A DNA stretch of 64,000 nt from Chloroflexota bacterium (GTDB lineage Bacteria; Chloroflexota; Anaerolineae; DTLA01): positions 55,955 through 119,954 of the forward strand of contig JADBJK010000015.1 of NCBI GenBank assembly GCA_014874485.1. Reading direction: 5' to 3'. Made by a program: the position numbers and the translations under genes. Shown here piece after piece: positions 1 to 64,000 of this stretch. The notes under the pieces were generated by a model. The model saw only the letters and a list, made by a program, of their open reading frames with translations. It ran no database searches and was not told where the DNA came from. Within the stretch, counting starts at the first letter, position 1. Every line of letters starts with the position of its first letter.

Positions 1-678
1 GCGGTGAAGAAATTCGCCCAGTACAAGGTGGGGCGGCTGCCGGTGGTGAACGAGCATGGCGACCTGGTCGGCATCCTGACGGGCGGCGACATCACCCGCG
101 GCCTGCTGGAAGCCATCGGGCTGGACTATCACGCGGAGGAGATCAGCCGCTACCGTGCGCGACACATCTTTGAAGACATCGTATCGGACCAGACCGGCCT
201 GATCCTGCGCTACCACATCAAGCCGCGGGACTTCACCGGCGGGGGGAGCGCGTCCAGCAAGATCAAGCGGGCGCTGGATCGGCTGGGGGCCCCGCCGCTG
301 ATTCAGAGGCGGGTCGCCATCGCCGCCTACGAGGCGGAGATGAACCTGATTATCCATACGGACAACGGCGGCGAACTGATCGCGGAAATCCAGCCGGAAG
401 TCATCCGAATCGTCGCGACGGACAACGGCCCGGGCATCGCCGACATAGAGCAGGCCATGCAGCCCGGGTTCTCCACCGCGCCGAACTGGATTCGCGAACT
501 GGGGTTCGGGGCCGGCATGGGACTGGCGAACATCAAGAAATGCTCCGATTCCATGAAATTGGAGTCGCAGGTCGGCGTGGGCACGCGGCTGGAAATCGTC
601 ATCCGAATCCAGCCCGTCATGAGCAGCGGGAACGCCGCGCGACCCTCTGAAGGACAACAGAAACAGGAGACCTCGTGA
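1..678 (+). CDS. CBS-domain / histidine-kinase-like ATPase (HATPase_c, RsbW/anti-sigma-kinase-like) regulatory protein; probably 5'-truncated by the window edge
   Basis: The ORF at 4..678 has a CBS-like N-terminus (GRLPVVNEHGDLVGILTGGDI) followed by HATPase_c G1/G2 boxes (ATDNGPGI, GFGAGMGLANI). Only about one CBS repeat is present, so the gene likely continues upstream of the window. Confidence 0.6.
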   Translation, partial: AVKKFAQYKVGRLPVVNEHGDLVGILTGGDITRGLLEAIGLDYHAEEISRYRARHIFEDIVSDQTGLILRYHIKPRDFTGGGSASSKIKRALDRLGAPPLIQRRVAIAAYEAEMNLIIHTDNGGELIAEIQPEVIRIVATDNGPGIADIEQAMQPGFSTAPNWIRELGFGAGMGLANIKKCSDSMKLESQVGVGTRLEIVIRIQPVMSSGNAARPSEGQQKQETS

Positions 679-1031
679 TCGCACTAGCCGAGATTGTGCA
701 GAAACTCAACCTGGAAGTCGTGGGGAGCGCCGAGAATCTAGACCGCCGCGTCGTCGCCGGTTACGCGTCGGATTTGCTCAGTTGCGCCATGAACCGTGCC
801 AAGAAGGACTACGTCTGGGTTACGCTGCAGTCGCACGCCAACGTGGTCGCGGTGGCGAGCCTGCTGGACCTGGCCGCCGTCATCATCACCGAGGGCAACC
901 GCCCCGACGACGAGACCATCGCCCGCGCGGAGAGCGAAGGCGTCTGCCTGCTGCTCACGCCCAAGACGACGTTCACCGTCGTGGGCGAGTTGACGGCCCT
1001 CGGCGTCCGCGGCGAGCCGGAGCAGCCGTAA
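675..1031 (+). CDS. DRTGG-domain protein
   Basis: The 118-aa product is small and glycine-rich with an ...VVAGYASDLLSCAMN... core typical of DRTGG proteins. Its stop overlaps the upstream HATPase gene (ATGA coupling). Confidence 0.55.
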   Translation: MIALAEIVQKLNLEVVGSAENLDRRVVAGYASDLLSCAMNRAKKDYVWVTLQSHANVVAVASLLDLAAVIITEGNRPDDETIARAESEGVCLLLTPKTTFTVVGELTALGVRGEPEQP

Positions 1032-1048
1032 CGACGGCACGGGAGCCC

Positions 1049-1807
1049 ATGCTGCGGCCGATTCTGGCGGATTTGCACATTCACACAGTGCTCTCGGCGT
1101 GCGCCGAGGTGGAGATGATCCCGCCGCTCATCGTCCGGCGGGCGTGCCGCCTGGGGCTGGGCCTCATCGCGGTAACCGACCACAACGCTTGCGCCAACGC
1201 CGAGGCCGTCATACGCGCAGCCGAAGGGACCGGCCTGGCCGTGCTGCCGGGCATGGAACTCCAGACCCGCGAGGAGGTGCACCTGCTCTGCCTGTTTGAC
1301 ACGGTGGAGCAGAGCCTGGCGTGGCAGGCGGAGGTATGGAGCCTGCTGCCGCCGCTGGAGAACCGCGAGGAGTTCTTCGGCCCCCAGTACGTGGTGGACG
1401 CCGAAGGCCAATGGGTGCGCACCGAGGGGCGGCTCCTGGCGGCATCGGCGGACATCGCTCTGGAGCAGGCCATCGCCAGGGTGCACGCGCTGGGCGGGCT
1501 GGCGATACCGGCGCACGTGGACAGGCCGTCCTTCAGCCTGCTGGCGAACCTGGGCATGGTGCCGGCGAACCTCGGCGCGGACGCGCTGGAGGTTACGGCC
1601 CGGTTCCAGCCGGAGGCAGGTTTCGCCCAGTGGCCGGAGTTGCGCGGGTGGCCGCTTGTCGTGGACGGCGATGCGCATACGTTGAACGACATGCAGAACC
1701 GCACCCTGTTCAAGGTGGCTGCGCCGACCGTTCGCGAACTCTCACTAGCCCTTCGGGGCGCGGAAGGTCGCAAAATCACGGTGGACTGGCACCCAACGAA
1801 ATCGTAG
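1049..1807 (+). CDS. PHP-domain (polymerase/histidinol-phosphatase-like) metal-dependent phosphoesterase
   Basis: The product has an ADLHIHTVLSACA...VTDHN... PHP N-terminal histidine motif. The annotated start is the internal ATG at residue 90 of track ORF 782..1807; the upstream part of that ORF is a low-complexity Arg/Pro-rich artefact overlapping the DRTGG gene. Confidence 0.65.
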   Translation: MLRPILADLHIHTVLSACAEVEMIPPLIVRRACRLGLGLIAVTDHNACANAEAVIRAAEGTGLAVLPGMELQTREEVHLLCLFDTVEQSLAWQAEVWSLLPPLENREEFFGPQYVVDAEGQWVRTEGRLLAASADIALEQAIARVHALGGLAIPAHVDRPSFSLLANLGMVPANLGADALEVTARFQPEAGFAQWPELRGWPLVVDGDAHTLNDMQNRTLFKVAAPTVRELSLALRGAEGRKITVDWHPTKS

Positions 1808-1828
1808 AACTTCAAGGAGGAAAGTCGC

Positions 1829-2299
1829 ATGAGCCAACCTGAAACCCTGGATCTAGCACCGCTGGACGAAGTCATTGACGAATTCGCCGGGAAGAGTGGG
1901 GCCCTGATCCCAATCCTGCAACGGGCTCAGGACATCTTCGGCTATCTTCCGCCAGAGGTGCTCAAACACATCGCGGAGCGCACCCGCACACCCCTCAGCC
2001 AAGTGTATGGCGTGGTAACGTTCTACGCCCAGTTCTACCTGACGCGCCGCGGGAAGTACATCATCCGCCAGTGCGACGGGACCGCGTGCCACGTGCGCGG
2101 CGCGGCCAAGATCATTGACGCCGTGGAGCGCGAACTGGGCATCCGCGCGGGCGAGACCTCGCCCGACTACAAGTACACCTTTGAAGTCGTCTATTGTCTG
2201 GGTTCCTGCGGATTGTCGCCGGTGGCGGTCATCAACGACAAGGTGCACGGCCGCCTGACGCCGGAGCAGATGATCCGCACCATCCGTGAGTTGAAGTAG
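1829..2299 (+). CDS. hoxE: NAD(P)-linked hydrogenase diaphorase subunit HoxE (NuoE-like, thioredoxin-like [2Fe-2S])
   Basis: The 156-aa product has the NuoE/24-kDa subunit Cys pattern (CDGTACHVRG...CLGSCGLSP). An RBS (GGAGGAAAG) lies upstream. Confidence 0.8.
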   Translation: MSQPETLDLAPLDEVIDEFAGKSGALIPILQRAQDIFGYLPPEVLKHIAERTRTPLSQVYGVVTFYAQFYLTRRGKYIIRQCDGTACHVRGAAKIIDAVERELGIRAGETSPDYKYTFEVVYCLGSCGLSPVAVINDKVHGRLTPEQMIRTIRELK

Positions 2300-2301
2300 G
2301 C

Positions 2302-2856
2302 GTGCGAGAACTCTCCCTTCACGTGCTGGATGTGATGGAGAACGCCATTGAGGCAGGGGCCACGCGCATTGAGGTGCGCATTGACGAGGACCTGGGAGCG
2401 GATCGCTTGACCATAGAGGTTGCCGACAACGGGCGAGGGATGAGCAAGGAGATGACGCAGCGGGTTCTGGACCCCTTCTTCACGACGCGGAAGACGCGCC
2501 ACGTGGGGTTGGGGCTTCCGCTGTTCGCTGCGGCTGCCCGCCGCTGCGATGGCGACCTCACCATTGAGTCGGAGCCGGGAAAGGGGACGCGGGTCAGGGC
2601 CACGTTTCGGCACAGCCATATTGACCGGGCCCCGCTCGGCGATATGCCCTCGGCGCTCATGGCGGTTCTCCTGTCGGGGCGGCCCGTGGACCTGGCCTAC
2701 GTGCACCGTGTTGGCGAGGCCGAGTTCGCCTTTGACTCGGCGGAGGTCCGGCGCGAACTGGGCGAGGTCCCGCTGACGCATCCGGCGGTGCGCCAATGGC
2801 TGTGGCAGACACTGCGCGAAGGGGAGGAGAGCCTTCGCACCAAGCCGTCGGACTGA
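2302..2856 (+). CDS. Small stand-alone histidine-kinase-like ATPase (HATPase_c only)
   Basis: It has a GTG start, an N box (ENAIEAGAT), G1 (DNGRGM), G2 (GLGLPL) and GKGTRV. No sensor or DHp domain is present. Confidence 0.65.
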   Translation: MRELSLHVLDVMENAIEAGATRIEVRIDEDLGADRLTIEVADNGRGMSKEMTQRVLDPFFTTRKTRHVGLGLPLFAAAARRCDGDLTIESEPGKGTRVRATFRHSHIDRAPLGDMPSALMAVLLSGRPVDLAYVHRVGEAEFAFDSAEVRRELGEVPLTHPAVRQWLWQTLREGEESLRTKPSD

Positions 2857-2910
2857 TTTTCCAACCCATGCAGTGAGCAATGACAACCGGCAAAGCGAGG
2901 AGGTGGCAGA

Positions 2911-3294
2911 ATGCCCAAGATCAAGAGTTTGGAGGAACTCAAGAAGATTCGGGAGGAGGCGCAGAAAGACCTCAGAGTCCGCACCGAAACCGGCACCCGC
3001 ATCATCATCGGCATGGGCACGTGTGGCATTGCCGCCGGCGCGCGCGATGTGATGCACGCCATCCTCAACGAACTGGCGCGCAGGGACATTGAGGCCCATG
3101 TGGAGACGGTGGGATGCATCGGCATGTGCGCGAAGGAGCCCCTGGTGGACATTGAGCAGGCGGGAAAGCCACGGGTTACCTACGCCAACGTAACGCCCGA
3201 CATGGTGCCCCGCCTCATTGAAGAGCACCTGGTGAAGGGCCGCGTCGTCCAGGAGTGGGCGCTGGGCCGACTGGATTCCAAGGGCATCCAGTAG
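2911..3294 (+). CDS. Thioredoxin-like [2Fe-2S] ferredoxin (HndB-like)
   Basis: The 127-aa product has the IGMGTCGIAAGA...GCIGMCAKEP Cys motif. The same fold recurs at the N-terminus of both NuoF-like proteins in this window. Confidence 0.7.
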   Translation: MPKIKSLEELKKIREEAQKDLRVRTETGTRIIIGMGTCGIAAGARDVMHAILNELARRDIEAHVETVGCIGMCAKEPLVDIEQAGKPRVTYANVTPDMVPRLIEEHLVKGRVVQEWALGRLDSKGIQ

Positions 3295-3373
3295 GCGTGC
3301 TGGATTCTGAGACCGATACAACACCACCCATGAGCGTTTCACCGTAGACTGAGAAGACAAGGAGGAATCCGAT

Positions 3374-6300
3374 ATGGCCGAACCATTCTACAGGGCCAAC
3401 GTGCTGGTATGCGGCGGGACCGGATGCACGGCGTCCGGGTCGGCAGAGGTCATCACGGCCATGGAGGCGGAGATCAAGCGCCGCGGCCTGCAGAACGAGG
3501 TGCGGCTGGTGCAGACCGGCTGCCGCGGCTTCTGCGCCATGGGGCCTGTGATGATCGTTTACCCCGAAGGCATCTTCTACTGCCAGGTGCAGGCCAGCGA
3601 TGTGCCCACCATCGTGGAAGAGACCCTGGTCAAAGGGCGTGTCGTCCAGCGACTCACGTACCAGGAGCCGGAGACGCACAAGGCCCTGCCGTTCTACAAA
3701 GAGATTCCGTTCTACAGCAAGCAGATTCGCATTGCCCTGCGCAACTGCGGCATGATTGACCCCGAGAAGATAGAGGAGTACATCGCGCGGGGCGGCTACG
3801 AGGCGCTATCCAAGGCCCTGACCAGCATGACCCGCGAGGAGGTCATTGAGGAGGTCAAGCGGTCCGGGCTGCGCGGGCGAGGCGGTGCGGGCTTCCTCAC
3901 GGGCGTCAAGTGGGAGTTCACCGCCAAGGCCCCCGGCGACGTGAAGTACGTGGTGTGCAACGCCGACGAGGGCGACCCGGGCGCGTTCATGGACCGCTCC
4001 ATCTTGGAAGGCGACCCCCACAGCGTCATTGAGGGCATGATCATCTGCGGGTACGCCGTGGGCGCGAAAGAGGGGTACATCTACTGCCGCGCCGAGTACC
4101 CGCTGGCCATCAAGCGCCTGAAGACGGCCATCGCCCAGGCCGAGGAGTACGGCCTGCTGGGCGATCACATCATGGGCACCGACTTCAGTTTCCACCTGCA
4201 CATCAAGGAGGGCGCGGGCGCGTTCGTCTGCGGTGAGGAGACCGCGCTCATCGCGTCCATTGAGGGCCGCCGTGGCGAGCCGCGCCCCAGGCCGCCGTTC
4301 CCCGCCGTGTCGGGCCTGTGGGGCAAGCCCACCAACCTGAACAACGTCAAGAGTTACGCCAACATCCCGCAGATCATCGTCAACGGCGCCGAGTGGTTCA
4401 GCAACATCGGCGCGAAGCGAAGCCCGGGCACGGCCATCTTCGCGCTGACCGGCAAGGTGAACAACACCGGCCTGGTGGAAGTGCCCATGGGCATCACCCT
4501 GGGCGAGATCATCTTTGACATCGGCGGCGGCATCCCCAGAGGCAAGAAGTTCAAGGCCGTCCAGACCGGCGGGCCTCTTGGCGGCTGCATCCCGGCCCAG
4601 CACCTCAACGTCAAGGTGGACTTTGACTCGCTCAAGGAAGTGGGCGCGGTCATGGGTTCGGGCGGCATGATCGTCGTGGACGAAGACACCTGCATGGTGG
4701 AGTTCTCCAAGTTCTTCCTGACCTTCGCCCAGGCGGAATCGTGCGGCAAGTGCGTCCCCTGCCGCGTGGGCGGCAAGCGCATGCTGGAGATTCTCACCCG
4801 CATCACCGAGGGCAAGGGCAAACTGGAGGACCTGGACACCATCCGCGAGATCGCCAAGGGCATGGAGACCGGCGCGTTGTGCGCCCTGGGCCAGTTGACG
4901 CCCGGCCCGGTGATGGCCGCCCTGCGCTACTTTGAGGACGAGTTCCGCGCCCACATCCTGGACAAGGAATGCCCGGCCGGAACCTGCAAAGCGCTGGTGC
5001 GGGCGCGCTGCATCAACGCCTGCCCGTCCGAGGTGGACGTGCCGGCCTTCGTGGCGCTGACCGCCCAGGGGCGCTACCAGGAGGCGCTGGACATCCACCG
5101 CGAGCGCAACCCGTTCCCGCTCATCTGCGGGCGCGTGTGCCCGGCCTTCTGCGAGCAGAAGTGCCGCCGCGGCGACGTGGACGAGCCGGTGGCGCTGCGC
5201 CAGGTCAAGCGGTTCATGGCCGACCAGGAGAAGGACCATCCGTGGACGCCACCGAAGAAGGAAGGCCCCAAGGACAAGAAGGTGGCCGTCATCGGCGCGG
5301 GCCCCGCAGGGCTGACCGCGGCGCTGCGCCTGGCCCAGTTGGGCTATCCCGTTACCGTCTTTGAGAAACTGCCGGTTGCGGGCGGCATGATGGCGGTGGG
5401 CATCCCCGAATACCGCCTGCCGCGCGACATCCTGAACATTGAGATTGAGAACATCAAGCGGGCCGGGGTGGAGATTCGCCTGAACCAGGAGATGGGCCGC
5501 GACTTTACCATGGATGACCTGATGAACGGCATGGGCTACAGCGCCGTCGTGCTGGCCATCGGCGCCCACAAGAGCCGCAAACTGGGCATCCCGAACGAGG
5601 ACCTGCCCGGCGTGTACCACGGCGTGAATTTCCTGAAGGACGTGGCCCTGGGCAAGAAGCCGGACCTGAGGGGCAAGCGCGTGGCCGTCGTGGGCGGCGG
5701 CGCGGTTGCCGTGGACGCGGCGCGCACGGCCCTGCGGCTTGGCGCGAGCAAGGTGCATCTCATCTACCGCCGCACGCGGAGCGAGATGCCGGCCTGGGAA
5801 GAGGAAGTCCACGCCGCGGCGCTGGAAGGCATCCAGTTCCACTTCCTGACCAACCCGGTGGAGGTGATCGGAACCGACCACGTAACCGGCGTGAAACTCC
5901 AGGCGCAGCAGTTGGGCGAGTTTGACGCCAGCGGCCGCCGCAAGCCCGTCCCGATTGAGGGGTCCGAGTTCGTGCTGGACGTGGACCTGCTGATACCGGC
6001 CATCGGACAGGCGCTGGCGGTGGAGTGCCTGGACTCCTGCGGCGACATCAGTTTCAACCGCGACGGCACCATCACCGTCGGGCCGGACCTGGCGACGACC
6101 CGCGAGGGCGTCTTCGCGGCGGGCGACGCGGCCCTGGGGCCTGCCACCGTCGTGGAAGCCGTGGCCCAGGGCAACAAGGTGGCCGTGGCCGTGGATGCGT
6201 ACCTCAAGGGCCAGAAGGTGGAGCGGCCCAAGTACGTAACCGGGTACCACGAGGTGCCGCAGGTGTTCAACATGGACGACTACGCCGACGCCAAGCGGCC

Positions 6301-6481
6301 TCAGATGCCCGAATTGCCCGTTGAAGAGCGCATTTGCTGCTTTGACGAAGTGGAACTCGGGTTTGACGAAAAGACCGCCCGCGAAGAGTGCAAGCGTTGC
6401 CTGCGCTGCGACCTGGAATGGGTAGAGACCATGGGCGTGGAAGCGGTTACGCAGGCGGATAAAGACGCGGTCCCGGCATAG
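3374..6481 (+). CDS. hoxF: HoxF-like NAD(P)H-binding diaphorase subunit (NuoF 51-kDa homologue) fused C-terminally to a GltD/NfnB-like FAD-NAD(P)H oxidoreductase domain
   Basis: The 1035-aa product has an N-terminal thioredoxin-like 2Fe-2S domain and a NuoF core (GRGGAGFLTGVKWEF, CGKCVPCR 4Fe-4S). These are followed by a GltD-like 2x[4Fe-4S] region (CINACPSEVDVP...CGRVCPAFCEQKC), a Rossmann FAD/NAD(P) site (VAVIGAGPAGLTAA and VAVVGGGAVAVD) and a C-terminal Cys cluster (CKRCLRCD). The RBS is AAGGAGGAATCC. Confidence 0.8.
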   Translation: MAEPFYRANVLVCGGTGCTASGSAEVITAMEAEIKRRGLQNEVRLVQTGCRGFCAMGPVMIVYPEGIFYCQVQASDVPTIVEETLVKGRVVQRLTYQEPETHKALPFYKEIPFYSKQIRIALRNCGMIDPEKIEEYIARGGYEALSKALTSMTREEVIEEVKRSGLRGRGGAGFLTGVKWEFTAKAPGDVKYVVCNADEGDPGAFMDRSILEGDPHSVIEGMIICGYAVGAKEGYIYCRAEYPLAIKRLKTAIAQAEEYGLLGDHIMGTDFSFHLHIKEGAGAFVCGEETALIASIEGRRGEPRPRPPFPAVSGLWGKPTNLNNVKSYANIPQIIVNGAEWFSNIGAKRSPGTAIFALTGKVNNTGLVEVPMGITLGEIIFDIGGGIPRGKKFKAVQTGGPLGGCIPAQHLNVKVDFDSLKEVGAVMGSGGMIVVDEDTCMVEFSKFFLTFAQAESCGKCVPCRVGGKRMLEILTRITEGKGKLEDLDTIREIAKGMETGALCALGQLTPGPVMAALRYFEDEFRAHILDKECPAGTCKALVRARCINACPSEVDVPAFVALTAQGRYQEALDIHRERNPFPLICGRVCPAFCEQKCRRGDVDEPVALRQVKRFMADQEKDHPWTPPKKEGPKDKKVAVIGAGPAGLTAALRLAQLGYPVTVFEKLPVAGGMMAVGIPEYRLPRDILNIEIENIKRAGVEIRLNQEMGRDFTMDDLMNGMGYSAVVLAIGAHKSRKLGIPNEDLPGVYHGVNFLKDVALGKKPDLRGKRVAVVGGGAVAVDAARTALRLGASKVHLIYRRTRSEMPAWEEEVHAAALEGIQFHFLTNPVEVIGTDHVTGVKLQAQQLGEFDASGRRKPVPIEGSEFVLDVDLLIPAIGQALAVECLDSCGDISFNRDGTITVGPDLATTREGVFAAGDAALGPATVVEAVAQGNKVAVAVDAYLKGQKVERPKYVTGYHEVPQVFNMDDYADAKRPQMPELPVEERICCFDEVELGFDEKTAREECKRCLRCDLEWVETMGVEAVTQADKDAVPA

Positions 6482-6528
6482 CGCGGGCGCGATTCTACGC
6501 AACCAACGGAAAGGAGGCGACTTGCCCG

Positions 6529-8244
6529 ATGGCAACCGTCAACATCAAAATCAACGGACAACAGATTCAGGCGCGGGCGGGGGCCACGCTTCTGGAGGCG
6601 GCAAAAGAGGCGGGGATTGACATCCCCACCCTGTGCCACCACCCTGCCCTTGCCAACATCGGCGCGTGCCGCGTTTGCCTGGTGGAAGTGGCGAAGCAGC
6701 GCACACTCCAGCCCGCCTGCACCTTCCCCATCTCCGAGGGCATGGAAGTGGAGACCGAGTCGCCCAAGGCGGTGGAGGCGCGCAAGTTCGTCCTGGAGAT
6801 GCTCTTCTCCGAGCGCAATCACTACTGCATGTACTGCGAGATGAGCGGCGACTGCGAACTCCAGGCGCTGGCGTACCGCTACGGCCTGGACCACTGGACC
6901 TATCCCTCGCCGCACGCCAAGATGCCGGTGGACGGCACGCGCAAGTACTTCATCATGGATCACAACCGCTGCATCCTGTGCCGGCGCTGCATCCGTGCGT
7001 GCTCGGACCTGGTGGCGAACCACACGCTGGGCGTGCGCTTCCGCGGCGCCAAGACCATGATCAGCGCCGACATGGACGTGCCCTTCGGCGACTCCACGTG
7101 CGTGTCGTGCGGCACCTGCCTGCAGGTCTGCCCCACGGGCGCGCTGGTGGACCGCAAGAGCGCTTACATGGGCCGCGAGGTGCACGTAGAGCACACGGCC
7201 AGCGCATGCACGTTCTGCGCCGTGGGGTGCGGGACCAGCGTCGTTACACGCGCCGGGCATGTCCTGCGCGTGGAGGGCGACTGGGACGCACCCAACCAGG
7301 GCGTGCTGTGCGTAGCGGGGCGCTTTGAACCGCTCTACGACCGCCGCGAGCGGATCACCTCGCCCATGTTGCGCAAGGGCAACGGCCTTGTGCCCGTCTC
7401 CTGGGACGAGGCGCTGGGCGCCATCGCCGCCAAGGCGAAGGGCAACAGCGGCAAGAAGGCCGCGGCCTACGTTACCGGCAAGGCTCTCAACGATACGCTG
7501 GGCGAGTTCCTGAGGGTGTTCCAGGGGAAGATGCAGGCCACCGTTGGCACCGTGGAGCCGACGCTGGCGGACCTGGACCTGCCGGTGGGCGGCTCGCTGG
7601 CCGATGTGGACGCGGCCGACTGCATCCTGGTGGCGGGCGGCGATCCGCTGGCCACGCACCGCGTGCTCGGCTACCGCGTCAAGCGCGCCCTGGACAAAGG
7701 CGCTCGGCTGCTGGTGGTTACGGACAAGCCCAACGGCATGCTGCCCCTCGCGCACCGGAAGTTCGGCATGGCCCAGTTGGACGAGGCCGTGAAGGTCTGC
7801 CAGGGCAGCGCCGCGCCGGTGGTCATCTACGGTGGCGACCTGGACAAGGCCAGCGCCCGGAAACTGGCGACGCTGGTGGGCAAGGCCCGCTTCATCCCGC
7901 TGTTCCCCGCCAGCAACGGCTACCGAGCCAGGGAACTGGGTCTGAAGAACGGCTTCAGCGCCAATGGGCTCAAGGTGCTCTACCTGCTGTTGGGCGACGC
8001 AGAACTGCCCGACGAGGCCGTGAAGGAAGCGCGGCGGGCGGCATTCCTCGTCGTCCACGCCGCCTACAAGTCCGCGGCCACCGACGTGGCCGATGTGGTG
8101 CTGCCGGCTCCGCTGTGGTACGAGCAGGAGGGGAGTTTCACCGCCCTGGACGGCAGGAAAGTCGCCGTCAAGCCGGCGGTCGCCGCGCCCGAGGGTATGC
8201 TTGCCGAGGCCGCTGTCCTTGCCCGGCTGGCAGAGCGCCTGTAG
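6529..8244 (+). CDS. hoxU: HoxU-like iron-sulfur diaphorase subunit (NuoG 75-kDa homologue, extended C-terminus)
   Basis: The 571-aa product has an N-terminal 2Fe-2S ferredoxin fold (CHHPALANIGACRVC) and NuoG-type 4Fe-4S motifs (CILCRRCIRAC, CVSCGTCLQVCPTGA). It is longer than canonical HoxU because of a NuoG-like C-terminal domain. Confidence 0.75.
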   Translation: MATVNIKINGQQIQARAGATLLEAAKEAGIDIPTLCHHPALANIGACRVCLVEVAKQRTLQPACTFPISEGMEVETESPKAVEARKFVLEMLFSERNHYCMYCEMSGDCELQALAYRYGLDHWTYPSPHAKMPVDGTRKYFIMDHNRCILCRRCIRACSDLVANHTLGVRFRGAKTMISADMDVPFGDSTCVSCGTCLQVCPTGALVDRKSAYMGREVHVEHTASACTFCAVGCGTSVVTRAGHVLRVEGDWDAPNQGVLCVAGRFEPLYDRRERITSPMLRKGNGLVPVSWDEALGAIAAKAKGNSGKKAAAYVTGKALNDTLGEFLRVFQGKMQATVGTVEPTLADLDLPVGGSLADVDAADCILVAGGDPLATHRVLGYRVKRALDKGARLLVVTDKPNGMLPLAHRKFGMAQLDEAVKVCQGSAAPVVIYGGDLDKASARKLATLVGKARFIPLFPASNGYRARELGLKNGFSANGLKVLYLLLGDAELPDEAVKEARRAAFLVVHAAYKSAATDVADVVLPAPLWYEQEGSFTALDGRKVAVKPAVAAPEGMLAEAAVLARLAERL

Positions 8245-8278
8245 CAGCCGTGTAACGAGGATAAAAGGAGGATAATCC

Positions 8279-8818
8279 ATGGCGAAAGTCAAGGTTGCAA
8301 CAGATTGGCTGGCCGCGTGCGCAGGGTGCCACATGTCCGTGCTGGACATGGACGAGCGGCTCGTCCAACTGCTGGACAAGATAGAACTCACGTCCACGCC
8401 CATCACCGACCTGAAGCACCCACCGAAGGAGGGCGTTACGGTCGGGATTCTCACGGGCGCTATCTCCAACACGACCAACATTGAGGTCGCCAAGCAGATG
8501 CGCGAGCGCTGCCAGATTCTCATCGCGCTGGGCGACTGCGCGGTGTTCGGCGGCATCGTAACCATGCGCAACTTCTTTGACATGAACGAGGCCCTGAAAC
8601 GCGCCTACGTGGAGACCGAAAGCACCGTGGACGGCAAAATCCCCTGCTCGGAGGAACTGGGGAGGCCGGTGCGGGTGTGCGCGGTCAACCAGGTGGTCAA
8701 GGTGGACATCCACATTCCGGGATGCCCGCCGTCGCCGGACGCCATCTACTACGCCCTGTCCGAGTTGTTGGAGGGCCGCATCCCCGTCCTGACCGGCGAC
8801 AACCTGAAGTATGACTGA
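8279..8818 (+). CDS. hoxY: [NiFe] hydrogenase small subunit, NAD-reducing type (HoxY)
   Basis: The 179-aa product carries CAGCHMS, GDCAVFGG and GCPP motifs for the proximal 4Fe-4S cluster. The RBS is AAGGAGGATAA. Confidence 0.85.
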   Translation: MAKVKVATDWLAACAGCHMSVLDMDERLVQLLDKIELTSTPITDLKHPPKEGVTVGILTGAISNTTNIEVAKQMRERCQILIALGDCAVFGGIVTMRNFFDMNEALKRAYVETESTVDGKIPCSEELGRPVRVCAVNQVVKVDIHIPGCPPSPDAIYYALSELLEGRIPVLTGDNLKYD

Positions 8819-8868
8819 CGGTCATGCCCGCCAGGTCCAGGATTTGACCCTAGACAAGGAGCGCAACC

Positions 8869-10290
8869 ATGCAAAAGATCACGATAGAACCCGTAACGCG
8901 AATTGAGGGCCACGCCAAGGTTACCATCCACCTGAACGACGAGGGCAAGGTGGAGCGGGCCTTCTTCCACGTGAACGAGTGGCGTGGGTTTGAGAAGTTC
9001 AGCGAGGGGCGGCCCTTCTTTGAGATGGTTCAGATCACCCCGCGCATCTGCGGCATTTGCCCGGTGAGCCATCACCTGGCGTCGGCCAAGGCGTGCGACC
9101 GCGTCGCGGGGGTCGAACCGCCCAGGACGGCCAAACTCCTGCGCGAACTGATGCACATGGGGCAGTTCATCCAGTCCCACTCCATGCACTTCTTTGAACT
9201 GGCGGGGCCAGACCTGCTGCTGGGGTTTGACGCGGACCCCGCCATCCGCAACGTGGTGGGCATCGTCCAGGCGAACCCCGACCTGGCGCTGAAGGCGGTG
9301 CGCCTGCGCGGGTTCGGCCAGGACATCATCAAGCGCCTGGGCGGCAAGCGCGTGCACCCGGTCTTCGCCGTGCCCGGCGGCGTCAACGCGCCCCTGTCCG
9401 TCAAGGACCGCGACGCCATCCTGAGCCAGGTGGACGAGATGACCGAGGTCATCAAGACCGGCATCGCCATCGGCAAGCAGTGGTACGAGGCCAACATGGA
9501 CCTCGTCAACCAGTTCGCCGTGTTCCCCTCGTCCTACATGGGGCTGGTGGACGAGGAGGGCGGCCTGCAACTGTACGAAGGCAAGGTGCGGCTGGTGGAC
9601 AAGGACGGCCGGAAACTGGAGGAGTTTGACGCCCAGGACTACCTGACGTACATCGGCGAGCACGTGGAAGACTGGTCGTACCTGAAGTTCCCCTTCTACC
9701 GCAAGATGGGCTGGCCCAACGGCACGTACCGCGTTGGCCCGCTGGGGCGGCTGAACGCTGCTACCAAGATCAACACGCCCATGGCCAACGAGGAGTTCAA
9801 GGTCTGGAAGTCCATCAACGGCGGCAAGCCGGTGGAAGGCACCCTGTGGTTCCACTACGCCCGCCTGATAGAGGACCTGTACGCCATGGAGCGCGTCCGC
9901 GAGATTCTGGAGGACCCCGACATCCTGTCCACGGACATCGTCGCGGATTCCACGGGGTTCGTGGGCCAGGGCGTCGGGTGCGTGGAGGCTCCGCGCGGGA
10001 CTCTGTTCCACCACTACCAGACCGACGCCAACGGCATGCTGACCAAGGTCAACCTCATCGTCGCCACAGGCCACAACAACTGGGCGATGAGCAAGTCGGT
10101 GGAGATGGTGGCCAAGGCGTTCGTGGACGGCACCAAGTTGACGGAAGGGATGCTGAACCGCGTGGAGGCGGCCATCCGCGCCCACGACCCGTGCCTGTCG
10201 TGCTCTACCCACGCCGTCGGGGCCATGCCCATCGTGATTGAGATGTACGGCCCGGATGGCGCACTGGTGCACCGCCTGACCCGCGACTAG
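8869..10290 (+). CDS. hoxH: [NiFe] hydrogenase large subunit, NAD-reducing type (HoxH)
   Basis: The N-terminal Ni-binding motifs RIEGH and RICGICPVSH are present. The C-terminal DPCLSCSTH is followed by a 24-aa extension, the substrate for endopeptidase cleavage. Confidence 0.9.
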   Translation: MQKITIEPVTRIEGHAKVTIHLNDEGKVERAFFHVNEWRGFEKFSEGRPFFEMVQITPRICGICPVSHHLASAKACDRVAGVEPPRTAKLLRELMHMGQFIQSHSMHFFELAGPDLLLGFDADPAIRNVVGIVQANPDLALKAVRLRGFGQDIIKRLGGKRVHPVFAVPGGVNAPLSVKDRDAILSQVDEMTEVIKTGIAIGKQWYEANMDLVNQFAVFPSSYMGLVDEEGGLQLYEGKVRLVDKDGRKLEEFDAQDYLTYIGEHVEDWSYLKFPFYRKMGWPNGTYRVGPLGRLNAATKINTPMANEEFKVWKSINGGKPVEGTLWFHYARLIEDLYAMERVREILEDPDILSTDIVADSTGFVGQGVGCVEAPRGTLFHHYQTDANGMLTKVNLIVATGHNNWAMSKSVEMVAKAFVDGTKLTEGMLNRVEAAIRAHDPCLSCSTHAVGAMPIVIEMYGPDGALVHRLTRD

Positions 10291-10317
10291 AACTTTACCA
10301 CAGAGAAAATTGGCTGC

Positions 10318-10469
10318 TGTCATTGCGAGCGAAGCGAAGCAATCTCACGCCCTATCTGTCATGCTGAGCGAAGCGAAGCATCTCGGTTGGCGAGATTCTT
10401 CGCGGCTGGGCCGCTCAGAATGACAATCTACCGGGATTGCTTCGGGCGCTGCGCGCCCTCGCAATGACA
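10318..10469. mobile_element. MITE-like element, copy 1 (152 bp; 12-bp terminal inverted repeats TGTCATTGCGAG / CTCGCAATGACA)
   Basis: The termini are a perfect inverted pair. Inside is a nested inverted pair GTCATGCTGAG...CTCAGAATGAC, and the same architecture recurs at four or more other loci in this window. Confidence 0.7.
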
Positions 10470-10521
10470 AACTATCAAGAATCCCTGTGGCAAAATACGA
10501 GGCGGATAGCCGAGGAATCCC

Positions 10522-10563
10522 GCAGACCTCCGAGGGCCTTCCCGACCTCGGAGGTCTGCTTTT
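10522..10563 (+). terminator. Rho-independent terminator downstream of hoxH
   Basis: A 14-bp perfect stem (GCAGACCTCCGAGG...CCTCGGAGGTCTGC) is followed by a CTTTT tract. Confidence 0.6.
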
Positions 10564-10589
10564 GACGCCCTGGCCCCGTGGGATACAAT
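10562..10589 (+). promoter_or_regulatory. Sigma70-like promoter for the hoxW-hyp operon (TTGACG-N16-TACAAT)
   Basis: The hexamers lie immediately after the terminator T-tract, 58 nt upstream of hoxW. Confidence 0.4.
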
Positions 10590-10646
10590 AGCCAGGACAA
10601 CGCAAAGACGCGCTGAGACGTTCACGGGCGCGCTGGGACTGGACGG

Positions 10647-11132
10647 ATGAGACGGACCCTGGTCATCGGATACGGGAACCCCTACCGCCGCGACGACGGC
10701 GTGGCGTTGCACGTCGCCAACCTCTTGCGGGCGGAGCAGGGGCTGCGACCTCTGGCCCTGGACGAAGACGGCCTGGATGCGTGCGGCCATCCCCTGGACA
10801 CGGTGGTGCTCCACCAGTTGCTGCCCGAAATCGCGCCCATGCTGGCCGACTACGACCTGGTCGTGTTCGTGGATGCCCACACCGGCGTAATACCGGATGA
10901 CGTCCGCGTGCTGCCCGTGCAGGAGGAGTACGGCTTCCAGGCGGTTACCCATCACATGAGCCCGGGCATGATGCTGGCGCTGGCGCGGGCAGCGCGGGGT
11001 CGGGCGCCGGATGCCGCGCTGGTCTCCATTCGGGGCGAGGACTTTGATTTCGGCGAGGGCCTGTCGGCGGGGTGCAAGGCTCGCGCGGATGCGGCCGCCC
11101 GCGCCATCCTGGACATGGCCGGCAGGGAGTAG
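10647..11132 (+). CDS. hoxW: Hydrogenase maturation endopeptidase (HoxW/HycI family)
   Basis: The product has the GYGNPYRRDDGVALHV signature (GxGNxxxxDDGxG) and is 161 aa long. Confidence 0.85.
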   Translation: MRRTLVIGYGNPYRRDDGVALHVANLLRAEQGLRPLALDEDGLDACGHPLDTVVLHQLLPEIAPMLADYDLVVFVDAHTGVIPDDVRVLPVQEEYGFQAVTHHMSPGMMLALARAARGRAPDAALVSIRGEDFDFGEGLSAGCKARADAAARAILDMAGRE

Positions 11133-11138
11133 GTCGCC

Positions 11139-11480
11139 GTGCACGAACTGCCCGTTACCGAGCAAATCCTCAAGGTCGTGCTGGATCACGCGCGCAAGGC
11201 GGAGGCGCACCGCGTCGTGCACGTCAACCTCGTCATCGGCGACCTGACCACGTTCGTGGACGAGAGCATCCAATTCTACTTTGATTTCCTGTCGCGCGGG
11301 ACCGAGGCGGAGGGCGCGACCCTGCACATCCGCCGCATTCCGGCCCGCGTGCGGTGTCATGCCTGCGGCGGCGAGTTCGCGCCCGACGGCGTGGACTGGC
11401 GCTGCCCCCACTGCGGCGGCCTGGGCGGGGAAGTGCTCGCGGGCCGCGAGTCGTACATAGAGAGCATTGAGGTGGAATAG
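11139..11480 (+). CDS. hypA: Hydrogenase nickel insertion protein HypA
   Basis: The N-terminal MHE motif and the Zn site CHACGG...CPHCGG are present; the product is 113 aa. Confidence 0.85.
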   Translation: MHELPVTEQILKVVLDHARKAEAHRVVHVNLVIGDLTTFVDESIQFYFDFLSRGTEAEGATLHIRRIPARVRCHACGGEFAPDGVDWRCPHCGGLGGEVLAGRESYIESIEVE

Positions 11481-11485
11481 CCCCC

Positions 11486-12151
11486 ATGAAGAAAGTGGAA
11501 GTCGTAACCGACATCATGAGTGCCAACGACCAGATCGCCCAGGAGAACGCCGAAACCCTCCGGGCGCATGGCATCCTCACGGTGAACCTGATGGCATCGC
11601 CCGGGGCCGGCAAGACCAGCCTCATCCTGGAGACCGCGCGGGCGCTTGACGGCCGCCTGCGCCTGGGCGTGATTGAGGGCGACGTGGCCTCGCGCATTGA
11701 CGCGGACAAGGTCGCCGCCGCGGGGATTCCCGTGGTGCAGATCAACACCGGCGGCGCGTGCCACCTGGACGCGCCCATGATCCGCCAGGCGCTCCGCGCG
11801 CTCCCGCTGGACGAGATAGACCTGCTCATCGTGGAAAACGTCGGCAACCTCATCTGCCCGGTGGAGTTTCGCCTGGGCGAGACGCTGCGCGTCATGATCG
11901 CCAGCGTGCCCGAAGGCCACGACAAGCCCTACAAGTACCCGGGCATCTTCACGGCAGTGGAGGCCGTCGTCATCAACAAGATGGATTTGGCCCCCTACGT
12001 GGACTTTGACCTGGGCGCGCTGCACGAGGCCATACGGGGCATGAACCCGCGCGCCGAAATCTTTGAGGTCTCCTGCCGCACGGGCGAAGGCATTGGCCGA
12101 TGGGCCGAATGGCTCTGGGCGCAGTGGCAGGCGTATCGGCCGGCGAAGTAG
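11486..12151 (+). CDS. hypB: Hydrogenase nickel incorporation GTPase HypB
   Basis: The product has a P-loop (ASPGAGKTS) and a CH metal motif (GGACHLD), and is 221 aa long. Confidence 0.85.
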   Translation: MKKVEVVTDIMSANDQIAQENAETLRAHGILTVNLMASPGAGKTSLILETARALDGRLRLGVIEGDVASRIDADKVAAAGIPVVQINTGGACHLDAPMIRQALRALPLDEIDLLIVENVGNLICPVEFRLGETLRVMIASVPEGHDKPYKYPGIFTAVEAVVINKMDLAPYVDFDLGALHEAIRGMNPRAEIFEVSCRTGEGIGRWAEWLWAQWQAYRPAK

Positions 12152-12172
12152 GGGGAGAGGGCGGTCCCGGAC

Positions 12173-14560
12173 ATGGCCTCGGTTGTCGCCAATCGGTTCA
12201 AGGTAACCGGCGTGGTGCAGGGGGTGGGTTTCCGCCCCTTTGTGTACGGCCTGGCGGTGGGGCTGGGGCTGCGCGGCTGGGTCATCAACACGTCGTCGGG
12301 CGTGGTGATTGAGGTGGAAGGCCCGCCCGATGCCCTGGATGCCTTCGCGCGCGACCTGGTGGCGAAGGCCCCGCCCGTGGCGCGCATAGAGACCGTGCAG
12401 CGGGAGGAGATTCCGCCCAACGGCTGGGAGCGGTTTGAAATCCGCGAGAGCCGGGCCGAGGCTGGGTACGTGCTCATCTCGCCGGACATCGCCACCTGCC
12501 CCGAATGCCTGCGCGAACTGTTTGATCCCAACGACCGCCGCTACCGCTATCCGTTCATCAACTGCACCAACTGCGGGCCGCGTTTCACCATCATCGCCGA
12601 CGTGCCTTACGACCGGCCCCTGACCACCATGGCCGCGTTCCAAATGTGCCCGGAATGCCAGGCCGAGTACGATGACCCGCTGAACCGCCGATTCCACGCG
12701 CAGCCCAACGCCTGCCCCGTGTGCGGGCCGCGGGTGTGGCTTGTGCCCGCTTCGGCGCAGGACGCCGAGGCGCTGACCCCGCCCGCGGGCGACCCGGCCA
12801 ACGCCGAGGTGCTCGCCGAGGCAGCGCGCTTGCTGCGGGGAGGCGCCATCCTCGCCATCAAGGGCCTGGGCGGGTTCCACCTGGCCTGCGATGCGACCAA
12901 CCCCGACGCAGTGCGCACGCTGCGGGAACGCAAGCGCCGCCCGGCGAAGCCCTTGGCGGTGATGATGGCCTCGCTGGACGAGGTGCGCCAGCATTGCGAG
13001 ATCACGCCCGACGAGGAGGCGCTCCTGACCTCGCGCCAGTGCCCCATCGTCCTGCTGGAGTGGAAGCGCGACTCCACAGTTGTGGAGGAGGTGGCGCCGA
13101 ACAACCGCTACCTGGGCGTGATGCTCCCCTACACGCCGCTGCACCATATTCTGCTCCGCGACGCCGGGCGGCCGCTGGTCATGACGAGCGGCAACCTGTC
13201 GGAGGAGCCTATCGCGCAGGACAACGAGGAGGCCTGGCGTCGGCTGCGCGGCCTGGCCGATTGGTTTCTGCTCCACAACCGGGCCATCTACGCCCGCTAC
13301 GATGACAGCGTCTGGTTTGTGCCGCGCGTCCCCGACGGCAAGGCGGGTGCCGAGTCGGTGCCCCAGCCGCTGCGCCGCTCGCGGGGCTACGCGCCGTATC
13401 CCGTGCGCCTGCCCTTCCGCGCCCGCACGGTGCTGGCCACCGGCCCGGAACTCAAGAACACCTTCTGCATCACCCGCGACGAGCATGCCTTCGTTAGCCC
13501 CCACATCGGCGACATGGAGAACCTGGAGACGCTGGAGCACTACGAGACGGCCATGGGCCTCTACGAGCGGCTGTTCCGCCTGCGGCCTGATGCGATAGCC
13601 TGCGACCTGCACCCCGACTACCTGGCGACGCGCTACGCCCACGAGCGGGCCGAGCGGGAGCGCCTGCCCCTCATCGGCGTGCAGCACCACCACGCCCACA
13701 TCGCGGCGTGCATGGTGGACAACGGTATCACCGAGCCGGTCATCGGCGTGGCCCTGGACGGCACGGGGTACGGCCTGGACGGGCGAATCTGGGGCGGCGA
13801 GTGGCTGGTCGCCGACCTGCGCGGGTTCCGCCGCGCCGCGTGGCTGGAGCCGCTCCCGCTCCCCGGCGGCGACGCGGGCATCCGCAACCCGTGCCGCATC
13901 GCGTATGCGTACCTGCATGCGCTGTTCGGCGAAGTCCCCGCGCTGCCCTTCCTGGCGCAGATGGACGAGGCCGAAATCGCCGCCGTGCAGCGGCAGGTGG
14001 AGCGCGGCCTGAACACCGTTCTGACCACGTCCTGCGGCCGGCTGTTTGACGCCGTCGCAGCGATGGCCGGCGGGCGGGGCCGCGTTACCTACGAGGCGCA
14101 GGCGGCCATTGAGATGGAGATGGCATCGGAGGGCGACGAGGGCGACCCCTACGGGTACTTCTTCCGCTGGGCGGAGCCGCTCGCCTGGGGGAACACGGAT
14201 GCCTTGCCCCCGCTGGCCTGCGCCTTTGAGGTCGCCCTGAAGCCGCTGCTGGCGGGCGTCGTGCGCGATGTCCAGGCCGGGCGGATGCTGGGCGAAGTGG
14301 GCGGGCGCTTCCACCGCACGCTGGCGAACATGATCGCCGACCTGTGCTGCATGATCGCGCAGGGCACCGGCCTCGCGACGGTGGCCCTGTCGGGCGGGTG
14401 CTTCCAGAACCGCCTGCTGCTGGAACAGTCGGTGGGCGAACTCCGACGGCGCGGGCTGCGCGTGCTGCTGCACCGCCAGGTTCCGGCCAACGACGGCGGC
14501 GTGTCGCTGGGCCAGGCGGCCATCGGCCACTTTGCCCTTGAGGAGGGGCGGGCGCGATGA
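12173..14560 (+). CDS. hypF: Carbamoyltransferase HypF
   Basis: It contains an acylphosphatase domain (VQGVGFRPFVY), two CxxC...CxxC zinc fingers, and YrdC and Kae1-like domains, for 795 aa in total. Confidence 0.9.
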   Translation: MASVVANRFKVTGVVQGVGFRPFVYGLAVGLGLRGWVINTSSGVVIEVEGPPDALDAFARDLVAKAPPVARIETVQREEIPPNGWERFEIRESRAEAGYVLISPDIATCPECLRELFDPNDRRYRYPFINCTNCGPRFTIIADVPYDRPLTTMAAFQMCPECQAEYDDPLNRRFHAQPNACPVCGPRVWLVPASAQDAEALTPPAGDPANAEVLAEAARLLRGGAILAIKGLGGFHLACDATNPDAVRTLRERKRRPAKPLAVMMASLDEVRQHCEITPDEEALLTSRQCPIVLLEWKRDSTVVEEVAPNNRYLGVMLPYTPLHHILLRDAGRPLVMTSGNLSEEPIAQDNEEAWRRLRGLADWFLLHNRAIYARYDDSVWFVPRVPDGKAGAESVPQPLRRSRGYAPYPVRLPFRARTVLATGPELKNTFCITRDEHAFVSPHIGDMENLETLEHYETAMGLYERLFRLRPDAIACDLHPDYLATRYAHERAERERLPLIGVQHHHAHIAACMVDNGITEPVIGVALDGTGYGLDGRIWGGEWLVADLRGFRRAAWLEPLPLPGGDAGIRNPCRIAYAYLHALFGEVPALPFLAQMDEAEIAAVQRQVERGLNTVLTTSCGRLFDAVAAMAGGRGRVTYEAQAAIEMEMASEGDEGDPYGYFFRWAEPLAWGNTDALPPLACAFEVALKPLLAGVVRDVQAGRMLGEVGGRFHRTLANMIADLCCMIAQGTGLATVALSGGCFQNRLLLEQSVGELRRRGLRVLLHRQVPANDGGVSLGQAAIGHFALEEGRAR

Positions 14561-15654
14561 AGTTCATAGACGAGTTCCGCGACCCTCGGTTGGCCCGCTC
14601 GCTGGTGGAGCGCATCCGCCAGCGCGCGCGCAAGCCCATGCGCCTGATGGAGTTCTGCGGCGGACACACCCACGCCATCCTGCGATTCGGCATTCGCCAG
14701 GCGCTGCCGCCGACGGTGGAGATGCTGTCGGGGCCCGGGTGCCCGGTGTGCGTTACCGCCGCCGCGGACCTGGACCGGGCCATCGCCATGGCGGGTGTGC
14801 CGGGAGTCATCCTGGCCACCTTCGGCGACATGATCCGCGTGCCGGGGAGCCGCGAGAGCCTGCAGCAGGCCAAAGCGCGGGGCGCGGACATCCGCATCGT
14901 GTACTCGCCGCTGGACGCCGTGCGGCTGGCGGAGCAGAACCCGTCGCGGCCCGTGATCTTCCTGGGCGTGGGGTTTGAGACGACGGCCCCGGGCGTGGCG
15001 GCTTCCGTCCTGGACGCGCACGCGCGCGGGGTTGGCAACTACTACGTACTGTGCCTGCACAAACTCACGCCGCCCGCTACCCGCGCCATCTTGGATTCGG
15101 GCGAGGTCAACCTGTCGGGCGTCCTGGGGCCGGGACACGTTACCACCGTCATCGGGACGAAGGCGTGGGAGTTCCTGCCGCGCGAGTACGGCGTGCCCAT
15201 CGCCATCGCGGGATTTGAGCCGCTGGACATCCTGCGGGGCATCTCCCTGCTGGTGGAGCGGATTGCGGAGGGCGAGGCGCGCGTGGACAATGCCTATTCC
15301 CGCAGCGTGCTCCCGGAAGGGAATCGGGCGGCCCAGGACATGATGGCCCGCGTGTTTGAGGTGGCCGACGCCGAGTGGCGCGGGCTGGGGACGATACCGG
15401 CCAGCGGCCTGTGCATACGGCCGGAGTTCCAGGCCCACGACGCGGCGCGCGCGTTTCCGGTGGACGTGCCGCCGTCGCGGGAACCGCCAGGATGCCGCTG
15501 TGGGGACGTCTTGCGGGGCGTCTTGGCTCCGCCTTCGTGCCCGTTGTTCGGCAGAGCGTGCACGCCGGAGCACCCCGTCGGCCCGTGCATGGTGTCGGCC
15601 GAGGGGGCCTGCGCCGCCTACTATCAGTTTGGAGATGCGGGACATGAAGGATGA
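14557..15654 (+). CDS. hypD: Hydrogenase maturation factor HypD
   Basis: The motifs EFCGGHTHAI and GPGCPVCV are present. The start overlaps the hypF stop (ATGA). Confidence 0.85.
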   Translation: MKFIDEFRDPRLARSLVERIRQRARKPMRLMEFCGGHTHAILRFGIRQALPPTVEMLSGPGCPVCVTAAADLDRAIAMAGVPGVILATFGDMIRVPGSRESLQQAKARGADIRIVYSPLDAVRLAEQNPSRPVIFLGVGFETTAPGVAASVLDAHARGVGNYYVLCLHKLTPPATRAILDSGEVNLSGVLGPGHVTTVIGTKAWEFLPREYGVPIAIAGFEPLDILRGISLLVERIAEGEARVDNAYSRSVLPEGNRAAQDMMARVFEVADAEWRGLGTIPASGLCIRPEFQAHDAARAFPVDVPPSREPPGCRCGDVLRGVLAPPSCPLFGRACTPEHPVGPCMVSAEGACAAYYQFGDAGHEG

Positions 15655-16651
15655 GGCCATCCTGCTCGCCCACGGCAGCGGCGGGCGGCTGACGCACGAA
15701 CTGATCCGCGACCTGTTCCTGAGCGAGTTGTCCAATCCGTTCCTGGACGCGCTGGGCGACGCCGCTGTCCTGCCGCCGCAGAGCGGCCGCCTGGCCCTGA
15801 CCACCGACTCCTACGTGGTTCGGCCGGTCTTCTTCCCTGGCGGGGACATCGGCAAACTGGCCGTGTGCGGCACGGTCAACGACCTGAGCATGGTGGGCGC
15901 GCGCCCGCTTTTCCTGACCATCGGGTTCATCCTGGAGGAAGGGCTGCCCTTCGCCGACCTGCGGCGCATCGTGCGCTCGGCGGCGCAGACGGCCCGCGAG
16001 GCTGGCGTCCAGATTGTGGCCGGCGACACGAAGGTGGTGGACCGGGGCAGCGCCGACCAGGTGTTCATCAACACGGCGGGCGTGGGCCTCATTCCGGAGG
16101 GGGTCTCCCTGTCGCCGAGCGCCATCCGTCCGGGCGACGTCGTCCTCGTGTCGGGGACCGTGGGCGACCACGGGATTGCCGTCATGGCCCAGCGGGAAGG
16201 GTTGGGGCTGAGCACGTCGCTGGCCAGCGACTGCGCCCCCCTGAACGGTCTGGCGCAGGCCGTGGTGGCGTGCGGCGGCGTGCGGGTCATGCGCGACCCC
16301 ACGCGCGGCGGCCTGGCGACCACGCTGGTGGAACTGGCGCAGGCAGGCGGCGTGGGCCTAGAGATTGACGAGAGCGCCGTGCCCGTCAAGGATGCCGTGC
16401 GGGGCGCGTGCGAACTCCTGGGCCTGGACCCGCTGTACGTCGCCAACGAGGGCAAGTTGGTGGCGGTGGTGGCAGCCGAGGCGGCGGACGCTGCCCTCGC
16501 CGCGATGCAGGCGCACCCGCTGGGCCGCGATGCCCGCATCATCGGGCGCGCCACCGATGGGCATCCGGGGCGGGTCGTCCTGAAGACGCTGCTGGGCGTG
16601 TCCAGGGTTGTAGAGATGCTGACGGGCGAGCAGTTGCCCAGGATATGCTGA
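15635..16651 (+). CDS. hypE: Hydrogenase maturation factor HypE (start at internal ATG 15635 or 15644; the upstream part of the track ORF is an artefact overlapping hypD)
   Basis: The product is an AIR-synthase-like fold (MKDEAILLAHGSGG...) that overlaps the hypD stop. Confidence 0.8.
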   Translation: MRDMKDEAILLAHGSGGRLTHELIRDLFLSELSNPFLDALGDAAVLPPQSGRLALTTDSYVVRPVFFPGGDIGKLAVCGTVNDLSMVGARPLFLTIGFILEEGLPFADLRRIVRSAAQTAREAGVQIVAGDTKVVDRGSADQVFINTAGVGLIPEGVSLSPSAIRPGDVVLVSGTVGDHGIAVMAQREGLGLSTSLASDCAPLNGLAQAVVACGGVRVMRDPTRGGLATTLVELAQAGGVGLEIDESAVPVKDAVRGACELLGLDPLYVANEGKLVAVVAAEAADAALAAMQAHPLGRDARIIGRATDGHPGRVVLKTLLGVSRVVEMLTGEQLPRIC

Positions 16652-16673
16652 GGCCCACAGGCCCGCGCTCACC

Positions 16674-16702
16674 TTGACGCGGCCCGCATTTGGTCGTATA
16701 AT
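16674..16702 (+). promoter_or_regulatory. Strong sigma70-like promoter (TTGACG-N17-TATAAT) for the fds operon
   Basis: The consensus hexamers have ideal spacing, about 190 nt upstream of fdsG. Confidence 0.55.
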
Positions 16703-16890
16703 GCGTTTACTTCGCCATTGCATTGGAGAGAACCCGCCATGTTGTGCAACGCAGCCAGCATGATGTGTGGAAAGCATCCTCATCCGTTCGGCATCCCCAC
16801 ACCTGGCTCCAGTTCGGCGTCCATATCCAGCGGCTGCCCGTTGCCCATGTGCGGCCGCTGCTGCAGAATCGCCCCTGAAAGGAGGTCGCC

Positions 16891-17358
16891 TTGAACGACA
16901 AACTCCGTGAAGTCCTGCAAGCGCCGGTAACCGGCAAAGGAGACCTCATCCCGCTGCTCCAAAAGGCTCAGGAGGCCGAGGGATACGTCTCCGAGGAGGC
17001 CATCTACGCCATCGCCGAGAAACTGCGCATTCCCGCCAGCGAGGTGTTCGGCGTGTTGTCCTTCTACGCGCAGTTTCGGCTGCGTCCCATGGGCAAGCAC
17101 AACGTCAAGATATGCCGGGGCACGGCCTGCCACGTGCGCGGCTCGCCCCTTATCGTTACCGCTGTGGAGAGCGAACTGAAACTGGGCGGCGGCGAGGATA
17201 CGACTTCGGATGGCTTGTTCACGGTGGAGAAAATCGCCTGCTTCGGGGCGTGCAGCCTGGCGCCGGTGATGGTGGTGAACGGGCGCACCTACGGGAACCT
17301 GAGTCCGGACAAGGCGCGCCGCCTGATTCGCAAGATCGCGGAGGAAGAACATGTATAG
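16891..17358 (+). CDS. fdsG: NAD-dependent formate dehydrogenase gamma subunit (NuoE-like [2Fe-2S])
   Basis: The 155-aa product has the CRGTACHVRG...CFGACSLAP motif. It is a paralogue of hoxE. Confidence 0.75.
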   Translation: MNDKLREVLQAPVTGKGDLIPLLQKAQEAEGYVSEEAIYAIAEKLRIPASEVFGVLSFYAQFRLRPMGKHNVKICRGTACHVRGSPLIVTAVESELKLGGGEDTTSDGLFTVEKIACFGACSLAPVMVVNGRTYGNLSPDKARRLIRKIAEEEHV

Positions 17359-19210
17359 CGACTACGCCTCTTTGCGCGCCTGGGCCGAGGGCGAAGTGCA
17401 ACGCACCCGTCCGCCCGACCGAACCCGCATCCTCATCGGGCTGGGCACGTGCGGCATCGCCGCCGGCGGGCTGGACGTCCTGACAGCCCTGCGCGAGAAA
17501 CTGGCCGATATGCGCGTCCCTGCCGAGATCGTTCCCGTGGGCTGCATCGGCATGTGCTTTGAAGAGCCGCTGGTGGACATCGTAAGACCGGGCGAGCCTC
17601 GCATCTGCTACGCCAAGGTAACCCCCAAGAGCGTCCCGACCATTCTGGAAGAGCACCTACTCCACAACAACGTGCGCAAGGATTTGGCCTTCGCGGTCAT
17701 CGGCGACGAGCCTTACGACGGTATCCCATCGTGGAAGCAGTTGCCCTTCTTCGCCACCCAGCGACGAACGGTGCTGCGCAATTGCGGGTTCATTGACCCC
17801 GAATCGGTCGCCGAGTACATCGTCCACGATGGGTACGCCGCCCTGGCGAAGGCACTGTTTGAGATGACGCCCGAGTCCGTGATTGAGGAAGTGAAGCGGT
17901 CGGGGTTGCGCGGCAGGGGCGGCGCGGGGTTCCCAACGGGCATGAAGTGGGAATTCTGCCGAAAGTCCCCTGGCGACCACAAGTACATCATCTGCAACGC
18001 GGACGAGGGCGACCCTGGTGCCTTCATGAACCGTAGCGTCCTGGAGGGCGACCCCCACAGCGTGCTGGAGGGACTGCTCATCGCCGCCTACGCCATCGGT
18101 GCCGACCACGGCTACATCTACTGCCGCGCCGAGTATCCCCTGGCCATCGTGCGGCTGCGCAAGGCGCTGGAGCAGGCGCGGGCGCTGGGACTCCTGGGCG
18201 AGCACATCTTCGGCACCGACTTCAGTTTTGACGTAACCATCAAGGAGGGCGCGGGCGCGTTCGTCTGCGGCGAGGAGACCGCGCTCATGGCGTCCATAGA
18301 GGGCAAGCGCGGGATGCCCCGACCCCGCCCGCCGTTCCCCGCGCAGAAGGGCCTCTGGGGCCAGCCCACCAACATCAACAACGTGGAGACGCTGAACAAC
18401 ATCCCGCCCATCATCCTCAACGGCGCTGATTGGTTCGCTGCCGTGGGCACCGAGAAGAGCAAGGGCACCAAGACCTTCGCCCTGACAGGTAAAATCGCAA
18501 ACTCGGGACTGATAGAAGTCCCGCTCGGTATGCCGCTGCGCGAGATTATCTTTGAAATCGGCGGCGGCATCCCCAAAGGCAAGAAGTTCAAGGCCGCGCA
18601 GACAGGTGGTCCCTCAGGTGGGTGTATTCCGAGTTCCATGTTGGACATCCCGGTGGACTATGAGTCGCTAACCGCGGCCGGTTCCATCATGGGCTCCGGC
18701 GGGCTCGTCGTCATGGACGAGGACAACTGCATGGTTGACGTCGCGCGGTTCTTCCTCTCCTTCACCCAGAGCGAATCGTGCGGCAAATGCATTCCCTGCC
18801 GACTGGGCACCAAGCGCATGCTGGAGATACTAGAACGCATCACCCGAGGTGAGGGTCAGGAAGGCGACATAGAGTTGCTGCTGGAACTGTGCGAGACGGT
18901 GAAACTCGGGTCGCTGTGCGGGCTGGGCCAGACGGCTCCCAACCCCGTGTTGACCACCATCCGCTACTTCCGCGACGAGTACGAGGCCCATATCAAAGAG
19001 CACCGCTGCCCGGCCAAGGTGTGCAAGGCGCTCATCACCTACCGCATCTCCGAGGAGAAGTGCACCGGCTGCACCCTGTGCGCTCGCAACTGCCCCGTGG
19101 GTGCCATCAGCGGCGAGCGAAAGAAGGTGCACGTGATTGACCCGGCCGTCTGCACGCGCTGCGACACCTGTCGCCAGGTGTGCAACTTTGACGCGGTCCT
19201 CGTGGAATAG
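17351..19210 (+). CDS. fdsB: NAD-dependent formate dehydrogenase beta subunit (NuoF-like, FMN/NAD-binding, N-terminal 2Fe-2S and C-terminal 2x[4Fe-4S])
   Basis: The 619-aa product has the motifs GRGGAGFPTGMKWEF, CGKCIPCR and C-terminal CTGCTLCARNCP...CTRCDTCRQVC. Confidence 0.8.
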   Translation: MYSDYASLRAWAEGEVQRTRPPDRTRILIGLGTCGIAAGGLDVLTALREKLADMRVPAEIVPVGCIGMCFEEPLVDIVRPGEPRICYAKVTPKSVPTILEEHLLHNNVRKDLAFAVIGDEPYDGIPSWKQLPFFATQRRTVLRNCGFIDPESVAEYIVHDGYAALAKALFEMTPESVIEEVKRSGLRGRGGAGFPTGMKWEFCRKSPGDHKYIICNADEGDPGAFMNRSVLEGDPHSVLEGLLIAAYAIGADHGYIYCRAEYPLAIVRLRKALEQARALGLLGEHIFGTDFSFDVTIKEGAGAFVCGEETALMASIEGKRGMPRPRPPFPAQKGLWGQPTNINNVETLNNIPPIILNGADWFAAVGTEKSKGTKTFALTGKIANSGLIEVPLGMPLREIIFEIGGGIPKGKKFKAAQTGGPSGGCIPSSMLDIPVDYESLTAAGSIMGSGGLVVMDEDNCMVDVARFFLSFTQSESCGKCIPCRLGTKRMLEILERITRGEGQEGDIELLLELCETVKLGSLCGLGQTAPNPVLTTIRYFRDEYEAHIKEHRCPAKVCKALITYRISEEKCTGCTLCARNCPVGAISGERKKVHVIDPAVCTRCDTCRQVCNFDAVLVE

Positions 19211-19241
19211 CCACGGTTCTCGGATGGAAGGAGACGCAGAC

Positions 19242-21953
19242 ATGACCATTACGCTGACCATAGACGGCAAGACGGTGAGTGTGAAAGAGGGGGCCACGGT
19301 CCTGGATGCCGCCAAGGAAGCGGGCGTGTACATCCCCACCCTGTGCGCCGATGAGGACCTGCTGCCCTTTGGCGCGTGCCGCCTGTGCCTGGTAGAGGTG
19401 CAAGGCGACCGCAGGCCCATGCTCCCCTCGTGCACCACGCCTGCCACCGACGGGATGGTGGTGCGCACCTCCAGCCCGATTATTGACAAGACGCGGCGCA
19501 ACGTCGTGGAACTCTTGCTGTCCGACCACCCGGAGGACTGCTTGACCTGCCCGCAGAACAACCGCTGCGAACTCCAGCGCGTGGCGGCCTACGTGGGCGT
19601 CCGCACCAACCGCTTCCGCGGCGAGAAGCACGCCTACCCGATTGACGATTCCAACCCGTTCTACCGCCGCGATTTGGACCGCTGCATCCTGTGCGGCAAG
19701 TGCGTGCGCACCTGCGACGAGATTCAGCAACTGGGCGCCATCAACTTCGCCTACCGCGGCTTCCGCACCAAGATCGCGACCGTGCTGGACCGGCCGGTGG
19801 CGACTTCCACCTGCGAGTCGTGTGGGCAGTGCGTGGACAAGTGCCCGGTGGGCGCGCTGTACCCGGAGGCATGGCTACGGTACGGCCTGCCCGCCGCCGA
19901 GACGAAGACCATCTGCGCCTATTGCGGCGTGGGGTGTGGCCTGATCCTCCAGACGCGCGGCAACACGGTGGTGGGCGTCCGCGGCGACCCCGACAACCCC
20001 GTGAACCACGGCCGCACCTGCGTCAAGGGGCGGTTCGGATACGAGTTCATCAACCACCCAGACCGCCTGAAGAAGCCGCTCATCAAGAAAGACGGGGCCT
20101 TCGTGGAGGCCACCTGGGACGAGGCGCTTGACCTCGTGGCCCAGCGGCTGGCGTCGGTGGTGCGCGAACACGGCCCCGACGCGGTGGCACTGCTCACATC
20201 CGCAAAGTGCACCAACGAGGAGAACTACCTGCTCCAGAAATACGCAAGGGGGGTGCTGGGGACGCACAATGTGGACCATTGTGCGCGTCTCTGACACAGC
20301 AGCACCGTGACCGGTCTGGTCACAGCATTCGGCTCCGGGGCCATGACGAACTCCATTGAGGACATGAAGGAGGCCAAAGCCTTCCTCATCATCGGCTCCA
20401 ATACCACCGAGCAGCACCCCATCATCGGGCTAAACATCCGCAAGGCAGTGCGCGAGGGCGCGCGGCTCATCGTAGTGGACCCGCGCAGCACAGACCTGGC
20501 GAGGCGCGCCGACATCCACCTGTCCATTGATCCGGGGGGCAACATCGCCCTGCTCAACGGCCTGGCGCACATCATCCTGAAAGAGGGCTGGGAAGACAAG
20601 GAGTTCATCGCCTCCCGCACCGAGGGGTTTGACGAGTGGCGGGCGGTGGTGGAGAAATACACGCCCGAACGGGTCAGCGAGATCACCGGCGTTCCGGTGG
20701 AGCGCCTGTACGAGGCGGCGCGCCTGTACGCCACGACGAAGCCCGCCGCGCTGGTGTACGCCATGGGCGTAACCCAGCACACGTCGGGCCACCAGGGTGT
20801 GCAGGCGTGCGCCAACCTGCAAATGCTCACGGGGAACATGGGCATCCGTGGGGGTGGGGTCAACCCGTTGCGCGGCCAGAACAACGTGCAGGGCGCGTGC
20901 GACATGGGCTGCCTGCCCGACTTCTTCCCCGGCTACCAGCGCGTTGCCGACGACAAGGCCCGCGAGAAGTTCGCCCAGGCGTGGGGCGCTCGCTTCGGCG
21001 ACAAGCCCGGCCTCACCATCGTGGAGATGCTCAACGCCGCCGAGCAGGGGCGGCTCAAGGCGCTCTACGTTACCGGCGAGAACCCGGTCATGAGCGACCC
21101 CGACAGCCAGCATGTGGTCCACTGCCTGGAGAGCCTGGACTTCCTCGTGGTGCAGGACATCTTCCTCTCCGAGACGGCCCGCCTGGCCGACGTGGTGCTG
21201 CCCGCCGCGTCCTTCGCCGAGAAGGCCGGGACGTTCACCAACACCGAGCGGCGCGTCCAGTTGATTCGCCCCGCCATTGACCCGCCCGGCGAGGCGCGCC
21301 CCGATTGGGAGATCGTGGCCGACCTGGCCCGGCGCACGCTGAAGGCCCTCGGCCACACGCCCGACGGGCCATACGCTGGCTGGGATTACACATCCCCCGC
21401 CCAGATCATGGACGAAGCCGCGGCGCTGACGCCCATCTACGGGGGCATCCGCCACAGCCGCCTGGAGAACGGCGGAATCCAGTGGCCGTGCCCGTCTCCC
21501 GACCATCCGGGCACGCCCATCCTGCACGTCGGCAAGTTCTCGCGCGGTCTTGGAAAGTTCAATCCGGTGGAGTACATCCCACCCGCCGAGACGCCGGACG
21601 ACGCCTACCCGCTCATCCTCACGACCGGCCGCAGGCTGGAGCACTATCACACGGGCACCATGACGCGCCGCGTGGCCGGGCTGAACAAACTGGCCCCGGA
21701 GGAGCGCGTGGAGATCAACACAGAAGACGCGGCCCGCCTGGGCATCGCCGACGGCGACTGGGTCGTCGTGGAATCCAGGCGCGGCCGGGTGAAGGTGCGG
21801 GCGGCAGTGGGGCAGCGGTGCAAGCCGGGCGTGGTCTTCATGACGTTCCACTTCGCCGAGGCCCTGGGCAACGTGCTGACCCACACAGCGCTAGATCCCG
21901 TGTCCAAGATTCCGGAACTCAAAGTGGCCGCCGTTCGCGTGCTGCGGGCATAG
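19242..21953 (+). CDS. fdhA: Formate dehydrogenase alpha subunit, selenocysteine-containing (in-frame TGA at 20292..20294); molybdopterin/tungstopterin enzyme with an N-terminal NuoG-like Fe-S domain
   Basis: Track ORFs 19137..20294 and 20307..21953 are in the same frame and separated only by TGA. The flanking sequence VDHCARL-U-HSSTVTGL aligns residue-for-residue with E. coli FdhF VDHQARV-U-HGPSVAGL. The downstream region matches FdhF closely (RTEGFDEW, GVNPLRGQNNVQGACDMG). The RBS GGAAGGAG lies before ATG 19242. Confidence 0.85.
20307..20323 (+). other. SECIS-like hairpin 12 nt downstream of the fdhA UGA (GTGACC-GGTCT-GGTCAC)
   Basis: A perfect 6-bp stem with a GGUCU apical loop resembles the GGUC loop of the E. 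coli fdhF SECIS. Its position relative to the UGA is canonical. Confidence 0.5.
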
Positions 21954-21995
21954 CCCCAACCGGCCAAACCGAAGATTCATGTAACGTACCTGCAC

Positions 21996-22031
21996 GGAGC
22001 GCCGCACAAGTCGCGACGCTCCGTTTCTTTT
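21996..22031 (+). terminator. Putative intrinsic terminator after fdhA
   Basis: A GGAGCG...CGCTCC stem is followed by GTTTCTTTT. Confidence 0.4.
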
Positions 22032-22060
22032 CGCGCGCCTTCCACGCCGCGCATCCTCGC

Positions 22061-22088
22061 TTGACATGCGGGGTTTTTGCGGTAAGAT
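22061..22088 (+). promoter_or_regulatory. Sigma70-like promoter (TTGACA-N16-TAAGAT) upstream of proC
   Basis: A consensus -35 and a 4/6 -10 are followed by a ~220-nt GC-rich leader. Confidence 0.4.
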
Positions 22089-22312
22089 ACACGCCAGCGA
22101 GGGTTTCGCCATGAGGGACATCCGCGCAACTTCCTGCGGGTGCGAGCCGCGCACCCCTATCCCTCCCAGGCCCCTGGGCATCGCTCAGGGGCATCGGCGC
22201 GTGGGGAGGTAGCGCGGCGGAATCCGCTCGCGAATCAACGTAGCATTCGCACGAAACGAGCCTCCCGTATGGGAGGCGTTTTGTTAGGCTCACAGAGAGG
22301 GATAACGTCAAC

Positions 22313-23203
22313 ATGGAAGAGAGTTTGCAACAGAAGCGGCTGGCGTTCATCGGCAGCGGCACCATGGCGGAGGCCATGATTCAGGGCATCCTGCGGTGCG
22401 GCGTTGCGGCGGCGGAGAACATCTGGGCCAGCGGCCCGCGCAAGGAGCGCGCCGCCGAGTTGACCGAGAAGTACGGCATCCACGGCACGACGGACAACCG
22501 CGAGGCCGCTCGCAAGGCCGACGTCGTCGTCCTGTCGGTGAAACCGCAGCGGCTGCGCATGGTGCTGCACGAACTGCGGGGCACCGTCCGCCCCGAGCAA
22601 CTCGTCATGTCCATCGTGGCGGGCGCGAAGATTTCCTACATCGCGCAGGTGCTCGGCACGCCGTCCGTCATTCGGGTGATGCCCAATACCCCCGCGCAGA
22701 TCGGCGAGGGGATTTCGGTCTGGTTCGCCACGCCCCAGGTTACGCCCGAACAGCGCGAGGTGGGCCGCCGCATCCTCACGGCCCTGGGCGAAGAGATTGA
22801 GGTGGACGAGGAGCGGTTCCTGGACATGGCAACGGCGGTCAGCGGCACCGGCCCCACCTACGTGTTCCTCATCATGGAGGCGCTGGTGGATGCGGCGGTG
22901 CACCTGGGGTTCTCGCGGCGCATCGCCGAGGCCCTGGTTACCAAGACGGTGCTGGGTTCGGTGCTGTTCGCCCGCCAGTCCAACATGCACCTGGCGCAAC
23001 TGCGGAACATGGTTACCTCACCAGGCGGCACCAGCGCCGAAGCCATCTACCAACTGGACAAGGGAAGCATTCGCACGGTGCTGTCCAAGGCGGTCTGGGC
23101 GGCCTACCAGAAGTCCAAACTGCTGGGCGAGACCCTGTCCCAAGACGACGAATTGGACAAGCGGCCCAACGGCAGCCCGCCGTCGGAGAAGTTGGAAACG
23201 TAG
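22313..23203 (+). CDS. proC: Pyrroline-5-carboxylate reductase
   Basis: The product has an N-terminal Rossmann motif (LAFIGSGTMAEAMI) and a ProC C-terminal dimerisation domain (GGTSAEAI). Confidence 0.85.
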   Translation: MEESLQQKRLAFIGSGTMAEAMIQGILRCGVAAAENIWASGPRKERAAELTEKYGIHGTTDNREAARKADVVVLSVKPQRLRMVLHELRGTVRPEQLVMSIVAGAKISYIAQVLGTPSVIRVMPNTPAQIGEGISVWFATPQVTPEQREVGRRILTALGEEIEVDEERFLDMATAVSGTGPTYVFLIMEALVDAAVHLGFSRRIAEALVTKTVLGSVLFARQSNMHLAQLRNMVTSPGGTSAEAIYQLDKGSIRTVLSKAVWAAYQKSKLLGETLSQDDELDKRPNGSPPSEKLET

Positions 23204-23214
23204 GGAGGGGGCAC

Positions 23215-23625
23215 GTGGCGGTTCGGTACAGGGTTCTGCCGGGCGGGCGCAGGCCCGTGAAGAGCGGCGCAGCCTATGACCTGTTCGCGCGGCTGGACGC
23301 ACCCCTCACGCTGAGCGGCCCCACGCTCGTGCCCCTGGGCATCGCGTTGGAACTGCCCCAGGGTTACGGGGCCATCGTCAAGGCCCGGTCCAGCGCCCCG
23401 CTCCGCCACGGGTACGAAGCGCACGTCGGCTTGATTGACCCCGAGTTCAACGGGCGCGAAGTGTGTACCATCCTGGAGCCGCTCCCCGGCGCGGGGTCGG
23501 TTACCATCCAGCCCGGCGACCGCGTGGCCCAGATGTGGGTGCAGCGCATGGACGTGGAACTGGTGGAGACGGACGAGGACATCCCGCCGGGCCCCAAGGA
23601 AGGCTTCGGGAGCACCGGGAAGTAG
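23215..23625 (+). CDS. dut: dUTP diphosphatase
   Basis: It has a GTG start and dUTPase motifs (AAYDL, KARSS, GLIDPEFNGRE), and is 136 aa long. Confidence 0.7.
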   Translation: MAVRYRVLPGGRRPVKSGAAYDLFARLDAPLTLSGPTLVPLGIALELPQGYGAIVKARSSAPLRHGYEAHVGLIDPEFNGREVCTILEPLPGAGSVTIQPGDRVAQMWVQRMDVELVETDEDIPPGPKEGFGSTGK

Positions 23626-23627
23626 GG

Positions 23628-24437
23628 ATGGCGGCTGCGATGCGCTGGGCGGGAATCTGCTTTGCCTATGTGGGCGCCATGGCGGGGCTGGCGGCGCTGG
23701 CCGGCCCTCGCCCCGACCTCGCGTACAGCCTCGCCCTCGTCCTGCCCGTCCCGCTCCTGTACGCCCTGTTCCGAAGCCGCACGCCGCCGACCGCACCCGC
23801 GCCGTGGTGGGCAGGCCTTGCGCTGTGGGCCTTCGTCGTGCTGTCGCGGGCAGGGGCGGCGGCGCTGGTGGCGGCTGGCCACGTCCCCTTTCGGGCACAC
23901 GGGTCCCTTTCCCTCGCGGCCACCGGCAGCCTGTTCCCCCTCGTGGCGCTGGCCATCCTGCTGGGCGAGCGGTCGGGCGGCGCTGCGTTCGGGTTCACGC
24001 CGCGGGGCGCGTTGCGGCAGATTCTGCTGGGCGCGGGGTTGGCGCTGGTGTTGCAGGCGGTCATGCGCGCGCCCGCCTGGGCGACAGGCGGGTTGCACGT
24101 GGGCGCGGGCGGCTTCGCGGCGCTGGCGCAGAGTTTTCCCGCTGAACTGATGACCATCGCCCTGGGCGAGGAGAGCCTGTTCCGCGGGTACATGCAGGTA
24201 ACCCTGCAGCGGCGCTATCCGTGGTGGTTTGCGACGTTTCTCATCTCCGTGCTCTTCGGCCTGTGGCATCTCCCCGCCGGGCTCTTCGCACCCAGCCTGC
24301 TGACCCTGTTCGGTGTGGTGGGCTTCCCCTTCGCGTTCGGGCTGCTGGCCGGGGTCATGTTCCACCTCACGGGGTCCATCCTGGGGCCGGTAGTGGCCCA
24401 CGCGCTCTACAACGCCGTGAACGCCATGTTCGCGTAA
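23628..24437 (+). CDS. CPBP-family intramembrane metalloprotease (CAAX protease/Abi)
   Basis: It is polytopic with the motifs GEESLFRGY (EExxxR), LFGLWH (FxxxH) and HALYNAV (HxxxN). The start was chosen at the ATG just after the dut stop. Confidence 0.7.
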   Translation: MAAAMRWAGICFAYVGAMAGLAALAGPRPDLAYSLALVLPVPLLYALFRSRTPPTAPAPWWAGLALWAFVVLSRAGAAALVAAGHVPFRAHGSLSLAATGSLFPLVALAILLGERSGGAAFGFTPRGALRQILLGAGLALVLQAVMRAPAWATGGLHVGAGGFAALAQSFPAELMTIALGEESLFRGYMQVTLQRRYPWWFATFLISVLFGLWHLPAGLFAPSLLTLFGVVGFPFAFGLLAGVMFHLTGSILGPVVAHALYNAVNAMFA

Positions 24438-24667
24438 CTGCCGAGTTCGGTTCCGGGGTTTGTTGGAGACGGCCAGAAGCGGGGTGTTCCGCGCGTGGAG
24501 CAGGTTTCCAAACCTGCCCCCGCCTCTGAATTGACAGCATGTCGCCCACGCGTATAATAGGCCCAGAGTCGTCTCTGTGCATATCACGGTGCGCTTTCGG
24601 CCTGGGGCAGAAAGCGCGCCTTGACTTTGCAGGGACGGCATTTCAGCGTTTTGCGAGGGAGCAGACG

Positions 24668-25225
24668 ATGATTTCGGTAACCGAACTGCGCAAAGGCGTA
24701 ACCTTTGAAATGGACGGCGAACTGTACCGCGTGCTGGACTATCAGCACCACAAGCCGGGGCGCGGCAACGCGGTCATCCGCACACGCCTGCGCAACCTGC
24801 GCTCGGGCGCGACCATTGACCGCACCTTCCAGTCGGGCGACCGCGTGCAGGACGTGCGGCTGGACCACCGCACCGTTCAGTATCTGTACAACGACGGCGA
24901 GTTCTACCACTTCATGGACGTGGAGACCTACGAGCAGCCCATCCTCAGCGCCGACGTGCTGGGCGACGCCGCCAAGTACCTGGTGGACGGCCTGACCGTT
25001 GAACTCATCTCCTACGGCAGCGAGCCGATTGAGGTGGAACTGCCGGTAACCGTGGACATGCGCGTTACCGAGACCGAGGCTGCCATCAAGGGCGACACGG
25101 CCACCGGCGCGACCAAAGACGCCGTTACCGAGACCGGCCTGGTGGTCAAGGTGCCGCTGTTCGTGGCCGAGGGCGACGTGATCCGCGTGGACACGCGAAC
25201 GGGCGAGTACCTGACCCGCGTGTAG
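24668..25225 (+). CDS. efp: Translation elongation factor P
   Basis: It contains the KPGRGNA loop and has the EF-P length and domain order of 185 aa. Confidence 0.9.
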   Translation: MISVTELRKGVTFEMDGELYRVLDYQHHKPGRGNAVIRTRLRNLRSGATIDRTFQSGDRVQDVRLDHRTVQYLYNDGEFYHFMDVETYEQPILSADVLGDAAKYLVDGLTVELISYGSEPIEVELPVTVDMRVTETEAAIKGDTATGATKDAVTETGLVVKVPLFVAEGDVIRVDTRTGEYLTRV

Positions 25226-25311
25226 GCGGCGCAGAACGGCGCATTTGGCGCGGGCCCGGCCTGCGCGAATCGGCAGGGCGCAAGGGACAGTGCGAGGCGG
25301 CCCCTCGCGAT

Positions 25312-25340
25312 TTGACTGTCCCTCTTCCTGTGGCTATAAT
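25312..25340 (+). promoter_or_regulatory. Promoter TTGACT-N17-TATAAT overlapped by inverted repeat GGGACAGT...ACTGTCCC (25284..25322), a candidate GntR operator
   Basis: The hexamers have 17-nt spacing. An 8-bp inverted repeat with GT...AC character spans the -35. Confidence 0.45.
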
Positions 25341-25370
25341 ATGTCAGACATCAGACAAAGGGGTGTGTGG

Positions 25371-26111
25371 ATGCGACTGAAATACGACTCCCGTCCCCTC
25401 TACCTCCAGGCCGAGGAGGCCCTCAGTCGCCTTATCCAAGATGGCACGTACCGCATCGGAGACCGCCTGCCGCCCGAGCCGGAACTGGCCCAGCGTCTGG
25501 GGATTTCGCGGGCCACGCTCCGCGAAGCCCTGCGCGCCTTTGAGGACAAGGGCCTTATCACCCGCCGTCGCGGGCTGGGGACCTTCATCACCGCGCCCGT
25601 TCCCCTCATAGACAGCGGCCTGGAGCAACTGGAGAGCCTGGACTCCCTGGCCCGCCGCATGGGCCTCGTCTGCACCACCGAGGATTTGGAAATCCGGGAG
25701 GAGCCGGCCGCGCAGGAAATCGCCTCGCGGCTCGGAATCGCGCCAGGCGACGCGGTCATCACCGTGGGCCGCACGAAAGTTACCAACGGCGTCATCGCCG
25801 CCTACATGTACGACGTGCTCCCCGCCTGGGTTACCGACATCGCCTCGCTCAAGGCGTCGTTCAAGGGGTCCGTCCTGGACTACCTGCTGGAGCGCGGTGT
25901 TCCTTTGAGTTTCGCCTGGACGAACATCATCGCGACGCGCGCGGACCCCGTTGTCGCCGCCAAGTTGCGCGTCAAGCCGAGCACTGTACTTCTGCTGTTG
26001 GAGGAGGTTACGTACACCCACGACAACCAGATTGCAGGCTACTCGCAGAACTACTTCTTGCCCAGCGTGTTCAAGTTCCACCTGATTCGCCGTATTGTCC
26101 CATCGCGTTAG
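25371..26111 (+). CDS. GntR-family transcriptional regulator with UTRA effector domain (HutC subfamily)
   Basis: It has an N-terminal wHTH (GDRLPPEPELAQRLGISRATLREALRAFEDKGLI) and a C-terminal UTRA-like domain. The 25371 ATG was chosen because the 25341 ATG abuts the -10 element. Confidence 0.75.
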   Translation: MRLKYDSRPLYLQAEEALSRLIQDGTYRIGDRLPPEPELAQRLGISRATLREALRAFEDKGLITRRRGLGTFITAPVPLIDSGLEQLESLDSLARRMGLVCTTEDLEIREEPAAQEIASRLGIAPGDAVITVGRTKVTNGVIAAYMYDVLPAWVTDIASLKASFKGSVLDYLLERGVPLSFAWTNIIATRADPVVAAKLRVKPSTVLLLLEEVTYTHDNQIAGYSQNYFLPSVFKFHLIRRIVPSR

Positions 26112-26143
26112 GACAAAAACAACTATTCTGAAAGGAGAGACGT

Positions 26144-27214
26144 ATGAAAACAGAGAGTTTCCGTGGCAAGGACTTCATCACCCTGTTGGACTGGACGCGG
26201 GAGGAAGTGGAGACCATCCTGGACGTGGCGCTGGACCTGAAGCGGCGCTACGCCATGCGCGAGCCCCACGACCACCTGCTCCGCGCACGCACCCTGTTCA
26301 TGATCTTCTACAACCAGAGCCTGCGCACCCGTAACTCGTTTGAGGCCGGCATGACCCAACTGGGCGGCCATGCCCACTACCTGGACCCGGGCAAGATTTA
26401 CACCCCGGCGCTCCCTGGCAAGGAGGTGGCCTACTCCACCGAGCGCGTCTCCGACGTGGCGCGTGTGCTGGCCCGCATGGGCGACGCCATCGCCATCCGC
26501 TGCTACGGCGACCCGGTGGACTGGGTGTACGGCGGCGCTAACGAACTGATCCGCAACTTCGCCTACTGGGCCGACATCCCCGTGCTCAACATGGAGGACG
26601 ACAAGTACCATCCGTTCCAGGCCCTGGCCGACATCCTCACGGTCAAGGAGAAGTTCGGCACGTTCAAGGGCGTCAACTTCGTCATGAGTTGGGCCTACTC
26701 GCCCAGCATCCACAAGCCCCGCGCCGTGCCCCAGAGCGCCATCATCGCGGCGACCATGATGGGCATGAACGTTACCCTCGCGCACCCCGAGGGCATGGAA
26801 CTGGACCCCGAAGTGCTGGCGGCGTGCGAGGCCAACGCGCGGCACAACGGCGGCTCGTTCAAGATCAGCCACGACATGCGCGAGGCGTTCAAGGGCGCGC
26901 ACGTGGTGTATCCCAAGGCCTGGTGCGCGACGCCCATCTTCAAGCCCCCGGTAGGCGAGGACGACCCGAAGAAGACCCAGCAGATCTTTGACAGCCACAA
27001 GGACTGGATTTGCGACGCCGAGAAGATGCGCCTCACGGACCCGGAGAGCATCTACCTGCACTGCCTGCCCTGCGACCGCGGGTACGAGGTAACCGACGAG
27101 GTCATTGACAACACGACCCGCTCCAAAGAGCGCCCGTGGCTGTCGGCCGCCTACGACGAGGCGGAGAACCGCCTGCACGTCCAGAAGGCCGTCATGAGCC
27201 TGGTCATGAGTTAG
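26144..27214 (+). CDS. Carbamoyltransferase, OTC/ATC superfamily paralogue 1 (YgeW/knotted-type or catabolic OTC-like; substrate unknown)
   Basis: It has an SxRTR carbamoyl-phosphate motif (SLRTRNSFE), HPFQALADI and HCLPCDRG, with C-terminal insertions relative to canonical OTC. Confidence 0.7.
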   Translation: MKTESFRGKDFITLLDWTREEVETILDVALDLKRRYAMREPHDHLLRARTLFMIFYNQSLRTRNSFEAGMTQLGGHAHYLDPGKIYTPALPGKEVAYSTERVSDVARVLARMGDAIAIRCYGDPVDWVYGGANELIRNFAYWADIPVLNMEDDKYHPFQALADILTVKEKFGTFKGVNFVMSWAYSPSIHKPRAVPQSAIIAATMMGMNVTLAHPEGMELDPEVLAACEANARHNGGSFKISHDMREAFKGAHVVYPKAWCATPIFKPPVGEDDPKKTQQIFDSHKDWICDAEKMRLTDPESIYLHCLPCDRGYEVTDEVIDNTTRSKERPWLSAAYDEAENRLHVQKAVMSLVMS

Positions 27215-27329
27215 CCCACCGCGCGAGCGAGATTCCCTTCACCACAGAAAACCCGGCGACCGCAGGGCGAAGCGCAGACCTCCGCGATCTCCGCGGTCTC
27301 TGTGGTGAATCATTCGGAGGTACGAAAAG

Positions 27330-28373
27330 ATGGATCTGTTCGGCAAGGATTTGATCACAACCCAGGAATGGACCAAGGAAGAACTGGATGCCGTGCTGGA
27401 CCTGGCGGCGAAGATGAAGCGCGACCGCTTCAACCCGCGCTTCACCAGCCTGCTGCAGAACAAGACGTTCTTCATGTTCTTCTACAACCCGTCGGTGCGG
27501 ACGCGCCAGAGTTTTGAGTGCGCCGCCACCGAACTCGGCGGCCATGCCCAGTTCCTGGAGCCGAAGGCCATGCGCCTGAAGACGGCAACCAGCGCGGGCG
27601 AGACGGTGGAGGACGCCGCCAAAGTTATGGACCGCTACGCCGCGGGCCTGGGCATCCGCATCCTGGAGGACAAGATCGGCGCGTATGGCGAGGGCGACGA
27701 CCTCATCCGCGAGTACGCCTACTGGGCCCGAATGCCCGTCTTCTCCATGGCGCACGACAAGTATCACCCGTTCCAGGGCCTGGCCGACATCATGGGCTGG
27801 GCCGAATGGTACGGCAAAGGCCCAGGCCAGACGCTGGACATGAGCGTGCTCAAGGGCAAGAAACTGCTCGTTACCTGGGGGCACGGGGCACTGGCCCGCT
27901 CGTGGTGCTCGGTGCAGGAGGCGCTGCTCATCGGCTCCCGCTACGGGATGCACGTAACCCTGGCGCACCCCGAAGGGTATCCGCTGGATCCCCAGGTCAT
28001 TGAGTGGACGCGGGCCAACTGCCAGGCCAACGGCACCACGTTTGAGGAGACCACCGACGTGCGCGAGGGGTACGTGGGCGCGCATGTGGTGTACTCGCGC
28101 CACTGGATGAGCCCCGATGCGTACAAGGATGGCGAGTTCCTCAAGCAGCAGGAGATTGAGCGGGCGCTGAAACTCACCGAGTGGATTTGCGACGCCGAGA
28201 AGATGCGCCTGACCGACAACGCCATCTTCACCCATCCCATGCCCATTGACCGCGGCCACGAGGTTACCGACGAGGTCGCCAGCGGCCCGCGCTCGTGCAT
28301 CTACGACGTGGCCGAGAACCGCCTGCACGTGCAGAAGGCCGTCATGGCCCTGACCATGTCGGGCCTTCTGTAG
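27330..28373 (+). CDS. Carbamoyltransferase, OTC/ATC superfamily paralogue 2 (substrate unknown)
   Basis: It has SVRTRQSFE and HPFQGLADI, and HPMPIDRG in place of HCLP. It shares about 40% similarity with paralogue 1. Confidence 0.7.
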   Translation: MDLFGKDLITTQEWTKEELDAVLDLAAKMKRDRFNPRFTSLLQNKTFFMFFYNPSVRTRQSFECAATELGGHAQFLEPKAMRLKTATSAGETVEDAAKVMDRYAAGLGIRILEDKIGAYGEGDDLIREYAYWARMPVFSMAHDKYHPFQGLADIMGWAEWYGKGPGQTLDMSVLKGKKLLVTWGHGALARSWCSVQEALLIGSRYGMHVTLAHPEGYPLDPQVIEWTRANCQANGTTFEETTDVREGYVGAHVVYSRHWMSPDAYKDGEFLKQQEIERALKLTEWICDAEKMRLTDNAIFTHPMPIDRGHEVTDEVASGPRSCIYDVAENRLHVQKAVMALTMSGLL

Positions 28374-28407
28374 GCCATACCCATACCACACAAAGGAGTG
28401 CGTCGTT

Positions 28408-29352
28408 ATGACGAAGAAAGTCGCAGTGGTTGCCATCGGCGGCAACTCGCTCATCAAGGACAAGAATCATCAGACGGTTCCCGACCAGTACCAGGCCGCC
28501 AAGGAGACTTGCTACCACATCGCGGGCATGATTGAGCAGGGCTGGGATGTGGCCATCGGCCACGGCAACGGGCCGCAGGTGGGGTTCATCCTGCGCCGCA
28601 GCGAATTGGCCCGCCACGAACTGCACGAGGTGCCGCTGGACGTGTGCGGGGCCGATACCCAGGGCGCCATCGGCTACATGCTCCAGCAGAACTTGCAGAA
28701 CGAGTTCCTGCGACGCGGCATGAAGAAGCAGGCCGTTACCGTCGTTACGCAGGTGGTGGTGGATCGCAACGACCCCGCCTTCCAGAACCCGAGCAAGCCC
28801 ATCGGCTCGTTCATGACCGAGGAGGAGGCCAAGCGCCGCCGCGACCTGGAGGGCTGGCACGTGGTGGAGGATGCTGGGCGCGGCTGGCGGCGGGTTGTCC
28901 CGTCCCCCCTGCCGCAGAAGGTGAAGGAGCAGGACGCGGTTGAGGAGTTGCTCAGCAAGGGGTTCGTGGTGATCACCGTGGGCGGGGGCGGCATCCCCGT
29001 CGTGGAGAACGAGAAGGGCGAACTAGAGGGCGTCGCCGCGGTGATTGACAAGGACTACGCCTCGTCGCTCCTGGCCCGCAGCATCAAGGCCGACCTGTTC
29101 CTCATCTCCACCGCCGTGGAGAAGGTGTACCTGAATTACGGCAAGCCCGACCAGAAGGCCATTGACCGCATGACCGTGGCCGAGGCCAAGCAGTACATGG
29201 CCGAGGGCCACTTCGCCAAAGGCTCCATGCTCCCGAAGATTCAGGCCATCATCTGGTTCCTGGAGGCGGGCGGCAAGCAGGCCATCATCACCAACCCGGA
29301 GAACATTGAGCGCGCGCTGCGTGGTGAGACGGGCACGCTCATTGTTCCGTAG
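28408..29352 (+). CDS. arcC: Carbamate kinase
   Basis: It has an amino-acid-kinase fold (VVAIGGNSL...GHGNGPQVG) and a carbamate-kinase C-terminus (GSMLPKIQAI). Confidence 0.8.
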   Translation: MTKKVAVVAIGGNSLIKDKNHQTVPDQYQAAKETCYHIAGMIEQGWDVAIGHGNGPQVGFILRRSELARHELHEVPLDVCGADTQGAIGYMLQQNLQNEFLRRGMKKQAVTVVTQVVVDRNDPAFQNPSKPIGSFMTEEEAKRRRDLEGWHVVEDAGRGWRRVVPSPLPQKVKEQDAVEELLSKGFVVITVGGGGIPVVENEKGELEGVAAVIDKDYASSLLARSIKADLFLISTAVEKVYLNYGKPDQKAIDRMTVAEAKQYMAEGHFAKGSMLPKIQAIIWFLEAGGKQAIITNPENIERALRGETGTLIVP

Positions 29353-29452
29353 CGACTTCGCGCTACCGCATTCTGAAACGTCGGGGACAATGGGGTCTCC
29401 GGCGTTTCTCTTTTGCAGGGAGTGGGAAGGCGCACAGGGATTTTTGGTGGTA

Positions 29453-30082
29453 TGTCATTGCGAGGGGCGAAGCCCCGAAGCAATCCCTGGGACGTGAGAT
29501 TGCTTCGCTTCGCTCGCAATGACGGAGAAGGCACTTGCGACGCACCTCCGAGGTGCGTCGCAAGTGGGCCGACTGGATTGCTTCGCTTCGCTCGCAATGA
29601 CAGCAAAGGGGTTGTCATTGCGAGGGGCGCAGCCCCGAAGCAATCCCCGGGGCGCGAGATGGCTTCGCTTCGCTCGCAATGACGGAGAATGCACGTGCGA
29701 CGCACCTCCGAGGTGCGTCGCACGTGGGCCGACTGGATTGCTTCGCTTCGCTCGCAATGACAGCAAAGGGGTTGTCATTGCGAGGGGCGCAGCCCCGAAG
29801 CAATCCCCGGGGCGCGAGATGGCTTCGCTTCGCTCGCAATGACGGAGAATGCACGTGCGACGCACCTCCGAGGTGCGTCGCACGTGGGCCGACTGGATTG
29901 CTTCGCTTCGCTCGCAATGACAGCAAAGGGGTTGTCATTGCGAGGGGCGCAGCCCCGAAGCAATCCCCGGGGTGCGAGATTGCTTCGCTTCGCTCGCAAT
30001 GACGGAGAAGACACTTGCGACGCACCTCCGAGGTGCGTCGCAAGTGGGCCGACTGGATTGCTTCGCTTCGCTCGCAATGACA
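29453..30082. repeat. Tandem array of about four 160-bp composite units built from MITE-family modules (each unit has TGTCATTGCGAG termini and a 13-bp-stem hairpin CTTGCGACGCACCTC-CGAG-GTGCGTCGCAAG)
   Basis: The unit period is exactly 160 bp (29610/29770/29930). Units are near-identical and there are no unique spacers. Confidence 0.8.
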
Positions 30083-30102
30083 GGTGCCGCGCTGCATCCC
30101 CA

Positions 30103-31161
30103 TCACGGTTCCTCCAGCGCCGCCAGTTCCGTCAGCCTGGCCCAATCGTAGTTCTCGCGCCACAGGAAATAGCCGCCGAGGACGAAGATGGGGAGGTACA
30201 CGATGGCGTGAAGCACAATCCCGCACGCCAGGGCCAGCGCGGGGTCAACCCCGTACAGCCCCAGCGTGAGCACGCACAGGTAATGGAAAACGCCGATGCG
30301 CCCAGGCGACGACGGCACGATGATGCCGATGTTCAGGATGGCCAGCAGGAGCGGGGCCGCCGTCCACGGAAGGCGCAGGCCAAACGCCCAGAAGACGAGG
30401 GCGTTGGTGAGAATCATCAGCGCCCAGTTGCCCGCCGACCAGCACCAGAGCACCAGGTTCATGCGCAGGCTCTTGAGCGGGCGCAGGCTCAGCGCGGCCC
30501 GCTGCACCGCGCCCATGACCCCCAGCCGCCCCAGCCACGACTCGGGCCCCACCATCCGCACCACCCAGGCGGGCAGGCGGCCCTCCCACCGCGAGAGCGC
30601 CGTCATCGCCGCCAGGAGCACCACCATCCCGCCGCTCACGAAGAGCGACGACCCCTTGACCCACGACGGGAAGGGCATGAACACCGATGTTACCAGCACC
30701 ACCAGGAGCAGCATGAGGCTGTCCAGCGCCTTCTCCAGCACGATGGTGCCCAGCACATACGCGCCGCTGACGGATTCTATCCGCGCCAGCAGGTACGCCC
30801 GCGCGATCTCGCCCAGGCGCGCGGGAAGCGCCGCGTTGACCGCCTGGCCGATGTAGATGACGCTCATCAGTTTGCCGAGGCGCCGCTCCCTGTGTTCGGG
30901 GTAGAACAGGGCCTTCCAGCGGGCGGCTTTCACGGCCTGCGTCGCCAGGAACGCCGCCAGCGCCGCGCCCACCAGCCACGCATTCGCCTGGCGCAGGGCT
31001 TCCCACACCTCGCGCAGGTGCACCTGTCTGAAGGCGAGCCACAGGAACAGCACGCTCAACAGCGTGCCTGCGATGAGGCCCAGGTTCCGTCGCGTGCGGT
31101 TCGGGGATGCGGTGCGAATGGGTACCTCCTCGGCGCGCCCCGCGTCCTGGGGCGAGCGCAA
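30103..31161 (-). CDS. UPF0104/LPG-synthase-TM (flippase-like) integral membrane protein
   Basis: It has 7-8 predicted TM helices and the conserved GRIGVFHY region. Confidence 0.55.
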   Translation of the reverse strand: MRSPQDAGRAEEVPIRTASPNRTRRNLGLIAGTLLSVLFLWLAFRQVHLREVWEALRQANAWLVGAALAAFLATQAVKAARWKALFYPEHRERRLGKLMSVIYIGQAVNAALPARLGEIARAYLLARIESVSGAYVLGTIVLEKALDSLMLLLVVLVTSVFMPFPSWVKGSSLFVSGGMVVLLAAMTALSRWEGRLPAWVVRMVGPESWLGRLGVMGAVQRAALSLRPLKSLRMNLVLWCWSAGNWALMILTNALVFWAFGLRLPWTAAPLLLAILNIGIIVPSSPGRIGVFHYLCVLTLGLYGVDPALALACGIVLHAIVYLPIFVLGGYFLWRENYDWARLTELAALEEP

Positions 31162-31266
31162 CGGAGCCCGATTGTACCCGCGGGCCAGGCGCGTGTCAAA
31201 AGCACGCCGATTTGACAGAAGGCCCCGCCTGCGATAACCTCACCTACCACCTGGAGGCAGGAGTCC

Positions 31267-32220
31267 ATGCGGTCATCCACCCACAAACGATTGTTGGTTG
31301 CGGCGCTGTGTTGCACGGCGATGATTTCGGCGTGCAGCGCCGCAACCCGCCAGGCCCCTACCCCCACGCCGTCGCCCACGCCCACGGCCATGCCTACGGC
31401 GACGGCCACGCAGCCCATGCCAACGGCCACGCCTGCCCCCACGTGCACGCCGTGCCCGTCGCCCGTGCCCACCGACACGCCCGTGCCGACGCCCACCCCG
31501 ACGCCGTGGCCCACGCCCGACGGCATCGCCCGCACGGCCTACGTGCCCATCCTGATGTATCACTACATCTCCGTGCCGCCGAAGAACGCCGATGCAATCC
31601 GCCGCGACCTGTCGGTGTCGCCCGCCGCCTTTGAGGAACAACTGCGCTACCTCAAAGACCATGGCTACCAGACCATCAGCCTCTACGACCTGAACCGCCA
31701 CTTGCAGCGGGGCGATCCCCTGCCCGAGAAGCCCGTCATCCTCACGTTTGACGATGGCTACCGCGACAACTTTGACTTTGCGTTCCCGCTGTTGGTGAAA
31801 TACGGGTTCACGGGGACGTTCTTCCTGGTAACCGAACCCATTGACCGCGGCGACGAGGCGTACCTGACCTGGCCGCAGGTAACCGTCATGAGCCGCATGG
31901 GCATGGACATGGAGCCGCATACCTATACCCACCCCGACCTCACCAACAAGCCCGTGGACTACATCGTGTGGCAAGTCATCGGCTCCAAAGAGGCCATTGA
32001 GGAGCGCACGGGCAAGACCTGCCGCTTCTTCGCCTACCCGTCGGGGCAGTACGACCAGAGGGTTGTGGATGTGCTGAAGTCCGCGTATTTCTGGGGCGCG
32101 GTGGTATCCCAGGCGGGCGCGACCCACACGTCCGACGGGATGTTCGCCCTCAAGCGGGTGCGGGTTCGCGGCTCGGATACCCTGGAGCAGTTCGCCCAGA
32201 AACTGACCTGGGACTGGTAG
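31267..32220 (+). CDS. Polysaccharide deacetylase (CE4/NodB) lipoprotein with PT-rich linker
   Basis: It has a signal peptide with a lipobox (MISAC), a PTPTPSPTPT linker, and the NodB motifs TFDDGY and HTYTHPDL. Confidence 0.75.
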   Translation: MRSSTHKRLLVAALCCTAMISACSAATRQAPTPTPSPTPTAMPTATATQPMPTATPAPTCTPCPSPVPTDTPVPTPTPTPWPTPDGIARTAYVPILMYHYISVPPKNADAIRRDLSVSPAAFEEQLRYLKDHGYQTISLYDLNRHLQRGDPLPEKPVILTFDDGYRDNFDFAFPLLVKYGFTGTFFLVTEPIDRGDEAYLTWPQVTVMSRMGMDMEPHTYTHPDLTNKPVDYIVWQVIGSKEAIEERTGKTCRFFAYPSGQYDQRVVDVLKSAYFWGAVVSQAGATHTSDGMFALKRVRVRGSDTLEQFAQKLTWDW

Positions 32221-32221
32221 G

Positions 32222-33913
32222 ATGTTCTTTGACGCGCTGACGCTCGCGGCGGTGGTGCAGGAGATTCGGGAGCGCGCGCTGGGCGGGCGAGTCCAGTCGG
32301 TCGTGCAGCCCGACCCGCTGACGGTGACGCTGGAACTCTACGCGGGACAGGCCCGCCACGACCTGGTGCTCTCGGCGCAGGCTTCCCATCCCCGCGTGCA
32401 CTTCGCCGCCGAGAAGCCTCGCCGCGGCACCGAGACGCCATCCCCCCTGCTGCTGCAAATGCGCAAACTGCTCGTGGGCGCGCGGCTCGCCGACGTGCAT
32501 CGGCCCGCCTGGGAGCGCATCCTGCACTTGCGGTTTGAGCGCGGCGGCGAAACGCTCACGCTCATCGCGGAAATCATGGGCAAGCACAGCAACGTCATCC
32601 TGGTTGCTGCCGAGGGCACGATTCTGGAATGCGTCAAGCGCGTGGGGCCCGACGTGAACCGCTACCGCGTGGTGTTGCCCAACCGCGCCTACGTCCCGCC
32701 GCCCGCGCAAAGCCGCCTGCCCCTGCCCGAATGGGACGAGGAGCGACTGGCCCGACTGCTCCAGGAGCACGCCGACAAGTCGGTGGAGCGGGCGCTCGTC
32801 GGCGCGGTGCAGGGGTTGAGCCCGCTGGCCGCCCGCGAGGCGCTGGCGCGGGCAGGTAGTGCCGACCCCGCCCGAATCCTGCGGGCGCTCGGCGAACTGT
32901 TCGCGCCCGTGGAGACAGGCCGCTGGTCGCCGAGCGTGGGGTTCCAGGATGGCGCGGCAGCCGCCTACGCGCCCTATGAACTTACCCACCTGGGCGAGTG
33001 GAAGCCTGCGCCGTCCATCAGCGTGGCGATAGAGACCTACCGCGCGGCCCAGGAGACCGCCGACCCCTACGCGGCGGCGCGCGCTTCGGTGCGCAAACTG
33101 TTGGATGAGGCCGCGAACCTTGTCGCCCGACGCAGGCAGGCGCTGGAGCGCGAGTTGCCCTCCTCGGACGAGGTCAACCGCCTTCTGGAATGCGGCCAGG
33201 TGCTCCTCGCCCACCTGGGCGAAATTCGCAAAGGCCACACCCAGGTGGCCCTGCCCGACCTCTCGGGCCAGCCGCTGACCGTTGACCTGAACCCCGACGA
33301 GACCCCGCTGGAGAACGCGCAGCGATACTTCAAGGCGTACCAGAAGGCGCGCGCTGCGCTAAAAGAAGTCCCGCAGCGGCTGGAATCCCTGGCAGCGGAG
33401 GAAGCCTACCTGGCCCAGTTGAGCGCCGACCTAGCCATGGCGACGACGCGGCCAGAGATTGACGAAGTGGCAGCGGCCCTCGCCGAGGCGGGATACGTCC
33501 GCGAGCGCACGCGGCCGCGTTCACGGCCACGCCCCGCAAAGCCGCTCACGGTGCGCTCCCCCGACGGCTTCACGGTGCTGGTGGGGCGCAACAGCCGCCA
33601 GAATGAGGAAGTTACGTTCCGCATGGCCGCGCCCGACGACCTCTGGCTGCACGTGCGCGGGCTGCCTGGGGCGCACGTCGTCATCCGCAGCGGAGGGCGC
33701 GCCGTGCCCGAGGCCACGCTGGAGTTCGCGGCCCGATTGGCGGCCTACCACTCGTCGGCCCGCGGCGAGCCTTCCGTCCAGGTGGACTGGACGCAGCGGA
33801 AGCATGTGCGGCGACTCCCAGGCGGCAGGCCAGGGATGGTGCGCTACTCGCACGAGCAGTCCGTCGTCGTGCCCGCGGCCCTCCCCGACGAGGACGAGCC
33901 CTGGGAACAGTAG
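32222..33913 (+). CDS. rqcH: RqcH/NFACT-family (FbpA-like) ribosome quality control protein
   Basis: It has an NFACT-N region (KHSNVILV) and a C-terminal NFACT-R/DUF814 (VLVGRNSRQNEEVTF...HVRGLPGAHVVI). Confidence 0.7.
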   Translation: MFFDALTLAAVVQEIRERALGGRVQSVVQPDPLTVTLELYAGQARHDLVLSAQASHPRVHFAAEKPRRGTETPSPLLLQMRKLLVGARLADVHRPAWERILHLRFERGGETLTLIAEIMGKHSNVILVAAEGTILECVKRVGPDVNRYRVVLPNRAYVPPPAQSRLPLPEWDEERLARLLQEHADKSVERALVGAVQGLSPLAAREALARAGSADPARILRALGELFAPVETGRWSPSVGFQDGAAAAYAPYELTHLGEWKPAPSISVAIETYRAAQETADPYAAARASVRKLLDEAANLVARRRQALERELPSSDEVNRLLECGQVLLAHLGEIRKGHTQVALPDLSGQPLTVDLNPDETPLENAQRYFKAYQKARAALKEVPQRLESLAAEEAYLAQLSADLAMATTRPEIDEVAAALAEAGYVRERTRPRSRPRPAKPLTVRSPDGFTVLVGRNSRQNEEVTFRMAAPDDLWLHVRGLPGAHVVIRSGGRAVPEATLEFAARLAAYHSSARGEPSVQVDWTQRKHVRRLPGGRPGMVRYSHEQSVVVPAALPDEDEPWEQ

Positions 33914-34022
33914 CCTGGCATGGTCCGAGGTATGCCGCGGAGAAAGCGAAGCACACCCTAACACAGGGGTGTGCTCCCCGAGGATTGACCCGATTTGGCC
34001 GAGCGCTTTGGGGTGCGCTGGG

Positions 34023-34253
34023 CTACTCCACCTTGATCTGCGTCCGCTTCTTGGGGGTTTCTTCGGTGCGCTCAATGGCCGCGTCAATCAGACTGCGATA
34101 GGCCAGGAGCGCCTCTTTCCGAGCCGCCCTGATATGCTTGTGGAACTCTTCGGGGAAGAGCGCCTTTCGGCTTTGCCGAATGCCCCGAATGCCCTCGCGC
34201 ACCCAATCCTCAAAGACGAACTCTTTCTCTTTCGCTTCTGTCATGGCACCCAC
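34023..34253 (-). CDS. Small hypothetical protein (76 aa from the internal ATG with RBS GGAGGTG)
   Basis: The ORF has a good RBS but no recognisable family. Confidence 0.3.
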   Translation of the reverse strand: MGAMTEAKEKEFVFEDWVREGIRGIRQSRKALFPEEFHKHIRAARKEALLAYRSLIDAAIERTEETPKKRTQIKVE

Positions 34254-34432
34254 CTCCCTGCTGATCAGGTACCTTACCGACATCTCTATTGTACCCCAAA
34301 ACTCCGTTTTGCGCAAGGGCTAACCCACGGGCGGTGCATTTCAGTTTGGGGGCAAGCCTGCGGCAATTGACACCTCTTTCGCCGCCTGATGTACAGCGAT
34401 GGGTCTGCTGACCTCACCTGACCCCTCCCGCA

Positions 34433-34474
34433 CCCTCCCCTTTCCTCTCCGCAGGCGGAGAGGAAAGGGGAGGG
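34433..34474. repeat. Perfect 20-bp inverted repeat (CCCTCCCCTTTCCTCTCCGC-AG-GCGGAGAGGAAAGGGGAGGG)
   Basis: The two arms are exactly complementary. The repeat lies just downstream of the minus-strand ABC/DUF4340 operon. Confidence 0.7.
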
Positions 34475-34545
34475 CCAGGGTGGGGATAGGTGAGGTAGAT
34501 TCTGCTCGGCAGCCCGACGGCTCGCAGCCCCCATCCCCCGACCGC

Positions 34546-35157
34546 CTACGGCGCGACGGTCGGCGTCGCCGTGGGAACGGGCGATGCCGACGGCGTGGGC
34601 GTTACGGTCGGCGTGGGGGTAGGCGTCGGCTTCTTGGGCGGTTCAGCGACGATTTGCTCCAGGTTGCTGATGCCCCACGAGTACACCAGGTGCACCTCTG
34701 GGCGGTCATCGGCCATCATGTACCGATACGTCCCCGTGGGGTTCTGGTCGCCCACCCGCAGCGTGTGGCTCGCGCCGTCCGCCAGCGTGAGCGTTACCGT
34801 CATGGTCGGCGTCGCAAGGCCGTAGTCCGCCAGGTCCAGCGTGCCGCTGAGGGTACGCGTGGAGCGCAGGGTAACCAGGTCGTTCAGCGCGCCCGCCACG
34901 CGGTTTGCGTCGGCCTCGTACACAATAGGCTCGCGGATCCACCACGTCTGGTCTTCGGTGCGCTCAAGGACGAGTTTCTGGCCGTCGCGCTTCACCGCCT
35001 CCAGGCGGGTGATGGCATCCTGCGGGATGTCCCACAGCGCCACCGTCTGGGCGTCTTCCTGCGGCGCTTGCTTGGACTTGGGCACCTCCACCAGGAAGAC
35101 GTAGGCCGCGAGCACAACCAGAACGGCGAACAGGATGAGCGTGTTGCGCGGTTTCAT
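34546..35157 (-). CDS. DUF4340-domain protein (partner of GldG-like ABC auxiliary components)
   Basis: It has an N-terminal TM segment and a PT-rich C-terminal tail. It sits downstream of the GldG-like gene. Confidence 0.55.
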   Translation of the reverse strand: MKPRNTLILFAVLVVLAAYVFLVEVPKSKQAPQEDAQTVALWDIPQDAITRLEAVKRDGQKLVLERTEDQTWWIREPIVYEADANRVAGALNDLVTLRSTRTLSGTLDLADYGLATPTMTVTLTLADGASHTLRVGDQNPTGTYRYMMADDRPEVHLVYSWGISNLEQIVAEPPKKPTPTPTPTVTPTPSASPVPTATPTVAP

Positions 35158-35178
35158 GTCGCCCCTCCCTGGCCAACG

Positions 35179-36702
35179 CTACCGCCGCCGCCACCAGATG
35201 ACCAGACCGATGATCAGCACCGCCGCGGGCAGGACCAGGGCGCTGCTGTACAGGATGATCCGCATCTGAGCAGGCGTGAGGAACACAGTCCGCACGTCCG
35301 AGGTCTTGGGGCTGATGGCGATGAGCGACTCTTCCTCGGCCAGCCAGTTGACGGCGTTGATGAACAGGTCGGCGTTGCCGAAAGCGCCGCGCACCGAGTT
35401 CAGCACGCTGTTGGCCACGAAGTCCGAGTCGCCGACCAGCACCAGCCGCGTCTTGCCCTTCTGCACCTGCGCCATGAGGGTGAGCGGGCCTGCCACGTCC
35501 GCGTCATCGCGCTGCACCTGGCGCTGGGTCAGGTTGGTTTCGCCCCAACTCTGATCGCTGGTCGTGATCAGGTCGGTGATGGTAGCCCCCTCTGGCGCGT
35601 TGGCCGTGCGCTCTATGGACCGCGCGTAGGGGAAGAAACTCGTCAGCCCCGTCATGTCCTTGGTAATCATGCTGTACGGATAGCGGGTCGTGAGCGGCGT
35701 CAGCGGGTCGCCGAAGAAACTGCTGTACAGGTCCACCACCAGGTCGTTGCGGAAGCGCACGCCATACGGCTCCAGAACCGCATTGAGGTCCACGTTCGCG
35801 GCGGGGTCCAGCAGCACCAGGAGTTTGCCGCCGCCGTCCAGGTACGCGGACAGGGTCTTGCGCTCGTCCTCGGCGTAGTCCATCTGCGGGCCTGCGACGA
35901 TGAGGGCGGCCGCGTCCGACGGGATGGTGCTGGTCATGGCCAGGTTCAGCGTCCCCACCTTGTAGTTGTTCTTCTCCAGCAGCGACTTGATGGCGCTGAA
36001 CCCATCGTCGGCGTAGCCTTCGGGATTCCGCTCCTTGTGGCCCGTGATGAAATAGACGCCTTTCTCCTCGTCGCGCGAGACCTTGAGGATGGCGCTGGTA
36101 ATGCTCTGCTCGTCGGTGCTGAAGATATCCTGGCGGCGGTTGCCCCGCTCAAAGACGATAGTCCCGTAACTGGTAATGCCGTACTGACGGGCCACGGCGG
36201 GCTTCTGGTCGGGGTCCACCAGTTCCAGCGACAGTTTGTCCGTGTGGTACATGTACTCGGCCAGCAAGTCCTTCAGGTTCGCCTGGGTGCCATCGGAAAC
36301 CGAATAGAACGCCGTGATCTTGACGGGCTCCTTGAGGTCCTTGAGAATCTGAATCGTCTGGCTGGACAGCGAGTACTGCTTCGTGCCCGTTAGGTCCCAG
36401 CGCGCGTGGTGCCGATTGCCGAGGAAGTTGACCAGGGCCAGGATGGCCAGCAGGGTGAGGCTTGCGGCCAGGGCGTTGGAGCCATAGCGCGCCCGTCGGC
36501 CCGTGAGCGCCCGACGTACCTCGGCGGGACGGCCCAGCGCCGCAGCCAGCAGCAGGACCGCACCCAGCGCCACAACGGCCCCAGGAATCCAGTGCATCTT
36601 GCCCATGAACAGGGCAGCGACCAGCCCCGCGGCGACCGCAAACAGGCCCGCGTAGGCAATCTTGCTGCTCCAACGAGAGAGACGTTCGCGGATCATCGCC
36701 AC
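35179..36702 (-). CDS. GldG-like ABC-transporter auxiliary component
   Basis: The 507-aa product has N- and C-terminal TM anchors and a large periplasmic domain. It sits in the GldA/GldF/GldG gene order. Confidence 0.6.
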   Translation of the reverse strand: MAMIRERLSRWSSKIAYAGLFAVAAGLVAALFMGKMHWIPGAVVALGAVLLLAAALGRPAEVRRALTGRRARYGSNALAASLTLLAILALVNFLGNRHHARWDLTGTKQYSLSSQTIQILKDLKEPVKITAFYSVSDGTQANLKDLLAEYMYHTDKLSLELVDPDQKPAVARQYGITSYGTIVFERGNRRQDIFSTDEQSITSAILKVSRDEEKGVYFITGHKERNPEGYADDGFSAIKSLLEKNNYKVGTLNLAMTSTIPSDAAALIVAGPQMDYAEDERKTLSAYLDGGGKLLVLLDPAANVDLNAVLEPYGVRFRNDLVVDLYSSFFGDPLTPLTTRYPYSMITKDMTGLTSFFPYARSIERTANAPEGATITDLITTSDQSWGETNLTQRQVQRDDADVAGPLTLMAQVQKGKTRLVLVGDSDFVANSVLNSVRGAFGNADLFINAVNWLAEEESLIAISPKTSDVRTVFLTPAQMRIILYSSALVLPAAVLIIGLVIWWRRR

Positions 36703-37403
36703 CTCCGAGTCTCCAGGACGCGCGTCGCAAGGAACAGCGCCGCTGCGATCACGCTGAGGTAGTAGATCACGTCGCGGGTGTCAATGACGCCCTTGAAGAA
36801 GTCGTAGAAATGCCCCGACAGCGCCAGGTACTGGAACACGCCCGAAAGCGGCGCGCCCGTTACGTCGCCCAGGGCGCTCACCAGCCACAGCAGGACGATG
36901 AGCACCACGCCCAGCACCGCCGACACAATCTGGTTCTGCGTGAGGGACGAGGTCAGCACGCCCAGGCTGAGCAGCGCCCCGCCCAGCAGGAGCATCCCCA
37001 CGTAGCCCGACACCATGGGGCCCAGGTCGGGGTTGCCCACGATGGTGAGGACGAACGGGAAGTAAAGGCTCACGCCCAGCATGCAGGCATAGAGGGTCAG
37101 CGAGCCGAGGAACTTGCCCAGCACCACCTCCCAATCCTTCACAGGGGCGGTGAGCAGCAACTCTATGGTTCCCATGCGTTGTTCCTCGGCCAGCAGGCGC
37201 ATGGTGAGGATGGGCGCGACGAACAGCAGCACCGTCGTCATGTTGCCCAGGGTATAGCGCATCGTGGCCTCGCGCGAGTAGTACAGGATCATGGCGAAGA
37301 AGTAGCCCATGACCGCCAGGAACGCCGCCGCCACGACGTAGGCAATCGGCGACACGAAGTACGCCTGTATCTCTCTGCGAGCGATGGTCAAGGTGTTCTT
37401 CAT
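36693..37403 (-). CDS. ABC-2 family permease (GldF-like)
   Basis: The 236-aa product has six TM segments. Its start overlaps the stop of the downstream gene. Confidence 0.65.
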   Translation of the reverse strand: MKNTLTIARREIQAYFVSPIAYVVAAAFLAVMGYFFAMILYYSREATMRYTLGNMTTVLLFVAPILTMRLLAEEQRMGTIELLLTAPVKDWEVVLGKFLGSLTLYACMLGVSLYFPFVLTIVGNPDLGPMVSGYVGMLLLGGALLSLGVLTSSLTQNQIVSAVLGVVLIVLLWLVSALGDVTGAPLSGVFQYLALSGHFYDFFKGVIDTRDVIYYLSVIAAALFLATRVLETRRWR

Positions 37404-37415
37404 GGGACGCCTCCG

Positions 37416-38330
37416 CTACTCGGTCGTCAGTTTCAGGAAGATTTCCTCCAGGCTCATGCCCACGGGCCGCAGTTCCAGCAGGCCCCAGCCGCGGTTCACC
37501 ACGGCGCGCGCGATTTCGGGGCGCTTGTCGGTGCCCAGGGCGCACTCCACCTCATAGGCCCCGTTGCCCTTGTCGTCCACGGCCAGGATGCCGTCCATGG
37601 ACTGGAACAGGCGGCGCGCCTCGTTGCCATCCGCGCCAGCCAGTTGGACGAAGATGCGTTCCGCGCCCTTGAGCCGCGCCATGAGCCGTTCGGGGGTGCC
37701 CTCGGCCACGATTTGCCCCTCGTTGATGATGAGCACGCGCGTGCAGGTCTGGCTCACCTCGGGCAGAATGTGGGTACTCAGGATCACCGTGTGGTCCTGC
37801 GCCAGGCCACGGATCAACTCGCGCACCTCGATGATTTGCCGCGGGTCCAGGCCGATGGTCGGCTCGTCCAGGATGAGCACCTCAGGGTCGTGGAGCAGCG
37901 CCTGGGCCAGCCCCAGCCGTTGTCGGTACCCCTTGGACAGTTTGCCGATCATCACGTCGGCGTGGTCGGCGATGCGGACTTTCTCCATGGCCTCGTCTAT
38001 GCGGCGCTCGCGCTTGTCCACGCCCCGCAGGCGCGCCATGAAGTCCAGATAGCCCCACACCGTCATTTCGGGGTACAGGGGCACCGTCTCTGGCAGGTAG
38101 CCCAGCCGCTTGCGTACCTCCAGCGAGTCGGTGGTAACGTCGTAGCCCGCCACGGTTACCGTGCCCGACGTGGGCGGCATGTAGCCCGTGAGGATGCGCA
38201 TCGTGGTGGTCTTGCCCGCGCCGTTGGGGCCGAGGAACCCGAGAATCTCCCCCTTGGCGACATCAAAACTGACGTTCTTCAGCGCCTGAAAATCCCCATA
38301 GTGCTTGGTGAGGTTGCTTACGTGGATCAT
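37416..38330 (-). CDS. ABC transporter ATP-binding protein (GldA-like)
   Basis: It has Walker A (GPNGAGKTT), a signature motif (LSKGYRQRL) and Walker B (ILDEPT). The start was chosen at the internal ATG preceded by GGAGCGAGGAGG; the track ORF begins at a TTG 12 codons upstream. Confidence 0.8.
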   Translation of the reverse strand: MIHVSNLTKHYGDFQALKNVSFDVAKGEILGFLGPNGAGKTTTMRILTGYMPPTSGTVTVAGYDVTTDSLEVRKRLGYLPETVPLYPEMTVWGYLDFMARLRGVDKRERRIDEAMEKVRIADHADVMIGKLSKGYRQRLGLAQALLHDPEVLILDEPTIGLDPRQIIEVRELIRGLAQDHTVILSTHILPEVSQTCTRVLIINEGQIVAEGTPERLMARLKGAERIFVQLAGADGNEARRLFQSMDGILAVDDKGNGAYEVECALGTDKRPEIARAVVNRGWGLLELRPVGMSLEEIFLKLTTE

Positions 38331-38580
38331 CCTCCTCGCTCCTATGTCGGATTGTCCAGCCAACAAATATAGCGCAAGAAGATTAATGAGAGATTAGAAA
38401 GGGTTTAGAGGATGCAGAGAGGGGCCGGGCGCGAAGGCGGATCGCGGTCTGCGTTTGGGGAGGCACCGCCTCGCGCCGGGTCTGCCCGGGGGTAACCTTT
38501 CAGAAATCATTGCACGGGGTTGGGATATAGATAAGTTTCGCTTATTTACAAGATTTAGACTGCGCCCCGCTTACATAGAT

Positions 38581-38609
38581 TTGACAGATAGGCCCCGCCT
38601 CGTTACAAT
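38581..38609 (+). promoter_or_regulatory. Sigma70-like promoter TTGACA-N17-TACAAT in an unusually AT-rich patch, upstream of the rhodanese gene
   Basis: The -35 is consensus and the -10 matches 5/6. An AT-rich UP-like region lies upstream. Confidence 0.5.
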
Positions 38610-38714
38610 ATCCACAAGCCGTTGTGCGTACAGCGCCGGTCAAGCGTCGTTGGAGGCCAGTACTTTGAAATCCTGCACCACCTGAAAACCCCATTCAAGG
38701 AGGACAGAAGGTCT

Positions 38715-39824
38715 ATGCGGAACAAAGTTGTGTCCTTGCTACTCGCTGTAACTCTCTTGCTCATTGCAGTATCGCCTGCTTTCGCCGAAGGCCCCAGCGG
38801 AGACTTTGAGGTCATTCGGGCCGCGGCCGAGAAGTATCTCACCACGGTCAAGTCACCCGTCATCACCGCCGACGCCCTGTACACGCTGCTGAACGACGGG
38901 GATGCTTCCAACGACCCATTCATCCTCAGCGTGCGTAAGCCGGAGGACTACGCGCTGGGCCACATTCCGGGCGCGGTGAACATCTTCTACAAAAACATCG
39001 CCAAGCCCGAGAACCTGGCCAAACTGCCCAAGGACAAGCAGATCGTGGTCTACTGCTACACCGGCCACACCGGCCAGATCGCGACCACCATCCTCAACCT
39101 CCTGGGCTACAACGCCGTCAACCTCAAGTTCGGGATCATGGGCTGGACGAAGAACGACGCGGTCCTGAACCAGAAGCGGTTCGGCCCCGACACCGAACAG
39201 CGCGACTACCCGCTGGAGACCACGGTCAACGAAGCGACGGCCACCTATCCCTACCCGACCGTCTCCACGGGCGCGACCGGCGACTTTGAGATCATCCGCA
39301 CCGCCGCCGATAACTGGCTGAACAGCGCCAAGGCCCCCATCGTTACCGCCGATTCCGTGTTTGAGAACCTGAACGACGGCGACGCGTCCAACAATCCGGT
39401 CATCGTCTCCGTGCGCACGGCCGAACACTACGCGCTGGGCCACATCCCGGGCGCCATCAACATCTTCTACAAGGACATCGCCAAGCCCGAGAACCTGGCC
39501 AAACTGCCCCCGGACAAGCGCATTTTGACCTACTGCTACACCGGCCACACCGGAATGGTGGCGGCGACGATCCTGGGCCTGCTGGGTTACGACGCCGGCA
39601 ACATCAAGTACGGCATGATGGGCTGGACCAAGGACGACAAGGTGCTCGCCCAGGCGCGGTACGATGTCAAGACGGCTCCCGACTATCCGGTTGAGGGCAC
39701 TGCCGCTCCCGCCAAACTGCCCGTTACCGGTGCCGAGACCAACCTGACGTGGGTCGTGCTGGTCGCCGGCATCGCCGCTCTGCTCACGGGCAGCGCCCTG
39801 TACGCAAAGCGCACGACGCGCTAG
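38715..39824 (+). CDS. Secreted tandem-rhodanese (two sulfurtransferase domains) with C-terminal LPXTG sortase anchor
   Basis: It has a signal peptide, two near-identical rhodanese domains each with an active-site loop CYTGHTG, and a C-terminus LPVTG + hydrophobic helix + KRTTR. The RBS is AAGGAGG. Confidence 0.75.
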   Translation: MRNKVVSLLLAVTLLLIAVSPAFAEGPSGDFEVIRAAAEKYLTTVKSPVITADALYTLLNDGDASNDPFILSVRKPEDYALGHIPGAVNIFYKNIAKPENLAKLPKDKQIVVYCYTGHTGQIATTILNLLGYNAVNLKFGIMGWTKNDAVLNQKRFGPDTEQRDYPLETTVNEATATYPYPTVSTGATGDFEIIRTAADNWLNSAKAPIVTADSVFENLNDGDASNNPVIVSVRTAEHYALGHIPGAINIFYKDIAKPENLAKLPPDKRILTYCYTGHTGMVAATILGLLGYDAGNIKYGMMGWTKDDKVLAQARYDVKTAPDYPVEGTAAPAKLPVTGAETNLTWVVLVAGIAALLTGSALYAKRTTR

Positions 39825-39972
39825 TTCTGGCTGCAAAGACGCCGGTTGGCCTCCGGGCGTCTTGACGCGGTAAGGCTTGCTTCGGGGGATTGCCGCGAGG
39901 CGATTCCCCGAAGCACCCAAAAACGACGGATTTCGCAGTACCTACCAGTTGACCACAGAGGAAAGTACCCGT

Positions 39973-40126
39973 TGTCATTGTGAGCGAAGCGAAGCAATCT
40001 CACGCTCCGTCTGTCATGCTGAGCGCAGCGGAGCATCTCGGTTAACGAGATTCTTCGGCGCTTCGTGCCTCAGTAGGGACAATTCATGAATTGTCCCTAC
40101 GGGCGCTGCGCGCCCTCGCAATGACA
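39973..40126. mobile_element. MITE-like element, copy 2 (154 bp, with an internal perfect palindrome GGGACAATTCATGAATTGTCCC)
   Basis: It has the same TIRs and module order as copy 1. Confidence 0.7.
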
Positions 40127-40177
40127 ACCAGTAAGAAGCCCTGTGGTGCAGTACCTAATCCAGAAGAGAGGTGGCAC

Positions 40178-41578
40178 ATGAAACCCAAAACCCTGATCTG
40201 GGTGGTGGGTTTGGTCGGGATCACGGTGCTGATCCTGGCGGCCTGTGGAGCCGCGGCGACGCCTACGCCGACCACAGCGCCCACGAAAGTACCGCCGATC
40301 AACACGCCTGTACCACCGCCCACCAACACCCCGGCACCGACGAACACTCCGGTGCCCCCGACACCCACGCCCATCCCGAGCGCGGACAACTGCGTGGCGT
40401 GTCATACCAACGCGGAAACCCTGCAGAAACTCGCCGAGACCAAGAAGACCGGCTCCGCCGAAACCGAAGGCGAGGGTTGAGCGGGCGAGTTGCCTCCGTT
40501 GGAGGCATGGGAAAAGGTCTTCATCGGCAACGACACCTTCCTCAAGGACGTCCACAACACGCCCAACTGCATCGGCTGCCACGGCGGCCAGCCGGATACG
40601 AATGACAAGGCCGTTGCCCACCAGGGCGTGGTGCGCGACCCGTCAGCCGATCCCCAGGGTGTCTGCGCCAACTGCCACGGCGACATCGCCAAGACCTACG
40701 CCACTTCGCTGCACTACACCATCAGGGGGTACTACACCATCCTCGGCGAGCGCGGGTTTGACTTCAACGACCCGGCCAAGGCCGAAATCTTCAACCGCCA
40801 CTGCACCAGTTGCCATGCGACCTGCGGCCAGTGCCACATCTCGCGGCCCACGTCGGCCGACGGCGGCCTCGTGAAGGATCACCAGGTCAAGAGCATCGTC
40901 TCGCTCAGCGACACGTGCCTGGGCTGCCACGGCGGGCGCGTCGGCCCCGAGTTCATGGGCAAGAACGCGGGCGTGCCCGGCGACGTCCACTGGACCAAGG
41001 GCGTCAACTGCTTCAAGTGCCACAATATGACGCAGTTCCACGGCGACGGCACGCAGTACGCCCACCGGTACGACGGCAAGCCTGTGCCTTCGTGCCTGGA
41101 TTGCCACCCGGACGCCGCGCCCGGCAAGGGCCAGGTCATGCAGCACAACATCCACGGCGACAAACTGGACTGCCGCGTGTGCCACTCGGCCGGGGCCTAC
41201 AAGTCCTGCTGGAACTGCCACGTCGGCCTAGACAAGGAAGGTCTGCCGTATCGCAAACTTGACCCGTCGGTGATGACCTTCAAGATCGGCAAGAACCCGA
41301 ACCCGACGCCCGACCGACCGTGGGAGTACGTCCTGGTGCGGCACATCCCGGTGCCCGCGGACATCTTCGGGTACTACGGCGACAACATGCTGCCCAACTG
41401 GGCCGCCGTGCCCACCTGGAAGTACGCCACCGTGCACAACATCCAGAAGATCACGCCGCAGAACCAGGACTGCAAGAACTGCCACGGCCATCCGGAACTG
41501 TTCCTGACGGAGAAGGACGTGGATCCGGCGGAACTGGAAGCAAACCGCGCCGTGATCGTTACGGAGATTCCGAAGTAG
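40178..41578 (+). CDS. Multiheme c-type cytochrome lipoprotein (~11 CxxCH motifs) interrupted by a single in-frame TGA at 40478..40480: either selenocysteine/readthrough or a disrupted gene
   Basis: Track ORFs 40091..40480 and 40490..41578 share a frame and are separated only by the TGA. The upstream part supplies a signal peptide with a lipobox (LAAC), a PT linker and the first heme site (CVACH). The downstream part has ten CxxCH motifs but no signal peptide of its own. A hairpin TGCCTCC-GTT-GGAGGCA begins 11 nt after the TGA. Confidence 0.55.
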
Positions 41579-42066
41579 TCGGTTTCACCGCAGAGAACGC
41601 AGAGACCGCAGAGGGAGACGAGAAATCGGGCTCCTTTGCGGTCTCTGTCATGAAATTGCTGCCCGCACTGCCTGGCTTGTCATTGCGAGGGCGCGTAGCA
41701 GTCGGTTTCACCACAGAGAACGCAGAGACCGCAGAGGGAGACGAGAAATCGGGCTCCTTTGCGGTCTCTGTCATGAGCTTGCTGCCACACTGCCCGGCTT
41801 GTCATTGCGAGGGCGCGAAGCAGTCGGTTTCACCACAGAGAACGCAGAGACCGCAGAGGGAGACGAGAAATCGGGCTCCTCTGCGGTCTCTGTCATGAGC
41901 TTGCTGCCACACTGCCCGGCTTGTCATTGCGAGGGCGCGAAGCAGTCGGTTTCACCACAGAGAACGCAGAGACCGCAGCGGGAGACGAGAAATCGGACCC
42001 CCTTTGCGGTCTCTGTCATGAAATTGCTGCCCTCATGCGACGCACCTCGCAGGTGCATCGCACGTT
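41579..42066. repeat. Tandem array of four ~120-bp units of a second repeat family (GTTTCACCRCAGAGAACGCAGAGACCGCAGAG... ending in TGTCATTGCGAGGGCGCG)
   Basis: The period is about 120-121 bp (41579/41700/41820/41940). Each unit contains an 11-bp-stem hairpin CAGAGACCGCA...TGCGGTCTCTG. Confidence 0.75.
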
Positions 42067-42086
42067 GTGCCGAACCCGTGTGCGGG

Positions 42087-44483
42087 CTACGCCTCGCGCA
42101 CCTTGAACCCCCGCAGCCGCAGGGAGTTGCTCACCACGAAGATGGAACTCATCGCCATAGCGCCGGCGGCGATCATGGGGTTCAGGAACCCTGCCGCTGC
42201 CGCCGGAATCAGCACCGTGTTGTAGAAGAACGCCCAGAACAGGTTCTGCTTGATGGTGCGCATGGTCCCGCGCGACAGCGCCACGGCCCGCGCCACGCCC
42301 CGCAGGTCGCCGCTCATCAGCGTGATGTCGGCGGCCTCCATGGCGATGTCGGTGCCCGTGCCGATGGCGATGCCCACGTCGGCCTGGGCCAGGGCAGGCG
42401 CGTCGTTGATGCCGTCGCCCACCATGGCGACCACGTGGCCCTCGTCCTGCAGGCGCTTGACCTCCAGGGCCTTGTCCTGCGGCAGGACCTCGGCCAGCAC
42501 GCGGTCTATGCCCACCTGGGCCGCGATGGCCTCGGCCGTGCGGCGGTTGTCGCCGGTGATCATGGCCACCTGCAGCCCCAGGTCGTGCAACATGCGCACG
42601 CCCTCGGCAGAGCCGGCCTTGACCGTGTCGGCCACGCCCACGACGCCGACCGCCGCATCCCCCACCGCCACCACCAACGTCGTCTTGGCCTCGCCCTGAA
42701 GGCGCTCCACATCCCTGTCCAGCCCGTTGAGGCGGACGCCGTTCTCCTCCATGAGTTTCAGCGTGCCCAGGAGCACCCTCTCACCGTTCACATGGCCGAC
42801 CACACCCTTGCCGCTGACGGCTTGGAACTCGGACACGGCGGCCAGCGCCAGACCGCGCTCGCGGGCGGCTTGCACGATGGCCTCGCCGATGGGGTGCTCG
42901 GAGCCTTGCTCCACCGACGCGGCCCAGCGCAGCACCTCGGCCTCGTCGCCGTGCAGGGCCACCACGTCGGTAACCGACGGCTTGCCCTCGGTGATGGTGC
43001 CGGTCTTGTCCAGCACGACCACGTCCACGTCGCCGGCCCGCTCCAAGCTCTCGCTGCTCTTGATGAGGATGCCGTTCTCCGCGCCCTTGCCCGTCCCCAC
43101 CATGATGGCCGTGGGCGTGGCCAGGCCCAGGGCGCACGGGCACGCGATGACGAGCACCGCCACCATGTTGAGCAGGGAGCGGGTGAACCCCGCGTCGCCG
43201 ATGAAGTACCAGCCCAAGAATGTGAGCACGGCAACGGCGATGACCACCGGCACGAAGACCGCCGACACGCGGTCGGCCAGGCGCTGGATGGGGGCCTTGG
43301 AACCCTGCGCTTGCTCCACCAGACGGACGATTTGCGCCAGGACCGTGCCCTTGCCCACCTGCGTGGCCTGAACCTTCAGCAGGCCCTGCTTGTTCACCGT
43401 CGCGCCGACGACCTGGGAGCCGGGGGCCTTTTCCACCGGCAGGCTCTCGCCCGTGAGCATGGACTCGTCCACGGCCGAGGTTCCCTCCAGCACGACGCCG
43501 TCCACGGGGATGCGCTCGCCCGGACGCACGACCACCACGTCGCCCACGCGCACGTCGCCGACGGCCACTTCCACCTCCGCGCCGTCGCGGATGACCCGCG
43601 CCGTCTTCGGGGCCAGGCCCATCAGCCGCTTGATGGCCTCGGACGTGCGGCCCTTGGCCCGCGCCTCCAGGTACTTGCCCAGGATGATGAGGGTGATGAT
43701 GACCGCTGCGGTGTCGTAGTAGAGCGGCCCCGTGATGAAGAACGTGCTGGCGACGCTGTACAGGAACGCCGCCGACGACCCCATGGCGATGAGCACGTCC
43801 ATGTTGGCCGAACCTGCGCGCAGGGCCTTGTACCCGCCGCGGTAGAACTGCCAGCCGATGACGAACTGCACGGGGATGGTCAGCGCCAGCAGGAGATAGG
43901 GACGCCAGGCGAAGTCGGGAATTAGACCGCCGTCCACGCCCATGCTGAGGATGGAGATGATGAGGCTCAACGCCACGCCCCAGGTGAGTTTGCGGCGCTG
44001 GGTGCGGATTTCCCGCTCACGCGCGGCCCGCTCGGCGTCCTCCACCTCTTCGCCCGCGCCCGCCTCCACGACCTCGTAGCCCACGTCCACGATGGCCCGC
44101 TTGATGTCGGCGAGGGACACCGCCGTGGGGATGTACTCCACGGTGGCCCGCTCGCTGGCCAGGTTCACGTTGGCCTCCACAACGCCGTCCAGTTTCCGCA
44201 GCGCCCGCTCAATGGTCAGCGCGCAGTTGGCGCACGTCATGCCGCGGATGGGCAGTTCGGCCTTCGCCGTCGTCGCGCCGTACCCCAGGTCGGCGATGGT
44301 CGCCACGACGCGCTTCTCGTCCACCAGGGCAGGGTCGTACTCCAGCGTTACGCGCTCGGCGGCGAAGTTCACGGCGGCGTTCTGGACGCCGTCCAGTTTC
44401 TTCAGGCCGCGCTCTATGGTCAGTGCGCAGTTGGCGCACGTCATCCCAGTTACGGGAATGGTCAGTTGCTTCTTGTCGGGCAT
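42087..44483 (-). CDS. copA: Copper-translocating P1B-type ATPase
   Basis: It has two N-terminal HMA domains (GMTCANC), a CPC transmembrane motif, DKTGT, and GDGINDAP. Confidence 0.9.
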
Positions 44484-44504
44484 GGGTACCTGCCTTTCCT
44501 ATGC

Positions 44505-44868
44505 TTACGTTTCACCGCAGAGGGCGCGGAGACCGCAGAGATCAAGGTTTCTAGAACTTGACCGCAGAGTAAATTGTCTGGTGTCATTGCGGGCCAAGCA
44601 TCTCGCGGCCCACGTGCGAGGCACCTCCGAGGTGCGTCCCACGTGCCCCTGCTGGGATTGCTTCGGGCGCTGCGCGCCCTCGCAATGACACCTCATCTGT
44701 CATGCTGAGCGAAGCGAAGCATCTCGGTTGACGAGATTCTTCGGCGCTTTGCGCCTCAGAATGACGGTCTAGTGAGCGAAGCAGTCTCCTGCTTGCGGGC
44801 GATTGTTTCACCGCACCTGTGCAAGCATCCCCTAGCACCCTCTGCGTTCTCTGCGACTCTGCGGTGAG
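44505..44868. repeat. Composite repeat block: a rearranged MITE copy (44582..44766) flanked by second-family modules
   Basis: It contains GTGTCATTGCG..., the hairpin module GCGAGGCACCTCCGAGGTGCGTC, the GTCATGCTGAGCGAAGCGAAGCATCTCGGTTGACGAGATTCTTCGGCGC module, and GTTTCACCGCAGAG modules. Confidence 0.65.
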
Positions 44869-44870
44869 GC

Positions 44871-45077
44871 TCACTCCGCGGCGGGGTAGCCGATCTCCTG
44901 CAGCGTCTTCAGCACCGCCGCCAGCGTCTCGGGCGAGTCCACCTTGACCGAGACCTGCTTGGTCTGGACGTCGGCCTGGACCTCGGCCACGCCCTTCACC
45001 TGGCCCAGTTCGCGCTGGATGGTGCGCACGCAATGGTGGCACGAGATGTTGGGGACGTTCAACACTTTGCTAATCAT
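44871..45077 (-). CDS. copZ: Heavy-metal-associated (HMA) copper chaperone
   Basis: The 68-aa product has the metal-binding loop SCHHC. Confidence 0.7.
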   Translation of the reverse strand: MISKVLNVPNISCHHCVRTIQRELGQVKGVAEVQADVQTKQVSVKVDSPETLAAVLKTLQEIGYPAAE

Positions 45078-45094
45078 CTTATCCGCTCCTTATG

Positions 45095-45373
45095 CTAGAG
45101 TTTTCTGGATAACTCAAAGATGTCCATGAGTTCGCCGATGACGCGCTCGCGCTCGTCTGGGTTCTCGCCGCGGATGGCGGTGGTAACGCAGGTGTGCAGG
45201 TGGCCGTTGAGCACCAGGGCGTTGACCCTGTCCAGGGCGCGCTGGACGGCGAGGACCTGCTTGATGATGTCCACGCAGTAGGCATCCTCGTCCACCATGC
45301 GCTGGATGCCGCGCAGGTGCCCCTCGGCGGTAGCCAGGCGGGCCTTCACGTCGCTCTTGAGTTGGTTGTCCAT
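45095..45373 (-). CDS. csoR: CsoR-family copper-sensing transcriptional repressor
   Basis: The 92-aa product has C-H-C ligand spacing (YCVD...HLHTC). Confidence 0.8.
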   Translation of the reverse strand: MDNQLKSDVKARLATAEGHLRGIQRMVDEDAYCVDIIKQVLAVQRALDRVNALVLNGHLHTCVTTAIRGENPDERERVIGELMDIFELSRKL

Positions 45374-45389
45374 CGCGTTCCTCCTTTAC

Positions 45390-45411
45390 CCCCTCCCCCA
45401 TGGGGGAGGGG
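45390..45411. promoter_or_regulatory. Perfect 22-bp palindrome CCCCTCCCCCATGGGGGAGGGG in the csoR 5' region, a candidate CsoR operator
   Basis: It is exactly self-complementary and lies between the predicted promoter and the csoR start. Known CsoR operators are C-tract/G-tract palindromes. Confidence 0.55.
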
Positions 45412-45422
45412 TTCACCCATAA

Positions 45423-45451
45423 TATACCTCATTTTGTCCGATTTGTCAAGT
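45423..45451 (-). promoter_or_regulatory. Sigma70-like promoter (TTGACA-N17-TATATT on the minus strand) for csoR-copZ-copA
   Basis: The reverse complement reads TTGACAAATCGGACAAAATGAGGTATATT. Confidence 0.5.
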
Positions 45452-45563
45452 GGGGCGCTGCGGTGTGGTTGACCGCGGGGAAAACGGTCCGCCTTTGAAA
45501 CCGAATTGCGGCGCGGCGCAAATTGACAATCCCGCCCCCATCGCATATACTAGCCTTGCCAGT

Positions 45564-45641
<78 letters not shown>

Positions 45642-45831
45642 CGAATAGCGAAAGGCGCTGAACAGGAGTAGTAGGCCATCCCTGCAGAGAGGCGGGCGCT
45701 CGGTGCAAGCCCGCCGACGCGCCGACGGGGAGCGCACAAGGTCGAACTCGCCTGGGAGCCGCGGCGGCGAACGCCAGTAGTCGCCGACGGGTGGCGGACG
45801 TTACCCGCCGTAGAGTGGGCCAGGACAGCAC

Positions 45832-45904
45832 GGGGCTGTAGCTCAGTGGGAGAGCACTTGTCTGGCAGACAAGGGGTCAGGGGTTCAAGTCCCCTCAGCT
45901 CCAC
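45832..45904 (+). tRNA. tRNA-Ala (anticodon GGC)
   Basis: It has a cloverleaf with G3:U70, the anticodon loop CUGGCAG and a T-loop TTCAAGT. Confidence 0.8.
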
Positions 45905-46024
45905 CTTCACCCCACCATCAACCCTGGCCAAGCAGGGTGGTACCGCGGAACTCCTCCGTCCCTGGACGGGGGAGTTTTGTTTATCTGGCGAGGGTTCGGG
46001 GGTTTACACAGATTCGGCTCTGTG

Positions 46025-46413
46025 TGTCATTGCGAGCGAAGCGAAGCAATCTTACGCTCCGTTTGTCATGCTGAGCGAAGCGAAGCATCTCGGTTGACGA
46101 GATTCTTCGGCGCTCCGCGCCTCAGAATGACGGGGCGGTGGCTGTCATGCTGAGCGAAGCGAAGCATCTCGGTTGACGAGATTCTTCGGCGCTCCGCGCC
46201 TCAGAATGACGGGGCGGTGGCTGTCATGCTGAGCGAAGCGAAGCATCTCGGTTGACGAGATTCTTCGGCGCTCCGCGCCTCAGAATGACGGGGCGGTGGC
46301 TGTCATGCTGAGCGAAGCGAAGCATCTCGGTTGACGAGATTCTTCGGCGCTCCGCGCCTCAGAATGACAGCCTACCGAGATTGCTTCGGGCGCTCCGCGC
46401 CCTCGCAATGACA
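46025..46413. mobile_element. MITE-like element, copy 3, expanded by a 4x tandem amplification of its internal 79-bp module (46064..46379)
   Basis: The TIRs TGTCATTGCGAG...CTCGCAATGACA are intact. The internal unit GTCATGCTGAGCGAAGCGAAGCATCTCGGTTGACGAGATTCTTCGGCGCTCCGCGCCTCAGAATGACGGGGCGGTGGCT is repeated four times. Confidence 0.75.
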
Positions 46414-46466
46414 ACGAGCGACAGCGTTCGGAACCGAATCCAGATTCGGCTGACGGGAGAGAAGCG

Positions 46467-49250
46467 ATGGCAGACAAGTACATACCGCAAGAGATTGAGC
46501 CAAAATGGCAGGCGCGATGGGAAAAGGACCAACTGTATCGGTCCAGGATTGACCCCACGCGCCCCAAACACTACGCCCTGACGATGCTCCCCTACCCGTC
46601 GGGCGACCTCCACATCGGCCACTGGTACGCCATGGCGCCGTCGGATGCCCATGCGCGCTACATGCGCATGCGTGGGTACAACGTGCTGTTCCCCATGGGG
46701 TTTGACGCCTTCGGCCTGCCCGCCGAGAACGCCGCCATCAAGCACGGCATCCACCCGTTCAAGTGGACCATGGCGAACATTGAGAAGATGCGCCGTCAAC
46801 TCAAGAGCATGGGCGCCATGTTTGACTGGGAGCGCGAGGCCATCTCGTGCCTGCCTGGATACTACAAGTGGACCCAGTGGTTTTTCCTGAAGTTCTACGA
46901 GATGGGGATGGCCTACCGCGCCTTCGCGCCAGTGGATTTCTGCCCCACGTGCAACACCACGCTGGCCCGCGAACAGGTGTGGGGCGAAGACCGCCACTGC
47001 GAACGGTGCGGGACGCCCGTCATCCGCAAGGAACTGAACCAGTGGTTTTTCCGCACGACCGCCTACGCCGACGAACTGCTGGACTTCTCCAAGATTGACT
47101 GGCCTGAACGGGTGCGCACCATGCAGACCAACTGGATTGGCCGCAGCGAGGGGGCCGACGTAACCTTCCGCAGCGAGGAGGGCGACCCGATTGTGGTGTT
47201 CACGACGCGGCCCGACACGCTGTGGGGCGCTACGTTCATGGTGCTGGCCCCCGAGCACCCGCTGGTGGACAAGTTGACGTCGCCCGAATGCCGCCCCGCC
47301 GTGGAGGCGTATGTGGCCGAGGCGAGCCGCCAGACCGAGGTGGTGCGCCTGGCCGCCGACAAGGAGAAGACCGGCGTGTTCATTGGGGCCTACGCCGTCA
47401 ACCCCGTCAACGGCGCGCGCATCCCCATCTGGATCGCCGACTACGTGATGATGACCTACGGCACGGGGGCTATCATGGGCGTGCCTTCCCACGACGAGCG
47501 CGACTTCCAGTTCGCGCTGAAGTTCGGCCTGCCCATCATCCCGGTCATTGACCGCACCGACGGCAAGGCGAAATCCCGCGTCCCACGTGGGGCCGTGCGC
47601 GACGGGTTCGCCGAGGCGCTGGCAGCCGCGGGCATCCCGTGCGAGGGCGACGCCGACGCGTGGCGCGTGTCCCTGCAGGGCGCGGCACAGATAGAGGCGT
47701 ACATCGCCCTGGCGCAGAAGTACGTCCGCCCCGATGCGTGGGTGGAGGTGGTCGGCGCGCGATGGACCTTTGTCTTCGCCGACGGCGCGCGCGAGTTTGA
47801 CTCGGTGGAGGCCGACCGCGAGATTCTGGCCCGCTGCCAGGCGCTGGCCCCCGAAACCACGGCGGCGCGCACCGTCATGGAGATGCTGTGGCAGCGCGAG
47901 TGGTACCGCGACATCCTGTTCCACGCCGAGTATGGCACGATGATCAACTCCGGCCCGTTCACCGGCACGCCCGGCAGCGAGGCGATCAAGAAGGTTACGG
48001 CCTGGCTGGAGGAGAAGGGCGTCGGCAAGTACGCCGTCAACTACCGCCTGCGCGACTGGCTCATCAGCCGCCAGCGGTACTGGGGCGCGCCCATCCCCAT
48101 CATCTATTGCCCGAAGTGCGGGACCGTCCCCGTGCCCTACGAGGACCTGCCTGTGCTCCTGCCGGAGGATGCGGAGTTCCTGCCCACCGGCGAGAGTCCG
48201 CTGAAGTACCACGCGGGCTTCCGCTACACGACGTGCCCCAAGTGCGGCGGCCCCGCCGAGCGGGAGACCGACACCATGGATACGTTCCTGTGCTCGTCGT
48301 GGTACCAGTACGCCTATCTCAGCCCGTACTACGAGGGCGACCAGCCCTTTGACCCGGAAGAGGGCAAGTACTGGCTGCCCGTGGACCTGTACACCGGCGG
48401 GATTGAGCACGCGACGATGCACCTCATCTACACCCGCTTCTTCACCAAGGTCATGCGGGACATGGGCCTGGTGGACTTTGACGAGCCGATGCTGCGGCTG
48501 CGCAACCAGGGGATGATCCTGGGCGAGGACCGCGAGAAGATGTCCAAGAGCCGCGGCAACGTCGTGTCGCCCGACGAGCAGGTGGCGAAGTACGGCGCGG
48601 ACACGGTGCGCGCGTACCTGATGTTCGGCTACCGCTGGGAGCAGGGCGGGCCGTGGGACAGCCAGGGGATTGAGGGCGTGTCGCGCTTCCTGTACCGCGT
48701 CTGGGACTGCGTGCTGACGCCGCCCGCCCGCGCCGCCCAGGGCCAGCCCGCCGAAGCCGACATCCGCGCGCTGCGCCGCAAGACGCACCAGACCATCCGC
48801 CGCGCCACCGAGGACATGGAGGCCCTGGCCTTCAACACCTACATCGCGAACCTGATGGAGTTCCTGAACGCGCTGGTCAAGGCGAAGGAGACGCCGTTGT
48901 ACCGCTCCGAGGCGTGGGACGAGGCGATCCGCACCCTGGTGCTGCTGCTGGCCCCGGCGTGCCCGCACATCGCCGAGGAACTCTGGGAGCGCATCGGTCA
49001 GCCCTACAGCGTGCACGTGCAGCCCTGGCCGCAGTGGGATGAGGAGATCGCCCGCGAGGAGATGATCACGCTGCCCGTGCAGGTCAACGGCAAGGTGCGC
49101 GACCGCATCACCGTGCCGGTGGACGCGACAGAGGACGCCGTCCGCGAGGCCGCCCTCGCCGCCGAAGGTGTGCGCCGCCACGTGGAGGGCAAGCAGGTCG
49201 CCAAGGTCATCTACGCGCCTGGGCGGCTGGTGAGCATCGTGGTGAAATAG
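46467..49250 (+). CDS. leuS: Leucyl-tRNA synthetase
   Basis: It has the HIGH motif (DLHIGHWY) and KMSKS, and is 927 aa long. Confidence 0.95.
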   Translation: MADKYIPQEIEPKWQARWEKDQLYRSRIDPTRPKHYALTMLPYPSGDLHIGHWYAMAPSDAHARYMRMRGYNVLFPMGFDAFGLPAENAAIKHGIHPFKWTMANIEKMRRQLKSMGAMFDWEREAISCLPGYYKWTQWFFLKFYEMGMAYRAFAPVDFCPTCNTTLAREQVWGEDRHCERCGTPVIRKELNQWFFRTTAYADELLDFSKIDWPERVRTMQTNWIGRSEGADVTFRSEEGDPIVVFTTRPDTLWGATFMVLAPEHPLVDKLTSPECRPAVEAYVAEASRQTEVVRLAADKEKTGVFIGAYAVNPVNGARIPIWIADYVMMTYGTGAIMGVPSHDERDFQFALKFGLPIIPVIDRTDGKAKSRVPRGAVRDGFAEALAAAGIPCEGDADAWRVSLQGAAQIEAYIALAQKYVRPDAWVEVVGARWTFVFADGAREFDSVEADREILARCQALAPETTAARTVMEMLWQREWYRDILFHAEYGTMINSGPFTGTPGSEAIKKVTAWLEEKGVGKYAVNYRLRDWLISRQRYWGAPIPIIYCPKCGTVPVPYEDLPVLLPEDAEFLPTGESPLKYHAGFRYTTCPKCGGPAERETDTMDTFLCSSWYQYAYLSPYYEGDQPFDPEEGKYWLPVDLYTGGIEHATMHLIYTRFFTKVMRDMGLVDFDEPMLRLRNQGMILGEDREKMSKSRGNVVSPDEQVAKYGADTVRAYLMFGYRWEQGGPWDSQGIEGVSRFLYRVWDCVLTPPARAAQGQPAEADIRALRRKTHQTIRRATEDMEALAFNTYIANLMEFLNALVKAKETPLYRSEAWDEAIRTLVLLLAPACPHIAEELWERIGQPYSVHVQPWPQWDEEIAREEMITLPVQVNGKVRDRITVPVDATEDAVREAALAAEGVRRHVEGKQVAKVIYAPGRLVSIVVK

Positions 49251-49393
49251 GGCGCGAGCACCTGCGGCGCACGCCAACGAGTGCGTCGCAGGGTTGTTCC
49301 CACCCCGATCCCTCTCGCCCCGCAGGCGAATTGACGTTCGCCCGTCGGGTCAGTAGAATGGAGGCACTCAACACGGTGAGGGGTGAATGTCCC

Positions 49394-49765
49394 ATGTGGA
49401 AATCGCTCGCGCTGATTTTCGTTTCGGTGCTGATCGGCGTGTTCGGTCAGTTGAGCCTGAAGACCGGAATGACCCAGGTGGGCCGCATTGACGCGCAGGC
49501 CCTATCGCAGCCGGTGCAATTGCTCCTGCGCATCTTCACCACGCCCATCATCCTGGCCGGCATCGCGCTGTACATCGTCGGCACGCTCATCTGGCTCGTG
49601 GTGCTGTCGCGCCTGGACTTGAGTTTCGCCTATCCGCTGGTGGCGACGACCTACGTGTTCACGCCGCTCCTGGCCCATCTCCTGCTCAAGGAGCCGATTC
49701 CCGCCATGCGGTGGGTGGGGATTGCCCTCATCCTCGTCGGCGTGTACATCGTCGCCAGAGCCTGA
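49394..49765 (+). CDS. Small EamA/SMR-like four-helix membrane transporter (ArnE/ArnF-like)
   Basis: It is about 123 aa with four TM helices. The start was chosen at an internal ATG. Confidence 0.5.
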   Translation: MWKSLALIFVSVLIGVFGQLSLKTGMTQVGRIDAQALSQPVQLLLRIFTTPIILAGIALYIVGTLIWLVVLSRLDLSFAYPLVATTYVFTPLLAHLLLKEPIPAMRWVGIALILVGVYIVARA

Positions 49766-49794
49766 GCCGCAACGGTGCAGCCGCGGAGGCGCGC

Positions 49795-52335
49795 ATGATT
49801 CAACTGGACGACCTGCTCCAGGCTACAGGCGGGCGGGTTCACGGCCCGGTGTTCGCGCGCGAGTTCGCCGACTTCTGCTACGACTCCCGCCTGCTCCATC
49901 CGGGCGAACTGTTCCTCGCCGTCAAGACCGAGACGGGCGACGGGCACGACTACGTGCTGGATGCCTGCCGTAAGGGGGCCGCGGGCGTCGTAGCCGAGCG
50001 CGAGTTTGACCTTGCCCCGTTCGGCGCGACCCTGGTCGTCGTGGAGAATACGCAGCAGGCGCTGACCGACTGGGCGCGGTACATCCTGCGCAAGTTCGGC
50101 ACCGAGGTCGTCGGCATCACCGGCAGTTCGGGCAAGACGACGACAAAGGAGGCCATCGCCCACATCCTCGGCGCGCGGTTCCGCGTCTTCCGCAACTACG
50201 CCAACTACAACGGGCGCTACGGCCTGCCCATCGCGCTGGGCCGCCTGGAACCGGCCCACGAGGTGGCCGTGCTGGAGATGGCTTGCGACGGGTTTGACGA
50301 AATCCGCCTGCTGGCCGACCTCACGCGGCCTCGCGTCGGCGTCGTTACCACGGTCAACCCGACCCACATTGAGTACCTCGGCTCGCTGGAGCAGATCGCG
50401 ATTGAGAAGGGCCGCCTGGTAGAGGCGCTGCCCGCCGATGGCTACGCCGTGCTCAACTGGGACGACGAGCGGGTGCGCGCCATGGCCCGGCGTACGCAGG
50501 CGCGCGTGCTGTTCTACGGCCTCGGCGCGGATGCCGACGTGCGGGCCGAGGACGTCGCCTCGTCGCCGGAGGGCATCGCCTTCACGCTGGTGGCCCAGGG
50601 GCAGCGCGTGGCAGTTCGCTGCCCGCTGCTGGGCAGGCACCACGTGTACACGGCCCTGGCCGCCGCGTCGGTGGGGCTTGTGTACGGCATCGGCCTGGGG
50701 GAAATCGCCGAGCGCCTGGCCGAGTTCCGCCCCCAGCCCGGCCGCCTCAACCCGCTGCCGGGCAAGGGCGGCGCGCTCATCCTGGACGACACGTACAACT
50801 CCAGCCCCGCCGCGGTGATGGCCGCCCTGGACACCCTGGCGGACTTCCCGCGGGGCGGGCGCATCGCCGTCCTGGGCGACATGCTCCAACTGGGCGACTA
50901 CGCCGAAGAGTATCACCGCGAGGTCGGGCGCAAGGCGGCGAGCGTCGTGGATTTTCTCATCACGCAGGGCGAGTGGGCGCGGCTCATCGCGATGGAAGCC
51001 GAGGCGTCGGGGCTGGCGGCAGACGCGGTCGCGGTAACGTACACGGCGGGCGATGCGATTGCGGCGGCGGAGAAGGCCCTGCGCCCCGGCAGCGTCCTCC
51101 TGGTGAAGGGGGCGCAGGAACTCCGCATGGAGCAGGTGGTGGCGGCGCTGCTGGCCCAGCCCGAGACGGCGAGCCGCGTCCTGGTGCGCCAGAACTCGGC
51201 GTGGCAGCGCGTGCGGCTGGTGAGGCCGGGCCGCCCCACGTGGGTGGAGATTGACCTGGACGCCATCGCCTACAACGTCCGCCGCCTGGTGGAAATCGCC
51301 GGGCCGGGCGTGGACGTGATGGCGGTGCTGAAGGCCGACGCCTACGGCCACGGCGCGGTGAAGGTGGCCCGCACGGCGCTCAACAACGGCGCGGCGTGCA
51401 TCGGCGTCGCGTGCCTGGGCGAGGCGGTGGAGTTGCGGCGGGCGGGCATCACGGCCCCCATCCTCATCCTGGGGTTCACCCCGCCCTGGCAGGCGCGCGA
51501 GGCCGTGCTCCACGACGTGCGCGTAACCGTCTTCTCCTGGGATGTGGCCCAGGCGCTCAACCGCGCCGCCGCAGATTTGCGAGACCGCGCCCGCGTGCAC
51601 GTGAAGGTGGACACGGGCATGGGCCGCCTGGGCCTGATGCCCGACGAGGTGGTGCCGTTCGTGCGCGCGCTGCACGATTTGGCCAACGTGGAGGTGGAGG
51701 GCATCTTCACCCACTTCGCCACCGCCGACTCTGCCGACAAGTCCCACGCGCGGGCGCAACTGGCCACATTCCAGGCCGTGCTGGACGACCTGCGCGCGGC
51801 CGGGTTCTCGTTCCGCTACGTCCACGCGGCCAACAGCGCCGCCATGCTCAGCCTGCCCGAGTCGCGGTTCAACCTGGTGCGTCCGGGCATCGCGCTGTAT
51901 GGGCTGAATCCGTCGGCGGAGGTGCCGTGCCCGCCCGACTTTCGCCGCGCCCTGTCGTTCAAGTGCCAGGTGGCCCAGGTGAAGACCCTGCCGCCTGGCT
52001 CCTGCGTGAGTTACGGCTGCACGTACCGCACGCCCGACTGGCGGAAGATCGCGGTGATTCCGGTGGGGTACGCCGACGGGTTCCGCCGCGCGCCCGCGCA
52101 CTGGGGTGAGGTGCTGGTCAAGGGGCAGCGAGCGCCCATCGTGGGCCGCGTGTGCATGGACCAGACGATGATAGACGTTACGGACATCCCCGGCGTGCGA
52201 CAGGGCGACGAAGTGGTGCTCATCGGGCGGCAGGGGCAGGAGGAAATCACCGCCGACGAGGTGGCCGCGCGCCTGGGGACCATCAACTACGAGGTGGTGT
52301 CCGAAATCCTGGCGCGCGTGCCCCGCGTGAGTTGA
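49795..52335 (+). CDS. murF: Bifunctional UDP-MurNAc-tripeptide:D-Ala-D-Ala ligase (MurF) / alanine racemase (Alr) fusion
   Basis: The N-terminal ~450 aa are MurF (GITGSSGKTTTKE). The C-terminal ~380 aa are Alr (AVLKADAYGHGA PLP-lysine motif, ...VCMDQ...). Confidence 0.85.
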   Translation: MIQLDDLLQATGGRVHGPVFAREFADFCYDSRLLHPGELFLAVKTETGDGHDYVLDACRKGAAGVVAEREFDLAPFGATLVVVENTQQALTDWARYILRKFGTEVVGITGSSGKTTTKEAIAHILGARFRVFRNYANYNGRYGLPIALGRLEPAHEVAVLEMACDGFDEIRLLADLTRPRVGVVTTVNPTHIEYLGSLEQIAIEKGRLVEALPADGYAVLNWDDERVRAMARRTQARVLFYGLGADADVRAEDVASSPEGIAFTLVAQGQRVAVRCPLLGRHHVYTALAAASVGLVYGIGLGEIAERLAEFRPQPGRLNPLPGKGGALILDDTYNSSPAAVMAALDTLADFPRGGRIAVLGDMLQLGDYAEEYHREVGRKAASVVDFLITQGEWARLIAMEAEASGLAADAVAVTYTAGDAIAAAEKALRPGSVLLVKGAQELRMEQVVAALLAQPETASRVLVRQNSAWQRVRLVRPGRPTWVEIDLDAIAYNVRRLVEIAGPGVDVMAVLKADAYGHGAVKVARTALNNGAACIGVACLGEAVELRRAGITAPILILGFTPPWQAREAVLHDVRVTVFSWDVAQALNRAAADLRDRARVHVKVDTGMGRLGLMPDEVVPFVRALHDLANVEVEGIFTHFATADSADKSHARAQLATFQAVLDDLRAAGFSFRYVHAANSAAMLSLPESRFNLVRPGIALYGLNPSAEVPCPPDFRRALSFKCQVAQVKTLPPGSCVSYGCTYRTPDWRKIAVIPVGYADGFRRAPAHWGEVLVKGQRAPIVGRVCMDQTMIDVTDIPGVRQGDEVVLIGRQGQEEITADEVAARLGTINYEVVSEILARVPRVS

Positions 52336-52346
52336 GGCAGGTCGCC

Positions 52347-53477
52347 ATGCGCGTGCTGATGATCTCCAAGGCGTGCCTGGTGGGCATCTACCAGCGGAAG
52401 TTGGAGGAACTGGCCCGCCTGCCCGACGTAACGCTGAAGGTGCTGGTACCGCCGTCGTGGAACGACCGGGGCGGGCGCGTGCCGCTGGAGCGCGTGCACA
52501 CCGAGGGGTACGACCTGGAGGCCATCCCCATCGCCTTCAACGGGAACTACCACCTGCATTTCTACCCCGACCTGGGCCGCTACGTGCGCGCCTTCCGCCC
52601 GGACATCGTGCACATAGACGAGGAGCCGTACAACCTGGCCACGTGGCAGGCGATGCGACTGGCGCGGGCGGTCGGCGCGAAGGCGCTGTTCTTCACGTGG
52701 CAGAATCTCCTGCGGGGGTATCCGCCCCCGTTTCGGTGGATGGAGACGTACAATTACCGCCATGCCGCCTATGCCATTGCGGGGAATCGGGAAGCGGTGG
52801 CCGTCCTGCGCGCCAAGGGGTTCGCGGGGCCGGTGGCCGTCATCCCGCAGTTCGGCGTGGACACCGACCGCTTCGCGCCCGCCGACGGCATGCCCGACCC
52901 CGCCGCGCCGTTCACCGTGGGGTTCATCGGGCGGATGGTGCCGGAGAAGGGCGTGGGCCTGCTGCTGGACGCGATGGCCGGTCTGGACGGGGACTGGCGG
53001 CTGATGTACCTGGGCGACGGCCCGGCCCGCGCCGAGTTGGAGGCCCGCGTCCGGGCGATGGGGCTGGCCTCGCGGGTGGCCTTCCGGTCGCGCGTCCCCT
53101 CGGTGGAGATGCCCGCCTACCTGCGGCGGCTGCATGTGCTGGCGCTTCCCTCGCTCACGCGGCCCAACTGGAAGGAGCAGTTCGGGCGTGTGCTCATTGA
53201 GGCGATGGCGTGCGGCGTGCCCGTCGTCGGCTCCAGCAGCGGCGAGATTCCCAACGTCATCGGGGACGCGGGGCTGGTGTTCCCGGAGGGGGACGCGGAG
53301 GCGCTGCGGGCGGCGCTGGCGCGGCTGCGCGATGACCGCGCCCTGTGGCAGCGCCTGGCGGCGGCGGGGCGGGCGCGCGTCCTGGCCGAGTTCACCCACG
53401 CGCAGGTGGCGCAGAAGACGTACCGCGTGTATCAGTCTGTAGGGGCGATTCATGAATCGCCCCTACTGGCAAGGTGA
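52347..53477 (+). CDS. GT4-family glycosyltransferase
   Basis: It has a GT-B fold with the EX7E region (EQFGRVLIEAMACGVPVV). Confidence 0.75.
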   Translation: MRVLMISKACLVGIYQRKLEELARLPDVTLKVLVPPSWNDRGGRVPLERVHTEGYDLEAIPIAFNGNYHLHFYPDLGRYVRAFRPDIVHIDEEPYNLATWQAMRLARAVGAKALFFTWQNLLRGYPPPFRWMETYNYRHAAYAIAGNREAVAVLRAKGFAGPVAVIPQFGVDTDRFAPADGMPDPAAPFTVGFIGRMVPEKGVGLLLDAMAGLDGDWRLMYLGDGPARAELEARVRAMGLASRVAFRSRVPSVEMPAYLRRLHVLALPSLTRPNWKEQFGRVLIEAMACGVPVVGSSSGEIPNVIGDAGLVFPEGDAEALRAALARLRDDRALWQRLAAAGRARVLAEFTHAQVAQKTYRVYQSVGAIHESPLLAR

Positions 53478-54475
53478 TAGTCCTCGCCCCGCGCGACCCC
53501 CGGCCCCCGCCCGCGGCTGAAGCCGTCGGGCTGAAAGGGCCAAGCCCTGCGGGCTATCCCAGCCCCACCGGGGCTTCGCCCGTTCAGCGCGGGGGTTTAG
53601 CCCCGCGCGGGCATGCGCCCCTGCCCTCGCCCGCGGCTGAAGCCGTCGGGCTGAAAGGGCCAAGCCCTGCGGGCTATCCCAGCCCCACCGGGGCTTTGCC
53701 CATTCAGCGCGGGGGTTTAGCCCCGCGCGGTCCTGCCCCGCCCTCTCCCGCGCGCCCCTGCGCCCGCCCGCGGCTGAAGCCGTCGGGCTGAAAGGGCCAA
53801 GCCCTGCGGGCTATCCCAGCCCCACCGGGGCTTCGCCCGTTCAGCGCGGGGGTTTAGCCCCGCGCGGGCATGCGCCCCTGCCCTCGCCCGCGGCTGAAGC
53901 CGTCGGGCTGAAAGGGCCAAGCCCTGCGGGCTGCCCGTAGGGCCCAGCACGCTGCGCCCAGCCCGAACGGGGTTTTGCCCATTCAGCGCGGGGGTTTAGC
54001 CCCGCGCGGCCGTGCGCCCCTGCCCTCGCCCGCGGCTGAAGCCGTCGGGCTGAAAGGGCCAAGCCCTGCGGGCTATCCCAGCCCCACCGGGGCTTTGCCC
54101 ATTCAGCGCGGGGGTTTAGCCCCGCGCGGTCCTGCCCCGCCCTCTCCCGCGCGCCCCTGCCCGCGGCTGAAGCCGTCGGGCTGAAAGGGCCAAGCCCTGC
54201 GGGCTGCCCGTAGGGCCCAGCACGCTGCGCCCAGCCCGAACGGGGTTTTGCCCATTCAGCGCGGGGGTTTAGCCCCGCGCGGCCGTGCGCCCCTGCCCTC
54301 GCCCGCGGCTGAAGCCGTCGGGCTGAAAGGGCCAAGCCCTGCGGGCTATCCCAGCCCCACCGGGGCTTTGCCCGTTCAGCGCGGGGGTTCAGCCCCGCGC
54401 GGCCCTGCCCCTTTCGCGCCTTTCGTGCCCTTTCGCGCATTTCGCGATCCAAACGCCCTGCCCGCGCGTTTGTAC
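53478..54475. repeat. About 1 kb of GC-rich tandem palindromic repeats (third family; ~7 units of 120-145 bp sharing the core GGCTGAAGCCGTCGGGCTGAAAGGGCCAAGCCCTGCGGGCT and the hairpin GCGCGGGGGTTTAGCCCCGCGC)
   Basis: Cores recur at about 53516, 53637, 53772, 53890, 54031, 54166 and 54307, with two alternating variant sub-modules between them. Confidence 0.75.
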
Positions 54476-54498
54476 TCCAGGCGCGGGGCGGCTATAAT
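54469..54498 (+). promoter_or_regulatory. Promoter TTGTAC-N18-TATAAT upstream of the second GT4 gene
   Basis: A perfect -10 lies immediately after the repeat array. Confidence 0.35.
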
Positions 54499-54548
54499 GC
54501 GGGCATGCATCACATCCCAAGCGGGCATCCGGAGGTGGGGCAGCGCCT

Positions 54549-55679
54549 GTGCGAATCGGCCTGAACGCTCAACTCTTGTCCCTGTCCGACAGTTACCGCG
54601 GGGCAGGCATCGCGCACTACATCCACCAAACGCTCATGCACCTGCCGCGTGCGGGTGCGCACACGTACATCGCATTCGTGGCAGACAAGGCATTCCGTGC
54701 GGACGGCATGGAGGTCGTCCCTTCGCGCCTGCCCACATCCCGCCCGCCCGTGCGCATCCTCTGGGAGCAGACCTTCCTGCCGGTGGAACTGGCCCGCCGC
54801 GGCATAGACTTGCTCCACGCCATGGCGTTCGTTATGCCGGTGTTCTCCGCGGTGCCCTCGGTGGTTACCGTGTACGACGTGTCGTTCGCCCTGTTCCCGG
54901 AGAGTTTCCGCCCGTTCAACCGCTGGTACCTGGCCACCATGACGCGGCGCTCGGTGCGCAAGGCCCGCGCCGTGCTCGCCATCTCCCAGAACACGGCCAA
55001 CGACCTGTGCCGCCTGTGGGGCATCCCGCGCGACAAGATTCACCTGGCGTACTGCGGCGTGGACGACATCTTCCGTCCCGTGCCAGGGGGCGAGGTGCAG
55101 GCGTTCCGCGAGGCCAGGGGGCTGCCCGCGCAGTACATCCTGTTCGTGGGGACGCTGGAGCCGCGCAAGAACGTGGTGCGCCTTGTGGAGGCGTTCGCAC
55201 TCCTGAAGAAGCAGGGCCTGCCGCACAAGCTCGTCCTGGCGGGCGGCAGGGGCTGGATGTACGAACCCATCTTCGCGGCGGTGGAGCGGCTGGGGCTGGA
55301 GTCCGAGGTCCTCTTCCCCGGGTTCGTGCCGCGGCAGGAACTGCCTTTGTGGTATAATGGGGCGGCGGTCTTCGTGTATCCGTCGCTGTACGAGGGGTTT
55401 GGCCTGGGGCCGCTGGAGGCGATGGCATGCGGGACGCCCGTCGTGGTGTCGGACCGCGCCTCGCTGCCCGAAGTGGTGGGAGACGCGGGGCTGACCGTGC
55501 CGCCAGACGACGTATCGGCCCTCGCCGAGGCGATGGCGGCCATCCTGCGCGAGCCGATGCAGGCAGCCCGACTGCGCGAACGGGGCCTTCGCCGCGCCCG
55601 CGAGTTCACATGGGAGCGCACGGCCCAGGCCACCGTGCAGGCATACGAAAGCGTCCTGTCGGAGAGACGGCATGTCTAA
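54549..55679 (+). CDS. GT4-family glycosyltransferase
   Basis: It has a GTG start and the motif EGFGLGPLEAMACGTPVV. Confidence 0.75.
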   Translation: MRIGLNAQLLSLSDSYRGAGIAHYIHQTLMHLPRAGAHTYIAFVADKAFRADGMEVVPSRLPTSRPPVRILWEQTFLPVELARRGIDLLHAMAFVMPVFSAVPSVVTVYDVSFALFPESFRPFNRWYLATMTRRSVRKARAVLAISQNTANDLCRLWGIPRDKIHLAYCGVDDIFRPVPGGEVQAFREARGLPAQYILFVGTLEPRKNVVRLVEAFALLKKQGLPHKLVLAGGRGWMYEPIFAAVERLGLESEVLFPGFVPRQELPLWYNGAAVFVYPSLYEGFGLGPLEAMACGTPVVVSDRASLPEVVGDAGLTVPPDDVSALAEAMAAILREPMQAARLRERGLRRAREFTWERTAQATVQAYESVLSERRHV

Positions 55680-57099
55680 GCGGTATCGGCGTGTTGTGGC
55701 CTTGCTCACGGCCCTAGGCGACATCGTGCTCATCAACGTGGCTTTCGCGCTGGCCTACTTCGTCCGCTATCAGTTGGAGTGGCCGCGCCCGGTCATTGAC
55801 GAGTACTACGTCCCGTACCAAACGTTTATCCCTATCGCCGCGCTGTTCACGGGGGTGCTGCTGCTCACCTTCCTCCTGGAGAAGGTGTACGAGGTGCGTC
55901 GCGGTCGTCCCTGGCTGGACGAGGTGTACGCCATTCTCAACGGCACGACCAACGGGGTCATCCTGCTCATCGTGTTCTTCTTCGTCTCGGGCTCGCCGCT
56001 GTACTCCCGCCTGATCTTCCTCTACGCGGCGGTGGCGGTGGTGGTGGTGCTGGGGCTGGGCCGCGCCGTGCGCAACTGGATTCTGAACGCATTGCGCAAG
56101 AAGGGCATCGGCGTGGATCGGGTGCTGGTGGTGGGCGCGGGCGAGATGGGCCGCATGCTCATGCGCAACATCGTCGCCCAGCCCGAACTGGGCTACCGCA
56201 TCGTGGGCTACGTGGACGACGACCCGAAGAAGGCCAACGGGGCCGTGGGCCGATTCGCGGGCCTGGGCACGGTGGACGACTTGCCGCGGATTCTCGCCGC
56301 GGGGAACGTGGACGAGGTCATCGTAACGCTGCCGTGGATGTACCACCGCAAGATTCTGCGCATCGTCAACGAGTGTGCGCGGTCGGACATCCGCGCCCGC
56401 ATCGTGCCCGACCTGTTCCAGATGTCGGTGCGGCGGCTGGATTTGGACAACCTGAACGGCCTGCCGCTCTTGTCGGTGCAGGAGCCGCGCATCAGCGCTT
56501 CGGGGCAAATCGCCAAGCGCGTGCTGGATGTCGTCGGCGCGGCCGTTGTGTTGATCATCACGTCCCCGTTCATGGCGCTGGCCGCGCTGGCCATACGGCT
56601 GGATTCTCCTGGGCCCATCCTGTTCCGCCAGGAGCGGGTGGGGCGCGGCGAGTCGCGGTTCACCCTGTACAAGTTCCGCACCATGTACAAGGACGCCGAG
56701 GAGCAACTGGAGACCCTCAAGGCGCGCAACGAGGCGTCGGGGCCGCTGTTCAAGATGAAGAACGACCCGCGCATCACGCGGGTGGGGCGCATCCTGCGGC
56801 GGACGAGCATAGACGAGTTGCCGCAGTTGTACAACGTGCTGAAGGGGGACATGAGCCTGGTGGGGCCGCGCCCGCCCCTGCCGCGGGAGGTAGAGCAGTA
56901 CCAGGACTGGCACCGCAGGCGGCTGGCCGTGGCCCCAGGTATCACGGGCCTCTGGCAGGTGAGCGGCCGCAGCGACCTGACCTTTGACGAGATGGTGCTC
57001 CTGGACCTGTACTACATTGAGAACTGGTCGCTGTTCTTGGATTTCAAGATTCTGTTGCGGACGATTCCGCAGGTCATCTTTGCGAGGGGGGCGTATTAG
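55672..57099 (+). CDS. Polyprenyl-phosphate sugar phosphotransferase (WbaP/bacterial sugar transferase family) with CoA-binding-like domain
   Basis: It has N-terminal TM helices and a C-terminal catalytic domain (DELPQLYNVLKGDMSLVGPRP). Confidence 0.8.
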   Translation: MSKRYRRVVALLTALGDIVLINVAFALAYFVRYQLEWPRPVIDEYYVPYQTFIPIAALFTGVLLLTFLLEKVYEVRRGRPWLDEVYAILNGTTNGVILLIVFFFVSGSPLYSRLIFLYAAVAVVVVLGLGRAVRNWILNALRKKGIGVDRVLVVGAGEMGRMLMRNIVAQPELGYRIVGYVDDDPKKANGAVGRFAGLGTVDDLPRILAAGNVDEVIVTLPWMYHRKILRIVNECARSDIRARIVPDLFQMSVRRLDLDNLNGLPLLSVQEPRISASGQIAKRVLDVVGAAVVLIITSPFMALAALAIRLDSPGPILFRQERVGRGESRFTLYKFRTMYKDAEEQLETLKARNEASGPLFKMKNDPRITRVGRILRRTSIDELPQLYNVLKGDMSLVGPRPPLPREVEQYQDWHRRRLAVAPGITGLWQVSGRSDLTFDEMVLLDLYYIENWSLFLDFKILLRTIPQVIFARGAY

Positions 57100-57121
57100 C
57101 ACTTGACTACCGAGAAGATTG

Positions 57122-57273
57122 TGTCATTGCGAGCGAAGCGAAGCAATCTCGCGCTCCATGTGTCATGATGAGCGGAGCGAAGCATCTCGTTGACGAGATT
57201 CTTCGGCGCTTCGCGCCTCAGAATGACAGGCTGCCGGGATTGTTTTCGGGCGCTGGGCATTCTCGCGATGACA
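57122..57273. mobile_element. MITE-like element, copy 4 (3' TIR degenerate: CTCGCGATGACA)
   Basis: It has the same module order as copies 1-3. Confidence 0.65.
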
Positions 57274-57319
57274 GCGCCAACCGCGGTGAAATCATGTATC
57301 GTACAGTGCGAGGGAGGAC

Positions 57320-58504
57320 ATGAACCGCCCAATGGACATTGACAAAGACGCGCTGGTGCAATTCGCACGGGAGTTGATCCAGATTCCCAGCCCGTCGGGG
57401 CAGGAGGGCGCCGTGGCCCAGCGGCTTGCCGAGGAGATGCGGCGGCTGGGCTGGCAAAACGTCTTCACGGACCGCATCGGCAACGTGGTGGGCCGTCTGG
57501 GCAGCGGCGAGCCGCCCATCCTGCTGTACAATGGCCACATGGACACCATAGGCCCCGGCGACCTCAACCAGTGGAAGCGCGACCCCTACGCCGCCGAGGT
57601 GGAGAACGGCATCCTGTTCGGCCTGGGCGCGGTGGACATGAAGGGGGCGCTGGCGGCCATGGTGTACGCCGCGCCTGCCATCCTGGCCCGCGCCCCACGG
57701 CTGAAGGGCACGCTCTACGTGGTGGGCGTGGTGCAGGAGGAGCCAGCCGAGGGGCTTGGGATGAAGGTGCTGATTGAGGAGGAGGGCATCCGTCCCGACT
57801 TCGTTGTGCTGGGCGAGGCGACGAACCTGCAGGTGTCTCGGGGGCAGCGCGGCCGGGTGGAGATTCGGGTTACCACCCACGGGCGCGCGTGCCACGCCTG
57901 CTCGCCCGAACAGGGCCGCAATGCCATCAACGCCGCCGCCCGCATCATCTTTGAGACCGAACTCCTCACGTCCAAGTTCATGTCGGACCCGTTCCTGGGG
58001 CCTGGGACGTTGGCGGTTACCCAGATTGAGAGCACCGCGGGCAGCCGCAACGCCATCCCCGCCGCGTGCACCTTCTACCTGGACCGGCGGCTCACCCTGG
58101 GCGAAACCGAAGCGAAGGCGCTGGCCGAGATTCAGCACATCGTGGCCCGCGAACGGCTCAAGGCCGACGTGGCGGTGAGCGAGTGGGACATCGTGAGTTA
58201 CACGGGCTACCGCGCCCACGTCCGCGATTCGTATCCGGCGTGGGTGGTGCCCGAAGACCACCCGCTGGTGCAGACGGTGAGCCAGGCGGTGAGGCAGACG
58301 CTGGGCTACAAGCCCCGCCTGGAGCGGTGGGCCTTCTCCACCGACGGCGTCTATACCATGGGCGTGGCGGGGATACCGACCGTGGGGTTCGGCCCAGGCG
58401 ACGAAAAACTGGCCCACACCGTGGACGACCACGTGAAGGTGGCCGATTTGGTCGCGGCGGCGCAGGTGTACGCGGCGCTGGCCGTGCAGATGCTGGGCGG
58501 ATAG
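57320..58504 (+). CDS. M20-family metallopeptidase/deacylase (ArgE/DapE/YgeY-like)
   Basis: It has metal ligand motifs (GHMDTI, GAVDMKG and a glutamate-rich EEE region) and is 394 aa long. Confidence 0.7.
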   Translation: MNRPMDIDKDALVQFARELIQIPSPSGQEGAVAQRLAEEMRRLGWQNVFTDRIGNVVGRLGSGEPPILLYNGHMDTIGPGDLNQWKRDPYAAEVENGILFGLGAVDMKGALAAMVYAAPAILARAPRLKGTLYVVGVVQEEPAEGLGMKVLIEEEGIRPDFVVLGEATNLQVSRGQRGRVEIRVTTHGRACHACSPEQGRNAINAAARIIFETELLTSKFMSDPFLGPGTLAVTQIESTAGSRNAIPAACTFYLDRRLTLGETEAKALAEIQHIVARERLKADVAVSEWDIVSYTGYRAHVRDSYPAWVVPEDHPLVQTVSQAVRQTLGYKPRLERWAFSTDGVYTMGVAGIPTVGFGPGDEKLAHTVDDHVKVADLVAAAQVYAALAVQMLGG

Positions 58505-58527
58505 CCCGCAGGAGGAGTTCGCCACCC

Positions 58528-59805
58528 ATGCCCGCGATCATTCTGGTAGGCGCCCAGTGGGGCGACGAGGGAAAAGGCAAGATCACCGACCTGCTCGCCG
58601 CGCAGGTGGACGTGGTGGCGCGCTACGGCGGCGGCGACAACGCGGGCCACACCGTGGTCGTCCGCGGCGAACGGTTTGCGCTGCACCTCATCCCGTCGGG
58701 CGTGCTGCACCCGGGCACCGAGTGCATCCTGGGCAGCGGGATGGTCATCAACCCAGCGCGGCTGGTGCAGGAACTGGACGGCCTCACGGCGCGCGGCGTG
58801 GACGTGTCGCGGGTGCGCGTCAGCAGCGCGGCCCATCTCATCATGCCGTGGCACCTGGCGCTGGACGAGGCGCAGGAGGCGGCCCGCGGCGGCGCGCAAA
58901 TCGGCACCACGCGGCGGGGCATCGGCCCGGCCTACGCCGACAAGGCCGCCCGCACGGGCATCCGCGTGGGCGACATGCTGGACGACAAGCACCTGGCCGC
59001 GACCATCCTGGCCCGCGCCGAGGAGAAGCGCCCCGTGCTTCGCGCCTACGGCCTGCCGGAGCCGGGCGTGGACGCCATCATCCTCCAGTACCAGGAGTAC
59101 GCCGCGCGCCTTCGCCCGCACATCGCCGACACGGTGCGCCTGGTGCACCAGCGCCTGGCCGAGGGCAAGACCATCCTGTGCGAGGGGGCCCAGGGCACGC
59201 TGCTGGACCTGGATCACGGCACCTATCCGTATGTTACCAGTTCTTCGCCCATCGCGGGCGGCGCGCTCACGGGGCTGGGCATCGGGCCGGGCCATGTGAG
59301 CCGCGTCATCGGCGTGGCCAAAGCGTACTCCACGCGGGTGGGTATGGGACCGTTCCCCACCGAGTTGACCGACGACATCGGCGAGCAGTTGGTCGTCATT
59401 GGCGGGGAGTACGGCACGACCACCGGCCGCCGCCGCAGGGCCGGCTGGCTGGACATGGTGGCGCTGCGCTACGCAGTCCAGGTCAACGGCATCACGGAAC
59501 TGGCGCTGACCAAACTGGACGTGCTCGGGGCGTTCCCCCAGATCAAGGTCTGCGTCGCCTACCGGTGCAAAGGCGAACGGCTCACGGACTTCCCGACGGA
59601 CGCGCGCACGCTGGCCCTGTGCGAGCCGGAGTACGAGACGCTGCCCGGATGGCAGAGCGAGATTTCGCATGTGCGGAGCCGCCAGGCGCTGCCCCCTGCC
59701 GCGCGCGCCTACGTGGCCTACCTGGAGCACCGTCTGGGCGTGCCCGTTCGCATCATCTCCGTCGGCCCCGAGCGGGATGAGACCATCGTGGAGGCGCGCC
59801 CGTGA
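58528..59805 (+). CDS. purA: Adenylosuccinate synthetase
   Basis: It has the P-loop GAQWGDEGKGK and GHTVV, and is 425 aa from the internal ATG. The upstream part of the track ORF is an artefact. Confidence 0.9.
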   Translation: MPAIILVGAQWGDEGKGKITDLLAAQVDVVARYGGGDNAGHTVVVRGERFALHLIPSGVLHPGTECILGSGMVINPARLVQELDGLTARGVDVSRVRVSSAAHLIMPWHLALDEAQEAARGGAQIGTTRRGIGPAYADKAARTGIRVGDMLDDKHLAATILARAEEKRPVLRAYGLPEPGVDAIILQYQEYAARLRPHIADTVRLVHQRLAEGKTILCEGAQGTLLDLDHGTYPYVTSSSPIAGGALTGLGIGPGHVSRVIGVAKAYSTRVGMGPFPTELTDDIGEQLVVIGGEYGTTTGRRRRAGWLDMVALRYAVQVNGITELALTKLDVLGAFPQIKVCVAYRCKGERLTDFPTDARTLALCEPEYETLPGWQSEISHVRSRQALPPAARAYVAYLEHRLGVPVRIISVGPERDETIVEARP

Positions 59806-61094
59806 TTGAGCGGTACACCCGCCCCGCCATGCGCGACCTGTGGACGACGGAGAACAAGTACCGCCAGTGGCTGCGCGTGGAGATTCTGGTCTGCGAGGCG
59901 CTGGCGCTGCTGGGCCAGATACCGCCGGACGCCGCCGAACGCATCCGCGCCAACGCCCGCTTCCGCCCCGAACGCATCGCCCAGTTGGAGGCCGACCTGC
60001 GCCACGACGTGCTGGCCTTCCTCACCGACGTGGGCGAAAGTCTGGGCGACGACGCGCGGTACCTGCACCTGGGGTTGACCTCGTCCGACATCGTGGACAC
60101 AGCCCAGGCGGTGCTGCTGGCGCAGGCGGTGGACATGCTCGTGGAGGGGGCCTCGCGGCTTGTCGGCATCCTCAAGGAGCAGGCGCTGCGCCACAGGGAA
60201 ACGCTCATGATGGGCCGCACCCACGGCGTGCACGCCGAACCCATTACCCTGGGGCTGAAGTTCGCCCGGTGGGCCTTTGAGATGCACCGCAACCGGCGGC
60301 GACTGGCCCAGGCGCGGGAGGCGGTCGCCGTCGGCAAGATTTCGGGCGCGGTGGGAACCTACGCCACGGTGGATCCCTTCGTGGAAGCCTACGTGTGCGA
60401 GAAACTGGGGTTGCGGCCCGAGCCGGTGTCCAGCCAGATCGTGCCGCGCGACCGATACGCCGAACTCCTGGCCGCCATCGCCATCACGGGGGCGTCGCTG
60501 GAGGAATTCGCCACGGAGGTGCGCCACCTGCAACGCACCGAGGTCCTGGAGGCCGCCGAGCCGTTCGGGGAGAAGCAGAAAGGCTCGTCGGCCATGCCGC
60601 ACAAGCGCAACCCCGTGCAGGCCGAGCAGATTTGCGGCCTGGCCCGTGTGTTGCGCGGCTATCTGACGACGGCGCTGGAGAACGTCGCCCTGTGGCACGA
60701 GCGCGACATCAGCCACTCGTCGGCGGAGCGCATCATCCTGCCCGGCGCGACGTCGCTGCTTGACTACATGCTGGACCGCATGGGCACGCTGCTGGGCGGC
60801 CTGGAGATCTTCCCGGAGAGCCTGGCTCGCAACCTGACCCTCACGCGGGGGTTATTCGCTTCGCAGAGGGTGATGCTGGCGCTGGTGGACAAGGGCATGG
60901 CCCGCGACGAAGCCTACGCGCTGGTGCAGGGCGCGGCCATGGACGCCTGGCGGCGCGGGCGGGATTTCCGCGAGGCGCTGGAGGAGCGAGGCGTGTCCCG
61001 CTACCTGTCGCCCGAAGACCTGGACGGGTTGTTTGATCTCGCGTTCTACCGCCGCAACCTGGATGTCATCTTCCGTCGGCTTGAGGCGCTGTGA
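59802..61094 (+). CDS. purB: Adenylosuccinate lyase
   Basis: It has a fumarase/ASL fold and the signature GSSAMPHKRNP. Its GTG start overlaps the purA stop. Confidence 0.9.
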   Translation: MIERYTRPAMRDLWTTENKYRQWLRVEILVCEALALLGQIPPDAAERIRANARFRPERIAQLEADLRHDVLAFLTDVGESLGDDARYLHLGLTSSDIVDTAQAVLLAQAVDMLVEGASRLVGILKEQALRHRETLMMGRTHGVHAEPITLGLKFARWAFEMHRNRRRLAQAREAVAVGKISGAVGTYATVDPFVEAYVCEKLGLRPEPVSSQIVPRDRYAELLAAIAITGASLEEFATEVRHLQRTEVLEAAEPFGEKQKGSSAMPHKRNPVQAEQICGLARVLRGYLTTALENVALWHERDISHSSAERIILPGATSLLDYMLDRMGTLLGGLEIFPESLARNLTLTRGLFASQRVMLALVDKGMARDEAYALVQGAAMDAWRRGRDFREALEERGVSRYLSPEDLDGLFDLAFYRRNLDVIFRRLEAL

Positions 61095-61145
61095 TGCTCG
61101 CGCGGCATGCCGGCGATGTCCACTCTATAGCATAAGGGGGCATGC

Positions 61146-62042
61146 ATGAAACGAGTCGTGAGCATCAGCCTGGGGAGTTCGCACCGCGACCACGCTGTGG
61201 AGGTGGAACTGCTGGGCGAGCGCATCCGCATAGAGCGCATCGGCACCGACGGCGACATGCGCCGTGCCCAGCAGATGTACCAGGACCTGGACGGGCAGGT
61301 GGACGCCTTTGGCGTGGGCGGCACCGACTTGGCGCTCCGCGTGGATGACAAGACTTATCCGCTGTACTCGGTGTTGCCGCTGGTGGCGGGGGTCAAGAAG
61401 ACGCCGCTGGTGGATGGCGGCGGCCTGAAGCACACGCTGGAGCGCCGCGTGATGCAGGTGGTAGAGGCCCAAATCGGCGACACCATCTCGCCCAAGACGG
61501 CGCTCATCACGTCGGCGGCCGACCGCTTCGGCATGGCCCAGTCCTTCGCCGAGGCGGGCTACGACACGGTGTACGGCGACCTCATGTTCGCGCTGGGGCT
61601 GCCCATTCCCATCCGTGGCATCAAGAACCTGAAGCGGCTGGCGGCGGTCCTGCTGCCCATCTTCGGGCGGCTTCCCTTCAGCATGTTGTACCCCACGGGC
61701 GAGAAGCAGCGGCAAAATCAGCCCAAGTTTGAGAAGTACTATCAGTGGGCGTCGGTCGTGGCGGGTGACTTCAATTACATCTACCGCCACATGCCGCCAC
61801 GGCTGGATGGCAAGGTGGTCGTAACGAACACGACGACGGCCGCCGACGTGGAGATGCTCCGAAACGCGGGTGTGCGCTACTTGGTTACCACTACCCCCCG
61901 CCTGGAGGGGCGCTCGTTCGGCACCAACGTCATGGAGGCGTGCCTCGTGGCCCTGGCGGGGCTGGGCCGCCCACTGAGCGATGAGGAGATACAGGCCATG
62001 CTCCAGAAACTCAATCTCCAACCCACGGTGCAGGCCCTATGA
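61146..62042 (+). CDS. Conserved hypothetical protein (no confident family assignment)
   Basis: The 298-aa ORF has an RBS. It sits in an operon-like arrangement with the next two genes (4-bp overlaps). Confidence 0.4.
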   Translation: MKRVVSISLGSSHRDHAVEVELLGERIRIERIGTDGDMRRAQQMYQDLDGQVDAFGVGGTDLALRVDDKTYPLYSVLPLVAGVKKTPLVDGGGLKHTLERRVMQVVEAQIGDTISPKTALITSAADRFGMAQSFAEAGYDTVYGDLMFALGLPIPIRGIKNLKRLAAVLLPIFGRLPFSMLYPTGEKQRQNQPKFEKYYQWASVVAGDFNYIYRHMPPRLDGKVVVTNTTTAADVEMLRNAGVRYLVTTTPRLEGRSFGTNVMEACLVALAGLGRPLSDEEIQAMLQKLNLQPTVQAL

Positions 62043-62827
62043 GTGGCGAGAAACTGGACGCCATCATCCTGGCGGGCGCGACGGCGGGCGAGGCCGACCC
62101 GCTGCTGGCAGGCGCATCGGTCTCCAAGAAGGCGCTCCTTCCCATCTTCGGCAGGCCGATGGTGGCCTACGTGGAGGAGGCGCTGCGGGCCAGCGGGCGC
62201 GTGGACCGCATCGTGTGCGTGGGCCTGGGGCCGTATGACACAGCGGAGTTCGCCGGGCCGGTGTTGCGCCTGGCTGCCCAGGGCGACATCGTCGCCAACA
62301 CGCTGGCGGCGCTGGAATGGCTCCGCGCGACGGGCCATGTCTCGCCGTATGTCCTCATCGCCTCGTCGGACATCCCGCTCTTGACCGGGCCGGTGGTGGC
62401 CCGCTTCGCCGAAACGTGCTTGCGGCGTGGCGGGGATTTGTTCTACTCCGTCGTGGAGAAATCCGTGCTGGAGGCAGCGTTCCCCGGCTCGGGACGCAGT
62501 TACGCCCATCTGAAGGACGGCTACTGGGACGGCGGCGACCTGTTCATGGTGCGGTCGGACCTGTCCATGCAGAAGGTGCAGATGATGCGCGACCTCATCG
62601 CCCAGCGCAAGGATGCCCTGAAGATGGCCCGCGTGTTGGGGCCGCGCTTCCTGTTGGCCATTGTGCTGCGCCGCCTCACCCTGGCCGACGCCGAACGGCG
62701 CGTGAGCGAAATCCTGGGCATTGAGGGCCGCGTCGTCGCCTCGCCCGACTGGGAACTGGCGATGGACGTGGACAAGCCGCACCAACTGGAGATGGTCATC
62801 CGCTACATGGAGGCACACCGGCAGTGA
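62039..62827 (+). CDS. MobA-like NTP-transferase (nucleotidyltransferase) domain protein
   Basis: It has an N-terminal AIILAGA...G nucleotide-binding fold and is 262 aa long. Confidence 0.5.
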   Translation: MSGEKLDAIILAGATAGEADPLLAGASVSKKALLPIFGRPMVAYVEEALRASGRVDRIVCVGLGPYDTAEFAGPVLRLAAQGDIVANTLAALEWLRATGHVSPYVLIASSDIPLLTGPVVARFAETCLRRGGDLFYSVVEKSVLEAAFPGSGRSYAHLKDGYWDGGDLFMVRSDLSMQKVQMMRDLIAQRKDALKMARVLGPRFLLAIVLRRLTLADAERRVSEILGIEGRVVASPDWELAMDVDKPHQLEMVIRYMEAHRQ

Positions 62828-63354
62828 GCCTCTGGCAGGCCGCGGCGGCGCTGGATCGCCGCATCAGCCGACGGTTGCGGATTCCCGAAGGGCGGCGCGG
62901 GCTTCGCTTGGCGGCGCTCGTCGTGGCCCACCTGGGCGACAGCCCGCTGTGGGCGGCTATCCTCGTCGGCGCGTATGCGTGGGGTGGGGCTTCGCTGCGC
63001 GCCCTGGCCGTACGGACGGCCGCCGCCATACTCACGGTCGGCATCCTGGGCGGCGTTGCCAAGCGCATCGTGCGCCGCCCCCGCCCGGATGGGTACGCGC
63101 CCGGACTGTACTCGCGCACCATGGACCGCTACTCGTTCCCATCGGGCCACGCGGCGCGAATGGCAGCGGTGGCGGCTGTGGTGGGCGCGGCGTATCCGGA
63201 CTTCGCGGTGGCGGCTGCTGCGTGCGCGGTCGTGGTGGCAGTGGCGCGCGTGGCGCTGGGTGTGCACTACGCGGGCGACGCGCTGGGCGGCCTGCTGCTG
63301 GGCACGCTCGTTGCGGCGGCGTGGGTGGCCGGGGTGCACGGGCTGCCGGGTTGA
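62824..63354 (+). CDS. PAP2-family (type 2 phosphatidic-acid-phosphatase-like) membrane phosphatase
   Basis: It has the motifs KRIVRRPRP (KxxxxxxRP), PSGH, and SRVALGVHYAGD (SRxxxxxHxxxD). Confidence 0.75.
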   Translation: MSLWQAAAALDRRISRRLRIPEGRRGLRLAALVVAHLGDSPLWAAILVGAYAWGGASLRALAVRTAAAILTVGILGGVAKRIVRRPRPDGYAPGLYSRTMDRYSFPSGHAARMAAVAAVVGAAYPDFAVAAAACAVVVAVARVALGVHYAGDALGGLLLGTLVAAAWVAGVHGLPG

Positions 63355-63500
63355 GGGTTTACCGCAGAGCACGCAGAGGGCGCAGAGATTTGTTGGATGC
63401 TGGGGTAACAGTTGCGACGCACTTCCGAAGTGCGTCGCAACTGTGGAACTGCCGGGTTGAGGGTTTACCGCAGAGCACGCAGAGAACGCAGAGAAAGACA
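63355..63500. repeat. Second-family repeat block (two GGTTTACCGCAGAGCACGCAGAG modules flanking a 13-bp-stem hairpin AGTTGCGACGCAC...GTGCGTCGCAACT)
   Basis: There is a direct repeat of the module at 63355 and 63460, with a perfect hairpin between the copies. Confidence 0.65.
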
Positions 63501-63523
63501 GAGCAGTTCTCCGCGGTGAGAGA

Positions 63524-63799
63524 TTGTGGGAGTGTCCGATGTCCAAACCATCGCGCCGCGTGATTCGGGCCAGCGAAATCGGCCAGTTCGCCTATTGCCC
63601 CCGCGCCTGGTACCTGGGGAGCGTGCTGGGGCTGCCGTCGGCGAACGTTGCGGACTTGGAGGCGGGGACCGAAACCCACCGCCGCCACGGGCGCAAGGTG
63701 TACCTGGCGCTCGTCCTGCAGCGCGTTGGCATCGCCCTGGCGGCCCTGGGCGCGCTGGCGCTTGTGCTGTGGGCCATCGCCCGCTTGGGAGGAGGGTGA
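63524..63799 (+). CDS. Small protein with Cas4/DUF83-like N-terminal motif (ASEIGQFAYCPRAWYL) and a hydrophobic C-terminus
   Basis: The motif resembles the conserved YCPR-x-YL start of PD-(D/E)xK Cas4-family nucleases. The 91-aa length is too short for a full nuclease. Confidence 0.3.
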   Translation: MWECPMSKPSRRVIRASEIGQFAYCPRAWYLGSVLGLPSANVADLEAGTETHRRHGRKVYLALVLQRVGIALAALGALALVLWAIARLGGG

Positions 63800-63800
63800 G

Positions 63801-64000
63801 GTGTCCCCGCGGTCCGTTGCCGTTGTCGCGCTGCTGCTCGTCATCGTCGGCCTCGTCGTGTGGCTGTGGGCGCGCAGACAGTGGGCGGGGGCGGGGTTGC
63901 CGCGCGGCCGACTGGTGTACGGCGACACGGGCAGGTGGGAGCGGACGCGCGAACCGCTGTTCTCGCGGCGCTACGGCCTCACCGGCAGGCCCGACTACCT
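63801..64000 (+). CDS. Membrane-anchored protein, 3'-truncated by the window edge (TM helix then YGDTG...GLTGRPDYL, reminiscent of PD-(D/E)xK nuclease motif II)
   Basis: A GTG start overlaps the previous stop and the ORF runs off the window. Confidence 0.3.
   Translation, partial: MSPRSVAVVALLLVIVGLVVWLWARRQWAGAGLPRGRLVYGDTGRWERTREPLFSRRYGLTGRPDY

Follow-up and report, generated by a model that had tools for sequence, protein, structure and literature searches.

The repeats scattered between genes in this Anaerolineae genome are best read, with a probability that we put at roughly 0.7, as a variant form of the hairpin repeats related to Ssn (NTS/SRM, which correspond to the REPs tagged with CGTC or TGTC). 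The family forms a REPIN- or BIME-like mosaic of Ssn-type repeats and is not a classical MITE, and these variant repeats have inserted recently in the genome. Three observations carry this reading: the architecture of the units with its covariation, the association of these unit types with ssn genes in other genomes, and insertion polymorphism. The window analysed is a stretch of 64,000 nt from Chloroflexota bacterium (Anaerolineae; DTLA01), assembly GCA_014874485.1, contig JADBJK010000015.1, positions 55,955-119,954 of the forward strand.

Repeats in the window

A first-pass annotation had listed at least four full copies and one rearranged copy of a MITE-like family with perfect 12-bp terminal inverted repeats (TIRs). 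All five are present at the positions it gave. Two tandem arrays (29.45-30.08 kb and 41.57-42.03 kb) can be added to its list, and the repeats are locally amplified in tandem at three sites in the window. The sites are listed below, with > and < giving the orientation of a unit.

10318..10469: composite copy 1; outer ATTGC units 10318-10344 (>) and 10435-10469 (<)
10357-10382 (>) and 10394-10425 (<): nested pair of copy 1; ATGCT unit and ATTCT unit, respectively
10297-10305 and about 10483-10490: further outer layer of copy 1; ACCACAGAG and CCCTGTGG, respectively
29453..30083: tandem array; 160 bp x 3.9, 97% matches, 12 units
39945..40147: insertion 2; contains the previously listed copy 39973-40126
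41571..42031: tandem array; 122 bp x 3.8
44582..44766: rearranged copy; degenerate ATTGC left unit, palindrome C, ATTGC right unit 44656-44690
46020..46440: insertion 3; contains the previously listed copy 46025-46413
57122..57273: composite copy 4; ATTGC unit 57122-57148, nested pair 57161-57228

With up to one mismatch, TGTCATTGCGAG occurs at 25 sites in the window compared with 0.41 expected, a number reached in none of 100 shuffles, and there are 30 strict units in the 64 kb compared with about one in shuffles. Perfect 12-bp ends are found in 10318/10469 and 46025/46413 but not in the other three copies, where the left end of copy 39973 (TGTCATTGTGAG), the right end of copy 57122 (TGTCATCGCGAG) and the left end of copy 44582 (TGTCATTGCGGG) all differ from the perfect 12-mer. 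Similarly, the modular order that was thought to be common to the full copies is seen in 10318, 46025 and 57122 but not in 39973, whose right half is a 28-nt GTAG-type palindrome (40073-40100).

Copy 1 begins 28 nt downstream of a NiFe-hydrogenase large-subunit gene, counted from the stop codon. In the 29453-30083 array, flanked by convergent genes (amino-acid kinase and LPG-synthase-like), each 160-bp repeat includes an ATTGC hairpin pair, palindrome C (GCGACGCACCTCCGAGGTGCGTCGC) and an extra ATTGC unit. The repeat of the 41571-42031 array is a CACCGCAGAG-type palindrome (module D) joined to a truncated ATTGC left unit; three such truncated units (TGTCATTGCGAGGGCGCG) occur at 41678, 41800 and 41922. 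Insertion 2 has three nested layers: an outer ACCACAGAG...CCCTGTGGT layer, a middle ATTGC pair and an inner ATGCT unit. The rearranged copy has copZ-like and copA genes on the minus strand as neighbours, and a separate ATGCT/ATTCT pair (44698-44766) follows its ATTGC right unit. Insertion 3 lies in the leuS leader, with a T-box-like terminator on one side and the leuS ATG on the other. Its outer ATTGC pair (left unit 46025-46051, right unit 46379-46413) surrounds a nested module (46064-46368) in which the ATGCT/ATTCT pair forms a 79-bp x 3.9 tandem with 100% identical copies. Copy 4, whose neighbours are co-directional sugar-transferase and M20-peptidase genes, is the most degenerate, its right ATTGC unit having decayed to an end reading TCTCGCGATGACA.

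The intergenic location proposed in the first-pass annotation holds for all sites, using a gene map based on GC3. Apart from the one in the leuS leader, each has co-directional or convergent genes as neighbours; none lies between divergent genes. A recurrent pseudo-peptide had also been described. Its exact string (MSLRALRALAMTT) does not occur, but LRALRALAMT is found four times and CHCERSEAI eight times. Such spurious ORFs, which arise from the repeats, are a practical annotation problem; in addition, assemblies are probably broken by the repeats.

Structure of the units

The ends of the copies are not simple 12-bp TIRs. These are the outer portion of 26-34 nt self-folding hairpin units with a covarying intra-unit stem. 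Each unit opens with a (T/C)GTC tag and a 5-bp stem (ATxyz); a GA/GAA internal loop then leads to a variable, GC-rich mini-hairpin (with a second stem of 2-6 bp), after which come the return stem and a C. This one design has two subtypes, ATTGC in the outer pairs and ATGCT/ATTCT in the nested ones. A hairpin search that takes no account of the flanks identified 33 hairpins in the window, 31 of which have (T/C)GTC before and C after; in ssn loci, C is present at +1 in 292 of 392 hairpins. In the window, CTC or CCC predominates as the tail after the unit; CCA tails occur in alphaproteobacterial loci.

The 5' halves generally have their own complementary 3' half no more than 60 nt away (269 of 380, compared with 6.0 +/- 2.2 for foreign triplets), and this extends over at least 10 triplet classes. 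In the nested pair, the ATGCT and ATTCT arms differ by two mismatches, which are compensated inside each arm. This covariation within the unit shows that selection acts on the single-unit hairpin. Units also occur alone, as direct tandems and in inside-out pairs.

Strong hairpins had been predicted and are indeed found, with -48.7 kcal/mol and z = -7.2 for 10319-10468. DNA folding of the units comes out as predicted. For minimal units (GCGAAGC core), stability under nearest-neighbour DNA parameters is not above that of shuffles.

Filled and empty sites

The proposed mobility of the family is supported directly: two copies are true insertions, missing from the orthologous sites of several close relatives. 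The rhodanese site (insertion 2) is empty in five related Anaerolineae genomes. The leuS site (insertion 3) is empty in four distinct relatives (five loci, including L198, L199, L200 and L207, of which L198 and L199 encode one and the same LeuRS), and leuS DNA identity to the relatives with an empty site is 89-92%. No strict unit is present in about 97 kb of five related lineages, compared with 30 in the window. At the site orthologous to the 41571-42031 array, locus L202 has one D unit and locus L201 has D together with a full ATTGC/ATTCT composite. The whole of the 44582-44766 copy lies inside the loop of a D-type hairpin, and relatives have this hairpin without these units. The first-pass annotation had considered REP-like structural repeats, assumed to be immobile, as the alternative to mobile elements. 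These are closer in architecture, but the empty sites contradict the premise of immobility.

Target-site duplications directly at the ends are not observed. Only two of six window sites have direct repeats (10-11 nt), and these are located 5-28 nt outside the ends: the 10-nt GCAGTACCTA at 39935-39944 and 40148-40157 around insertion 2, and the 11-nt CAGATTCGGCT at 46009-46019 and 46441-46451 around insertion 3, which extends 5 nt and 27 nt beyond its units. In 81 complete elements of other genomes, flanking direct-repeat lengths are those of the random control, with no duplication signal. The right-hand extra segment of both mapped insertions contains an inverted copy of left-flank sequence, which is suggestive of replication- or repair-based copying.

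Neither the 10-11 nt direct repeats nor the boundaries 5-28 nt outside the units are predicted by known Ssn activity, a point against the Ssn reading. The lack of an ssn gene in the window, the failure of the published SRM string to match and the unexceptional stability of minimal units count against it as well.

Association with ssn genes

In a set of 117 repeat-bearing loci (about 0.78 Mb), no transposase was found beside or between units, and all-versus-all ORF clustering gave no recurrent neighbour gene. Long '>...<' intervals in these loci contain housekeeping genes; the sole type of gene bounded by units is GIY-YIG. In a Hymenobacter locus (L093), a GIY-YIG gene (PF01541, E = 5e-16) is flanked by 2 + 3 inverted ATTGC units, and the ssn gene of a Planktothrix plasmid is likewise flanked by the same unit subtypes. 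About 72 of 80 sampled metagenomic ssn homologues have a unit within 250 nt, with the nearest units arranged as '> gene <' in 31. Unit density at these loci is 6.3/kb near the gene compared with 0.76/kb further off, and both the ATTGC and the ATTCT/ATCCT/ATGCT subtypes are present. The sampled GIY-YIG family shows 43.5% identity (E = 1e-14) with the Neisseria gonorrhoeae homologue, which is itself surrounded by NTS repeats. A cognate gene-carrying element with matching ends, as the first-pass annotation had envisaged, therefore exists in other genomes, but its gene encodes a nuclease of about 94 aa of the GIY-YIG Ssn family and not a transposase.

A classical MITE, that is, a deletion derivative of an IS whose TGTCATTGCGAG TIRs are bound in trans by a DDE transposase with production of a fixed target-site duplication, is very unlikely. 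Like bacterial MITEs (Correia/NEMIS, Nezha, RUP), the copies are small (100-400 bp), have inverted ends, occupy intergenic sites, show insertion polymorphism and nesting and, around two insertions, are bordered by 10- and 11-nt direct repeats. However, there is no DDE parent element or fixed duplication abutting the ends: the two direct repeats of the window do not abut them, and the 81 complete elements behave as the random control. Moreover, the 117 loci include no transposase or recurrent neighbour ORF, the gene between the ends is a GIY-YIG nuclease, end units occur alone, in direct tandem and as inside-out pairs, and covariation identifies the single-unit hairpin as the selected structure.

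Comparison with known repeat systems

Ssn binds NTS as ssDNA only, and its cut falls upstream of the repeat; critical positions are the 3 nt that precede the palindrome and the C that follows it, this C being the most critical base for SsnA binding, and SRMs occur near 71% of ssn homologues and on both sides of 42% (Chenal et al., Nat Commun 2025, PMC11893778). The window units share with NTS/SRM a (C/T)GTC 5' tag, a palindrome starting with AT (the W-Y start of SRMs, here the AT-xyz stem) and a C directly after it, and the critical GTC and post-stem C are near-invariant in them. They also share the form of hairpin units of 20-50 nt (here 26-34 nt), many copies, a wide phylogenetic spread and, here in other genomes, single-domain (cd10448-type) GIY-YIG genes of about 94 aa in a repeat-gene-repeat layout. 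They differ in that the single 8-9 bp stem of NTS/SRM is replaced by a 5-bp stem, a GA/GAA internal loop and a second variable hairpin, in their Anaerolineae host, in the absence of an ssn gene within the 64-kb window, and in being nested two to three layers deep and amplified in tandem. Insertion polymorphism is documented for them, while mobility was not shown in the Ssn paper (PMC11893778). The published SRM string, HGTCWYN(0-2)YYVSBRHN(0-5)WNVSBRGN(0-2)RNCYNB, has 0 matches in the window (0-3 in shuffles) and matches none of four unit types, although the NTS control is matched. Since it misses the window units, these constitute a variant.

The REPs tagged with CGTC or TGTC have stems beginning with AT, form inverted dimers and lie between unidirectional or convergent ORFs; those of the CGTC type include Neisseria dRS3 and Rickettsia RPE-4/6 and never flank RAYT genes, and five phyla are listed, with Chloroflexi only for GTAG repeats (Di Nocera, De Gregorio & Rocco, BMC Genomics 2013, PMC3733652). 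The window units resemble them in tag, stem start, predominance of inverted dimers (with variable spacers), location and, relying on that study, lack of RAYT association. They differ in their bipartite stem and mostly CTC/CCC tail, compared with a continuous 8-9 bp stem, a 4-5 nt loop and a CCA tail. CGTC-tagged REPs are known in Bradyrhizobium, where the exact window 27-mer is also present.

The dispersed, intergenic, hairpin-forming family is found outside the window as well. More than 15 phyla have the exact 27-mer, cyanobacteria, CPR bacteria and an archaeal MAG being among the carriers, and the bipartite-stem subtype is the commonest type around the sampled ssn genes. REPIN sequences, on the other hand, are lineage-specific and vertically inherited. 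Mobilisation of a REP/REPIN system by a RAYT (a Y1 HUH tyrosine transposase), as in Pseudomonas and E. coli, would account for the progression from hairpin singlets to inverted doublets and BIME-like mosaic clusters, for non-autonomous units with one small repeat-flanked gene, for the co-directional or convergent location and for the lack of a regular target duplication. We nevertheless give it hardly any weight: the tag is (T/C)GTC and not GTAG, the unit-flanked gene belongs to the GIY-YIG class, and repeats of the CGTC type are those that avoid RAYT genes (PMC3733652).

It is also improbable, if less so, that these are structural or regulatory hairpins selected by the host and spread by recombination and duplication without a dedicated enzyme, their linkage to ssn being incidental or self-regulatory. 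The hairpins are very stable, are located after genes and within operons, are amplified in tandem at three sites and, in both mapped insertions, have the inverted left-flank copy in the right extra segment. But a simple scan predicts no T-tract terminator inside any copy, giving no support to the terminator role first proposed, so that none is a canonical intrinsic terminator, and no Rfam family matches the repeats. Host selection alone hardly accounts for an identical 27-mer in so many phyla, the near-invariant GTC and C flanks fit the Ssn recognition determinants, and the RNA form is not bound by SsnA (PMC11893778).

How the units might spread

Units pair in inverted orientation to give REPIN-like doublets. 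ATGCT/ATTCT doublets lie in the loop of ATTGC doublets, and both lie within other palindromes; the result is BIME-like mosaics, which can undergo tandem amplification too. By analogy with Neisseria SsnA, a folded unit on ssDNA would be bound by the GIY-YIG nuclease of about 94 aa and nicked a few nt 5' of the tag. The units may be recognised by an Ssn enzyme of the source genome, Ssn-made nicks could drive their spread, and the hairpins may have an effect, of whatever kind, on transcripts. In Neisseria, the demonstrated role of Ssn is restriction of transforming ssDNA, and we know of no experiment anywhere that has shown Ssn-driven transposition.

A stronger proposal, which we consider doubtful, is that the inverted doublets are true non-autonomous transposons with the GIY-YIG Ssn nuclease of about 94 aa as their transposase acting on ssDNA, and the unit-ssn-unit cassette as the autonomous form. 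If true, GIY-YIG would represent a new class of prokaryotic transposase beside the DDE, HUH, serine and tyrosine enzymes. The occurrence of an identical 27-mer from Chloroflexota to Bradyrhizobium, cyanobacteria, CPR and an archaeal MAG could then be explained, and the 10-11 nt flanking repeats with the inverted flank copy would be the footprint of a GIY-YIG transposition mechanism.

Implications

Both the repeat class and its link to Ssn are already in the literature (2013 and 2025), so that the family itself is not new. The search pattern published for SRMs misses the bipartite-stem subtype (GTCAT-xyz-GAG...GAA-z'y'x'-ATC). Because this subtype is nevertheless the commonest type near the sampled ssn genes, and its 27-mer is present in many phyla, SRM censuses may be strong underestimates. 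Gain of units was left as a hypothesis in the Ssn paper (PMC11893778); the clean filled and empty sites in close relatives are direct evidence that units arrive as blocks, and do so within a short span of evolutionary time. With the nested and tandem-amplified units, concrete substrates are at hand for tests of how spread could result from Ssn activity.

Composition and genomic context of the repeat family

The repeats of the window are Ssn-type (CGTC/TGTC-tagged) hairpin units arranged in a REPIN/BIME-like mosaic. Each unit, or arm, is a self-folding hairpin of 26-34 nt, and Ssn is a small GIY-YIG single-strand DNA nuclease. The first-pass annotation had described the family as MITE-like. This stands in so far as the family is real, abundant and inserted in blocks, but it is not a classical MITE. 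All five copies listed at that stage were found again in the sequence, together with two arrays that had been overlooked:

10318-10469, copy 1
29453-30083, tandem array of 160 bp x 3.9 (overlooked)
39973-40126, copy 2
41571-42031, tandem array of 122 bp x 3.8, bearing truncated left ends (overlooked)
44582-44766, rearranged copy
46025-46413, the 46-kb copy, whose nested module (46064-46368) is a perfect 79-bp x 3.9 tandem
57122-57273, copy 4

With at most one mismatch, TGTCATTGCGAG occurs at 25 sites in the 64 kb (0.41 expected), a number reached in 0 of 100 shuffles. The near-equal copy number of the three arrays (3.9, 3.8 and 3.9), despite units of 160, 122 and 79 bp, may be a coincidence.

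Every cluster lies between genes on a GC3-based gene map, as had been proposed. The neighbours identified by Pfam are ordinary chromosomal genes (NiFe hydrogenase, amino-acid kinase, rhodanese, multihaem cytochrome, CopA, LeuRS, sugar transferase and M20 peptidase). Copies are located between co-directional or convergent genes, inside the copZ-copA operon or in the leuS leader; none in the window separates a divergent gene pair. Pairwise identity among the four composites is 85-90%, and the junctions between their layers are homologous, which argues that the composite was copied as one block.

Unit architecture

Each 12-bp 'terminal inverted repeat' covers only the outer stretch of a longer module. 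In the outer (ATTGC) pair, the left arm is TGTCATTGCGAG-CGAAGCG-AAGCAATC and the right arm, on the other strand, is TGTCATTGCGAG-GGCGCGCAGCGCC-CGAAGCAATC. The nested pair, also taken previously for simple TIRs, follows the same plan with a different stem of subtype ATGCT/ATTCT (GTCATGCTGAG...AAGCATC and GTCATTCTGAG...AAGAATC). In the predicted fold of a single arm, a (T/C)GTC tag is followed by a 5-bp stem, AT-xyz, a GA/GAA internal loop, a variable GC-rich mini-hairpin, the return stem and then a C. A search with this strict design identified 30 units in the window against 0-3 in shuffles. A second search, which ignored the flanks, identified 33 hairpins, 31 of them with GTC before and C after.

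Between the arms of the nested pair there are two mismatched positions (G/T, ATGCT versus ATTCT), each of which is compensated inside its own arm. This within-arm compensation shows that the conserved structure is the single-arm hairpin and not a long inter-arm hairpin. A non-circular test of covariation between 5' and 3' halves on independent loci, to which at least 10 triplet classes contributed, agrees with this: a complementary 3' half of its own is found within 60 nt for 269 of 380 5' halves (GTCAT-xyz-GA), compared with 6.0 +/- 2.2 for a foreign triplet. As single-stranded DNA the whole composite is predicted to be very stable (-48.7 kcal/mol, z = -7.2). For arms with a long mini-hairpin the predicted fold matches the drawn model; minimal GCGAAGC arms did not differ in stability from shuffles under the folding parameters used.

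The hairpins had also been considered as terminators. A terminator scan predicted no T-tract terminator inside any element. The hairpins may affect transcripts. The insertion at leuS follows a T-box-like terminator and precedes the start codon, and is thus tolerated in a 5' UTR. At the gathering threshold, Rfam returned only two tRNAs in the window and, at E <= 1, nothing credible inside the elements. A T-box leader upstream of leuS (45649-45966) was reported in E-value mode (68.4 bits, below the gathering value of 93; E = 3e-14); the model has 219 positions and its match extends over 318 nt. This span includes a full tRNA gene (45832-45903), and a further tRNA lies just before it (45564-45636). 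The order tRNA, leader, tRNA, GGTGGTACCGCGG, terminator is kept in L198, L200 and L207, three of the loci from relatives.

Filled and empty sites in relatives

Orthologous loci of relatives were recovered via LeuRS and CopA. The window belongs to an Anaerolineae metagenome-assembled genome (MAG), and its LeuRS has a match at 100% identity in the NCBI set. The named relatives among the LeuRS matches are Anaerolineae or Chloroflexota, and related assemblies include GCA_029907165.1, GCA_037446815.1 and GCA_036172365.1. leuS DNA is 89-92% identical to that of relatives; at third codon positions the closest of them is 80% identical. In L198, L199, L200 and L207 (L198 and L199 encode one and the same LeuRS protein) the leuS leader reads ...CAGATTCGG(C/T)(T/A) and then (A/G)A(C/T)(G/A)GGAGA...ATG, with the element absent. 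The window carries a 421-nt block here (46020-46440) between two copies of CAGATTCGGCT; the left junction is 5 nt away from TGTC. At the rhodanese site, a 203-nt block (39945-40147), with GCAGTACCTA on both sides in the window, is absent from L201, L202, L203, L207 and L208. At the copZ-copA site a basal CACCGCAGAG-type hairpin is common to all relatives, and Ssn-type units occupy its loop in the window alone. The cytochrome/CopA site is free of units in one relative and occupied by a full composite in L201; in the window it holds a tandemly amplified truncated arm. Against the 30 strict units of the window, five related lineages have none over about 97 kb, L201 has one and L020, from the same MAG as L201, has eight. 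There are thus clear signs that, in one Anaerolineae lineage, units were recently inserted as blocks, nested and amplified in tandem.

The hallmark of a DDE-type MITE is a duplication of fixed length that directly adjoins its ends. Direct repeats of 10 and 11 nt do occur at the two mapped insertions (39935-40157 and 46009-46451). Since 5.6% of random sites have a direct repeat of at least 10 nt in the identical test, chance is an unlikely explanation for both. The repeats lie 5-28 nt outside the arms and, at both insertions, the extra segment on the right holds an inverted copy of left-flank sequence (ACCACAGAG/CCCTGTGGT at one, GATTCGG/CCGAATC at the other). None of the mechanisms considered predicts such a combination of offset direct repeats and inverted flank copy. 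Among 81 complete ATTGC elements from other genomes, flanking direct repeats had the same length distribution as in the control. A fixed, end-abutting duplication is therefore not a property of the family.

Several other palindromes and repeats occur in the window:

41571-42031, 44505-44570, 44840-44870 and 63355-63500, CACCGCAGAG-type palindromes
29537, 29697, 29857, 30017, 42037, 44616 and 63414, module C
40073-40100, perfect 28-nt palindrome GTAGGGACAATTCATGAATTGTCCCTAC
53498-54409, separate repeat array

The first group, also present in L198, L201 and L202, consists of CACCGCAGAG / ACGCAGAG-type 9-mers paired with CTCTGCGGT (relatives sometimes have other 9-mers, for example CACAAAGGCACAAAGACAC), and its loop is an insertion site for Ssn-type units. 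Module C is a palindrome of 25-40 nt, GCGACGCACCTCCGAGGTGCGTCGC, which recurs alone or within other modules and also at the orthologous sites of L198, L201 and L202. The outermost layer around copies 1 and 2 is ACCACAGAG/CCCTGTGG. The 28-nt palindrome, found once in the window, replaces the inner right half of copy 2 and is GTAG-tagged, as are RAYT-type REPs. The array at 53498-54409 (periods of about 120-273 bp, matches up to 98%) is GC-rich with motifs such as GGCTGAAGCCGTCGGGCTGAAAGGGCCAAGCCCTGCGGGC and CATTCAGCGCGGGGGTTTAGCCCCGCGCGG, and is unrelated in sequence to the Ssn-type units.

Distribution in other genomes

The family is not restricted to the window: the exact 27-mer TGTCATTGCGAGCGAAGCGAAGCAATC is present at at least 117 loci of species-representative genomes from many phyla. 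Hosts among the matches listed include Chloroflexota, Alpha- and Deltaproteobacteria (Bradyrhizobium, Afipia), Cyanobacteria (Calothrix, Nostoc), Planctomycetota, Nitrospirota, Spirochaetota, Fibrobacter, Bacteroidales, CPR bacteria, Omnitrophota and one Thermoplasmata MAG. The latter (L074) and a Candidatus Curtissbacteria (CPR) locus (L055) carry complete ATTGC hairpin elements whose 27-mer is identical to the bacterial one, which may reflect horizontal spread or binning contamination. A blastn search of PLSDB plasmids with copy 1 gave no match, and a literature search by sequence strings gave only chance primer matches.

Among the matches listed, the 27-mer is the left arm of a hairpin element of 60-140 nt in about two-thirds of loci and a solo arm in about one-third. 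The elements have a variable centre, and the mini-hairpin inserted in the right arm varies with compensatory changes. Arms also form inside-out pairs, with the right arm first and the left arm about 10 nt further on, and direct tandems. Such layouts are the behaviour of REPs and BIMEs, not of transposon ends. In L020 (JARYMK010000068.1), from a closely related Anaerolineae MAG, six head-to-tail 27-nt ATTGC units with a 34-37 nt period (1826-2031 of the locus) superficially resemble a short CRISPR-like array.

A GIY-YIG gene as probable partner

A search for a cognate transposase had been suggested. All-against-all ORF clustering of the 117 loci revealed no recurrent neighbour, and the gene that is flanked by arms, in L093 (Hymenobacter aerophilus), encodes a 94-aa GIY-YIG protein (PF01541, E = 5e-16), with two arms upstream and three inverted arms downstream. 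A tblastn search of the 117 loci for GIY-YIG genes with E. coli YhbQ, too distant a probe, gave no match. Long intervals bounded by distant, facing arms were rejected as autonomous elements: they contain housekeeping genes (exonuclease VII, ABC ATPase, ThiC and similar).

The association was tested systematically on 80 metagenomic loci encoding homologues of the L093 protein. ATTGC-type arms occur at 3.7 per kb within 200 nt of the gene and at 0.42 per kb farther away. A generic unit is found within 250 nt in about 72 of the 80 (6.3 versus 0.76 per kb). In 31 of the 80 the nearest units enclose the gene, the second one inverted, typically at a distance of 15-100 nt from the ORF, and both flanking units usually share a stem class. 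The classes (ATTGC, ATTCT, ATCCT, ATCCC, ATTCC, ATTTC, ATGCT and others) include both subtypes of the window. Examples of genes with ATTGC units on their flanks are those of L161, L171, L174 and L187; ATTCT/ATCCT units border those of L192 and of Planktothrix WP_083616022.1. Proteins with the same stem class are 57.6% identical compared with 54.6% (0 of 2000 permutations), a statistically clear but small effect that may be due merely to shared ancestry. For many Ssn-like proteins in the homologue match table, the only known sources are very short contigs (500-2000 bp), consistent with flanking repeats that break metagenome assemblies.

The L093-type family is 43.5% identical (E = 1e-14) to a Neisseria gonorrhoeae homologue that is ringed by canonical NTS repeats and, by this similarity, groups with the Ssn family of Chenal et al. 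(PMC11893778). An annotated GIY-YIG (Ssn-like) gene on a Planktothrix plasmid has ATTCT/ATCCT units on its flanks. In this locus (L204; Planktothrix agardhii plasmid NZ_LR882964.1, 17347-20616) gene and units lie in a defence-island context, bordered by an MmeI-type restriction-modification gene and the DISARM helicase gene drmA.

Relationship to known repeats

Di Nocera et al. (2013; PMC3733652) defined CGTC-tagged REPs, whose tag is often TGTC and whose stems begin with AT. They are mostly inverted dimers between unidirectional and convergent ORFs, include Neisseria dRS3 and occur in Bradyrhizobium; the authors stress that they have no dedicated transposase. In Neisseria, Chenal et al. (2025; PMC11893778) described the repeat NTS, CGTCATTCCCGCGMAVGCGGGAATCYRG, and SsnA, a 94-aa single-domain GIY-YIG nuclease (cd10448). 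SsnA binds NTS solely as single-stranded DNA, not in its RNA form, and cleaves upstream of it, a few nucleotides away; recognition depends critically on the three bases that precede the palindrome and on the C that follows it. Related motifs (SRM) lie near 71% of ssn homologues and on both sides of 42%. The NTS-ssnA-NTS layout was likened to an IS or a RAYT/REP system, while neither mobility nor the role outside Neisseria was settled by that study (PMC11893778).

The window units resemble NTS/SRM in their tag, AT-initiated stem and 3' C. However, none of the four unit types fits the published degenerate SRM string, which has no match in the window, nor do the units conform to the 2013 description of an 8-9 bp stem with a 4-5 nt loop. 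They are therefore a structural variant of known repeats. The 64-kb window has no ssn gene, and we infer from the comparison that an Ssn nuclease of the source organism would recognise and spread the units. As a bipartite-stem variant, these units are missed by current searches that use the SRM string.

Follow-up and report, generated by a model that had tools for sequence, protein, structure and literature searches.

A putative selenocysteine-containing formate dehydrogenase alpha subunit encoded across an in-frame UGA in a Chloroflexota genome

Positions 19242-21953 of the window (the whole 64-kb stretch of DNA analysed here) very probably constitute a single gene for a selenocysteine (Sec)-containing formate dehydrogenase (FDH) alpha subunit, in which the in-frame UGA at codon 351 occupies the catalytic position. 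This reading draws on a continuous coding signal across the UGA, on the exact alignment of the UGA with a known catalytic Sec, and on a conserved downstream hairpin that is tied to the UGA state among relatives. The gene and its translation signals are as follows.

19242..21953, + strand: fdhA, encoding a formate dehydrogenase alpha subunit of 903 residues, Sec351 among them; stop codon included
19228..19233, + strand: Shine-Dalgarno-like AAGGAG, 8 nt 5′ of ATG 19242, read from the sequence
20292..20294, + strand: in-frame UGA, codon 351, the predicted Sec codon, aligning with Sec140 of E. coli FdhF

Translation of 19242-21953 gave 904 codons with codon 351 as the sole internal stop, and hence 903 residues when Sec is counted. 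The open reading frame listing bears out the original prediction of two same-frame ORFs parted by the TGA at 20292: the first runs from 19137 to 20294 (385 aa, ending in that TGA) and the second from 20307 to 21953 (548 aa), and the local sequence reads CGT CTC TGA CAC AGC. In public collections, the gene likewise appears as two pieces, of 350 aa and 536-548 aa. The N-terminus MTITLTIDG, starting from ATG 19242, agrees with the homologue consensus, and for the 350-aa N-terminal fragment on related contigs gene callers choose the same ATG (the equivalent of 19242).

Coding signal was uninterrupted across the TGA. GC3 was 0.86 before it and 0.90 after it, while dN/dS, compared between lineages at 11% nucleotide divergence, was 0.067-0.080 upstream and 0.088-0.092 downstream. 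The Pfam Molybdopterin domain (PF00384) spans the TGA, with profile positions 1-81 before it and 97-352 after it. The single frame, the domain reaching across the TGA, GC3 and dN/dS all agree with the earlier claim of one 903-aa gene split by ORF callers.

Domain analysis placed the product in its family. With Cys substituted for the UGA residue, TIGR01591 (Fdh-alpha) matched at 888.7 bits, above its cut-off of 666.25, covering model positions 1-672 of 672. The Pfam domains (Fer2_4, NADH-G_4Fe-4S_3, Fer4_Nqo3, Molybdop_Fe4S4, Molybdopterin and Molydop_binding) describe a layout in which N-terminal NuoG-like Fe-S domains are fused to a Mo/W-bis-pterin catalytic module. Binding of a Mo- or W-bis-pterin cofactor and oxidation of formate are predicted from the domains. 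Molybdop_Fe4S4 spans residues 220-272, which contain the following ligand set.

19914..20021, + strand: [4Fe-4S] cysteines C225, C228, C232 and C260, then K262, corresponding to FdhF C8/C11/C15/C42 and K44

Alignment with E. coli FdhF revealed that U140, H141 and R333 of that enzyme correspond to U351, H352 and R544 here. The two sites read CCARV(UGA)HGPSVAGL in FdhF and HCARL(UGA)HSSTVTGL in the window; the earlier statement that the residues flanking the TGA align with the FdhF Sec site thus holds, the TGA falling on Sec140 and H352 on His141. Cysteine stands opposite UGA351 in 38 of 38 full-length homologues, and all Cys-type homologues consist of one chain. The UHxP motif, listed as Sec-related for TIGR01553-type FdhA (PMC13188914), is absent from the window, where the residues are U-H-S-S. 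Within the FdsA-like subfamily, the +3 residue is Pro in 15 of the 47 Sec-type loci, with HSS the most frequent form (19/47). UHxP is a motif of the FDH-N type, not of the FdsA-like subfamily.

Immediately downstream of the UGA lies a candidate SECIS element, with a weaker covariance-model match overlapping it.

20307..20323, + strand: SECIS hairpin, stem GUGACC/GGUCAC, apical loop GGUCU, starting 12 nt after the TGA
20289..20347, + strand: match to Rfam SECIS_3 (RF01989) that stays below gathering (32.3 bits; threshold 63)

The hairpin, which had been predicted as a GGUCU-looped structure beginning 12 nt past the UGA, was recovered exactly there as GUGACC-GGUCU-GGUCAC. It comprises six Watson-Crick pairs (numbered from the U of UGA, 16-32 through 21-27) around a 5-nt loop at positions 22-26, at -9.5 kcal/mol. 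Published bSECIS criteria (PMC13188914) call for an apical loop of 3-9 nt on an upper stem of 4-16 bp, a loop starting with G[G|U], 16-37 nt from UGA to loop, and a minimum free energy (MFE) of at most -7.5 kcal/mol; the window hairpin agrees with four of the four, having a 5-nt loop on a 6-bp stem, GG first, 18 nt and -9.5 kcal/mol.

A generic version of such a search is permissive, as 22% of the TGA triplets in this 66% G+C window precede a 6-bp hairpin with G in the first two loop positions. A 6-bp hairpin with a GGTCT loop is nonetheless unique across both strands of the window. Given the peptide and local codon usage, the stem together with the GGUCU loop has p ~0.011; for the stem alone p is ~0.21, four of its six pairs being dictated by the peptide V-T-G-L-V-T. 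Among Gly codons, GGU is seldom used here (5.9%).

Folding and model searches on the single sequence, which had been proposed as a check, supported the element in part. Stretches of 45-54 nt do fold into the hairpin, but the MFE structure of the 63 nt after the UGA lacks it and is no more stable than shuffled sequences (z = 0.73). At the gathering threshold, Rfam reported two tRNAs in the window and neither a SECIS nor tRNA-Sec. The SECIS_3 match came from a permissive local scan, in which it covered the full model (1-59) with E = 6e-6 to 1e-5 for 151-251 nt searched. The hairpin on its own is no proof of recoding. Single-sequence folding was uninformative here, and comparative analysis was therefore used.

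The comparative test was decisive in placing the hairpin beyond chance. Across 47 TGA-type loci, the six stem pairs are formed in 99.3% of cells, a level reached by none of 500 shuffles, whereas slid controls in the same alignment were 19-63% paired. Compensatory change is evident as 24 double-sided substitutions in four pairs, with pair 18-30 occurring as GC, CG, AU and UA, and the GGUCU loop is kept in 45 of the 47 loci. De novo prediction by RNAalifold on the 47 Sec-type sequences returned exactly the same six pairs. In contrast, 25 Cys-type loci were 60% paired, equal to shuffles, and RNAalifold predicted no structure for them. This pattern shows the hairpin to be a conserved, covarying, SECIS-type element that is tied to the UGA state and missing from distant Cys-type homologues. 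The two nearest Cys-type relatives examined retain it, with six of six and five of six pairs.

Collectively, these features suggest how the gene may be expressed. A ribosome arriving at UGA351 would insert Sec instead of terminating, with SelB presumably bound at the hairpin; we infer both the binding and the insertion from the sequence. Sec351, His352 and Arg544 would then form the formate-oxidising or CO2-reducing site at the Mo- or W-bis-pterin cofactor. Where selenium or the Sec machinery is lacking, translation would yield a truncated product of 350 residues.

The factors needed for such decoding presumably lie elsewhere in the genome. Searches with E. coli SelA, SelB and SelD (tblastn) detected no selA, selB or selD within the 64-kb window, and the tRNA scan and Rfam found no tRNA-Sec there; both window tRNAs are tRNA-Ala, in keeping with the statement in the original prediction that neither is tRNA-Sec. 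No sel genes were found in about 3 kb beyond each window end, and no tRNA-Sec was found in the flanks of relatives or by tRNA scans of 48 Sec-type loci. Over all fetched loci, the tblastn searches detected only a selD in an unrelated deltaproteobacterial MAG (L036). An AIR-synthase-family ORF at 15356-16651, the only one of that family in the window, was considered as selD and rejected, since it scores 464 bits as HypE against 47 bits as SelD. We infer that selA, selB, selC and selD are encoded outside the window. In Chloroflexi, tRNA(Sec) is known, and a form with an 8/4 acceptor/T-arm is reported there (PMC5389517). No bacterial selenoprotein is more widespread than FdhA (PMC1794560, PMC13188914).

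The same signals could in principle direct a different amino acid, with the UGA decoded through SECIS and SelB as cysteine or another residue, for example by a non-canonical tRNA(Cys) accepted by SelB. Close relatives do function with Cys at position 351, which lends this idea some plausibility. Such decoding is, however, a rare variant next to ordinary Sec decoding in FdhA (PMC1794560), and the window contains no SepRS/SepCysS-like gene or gene for such a tRNA. We consider it very unlikely relative to Sec insertion.

A more mundane account would make the TGA a nonsense mutation in a pseudogene, or an artefact of sequencing or assembly in place of TGC or TGT. The codon is TGT in a close relative, one substitution away, and ORF callers make two genes of the locus. 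Against this, an identical TGA followed by an identical hairpin occurs in the NCBI MAG GCA_037446815.1, in Logan assemblies of SRR31923789, SRR8613699 and SRR31923785, and in JGI 3300031463 / ENA ERZ27247220, and the same TGA is present across at least six independently assembled data sets. These independent assemblies exclude the sequencing error that had been named as one outcome that would overturn the prediction. Moreover, TGA stands at the catalytic position in at least 47 distinct homologous loci drawn from many phyla, Chloroflexota, Bacillota and Desulfobacterota among them (the genome-contig search returned homologues at 48-56% identity among the matches listed). A dN/dS of 0.09 downstream of the TGA, and a stop placed exactly on the catalytic column and then followed by a conserved SECIS, are likewise at odds with decay. 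The pseudogene or artefact account of TGA 20292 is effectively refuted, and we give it hardly any weight.

An equally improbable arrangement is a genuine split, in which a 350-residue Fe-S protein and a separate 536-548-residue pterin protein would assemble without residue 351. In-frame GTG 20307 and ATG 20343 lie shortly past the TGA, and public annotations keep the two pieces separate. The pieces would nevertheless lack the catalytic Sec or Cys, and the one started at the ATG would lack His352 as well. No purine-rich ribosome-binding site precedes either GTG 20307 or ATG 20343. The 12-16 codons between the TGA and these candidate starts are conserved in amino acids: over codons 352-367, from the TGA to the first internal ATG, the differences from the related locus L001 are solely synonymous. 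The break would also fall inside one Pfam domain, and Cys-type homologues are all single-chain.

A genome-wide sense reading of UGA, of the sort found in genetic codes 4 and 25, has nothing beyond the in-frame TGA itself in its favour and is refuted, because TGA terminates 16 of 49 GC3-selected ORFs (the FDH N-terminal fragment being one of the 16) and only the TGA at 20292 has coding signal on both sides in the 64-kb window. Scanning the whole window for further selenoprotein genes, recognised by coding signal that flanks an in-frame TGA on either side, revealed none besides fdhA.

Directly upstream lie two genes for probable partner subunits.

17351..19210, + strand: NuoF/HydB-like flavoprotein (BfuB type, 619 aa), probable FDH partner, from Pfam and structure match
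16891..17358, + strand: NuoE/HydC-like [2Fe-2S] subunit (BfuC type, 155 aa), probable FDH partner (PF01257, E = 4.5e-47)

The order of NuoE-, NuoF- and FdhA-like genes is repeated in four relatives (L001, L082, L087 and L098). FdhA probably works with these two upstream products, one NuoE-like and the other a HydB-type NuoF-like protein, as an NAD(P)(H)-linked enzyme. The flavoprotein carries Complex1_51K, NADH_4Fe-4S and a C-terminal 2x[4Fe-4S] domain in which both CxxCxxCxxxC motifs are present; its N-terminal [2Fe-2S] motif retains three of the four aligned Cys (GLGTCG versus CRGTGC). It matches NiFe-HydB of A. mobile (7t2r_B) over its full length at 882 bits, whereas its scores to non-bifurcating FdsB are 397-442 bits. 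BfuB homologues carry extra Fe-S clusters (B2-B5) without counterpart in non-bifurcating NuoF/FdsB, and a Type 1 Fdh-Bfu is defined by BfuC, BfuB and a BfuA subunit bearing the pterin site (PMC9304861). By such resemblance, the three-subunit FDH is possibly a flavin-based electron-bifurcating enzyme.

The neighbourhood also includes genes for a putative NiFe-Bfu-type hydrogenase. Its B subunit appears to have a GltD/NfnA-like NADP(H) module in place of the ferredoxin domain, and a second lineage shares the linkage of FDH and hydrogenase genes. A NiFeSe type was considered for the hydrogenase large subunit but is unlikely, its gene being an uninterrupted 473-aa ORF that matches 7t2r_D end to end. 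Tentatively, and with more doubt than confidence, we entertain a joint reading in which the Sec-FdhA would be the pterin-bearing BfuA of a three-subunit bifurcating FDH coupled to the NiFe-Bfu-type hydrogenase, forming a soluble formate/H2 interconversion module via NAD(P)H and ferredoxin, in an uncultured Anaerolineae lineage undergoing active Sec-to-Cys turnover.

These observations have practical bearing. Given the split annotation, a metabolic reconstruction from these Anaerolineae MAGs might overlook or misread a functional FDH, along with the selenium requirement of the organism. A relative at 92.6% identity has UGU together with a relic, decaying SECIS, a switch to Cys. Such very close Sec- and Cys-type alleles, the Cys one with a relic SECIS, would make a natural comparison for work on Sec loss. 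The surrounding genes, in turn, suggest linkage between a bifurcating FDH and an unusual NiFe-Bfu hydrogenase.

Among characterised enzymes, E. coli FdhF (formate dehydrogenase H, b4079) provides a close parallel for the recoding site. The two proteins share 43.4% identity over 666 residues, including Sec140, His141, Arg333, Lys44 and the four [4Fe-4S] cysteines, with the UGA in the same column, and in both genes GGUCU lies at nt 22-26 from the U of UGA. The register of the hairpin differs: the window stem is a perfect 6 bp closed by a 5-nt loop, whereas the E. coli fdhF SECIS is built with a bulged U17 and a 6-nt loop. The window protein further differs in an N-terminal extension of about 220 residues (NuoG-like [2Fe-2S] and [4Fe-4S] domains) and in its NuoE/NuoF-like partners, FdhF being associated with the hydrogenase-3 complex. 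Relative to Rfam SECIS_3, the model aligns over 1-59 from 3 nt before the UGA and its apical helix and GUC loop core are matched, but its lower helix is mostly unpaired in the window and the score stays below gathering.

For overall architecture, the best solved relatives are the FdsA subunits of Rhodobacter capsulatus and Cupriavidus necator FdsABG (PDB 6tg9, 6vw7, 9wxb), which align over residues 3-901 (9wxb_B at 827 bits, 6tg9_A at 819 bits). Both systems fuse a NuoG-like N-terminus to the pterin module and share the trio of NuoE-, NuoF- and FdhA-like genes. The FdsA enzymes of R. capsulatus and C. necator presumably have Cys at the active site, where the window has UGA/Sec. The window flavoprotein is also longer than its FdsABG counterpart and of the HydB/BfuB type, with the C-terminal 2x[4Fe-4S] domain; it aligns end to end with a bifurcating HydB of known structure.

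With Fdh-Bfu, in the form of the predicted Type 1 system of Carboxydothermus hydrogenoformans (PMC9304861), the window shares a BfuC- and BfuB-like pair plus a pterin-bearing BfuA-like subunit, unlike the purified W/Se Fdh-Bfu of Gottschalkia acidurici, in which the pterin resides on a separate subunit (PMC9304861). Set beside these systems, the FdhA described here adds one more Sec-FdhA to a known family: it is a textbook case that changes nothing conceptually.

The first of two same-frame ORFs in the ORF list (19137..20294, 385 aa; 20307..21953, 548 aa) ends in a TGA at 20292-20294, in the context ...CGT CTC TGA CAC AGC AGC ACC GTG ACC GGT CTG GTC ACA.... Translation of 19242-21953 (+ strand; fdhA) gave 904 codons, with codon 351 as the single internal stop. 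The ATG at 19242 is preceded by AAGGAG (19228-19233), and the N-terminus, MTITLTIDG, agrees with the homologue consensus. ORF list, sequence and translation all reproduced the coordinates and lengths of the original prediction.

Scored with Cys in place of the UGA, the product reached 888.7 bits against TIGR01591 (formate dehydrogenase subunit alpha; cut-off 666.25). Domain analysis revealed Fer2_4, NADH-G_4Fe-4S_3, Fer4_Nqo3, Molybdop_Fe4S4 and Molybdopterin, followed by Molydop_binding; the TGA divides the Pfam Molybdopterin domain, with profile positions 1-81 lying 5' and 97-352 lying 3' of it. The best solved relatives are NAD-dependent FdsA proteins (9wxb_B, 827 bits; 6tg9_A, 819 bits), and E. 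coli FdhF matches with 566 bits (43.4% identity over 666 residues). Alignment places FdhF Cys8/11/15/42 at C225/228/232/260, Lys44 at K262, Sec140 at the UGA (351), His141 at H352 and Arg333 at R544. The UGA column holds Cys in 38/38 full-length homologues.

The TGA and the hairpin that follows it are identical in NCBI MAG GCA_037446815.1 (locus L001; 93.7% aa, 89.4% nt identity), in Logan assemblies of SRR31923789, SRR8613699 and SRR31923785, and in JGI 3300031463 / ENA ERZ27247220 (94.4% aa identity). GC3 is typical of real genes in both halves (0.86 and 0.90). Comparison with L001 and a second homologous locus, L087, gave dN/dS values of 0.067-0.080 before the UGA (codons 1-350) and 0.088-0.092 after it (codons 352-903); between the UGA and the first internal ATG, every codon difference from L001 is synonymous. 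TGA terminates 16 of the 49 GC3-selected ORFs, the FDH N-terminal fragment being one of these 16, and when in-frame TGAs flanked on both sides by coding signal were sought, the fdhA TGA was the sole match. Because of the shared TGA, GC3, dN/dS, the synonymous codons, the TGA-ended ORFs and the unique scan match, there is little support for a pseudogene, for a gene that is truly split or for UGA reassignment across the genome. The same holds for a sequencing error at the TGA, the reservation attached to the original prediction, since the codon recurs in other assemblies.

The hairpin GUGACC-GGUCU-GGUCAC (20307-20323) comprises six Watson-Crick pairs and a 5-nt loop (-9.5 kcal/mol). The bSECIS model (PMC13188914) specifies a loop of 3-9 nt, a stem of 4-16 bp, a G within loop positions 1-2 (usually G[G|U]), a UGA-to-loop distance of 16-37 nt and an MFE <= -7.5 kcal/mol; the window hairpin, with a spacing of 18 nt, agrees on 4/4. 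SECIS hairpins have also been described as a 6-8 bp stem with a conserved loop G about 20 nt past the UGA (PMC4605307), and G23 here lies 20 nt past the A of the UGA. The fold of the 63 nt after the UGA was unremarkable. Rfam SECIS_3 aligns full-length at 20289-20347, below threshold (32.3 bits vs 63). The generic criteria are permissive: counted over all TGA triplets of this G+C-rich window, 22% precede a 6-bp hairpin with G in loop positions 1-2. The peptide V-T-G-L-V-T dictates 4/6 stem pairs, and a synonymous-codon simulation under window codon usage gave probabilities of 0.21 for the stem, 0.054 for GGUCU and 0.011 for both. Among Gly codons here, GGU accounts for only 5.9%, and a GGTCT-looped 6-bp hairpin occurs once across both window strands.

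A homologue scan with one genome per species returned at least 80 homologous loci; among the listed matches, the catalytic codon is TGA in 47 distinct sequences and TGC/TGT in 25.

Hairpin region in TGA-type and Cys-type loci
Standard pairs in the six-pair stem (share of cells): 99.3% in 47 TGA-type; 60.0% in 25 Cys-type
Shuffles equalling the observed pairing: 0/500 TGA-type; 133/500 Cys-type
RNAalifold de novo: exactly the same six pairs, TGA-type; no structure, Cys-type
Loop: GGUCU in 45/47 TGA-type; nine different sequences among 25 Cys-type

Within the TGA-type set, double-sided changes were evident in four pairs (24 cells). Numbered from the U of UGA, pair 18-30 occurs as GC, CG, AU and UA, and pair 21-27 as CG and AU; slid-partner controls paired at only 19-63%. 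Comparison of the first 14 codons past the Sec/Cys codon (alignments A2 and A3) revealed that residue +10 is preferentially Ala/Thr in TGA-type proteins (VAGLAA, VAGLAT, VTGLVT), supplying C32 for G16, and Gln/Arg/Lys in distant Cys-type proteins (VAGLAQ, VAGLAR). This differing preference indicates that the RNA element constrains the protein sequence. The motif UHxP is present in only 15/47 Sec-type members of this subfamily.

Close Cys-type relatives also carry traces of the element. P0129 is a full-length 903-aa Cys member of the same 90%-identity protein cluster; its gene, at L087 5401-8112 and L088 5277-7988, corresponds to window 19242-21953 with 92.6% aa and 88.5% nt identity. In both loci TGT replaces TGA, a GUC-to-GCC change disrupts pair 19-29 and the GGUCU loop is kept; the neighbour-joining tree groups them as (window_U,(L001_U,L087_C)). 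The TGT, the broken pair, the kept loop and this nesting point to a putative recent Sec-to-Cys conversion leaving a SECIS relic, a pattern that Zhang et al. (PMC1794560) had already described in FdhA. The hairpin is likewise retained in the next Cys clade out (P0001-P0005): locus L097 (P0002) has a perfect GUGACC-GGUCU-GGUCAC after UGU (6/6 pairs). Locus L096 (P0011) also keeps the window's hairpin after its Cys codon, with 5/6 pairs; P0002 and P0011 show 63-65% aa identity. These hairpins reflect either several independent recent Sec losses or persistence for another reason. Because Cys-type relatives keep it, the hairpin alone is no proof of recoding; UGA, hairpin and constraint together support it strongly. 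Frame, Sec column, constraint and covarying hairpin thereby uphold the proposed single Sec-containing FDH alpha gene with a SECIS hairpin.

As originally predicted, the window contains no tRNA-Sec; its two tRNAs, 190 nt apart, are both tRNA-Ala:
45564-45639, + strand, tRNA-Ala, anticodon CGC
45832-45905, + strand, tRNA-Ala, anticodon GGC

The sole AIR-synthase-family ORF, considered as SelD, proved to be HypE (463.8 bits vs 46.8 for SelD, cut-off 125). Neither SelA nor SelB domains turned up in Pfam scans of the remaining window ORFs, and the E. coli proteins SelA, SelB and SelD had no tblastn match in the window. The few kb past each window end and the relatives' flanks likewise contain no sel genes. 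tRNA(Sec) is documented in Chloroflexi (PMC5389517), and we infer that the Sec machinery lies elsewhere in the genome. On the opposite strand, upstream of the tRNA-Ala pair, are a copper-type P-type ATPase (42087-44483), an HMA-domain protein and a CsoR-like metal-sensitive repressor.

The neighbourhood of fdhA includes:
1829-10290, + strand, NiFe-Bfu-type hydrogenase cluster (NuoE-like, HATPase, small 2Fe-2S protein, BfuB-like, NuoG-like, small and large NiFe subunits)
3374-6481, + strand, BfuB-like flavoprotein, 1035 aa, residues 5-543 matching bifurcating HydB (7t2r_B)
about 10290-16651, + strand, hypB, hypF, hypD and hypE, between the hydrogenase and the FDH operon
16891-17358, upstream of fdhA, NuoE-like [2Fe-2S] protein
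17351-19210, upstream of fdhA, NuoF-like flavoprotein, 619 aa

The NiFe large subunit matches A. mobile 7t2r_D with 598 bits. The order hydrogenase, hyp, NuoE/NuoF/fdhA(Sec), proC is kept in a second lineage (JGI 3300031463 / ENA ERZ27247220; locus L098), where L098 1-9952 carries hypA and a 164-aa ORF between the hydrogenase large-subunit gene and hypB. The hydrogenase-hyp-FDH order is absent in L001 and L087, in which the FDH trio sits among glycosyltransferase genes. No Pfam match (E <= 1e-5) was found for the long ORFs 809-1678 (-), 10428-11411 (-), 29839-31215 (+) and 61146-62042 (+). GC3 and gene calls on related contigs suggest that 809-1678 and 10428-11411 are probably shadow ORFs, each lying opposite a real gene; a PHP-domain gene is called in the stretch of locus L089 matching window 782-1807 (+). 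At 61146-62042 (+), a 298-aa gene without a domain is called in several assemblies.

Over its full length, the FDH flavoprotein aligns with the bifurcating NiFe-HydB of A. mobile (7t2r_B; 882 bits) and shares both of its C-terminal CxxCxxCxxxC motifs; against non-bifurcating FdsB it reaches only 397-442 bits. In its thioredoxin-like [2Fe-2S] motif (residues 28-70), GLGTCG stands against CRGTGC in 7t2r_B; 3/4 expected N-terminal Cys ligands align, and a fourth Cys (C86) lies nearby. The FDH trio might act as an electron-bifurcating enzyme, a hypothesis in view of the one unaligned N-terminal [2Fe-2S] Cys.

Collectively, the window gene belongs to the Sec-containing FdhA family and works like its members. 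Its SECIS is of the fdhF kind, with GGUCU at nt 22-26 in E. coli fdhF and in the window alike. Solved FdsA enzymes carry Cys at the active site, where this protein would have Sec, and its flavoprotein partner, unlike theirs, is Bfu-type. Compared with E. coli FdhF, the protein has a NuoG-like N-terminal extension and different partner subunits. FdhA is more widespread than any other bacterial selenoprotein family and was present in 89% of Sec-using bacteria (PMC1794560); this already-known family gains one member, of little interest beyond annotation correction. The pterin site lies on the NuoG-like subunit, which gives the trio the arrangement that Schut et al. (PMC9304861) call 'Type 1 Fdh-Bfu'. 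In the hydrogenase cluster, the 1035-aa BfuB-like protein bears a GltD/NfnA-like FAD/NADP(H) module (residues 545-1031; resembling NfnA 9n5u_A and 9bov_A) in place of the C-terminal 2x[4Fe-4S] ferredoxin domain, whereas solved Bfu enzymes carry this module on their A subunit.

Follow-up and report, generated by a model that had tools for sequence, protein, structure and literature searches.

Two paralogous carbamoyltransferases encoded together with a carbamate kinase, and with no deiminase beside them, raise the question of which carbamoylated compound is being degraded. In this study, we have explored such a locus in a 64-kb stretch (the window) from the genome of an uncultured Anaerolineae bacterium, where four genes, all on the + strand, encode a GntR/UTRA regulator, the carbamoyltransferases CT1 and CT2, and a carbamate kinase (CK), together with 142 related loci, many of them on short contigs. 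The first-pass annotation had described two paralogous OTC-superfamily enzymes (with SLRTR/HCLP and SVRTR/HPMP motifs) followed by carbamate kinase, forming an ATP-yielding catabolic route through carbamoyl phosphate; the motifs, the domains and the TIGR00746 model confirm the former, and a bona fide kinase that tracks CT2, along with uricolytic neighbors in related loci, supports the latter. We think it somewhat probable that the operon provides the lower, energy-conserving part of a reductive, 2,8-dioxopurine-type route by which purines (uric acid) are degraded anaerobically.

The four genes form one transcription unit, which runs from a sigma-70-type promoter (TTGACT-17-TATAAT, 25312-25340, + strand) to an intrinsic-terminator-like hairpin (29375-29408, + strand; a 14-bp stem, then TCTTTT) located 23 nt 3' of the kinase stop codon. 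The promoter agrees with the consensus at 11 of 12 positions, no other such site occurs within 25000-29700, and equivalent TTGACA/TATAAT pairs lie 5' of the GntR gene in related loci. The 121-nt spacer between CT1 and CT2 contains a predicted intercistronic hairpin (27239-27308, + strand; fold of the spacer -42.6 kcal/mol, z = -1.95 against shuffles), for which an Rfam search gave no match. From the position of this near-consensus promoter, transcription is predicted to start at about 25347; the ATG at 25371, rather than 25284 or 25245, is the likely start of the regulator (25371-26111, + strand, 246 aa). This protein combines a winged HTH with a UTRA effector domain (PF00392, 71 bits; PF07702, 85 bits), as expected from its earlier assignment to the HutC subfamily; its best NCBIfam models are HutC and PhnF, all below their cut-offs, and among solved structures 2ra5 and YvoA/NagR come closest. 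A candidate operator at the regulator's own promoter had also been proposed, and we locate it directly after the -10 box as the 18-bp site TGTCAGACATCAGACAAA (25342-25359, + strand), conserved in orthologous loci. A position weight matrix derived from 15 orthologous sites gives it 29 bits and detects no other site in the window. In 1.69 Mb of related loci, 22 sites reach at least 20 bits, 20 of them within 93 bp 5' of the GntR gene and the other 2 5' of CT1; the matrix was built in part from these same sites. A GntR homologue lies 5' of CT1 in about 25 related loci, and promoter and operator are kept among GntR orthologues sharing only 35-55% identity. The conserved operator abutting the -10 box supports a putative autorepression of the operon.

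CT1 (26144-27214, + strand, 356 aa) and CT2 (27330-28373, + strand, 347 aa) each contain OTCace_N and OTCace domains and are 43% identical. The former carries SLRTR (residues 59-63), HPFQ and HCLP (306-309), the latter SVRTR (55-59), HPFQ and HPMP (302-305), and the residues of the carbamoyl-phosphate site, intact in both, are all invariant in CT1 (79 sequences) and in CT2. CT1 and CT2 define two conserved sister clades, whose members public databases currently label OTC or AOTC. Neither falls inside a characterized family, and the residues that give ornithine, acetylornithine and putrescine transcarbamylases their specificity are missing from both. The OTC motif DxxxSMG is absent from CT1 and CT2, and the OTC models score 229-231 and 185-204, respectively, against cut-offs of 281-306. 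Every curated model is below its cut-off for CT2, while CT1 barely reaches that of NCBIfam AOTC (289 vs 288); the YgeW model gives 168 bits for CT1 and 113 for CT2 against a cut-off of 453. The best match of both in sequence and structure is the AOTCase of Xanthomonas campestris (PDB 3kzc; 43% identity to CT1, 35% to CT2), with which they share an extended 120's loop and of which CT1 retains the equivalents of E144 and K252. The AF2 model of CT2 (pLDDT 81) has its nearest structural match in AOTCase 3kzk (TM 0.82-0.85); in that of CT1 the N-domain is of low confidence, and its pocket is compared here by sequence alignment only.

The substrate-binding loops, whose inspection the first-pass annotation had recommended, set the two paralogues apart. 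In CT1, an AOTCase-like enzyme of the knotted type, the loop WAYSPSIHKPRAVPQ matches the loop WAYSPSYGKPLSVPQ of E. coli YgeW, the common pattern W-A-Y-S-P-S-x-x-K-P-x-x-V-P-Q including YgeW S200 and K203, and an equivalent of Lys270 is also present. CT2 differs invariantly from CT1 at the YgeW-type loop and at the E144 and K252 positions: compared with AOTCase, E144 is replaced by A, K252 by R and HCLP by HPMP, and the "proline-rich" loop has no prolines. These four pocket features are invariant among 42 CT2 sequences and recur, in a separate alignment, in Asgard archaeal homologues. The first-pass annotation had likened insertions in both enzymes to knotted/YgeW-type transcarbamylases; the extra N- and C-terminal helices and the 240's-loop insertion of YgeW are absent from both, and their N-domain is closer to AOTCase. 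Identity to YgeW is only 37% (CT1) and 33% (CT2).

The kinase (28408-29352, + strand) is of the ArcC/YqeA type (TIGR00746, 398 bits vs cut-off 358; NF009007, 427 vs 266) and is 49% identical to E. coli YqeA. Pfam or NCBIfam scans of window ORFs revealed no deiminase or antiporter, as had been noted before, those at 1-22 kb (hydrogenase, hyp and formate dehydrogenase genes) being identified by eye only; nor does the window hold homologues of SsnA, YgfK/LLM, hydantoinase, XDH or diaminopropionate ammonia-lyase. An unlinked YgeY-family M20 hydrolase (57320-58504, + strand; NF009555, 444 bits vs cut-off 321; 41% identical to E. coli YgeY) is a possible pathway partner. The matrix scan of the window found no operator motif upstream of this gene; the sugar-transferase/YgeY pair to which it belongs is found immediately 5' of CT1 or CT2 in four related loci (L018, L047, L050, L085).

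Beyond the window, CT1 and CT2 occur together in 73 of the 142 loci, at most 300 bp apart in 47 of these, and the CT1-CT2-CK order is always the same. The kinase lies 3' of CT2 in 49 of the 73 and in 21 of 31 CT2-only loci, but of 36 CT1-only loci just 2 have it; it travels with CT2. A uricolytic marker is found within 10 kb in only about 10 of the 73 loci, although short contigs are frequent in the set. In L110, a + strand run reads CT1-CT2-CK-YgfK-like-SsnA, with a YgfK-like protein of 830 aa (Fer4_20 and Pyr_redox_2) and an SsnA scoring 562 bits (cut-off 444). In L121, L122 and L134, which contain no YgeY, YgeW or YgeX, genes for a hydantoinase, SsnA (520 bits) and a YgfK-like reductase diverge from PALP-CT1-CT2-CK-ThrS-like PLP enzyme. 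XDH subunits, GntR, PALP, CT1, CT2, CK and a YgfK homologue (40% identity) are grouped in L022, and the shorter arrangements CT2-CK-YgfK and CT2-CK-XDH FAD/FeS subunit are seen in L123 and L124. CT1-only loci bring together an SsnA-like amidohydrolase, a hydantoinase, an F420-type LLM oxidoreductase and XDH, a gene set matching a Chloroflexota cluster variant noted in PMC12507026. YgeY is directly upstream in 7 loci. Two transferases and YgeY are complementary in some loci: in L142 and L143 a single short YgeW-like transferase accompanies a bona fide YgeY (568 bits), whereas L110, L121, L122 and L134 have two transferases and no YgeY. However, YgeY accompanies CT1 and CT2 in L018, L050 and this genome, and CT2 is therefore no simple replacement for it.

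These neighborhoods give comparative-genomic support to ureido compounds from purine breakdown as the substrate source, one entry in the first-pass list of non-canonical substrates. Two other entries, putrescine and oxamate/oxalurate, find no support: with the putrescine transcarbamylase model (cut-off 500), CT1 reaches 187 bits and CT2 169, and oxamate transcarbamylase activity in E. coli is due to the unrelated AllFGH (PMC11326118). A reductive uric-acid (2,8-dioxopurine) pathway was published in 2025, in which YgeW and YqeA yield ATP from 2,3-diureidopropionate (bioRxiv 10.1101/2025.04.24.650524; PMC12507026); the two papers differ as to the ureido group that YgeW attacks (PMC12990295). In that pathway XdhD and YgfK reduce the ring and SsnA and a hydantoinase open it, which leads to 2,3-diureidopropionate with its two ureido groups. 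By analogy, CT1, with its YgeW-type loop, would convert one of them to carbamoyl phosphate by phosphorolysis, and CT2, with its distinct, strictly conserved pocket and ATCase-like HPMP, may do the same with the other. Carbamate kinase would then transfer the phosphate of each carbamoyl phosphate to ADP, so that each purine could yield as many as two ATP where E. coli gains one, and the leftover diaminopropionate would go to a PLP enzyme, encoded elsewhere, for deamination. The regulator would repress the whole unit at its operator and be released by a pathway intermediate bound at the UTRA domain. The cultured relative Thermoflexus hugenholtzii, in which an "OTC" gene adjoins the carbamate kinase gene and only adenine and adenosine were consumed in exometabolomics (PMC8129789), offers circumstantial support.

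The same chemistry, ureido phosphorolysis coupled to the kinase, could also serve other substrates, with the transferases acting on two alternative compounds rather than in consecutive steps. Such compounds could come from reductive pyrimidine degradation (N-carbamoyl-beta-alanine, beta-ureidoisobutyrate), from hydantoins (N-carbamoyl amino acids) or from the oxidative breakdown of purines (allantoate, ureidoglycine, oxalurate). The neighboring hydantoinase is a TIGR02033 dihydropyrimidinase/D-hydantoinase (537 bits), the Fer4_20 domain of the YgfK-like reductase is that of dihydropyrimidine dehydrogenase, and a catabolic beta-alanine transcarbamylase has been postulated (PMC4581275). CT1 and CT2 are moreover separable (L015 and L085 lie 25 kb apart on one contig; Asgard loci are CK-CT2, with no CT1 nearby), and most CT1-CT2-CK loci show no pathway marker. 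We nonetheless regard these substrates as unlikely: bona fide SsnA, a uricolytic marker, co-localizes with the transferase genes, as do XDH subunits and YgeY, CT1 shares the YgeW loop, and pyrimidines offer one ureido group only, yet the transferases are co-operonic in most loci. Ureidoglycine transcarbamylase, for its part, belongs to the ATCase branch with an H(T/S)LP motif (PMC4581275).

Only a single ureido group would be processed if CT1 and CT2 built one hetero-oligomeric enzyme with CT2 as a non-catalytic or regulatory subunit. Their fixed order and tight linkage, trimer interfaces that could be common to such similar paralogues, and the loss from CT2 of two second-substrate residues used by knotted enzymes would fit, but CT2 keeps its carbamoyl-phosphate-binding residues, and even its altered pocket, invariant, occurs with the kinase but not CT1 in Asgard archaea and L085, and leaves CT1 alone with SsnA-like and hydantoinase genes elsewhere; we find such an enzyme improbable. 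Still more doubtful, in our view very improbable, is a role in arginine metabolism, with CT1 as an anabolic AOTC or OTC and the kinase as carbamoyl-phosphate synthase, or with the pair as an ADI-type catabolic OTC and arcA elsewhere. The public annotations, the borderline AOTC score and the AOTCase structural match point that way, and the Thermoflexus paper assigned equivalent genes to the ADI pathway and to a urea-cycle role (PMC8129789). Against this, AOTCase residues E92, N185, K302 and Trp77 are missing in both enzymes (the first three being T, P or a gap depending on the alignment, and E in CT1), and the operon encodes a HutC-type catabolic repressor as its regulator rather than ArgR. Genes for AOTC and SOTC usually lie in arg clusters (PMC4581275), the AOTCase being anabolic, whereas those of CT1 and CT2 accompany carbamate kinase and purine-catabolic genes and never arg genes; no ArgB, ArgC, ArgG or ArgH homologue is found in the 142 loci or the window, so that the canonical OTC with arg genes nearby, named at the outset as the counter-case, is not what we see. 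Arginine and agmatine deiminase pathways (catabolic OTC or PTC with ArcC) likewise draw ATP from ureido phosphorolysis, but they differ in their deiminase and antiporter, their transferase family, their regulator and their single transferase.

Returning to purine degradation, the closest parallel is E. coli YgeW/YqeA, a catabolic transcarbamylase paired with a carbamate kinase, with SsnA, YgfK-like reductase, hydantoinase, XDH and YgeY as neighbors, as in loci related to ours. The E. coli system has one transferase and a sigma-54 activator (YgeV) in place of two transferases and a GntR/HutC repressor, ring-opening genes do not adjoin the operon in this window, and the E. coli amidase YgeY hydrolyzes the second ureido group, for which we propose phosphorolysis by CT2. 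In the reductive urate variant of C. difficile, the hydrolase UacY stands in place of YgeW/YqeA, which presents the ureido-cleavage steps as evolutionarily interchangeable modules. The two variants would have moved in opposite directions: C. difficile forgoes ATP by hydrolysis, while in the Anaerolineae variant a second phosphorolytic enzyme seems to have been added.

Our preferred reading of the four tightly packed genes on the + strand at 25.3-29.4 kb is an ATP-yielding module for ureido phosphorolysis in anaerobic purine degradation, under GntR repression and with substrates that we infer. The first gene encodes a regulator (25371-26111) with a GntR winged helix-turn-helix (PF00392) and a UTRA domain (PF07702), both above cut-off. 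It is followed by two carbamoyltransferases, CT1 (26144-27214; SLRTR/HPFQ/HCLP) and CT2 (27330-28373; SVRTR/HPFQ/HPMP), which are 43% identical and each contain both aspartate/ornithine carbamoyltransferase domains, and by a carbamate kinase, CK (28408-29352; 397.7 bits against the TIGR00746 ArcC equivalog, cut-off 358.25). These domain and equivalog scores bear out the first-pass annotation, which had placed two carbamoyltransferases, CK and a GntR/UTRA regulator here; all four of its gene calls stand, with the start of the regulator corrected to 25371. A near-consensus promoter (TTGACT-17-TATAAT, 25312-25340) lies upstream of the regulator gene and a terminator-like hairpin (29375-29408) downstream of the kinase gene, an arrangement that suggests a single autoregulated unit of transcription for all four. 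The 115-bp spacer between CT1 and CT2 contains a long hairpin (27239-27308, -42.6 kcal/mol, z = -1.95) that may serve in mRNA processing or stability; an Rfam search of 24000-31000 (E <= 0.1) gave no riboswitch or other RNA match, this hairpin included. Right after the terminator, at 29453-30083, a 160-bp unit is repeated in tandem (3.9 copies, 97% identical, internal 82-bp sub-period), giving rise to many spurious ORFs whose translations are of the 'CERSEAI/LRFARNDS' type. The DNA comes from an uncultured Anaerolineae/Anaerolineales bacterium, and four further loci (L001, L002, L089, L102) are 98-99% identical.

Public records label both transferase families as ornithine or N-acetylornithine carbamoyltransferase (OTC or AOTC). 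Against the AOTC model (NF003384, cut-off 288 bits), CT1 scored 289.0, right at the threshold, and CT2 222.2, below it. All other scores fell under their cut-offs: 229 (CT1) and 185 bits (CT2) for OTC (TIGR00658, 281), 187 and 169 bits for putrescine transcarbamylase (PTC; TIGR04384, 500), and 168/157 and 113/107 for the YgeW-type models NF005538/TIGR03316 (453/500), with the NCBIfam ATC models far from being reached. The best solved relative of both is the Xanthomonas AOTCase (213 bits for CT1, 174 for CT2), before Pyrococcus OTC and YgeW. The specificity of AOTCase depends on Glu92, Asn185 and Lys302, together with Trp77 in the 80's loop (PMC4581275). Glu92 is replaced by Thr in CT1 and Gly in CT2, and Lys302 by Glu in both; in place of Trp77, CT1 has Thr (70 of 79 sequences) and CT2 a gap, while Asn185 aligns with Pro (CT1) or Ser (CT2) in pairwise alignments and with a gap in the multiple alignment. 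Apart from Trp77 of CT1 and the alignment-dependent Asn185, these replacements are invariant across 79 CT1 and 42 CT2 sequences. The DxxxSMG ornithine motif of OTC does not appear in the alignment of either enzyme, where stretches beginning YPKAW (CT1) and YSRHW (CT2) are found instead. In a neighbour-joining tree without bootstrap, CT1 and CT2 form two clean sister clades of their own, apart from canonical OTC and adjoining AOTCase, then YgeW, then OTC; its deep branches are very short (0.01-0.04), too short to order AOTC, YgeW and the CT clade. Based on the model scores, the AOTC and OTC residues and the tree placement, the OTC/AOTC naming is probably wrong. CT1 and CT2 appear to belong to none of the YgeW, AOTC, OTC or PTC families; they are two uncharacterised, widely distributed transcarbamylase families, with more than 5,000 database matches each at E <= 1e-20, which are now counted as arginine metabolism/ADI pathway in metagenomic reconstructions and would need re-annotation. 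The residues that bind carbamoyl phosphate (Ser/Arg/Thr/Arg of SxRTR, Arg112, His148, Gln151 and Arg322, AOTC numbering) are invariant in both, and CT1 and CT2 are thus probably active transcarbamylases. No arginine-biosynthesis cluster was found around them: tblastn with E. coli ArgB, ArgC, ArgG and ArgH gave no match in the window or in 142 related loci, a purB cross-match being the sole exception.

The first-pass annotation had noted insertions reminiscent of knotted, YgeW-type enzymes. Both transferases have an extended 120's loop; YgeW's insertions are absent from the alignment (CT1 has 356 aa and CT2 347, YgeW 396). The putative second-substrate residues of YgeW are S200, K203 and K270, with the loop WAYSPSYGKPLSVPQ (PMC4581275). 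The proline-rich loop of CT1, WAYSPSIHKPRAVPQ, is nearly the same, S200 and K203 included, and together with Lys258 it matches these YgeW features; they are conserved in 79 sequences and missing from CT2. CT1 also has Glu144 and Lys252, the pair seen in knotted enzymes. Its C-terminal, second-substrate domain is 46% identical to YgeW and 43% to AOTCase, and its N-domain is nearer AOTCase (40%, vs 30% for YgeW). The pocket of CT2 is distinct: Glu144 is Ala, Lys252 is Arg, HCLP is HPMP, and the counterpart of the loop (GHGALARSWCS) has no proline. These four features are invariant in 42 sequences and recur in the Asgard archaeal homologues. ATCases carbamoylate an alpha-amino group and have Pro as the second residue of HxLP (PMC4581275); since HPMP also carries it, there is a hint, and only a hint, that CT2 could handle an alpha-ureido acid. 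An AF2 model of CT2 (pLDDT 81; best superposition AOTCase, TM 0.82-0.85) confirmed the generic fold and nothing further, and that of CT1 was too poor for use (pLDDT < 50 for residues 44-126 of the N-domain).

In anaerobes, according to two studies of 2025, urate is reduced to 2,8-dioxopurine by XdhD or XdhAC, dearomatised by YgfK and ring-opened by SsnA and HyuA to 2,3-diureidopropionate; YgeW then takes one ureido group as carbamoyl phosphate, from which YqeA makes ATP, the second is hydrolysed by YgeY, and YgeX deaminates diaminopropionate to pyruvate (bioRxiv 10.1101/2025.04.24.650524; PMC12507026; PMC12990295). We compared 142 related loci, comprising 80 CT1-anchored genome loci, 57 CT2-anchored metagenome loci and a few CT2-anchored contigs, annotated by clustering, tblastn and Pfam/NCBIfam. 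CT1 and CT2 occur together in 73; CT1 comes first in every one, and the gap does not exceed 300 bp in 47. CK follows CT2 in 49 of these 73 and in 21 of 31 CT2-only loci, and accompanies CT1 alone in 2 of 36. Reductive uric-acid genes are among the recurrent neighbours, as are a CysK/SbnA-like PALP enzyme, a Bmp/PnrA-type ABC transporter, a flavin reductase and a ThrS-like PLP enzyme (18 of the 80 CT1-anchored genome loci; 24 of the 73 with both transferases). Locus L110 has a single + strand run of CT1, CT2, CK, a YgfK-like reductase and SsnA (562 vs 444 bits); in L121, L122 and L134, a hydantoinase, SsnA (520 bits) and a YgfK-like reductase are divergent from PALP-CT1-CT2-CK-ThrS-like; L022 combines XDH subunits, GntR, PALP, CT1, CT2, CK and YgfK (40% identity); and CT2-CK is followed by YgfK in L123 and by an XDH FAD/FeS subunit in L124. 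Seven loci have a bona fide YgeY directly beside CT1. CT1-only loci carry an SsnA-like amidohydrolase, hydantoinase, F420-type LLM oxidoreductase, XDH and AOR, a pattern already remarked on as a Chloroflexota cluster variant (PMC12507026). No locus contains a YgeX homologue (E <= 1e-10, >= 50% coverage); the ThrS-like and CysK-like PALP enzymes found downstream in related loci are no more than candidate substitutes. In L125, L139 and L144 a third order, CT2-CK-CT1'-ThrS-like, was seen, CT1' being a divergent subtype 54-57% identical to CT1 with the loop WAYSGSIEKPRAVPQ.

2,3-diureidopropionate has two ureido groups and the Anaerolineae clusters have two transferases. YgeY, YgeW and YgeX are absent from the four clusters in which CT1 and CT2 accompany SsnA and YgfK (L110, L121, L122 and L134), and L142 and L143 pair one short YgeW-like transferase with a bona fide YgeY (568 bits). 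Because of this complementarity with YgeY, the YgeW-type loop of CT1 and the coupling of CT2 to the kinase, we propose that CT1 would perform the YgeW step, phosphorolysing one ureido group, that CT2 would phosphorolyse the remaining one, and that CK would use the carbamoyl phosphate of both steps. The operon would thereby work like YgeW/YqeA, although CT1 and CT2 lie outside the YgeW family, and the earlier interpretation as an ATP-yielding carbamoyl-phosphate route with a non-canonical ureido substrate appears essentially right. We tentatively extend this to a claim that we regard as possible but rather doubtful: CT2 would found a new transcarbamylase family for the second (probably alpha, 2-) ureido group of 2,3-diureidopropionate, at least 75% identical from Chloroflexota to Asgard archaea, with both purine carbamoyls conserved as carbamoyl phosphate and substrate-level ATP doubled relative to E. 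coli. If true, this means extra ATP from purines in fermentative, energy-limited Anaerolineae and, apparently, in some Asgard archaea. A serious rival is that the operon acts on another ureido compound, most plausibly pyrimidine-derived N-carbamoyl-beta-alanine, since the hydantoinase of the related loci is dihydropyrimidinase-type and the YgfK-like reductase is DPD-like. A uricolytic marker lies within 10 kb in a minority of CT1-CT2-CK loci only. CT2 is not a strict replacement of YgeY either, because YgeY coexists with CT1 and CT2 in L018, L050 and the window genome. The reductive urate pathway was described in 2025 and the order of ureido cleavage is still disputed (PMC12990295). The operon bears on this question under the purine reading: the two-transcarbamylase variant is a natural test in which the specificities of CT1 and CT2, directly accessible with two recombinant enzymes, could settle whether albizziin or 3-amino-2-ureidopropionate is the intermediate.

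A full reductive uric-acid gene set comprises XdhD/XdhAC, YgfK (or UacX/LLM), SsnA, HyuA, two enzymes for ureido cleavage and YgeX; within the window, its putative members are CT1, CT2, CK and YgeY only. Using Chloroflexota representatives and E. coli proteins, tblastn matched just YgeY and CK, with no ring-processing gene within the 64 kb; of the YgeW-type context, CK is in the operon, and SsnA, YgfK, hydantoinase, XDH and YgeY are in related loci. The YgeY-family M20 hydrolase (57320-58504, + strand; 444 bits vs 321) is the sole candidate uricolytic partner gene, 28 kb from the operon and beside a sugar transferase (55672-57099). As other Anaerolineae have this pair immediately before CT1 or CT2, a rearrangement is suggested to have split it from the operon in the window lineage. 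Heimdall- and Hodarchaeal contigs have CK-CT2, with a HyuA-like hydantoinase a few kb away. The Asgard CT2-type transferases (L083, 982-2034; L087, 2245-3294; Heimdallarchaeota, Hodarchaeum), each preceded by CK, are 75-77% identical to bacterial CT2, which, with these neighbours, would imply a recent movement of the CT2 module between domains. The short transferase of L142 (8884-9870) and L143 (9980-10996) has 338 aa, the YgeW-type active-site motifs QCDVDHPCQ, WAYAPSYAKPLSVPQ and HPLP, and none of YgeW's insertions. Its surroundings are a complete XDH-YgeY-YgfK-SsnA cluster with an 8-oxoguanine deaminase, and it could represent an evolutionary stage between YgeW and CT1.

The regulator belongs to the HutC subfamily by its domains and is not a HutC orthologue (89 bits, cut-off 220); among solved structures it is closest to 2ra5 and NagR/YvoA. 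The operator predicted at its own promoter was recovered as a conserved site: the candidate TGTCAGACATCAGACAAA (25342-25359) directly follows the -10 box, a position that would imply repression by promoter occlusion. A GntR orthologue stands upstream of CT1 in about 25 loci. Orthologues of no more than 35-55% identity have the same layout upstream, TTGACA-17-TATAAT and, within a few bases, GT[CA]AGAC[AG]T[CA]NNAC. A weight matrix built from 15 sites found this single site in the window, with no second one, including upstream of YgeY. Over 1.69 Mb of loci it returned 22 sites, a partly circular count as some of them trained the matrix, all at most 93 bp upstream of the GntR gene or upstream of CT1, and none elsewhere. 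The conserved promoter-operator pair is thus a defined regulatory system open to experiment.

Elsewhere in the window, a formate dehydrogenase alpha subunit (19137-21953, + strand) is split by an in-frame TGA (20292-20294) in the motif VDHCARL-U-HSSTV and is very likely a single gene for a selenocysteine-containing enzyme. Upstream of it lies a large cluster (1829-15654 and 16891-19210) whose translations were assigned, by eye only, to NAD-linked hydrogenase, hyp maturation and NuoE/F-like genes. A fusion of a Mur ligase, MurF-like in its middle and C-terminal domains, with an entire alanine racemase is encoded by one 874-aa ORF (49711-52335, + strand). At 62039-62827 (+ strand), a weak match (41 bits) marks a MobA-like NTP transferase that may be a molybdenum-cofactor nucleotidyltransferase and recalls the mocA of the E. 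coli ygeW-xdhD region.
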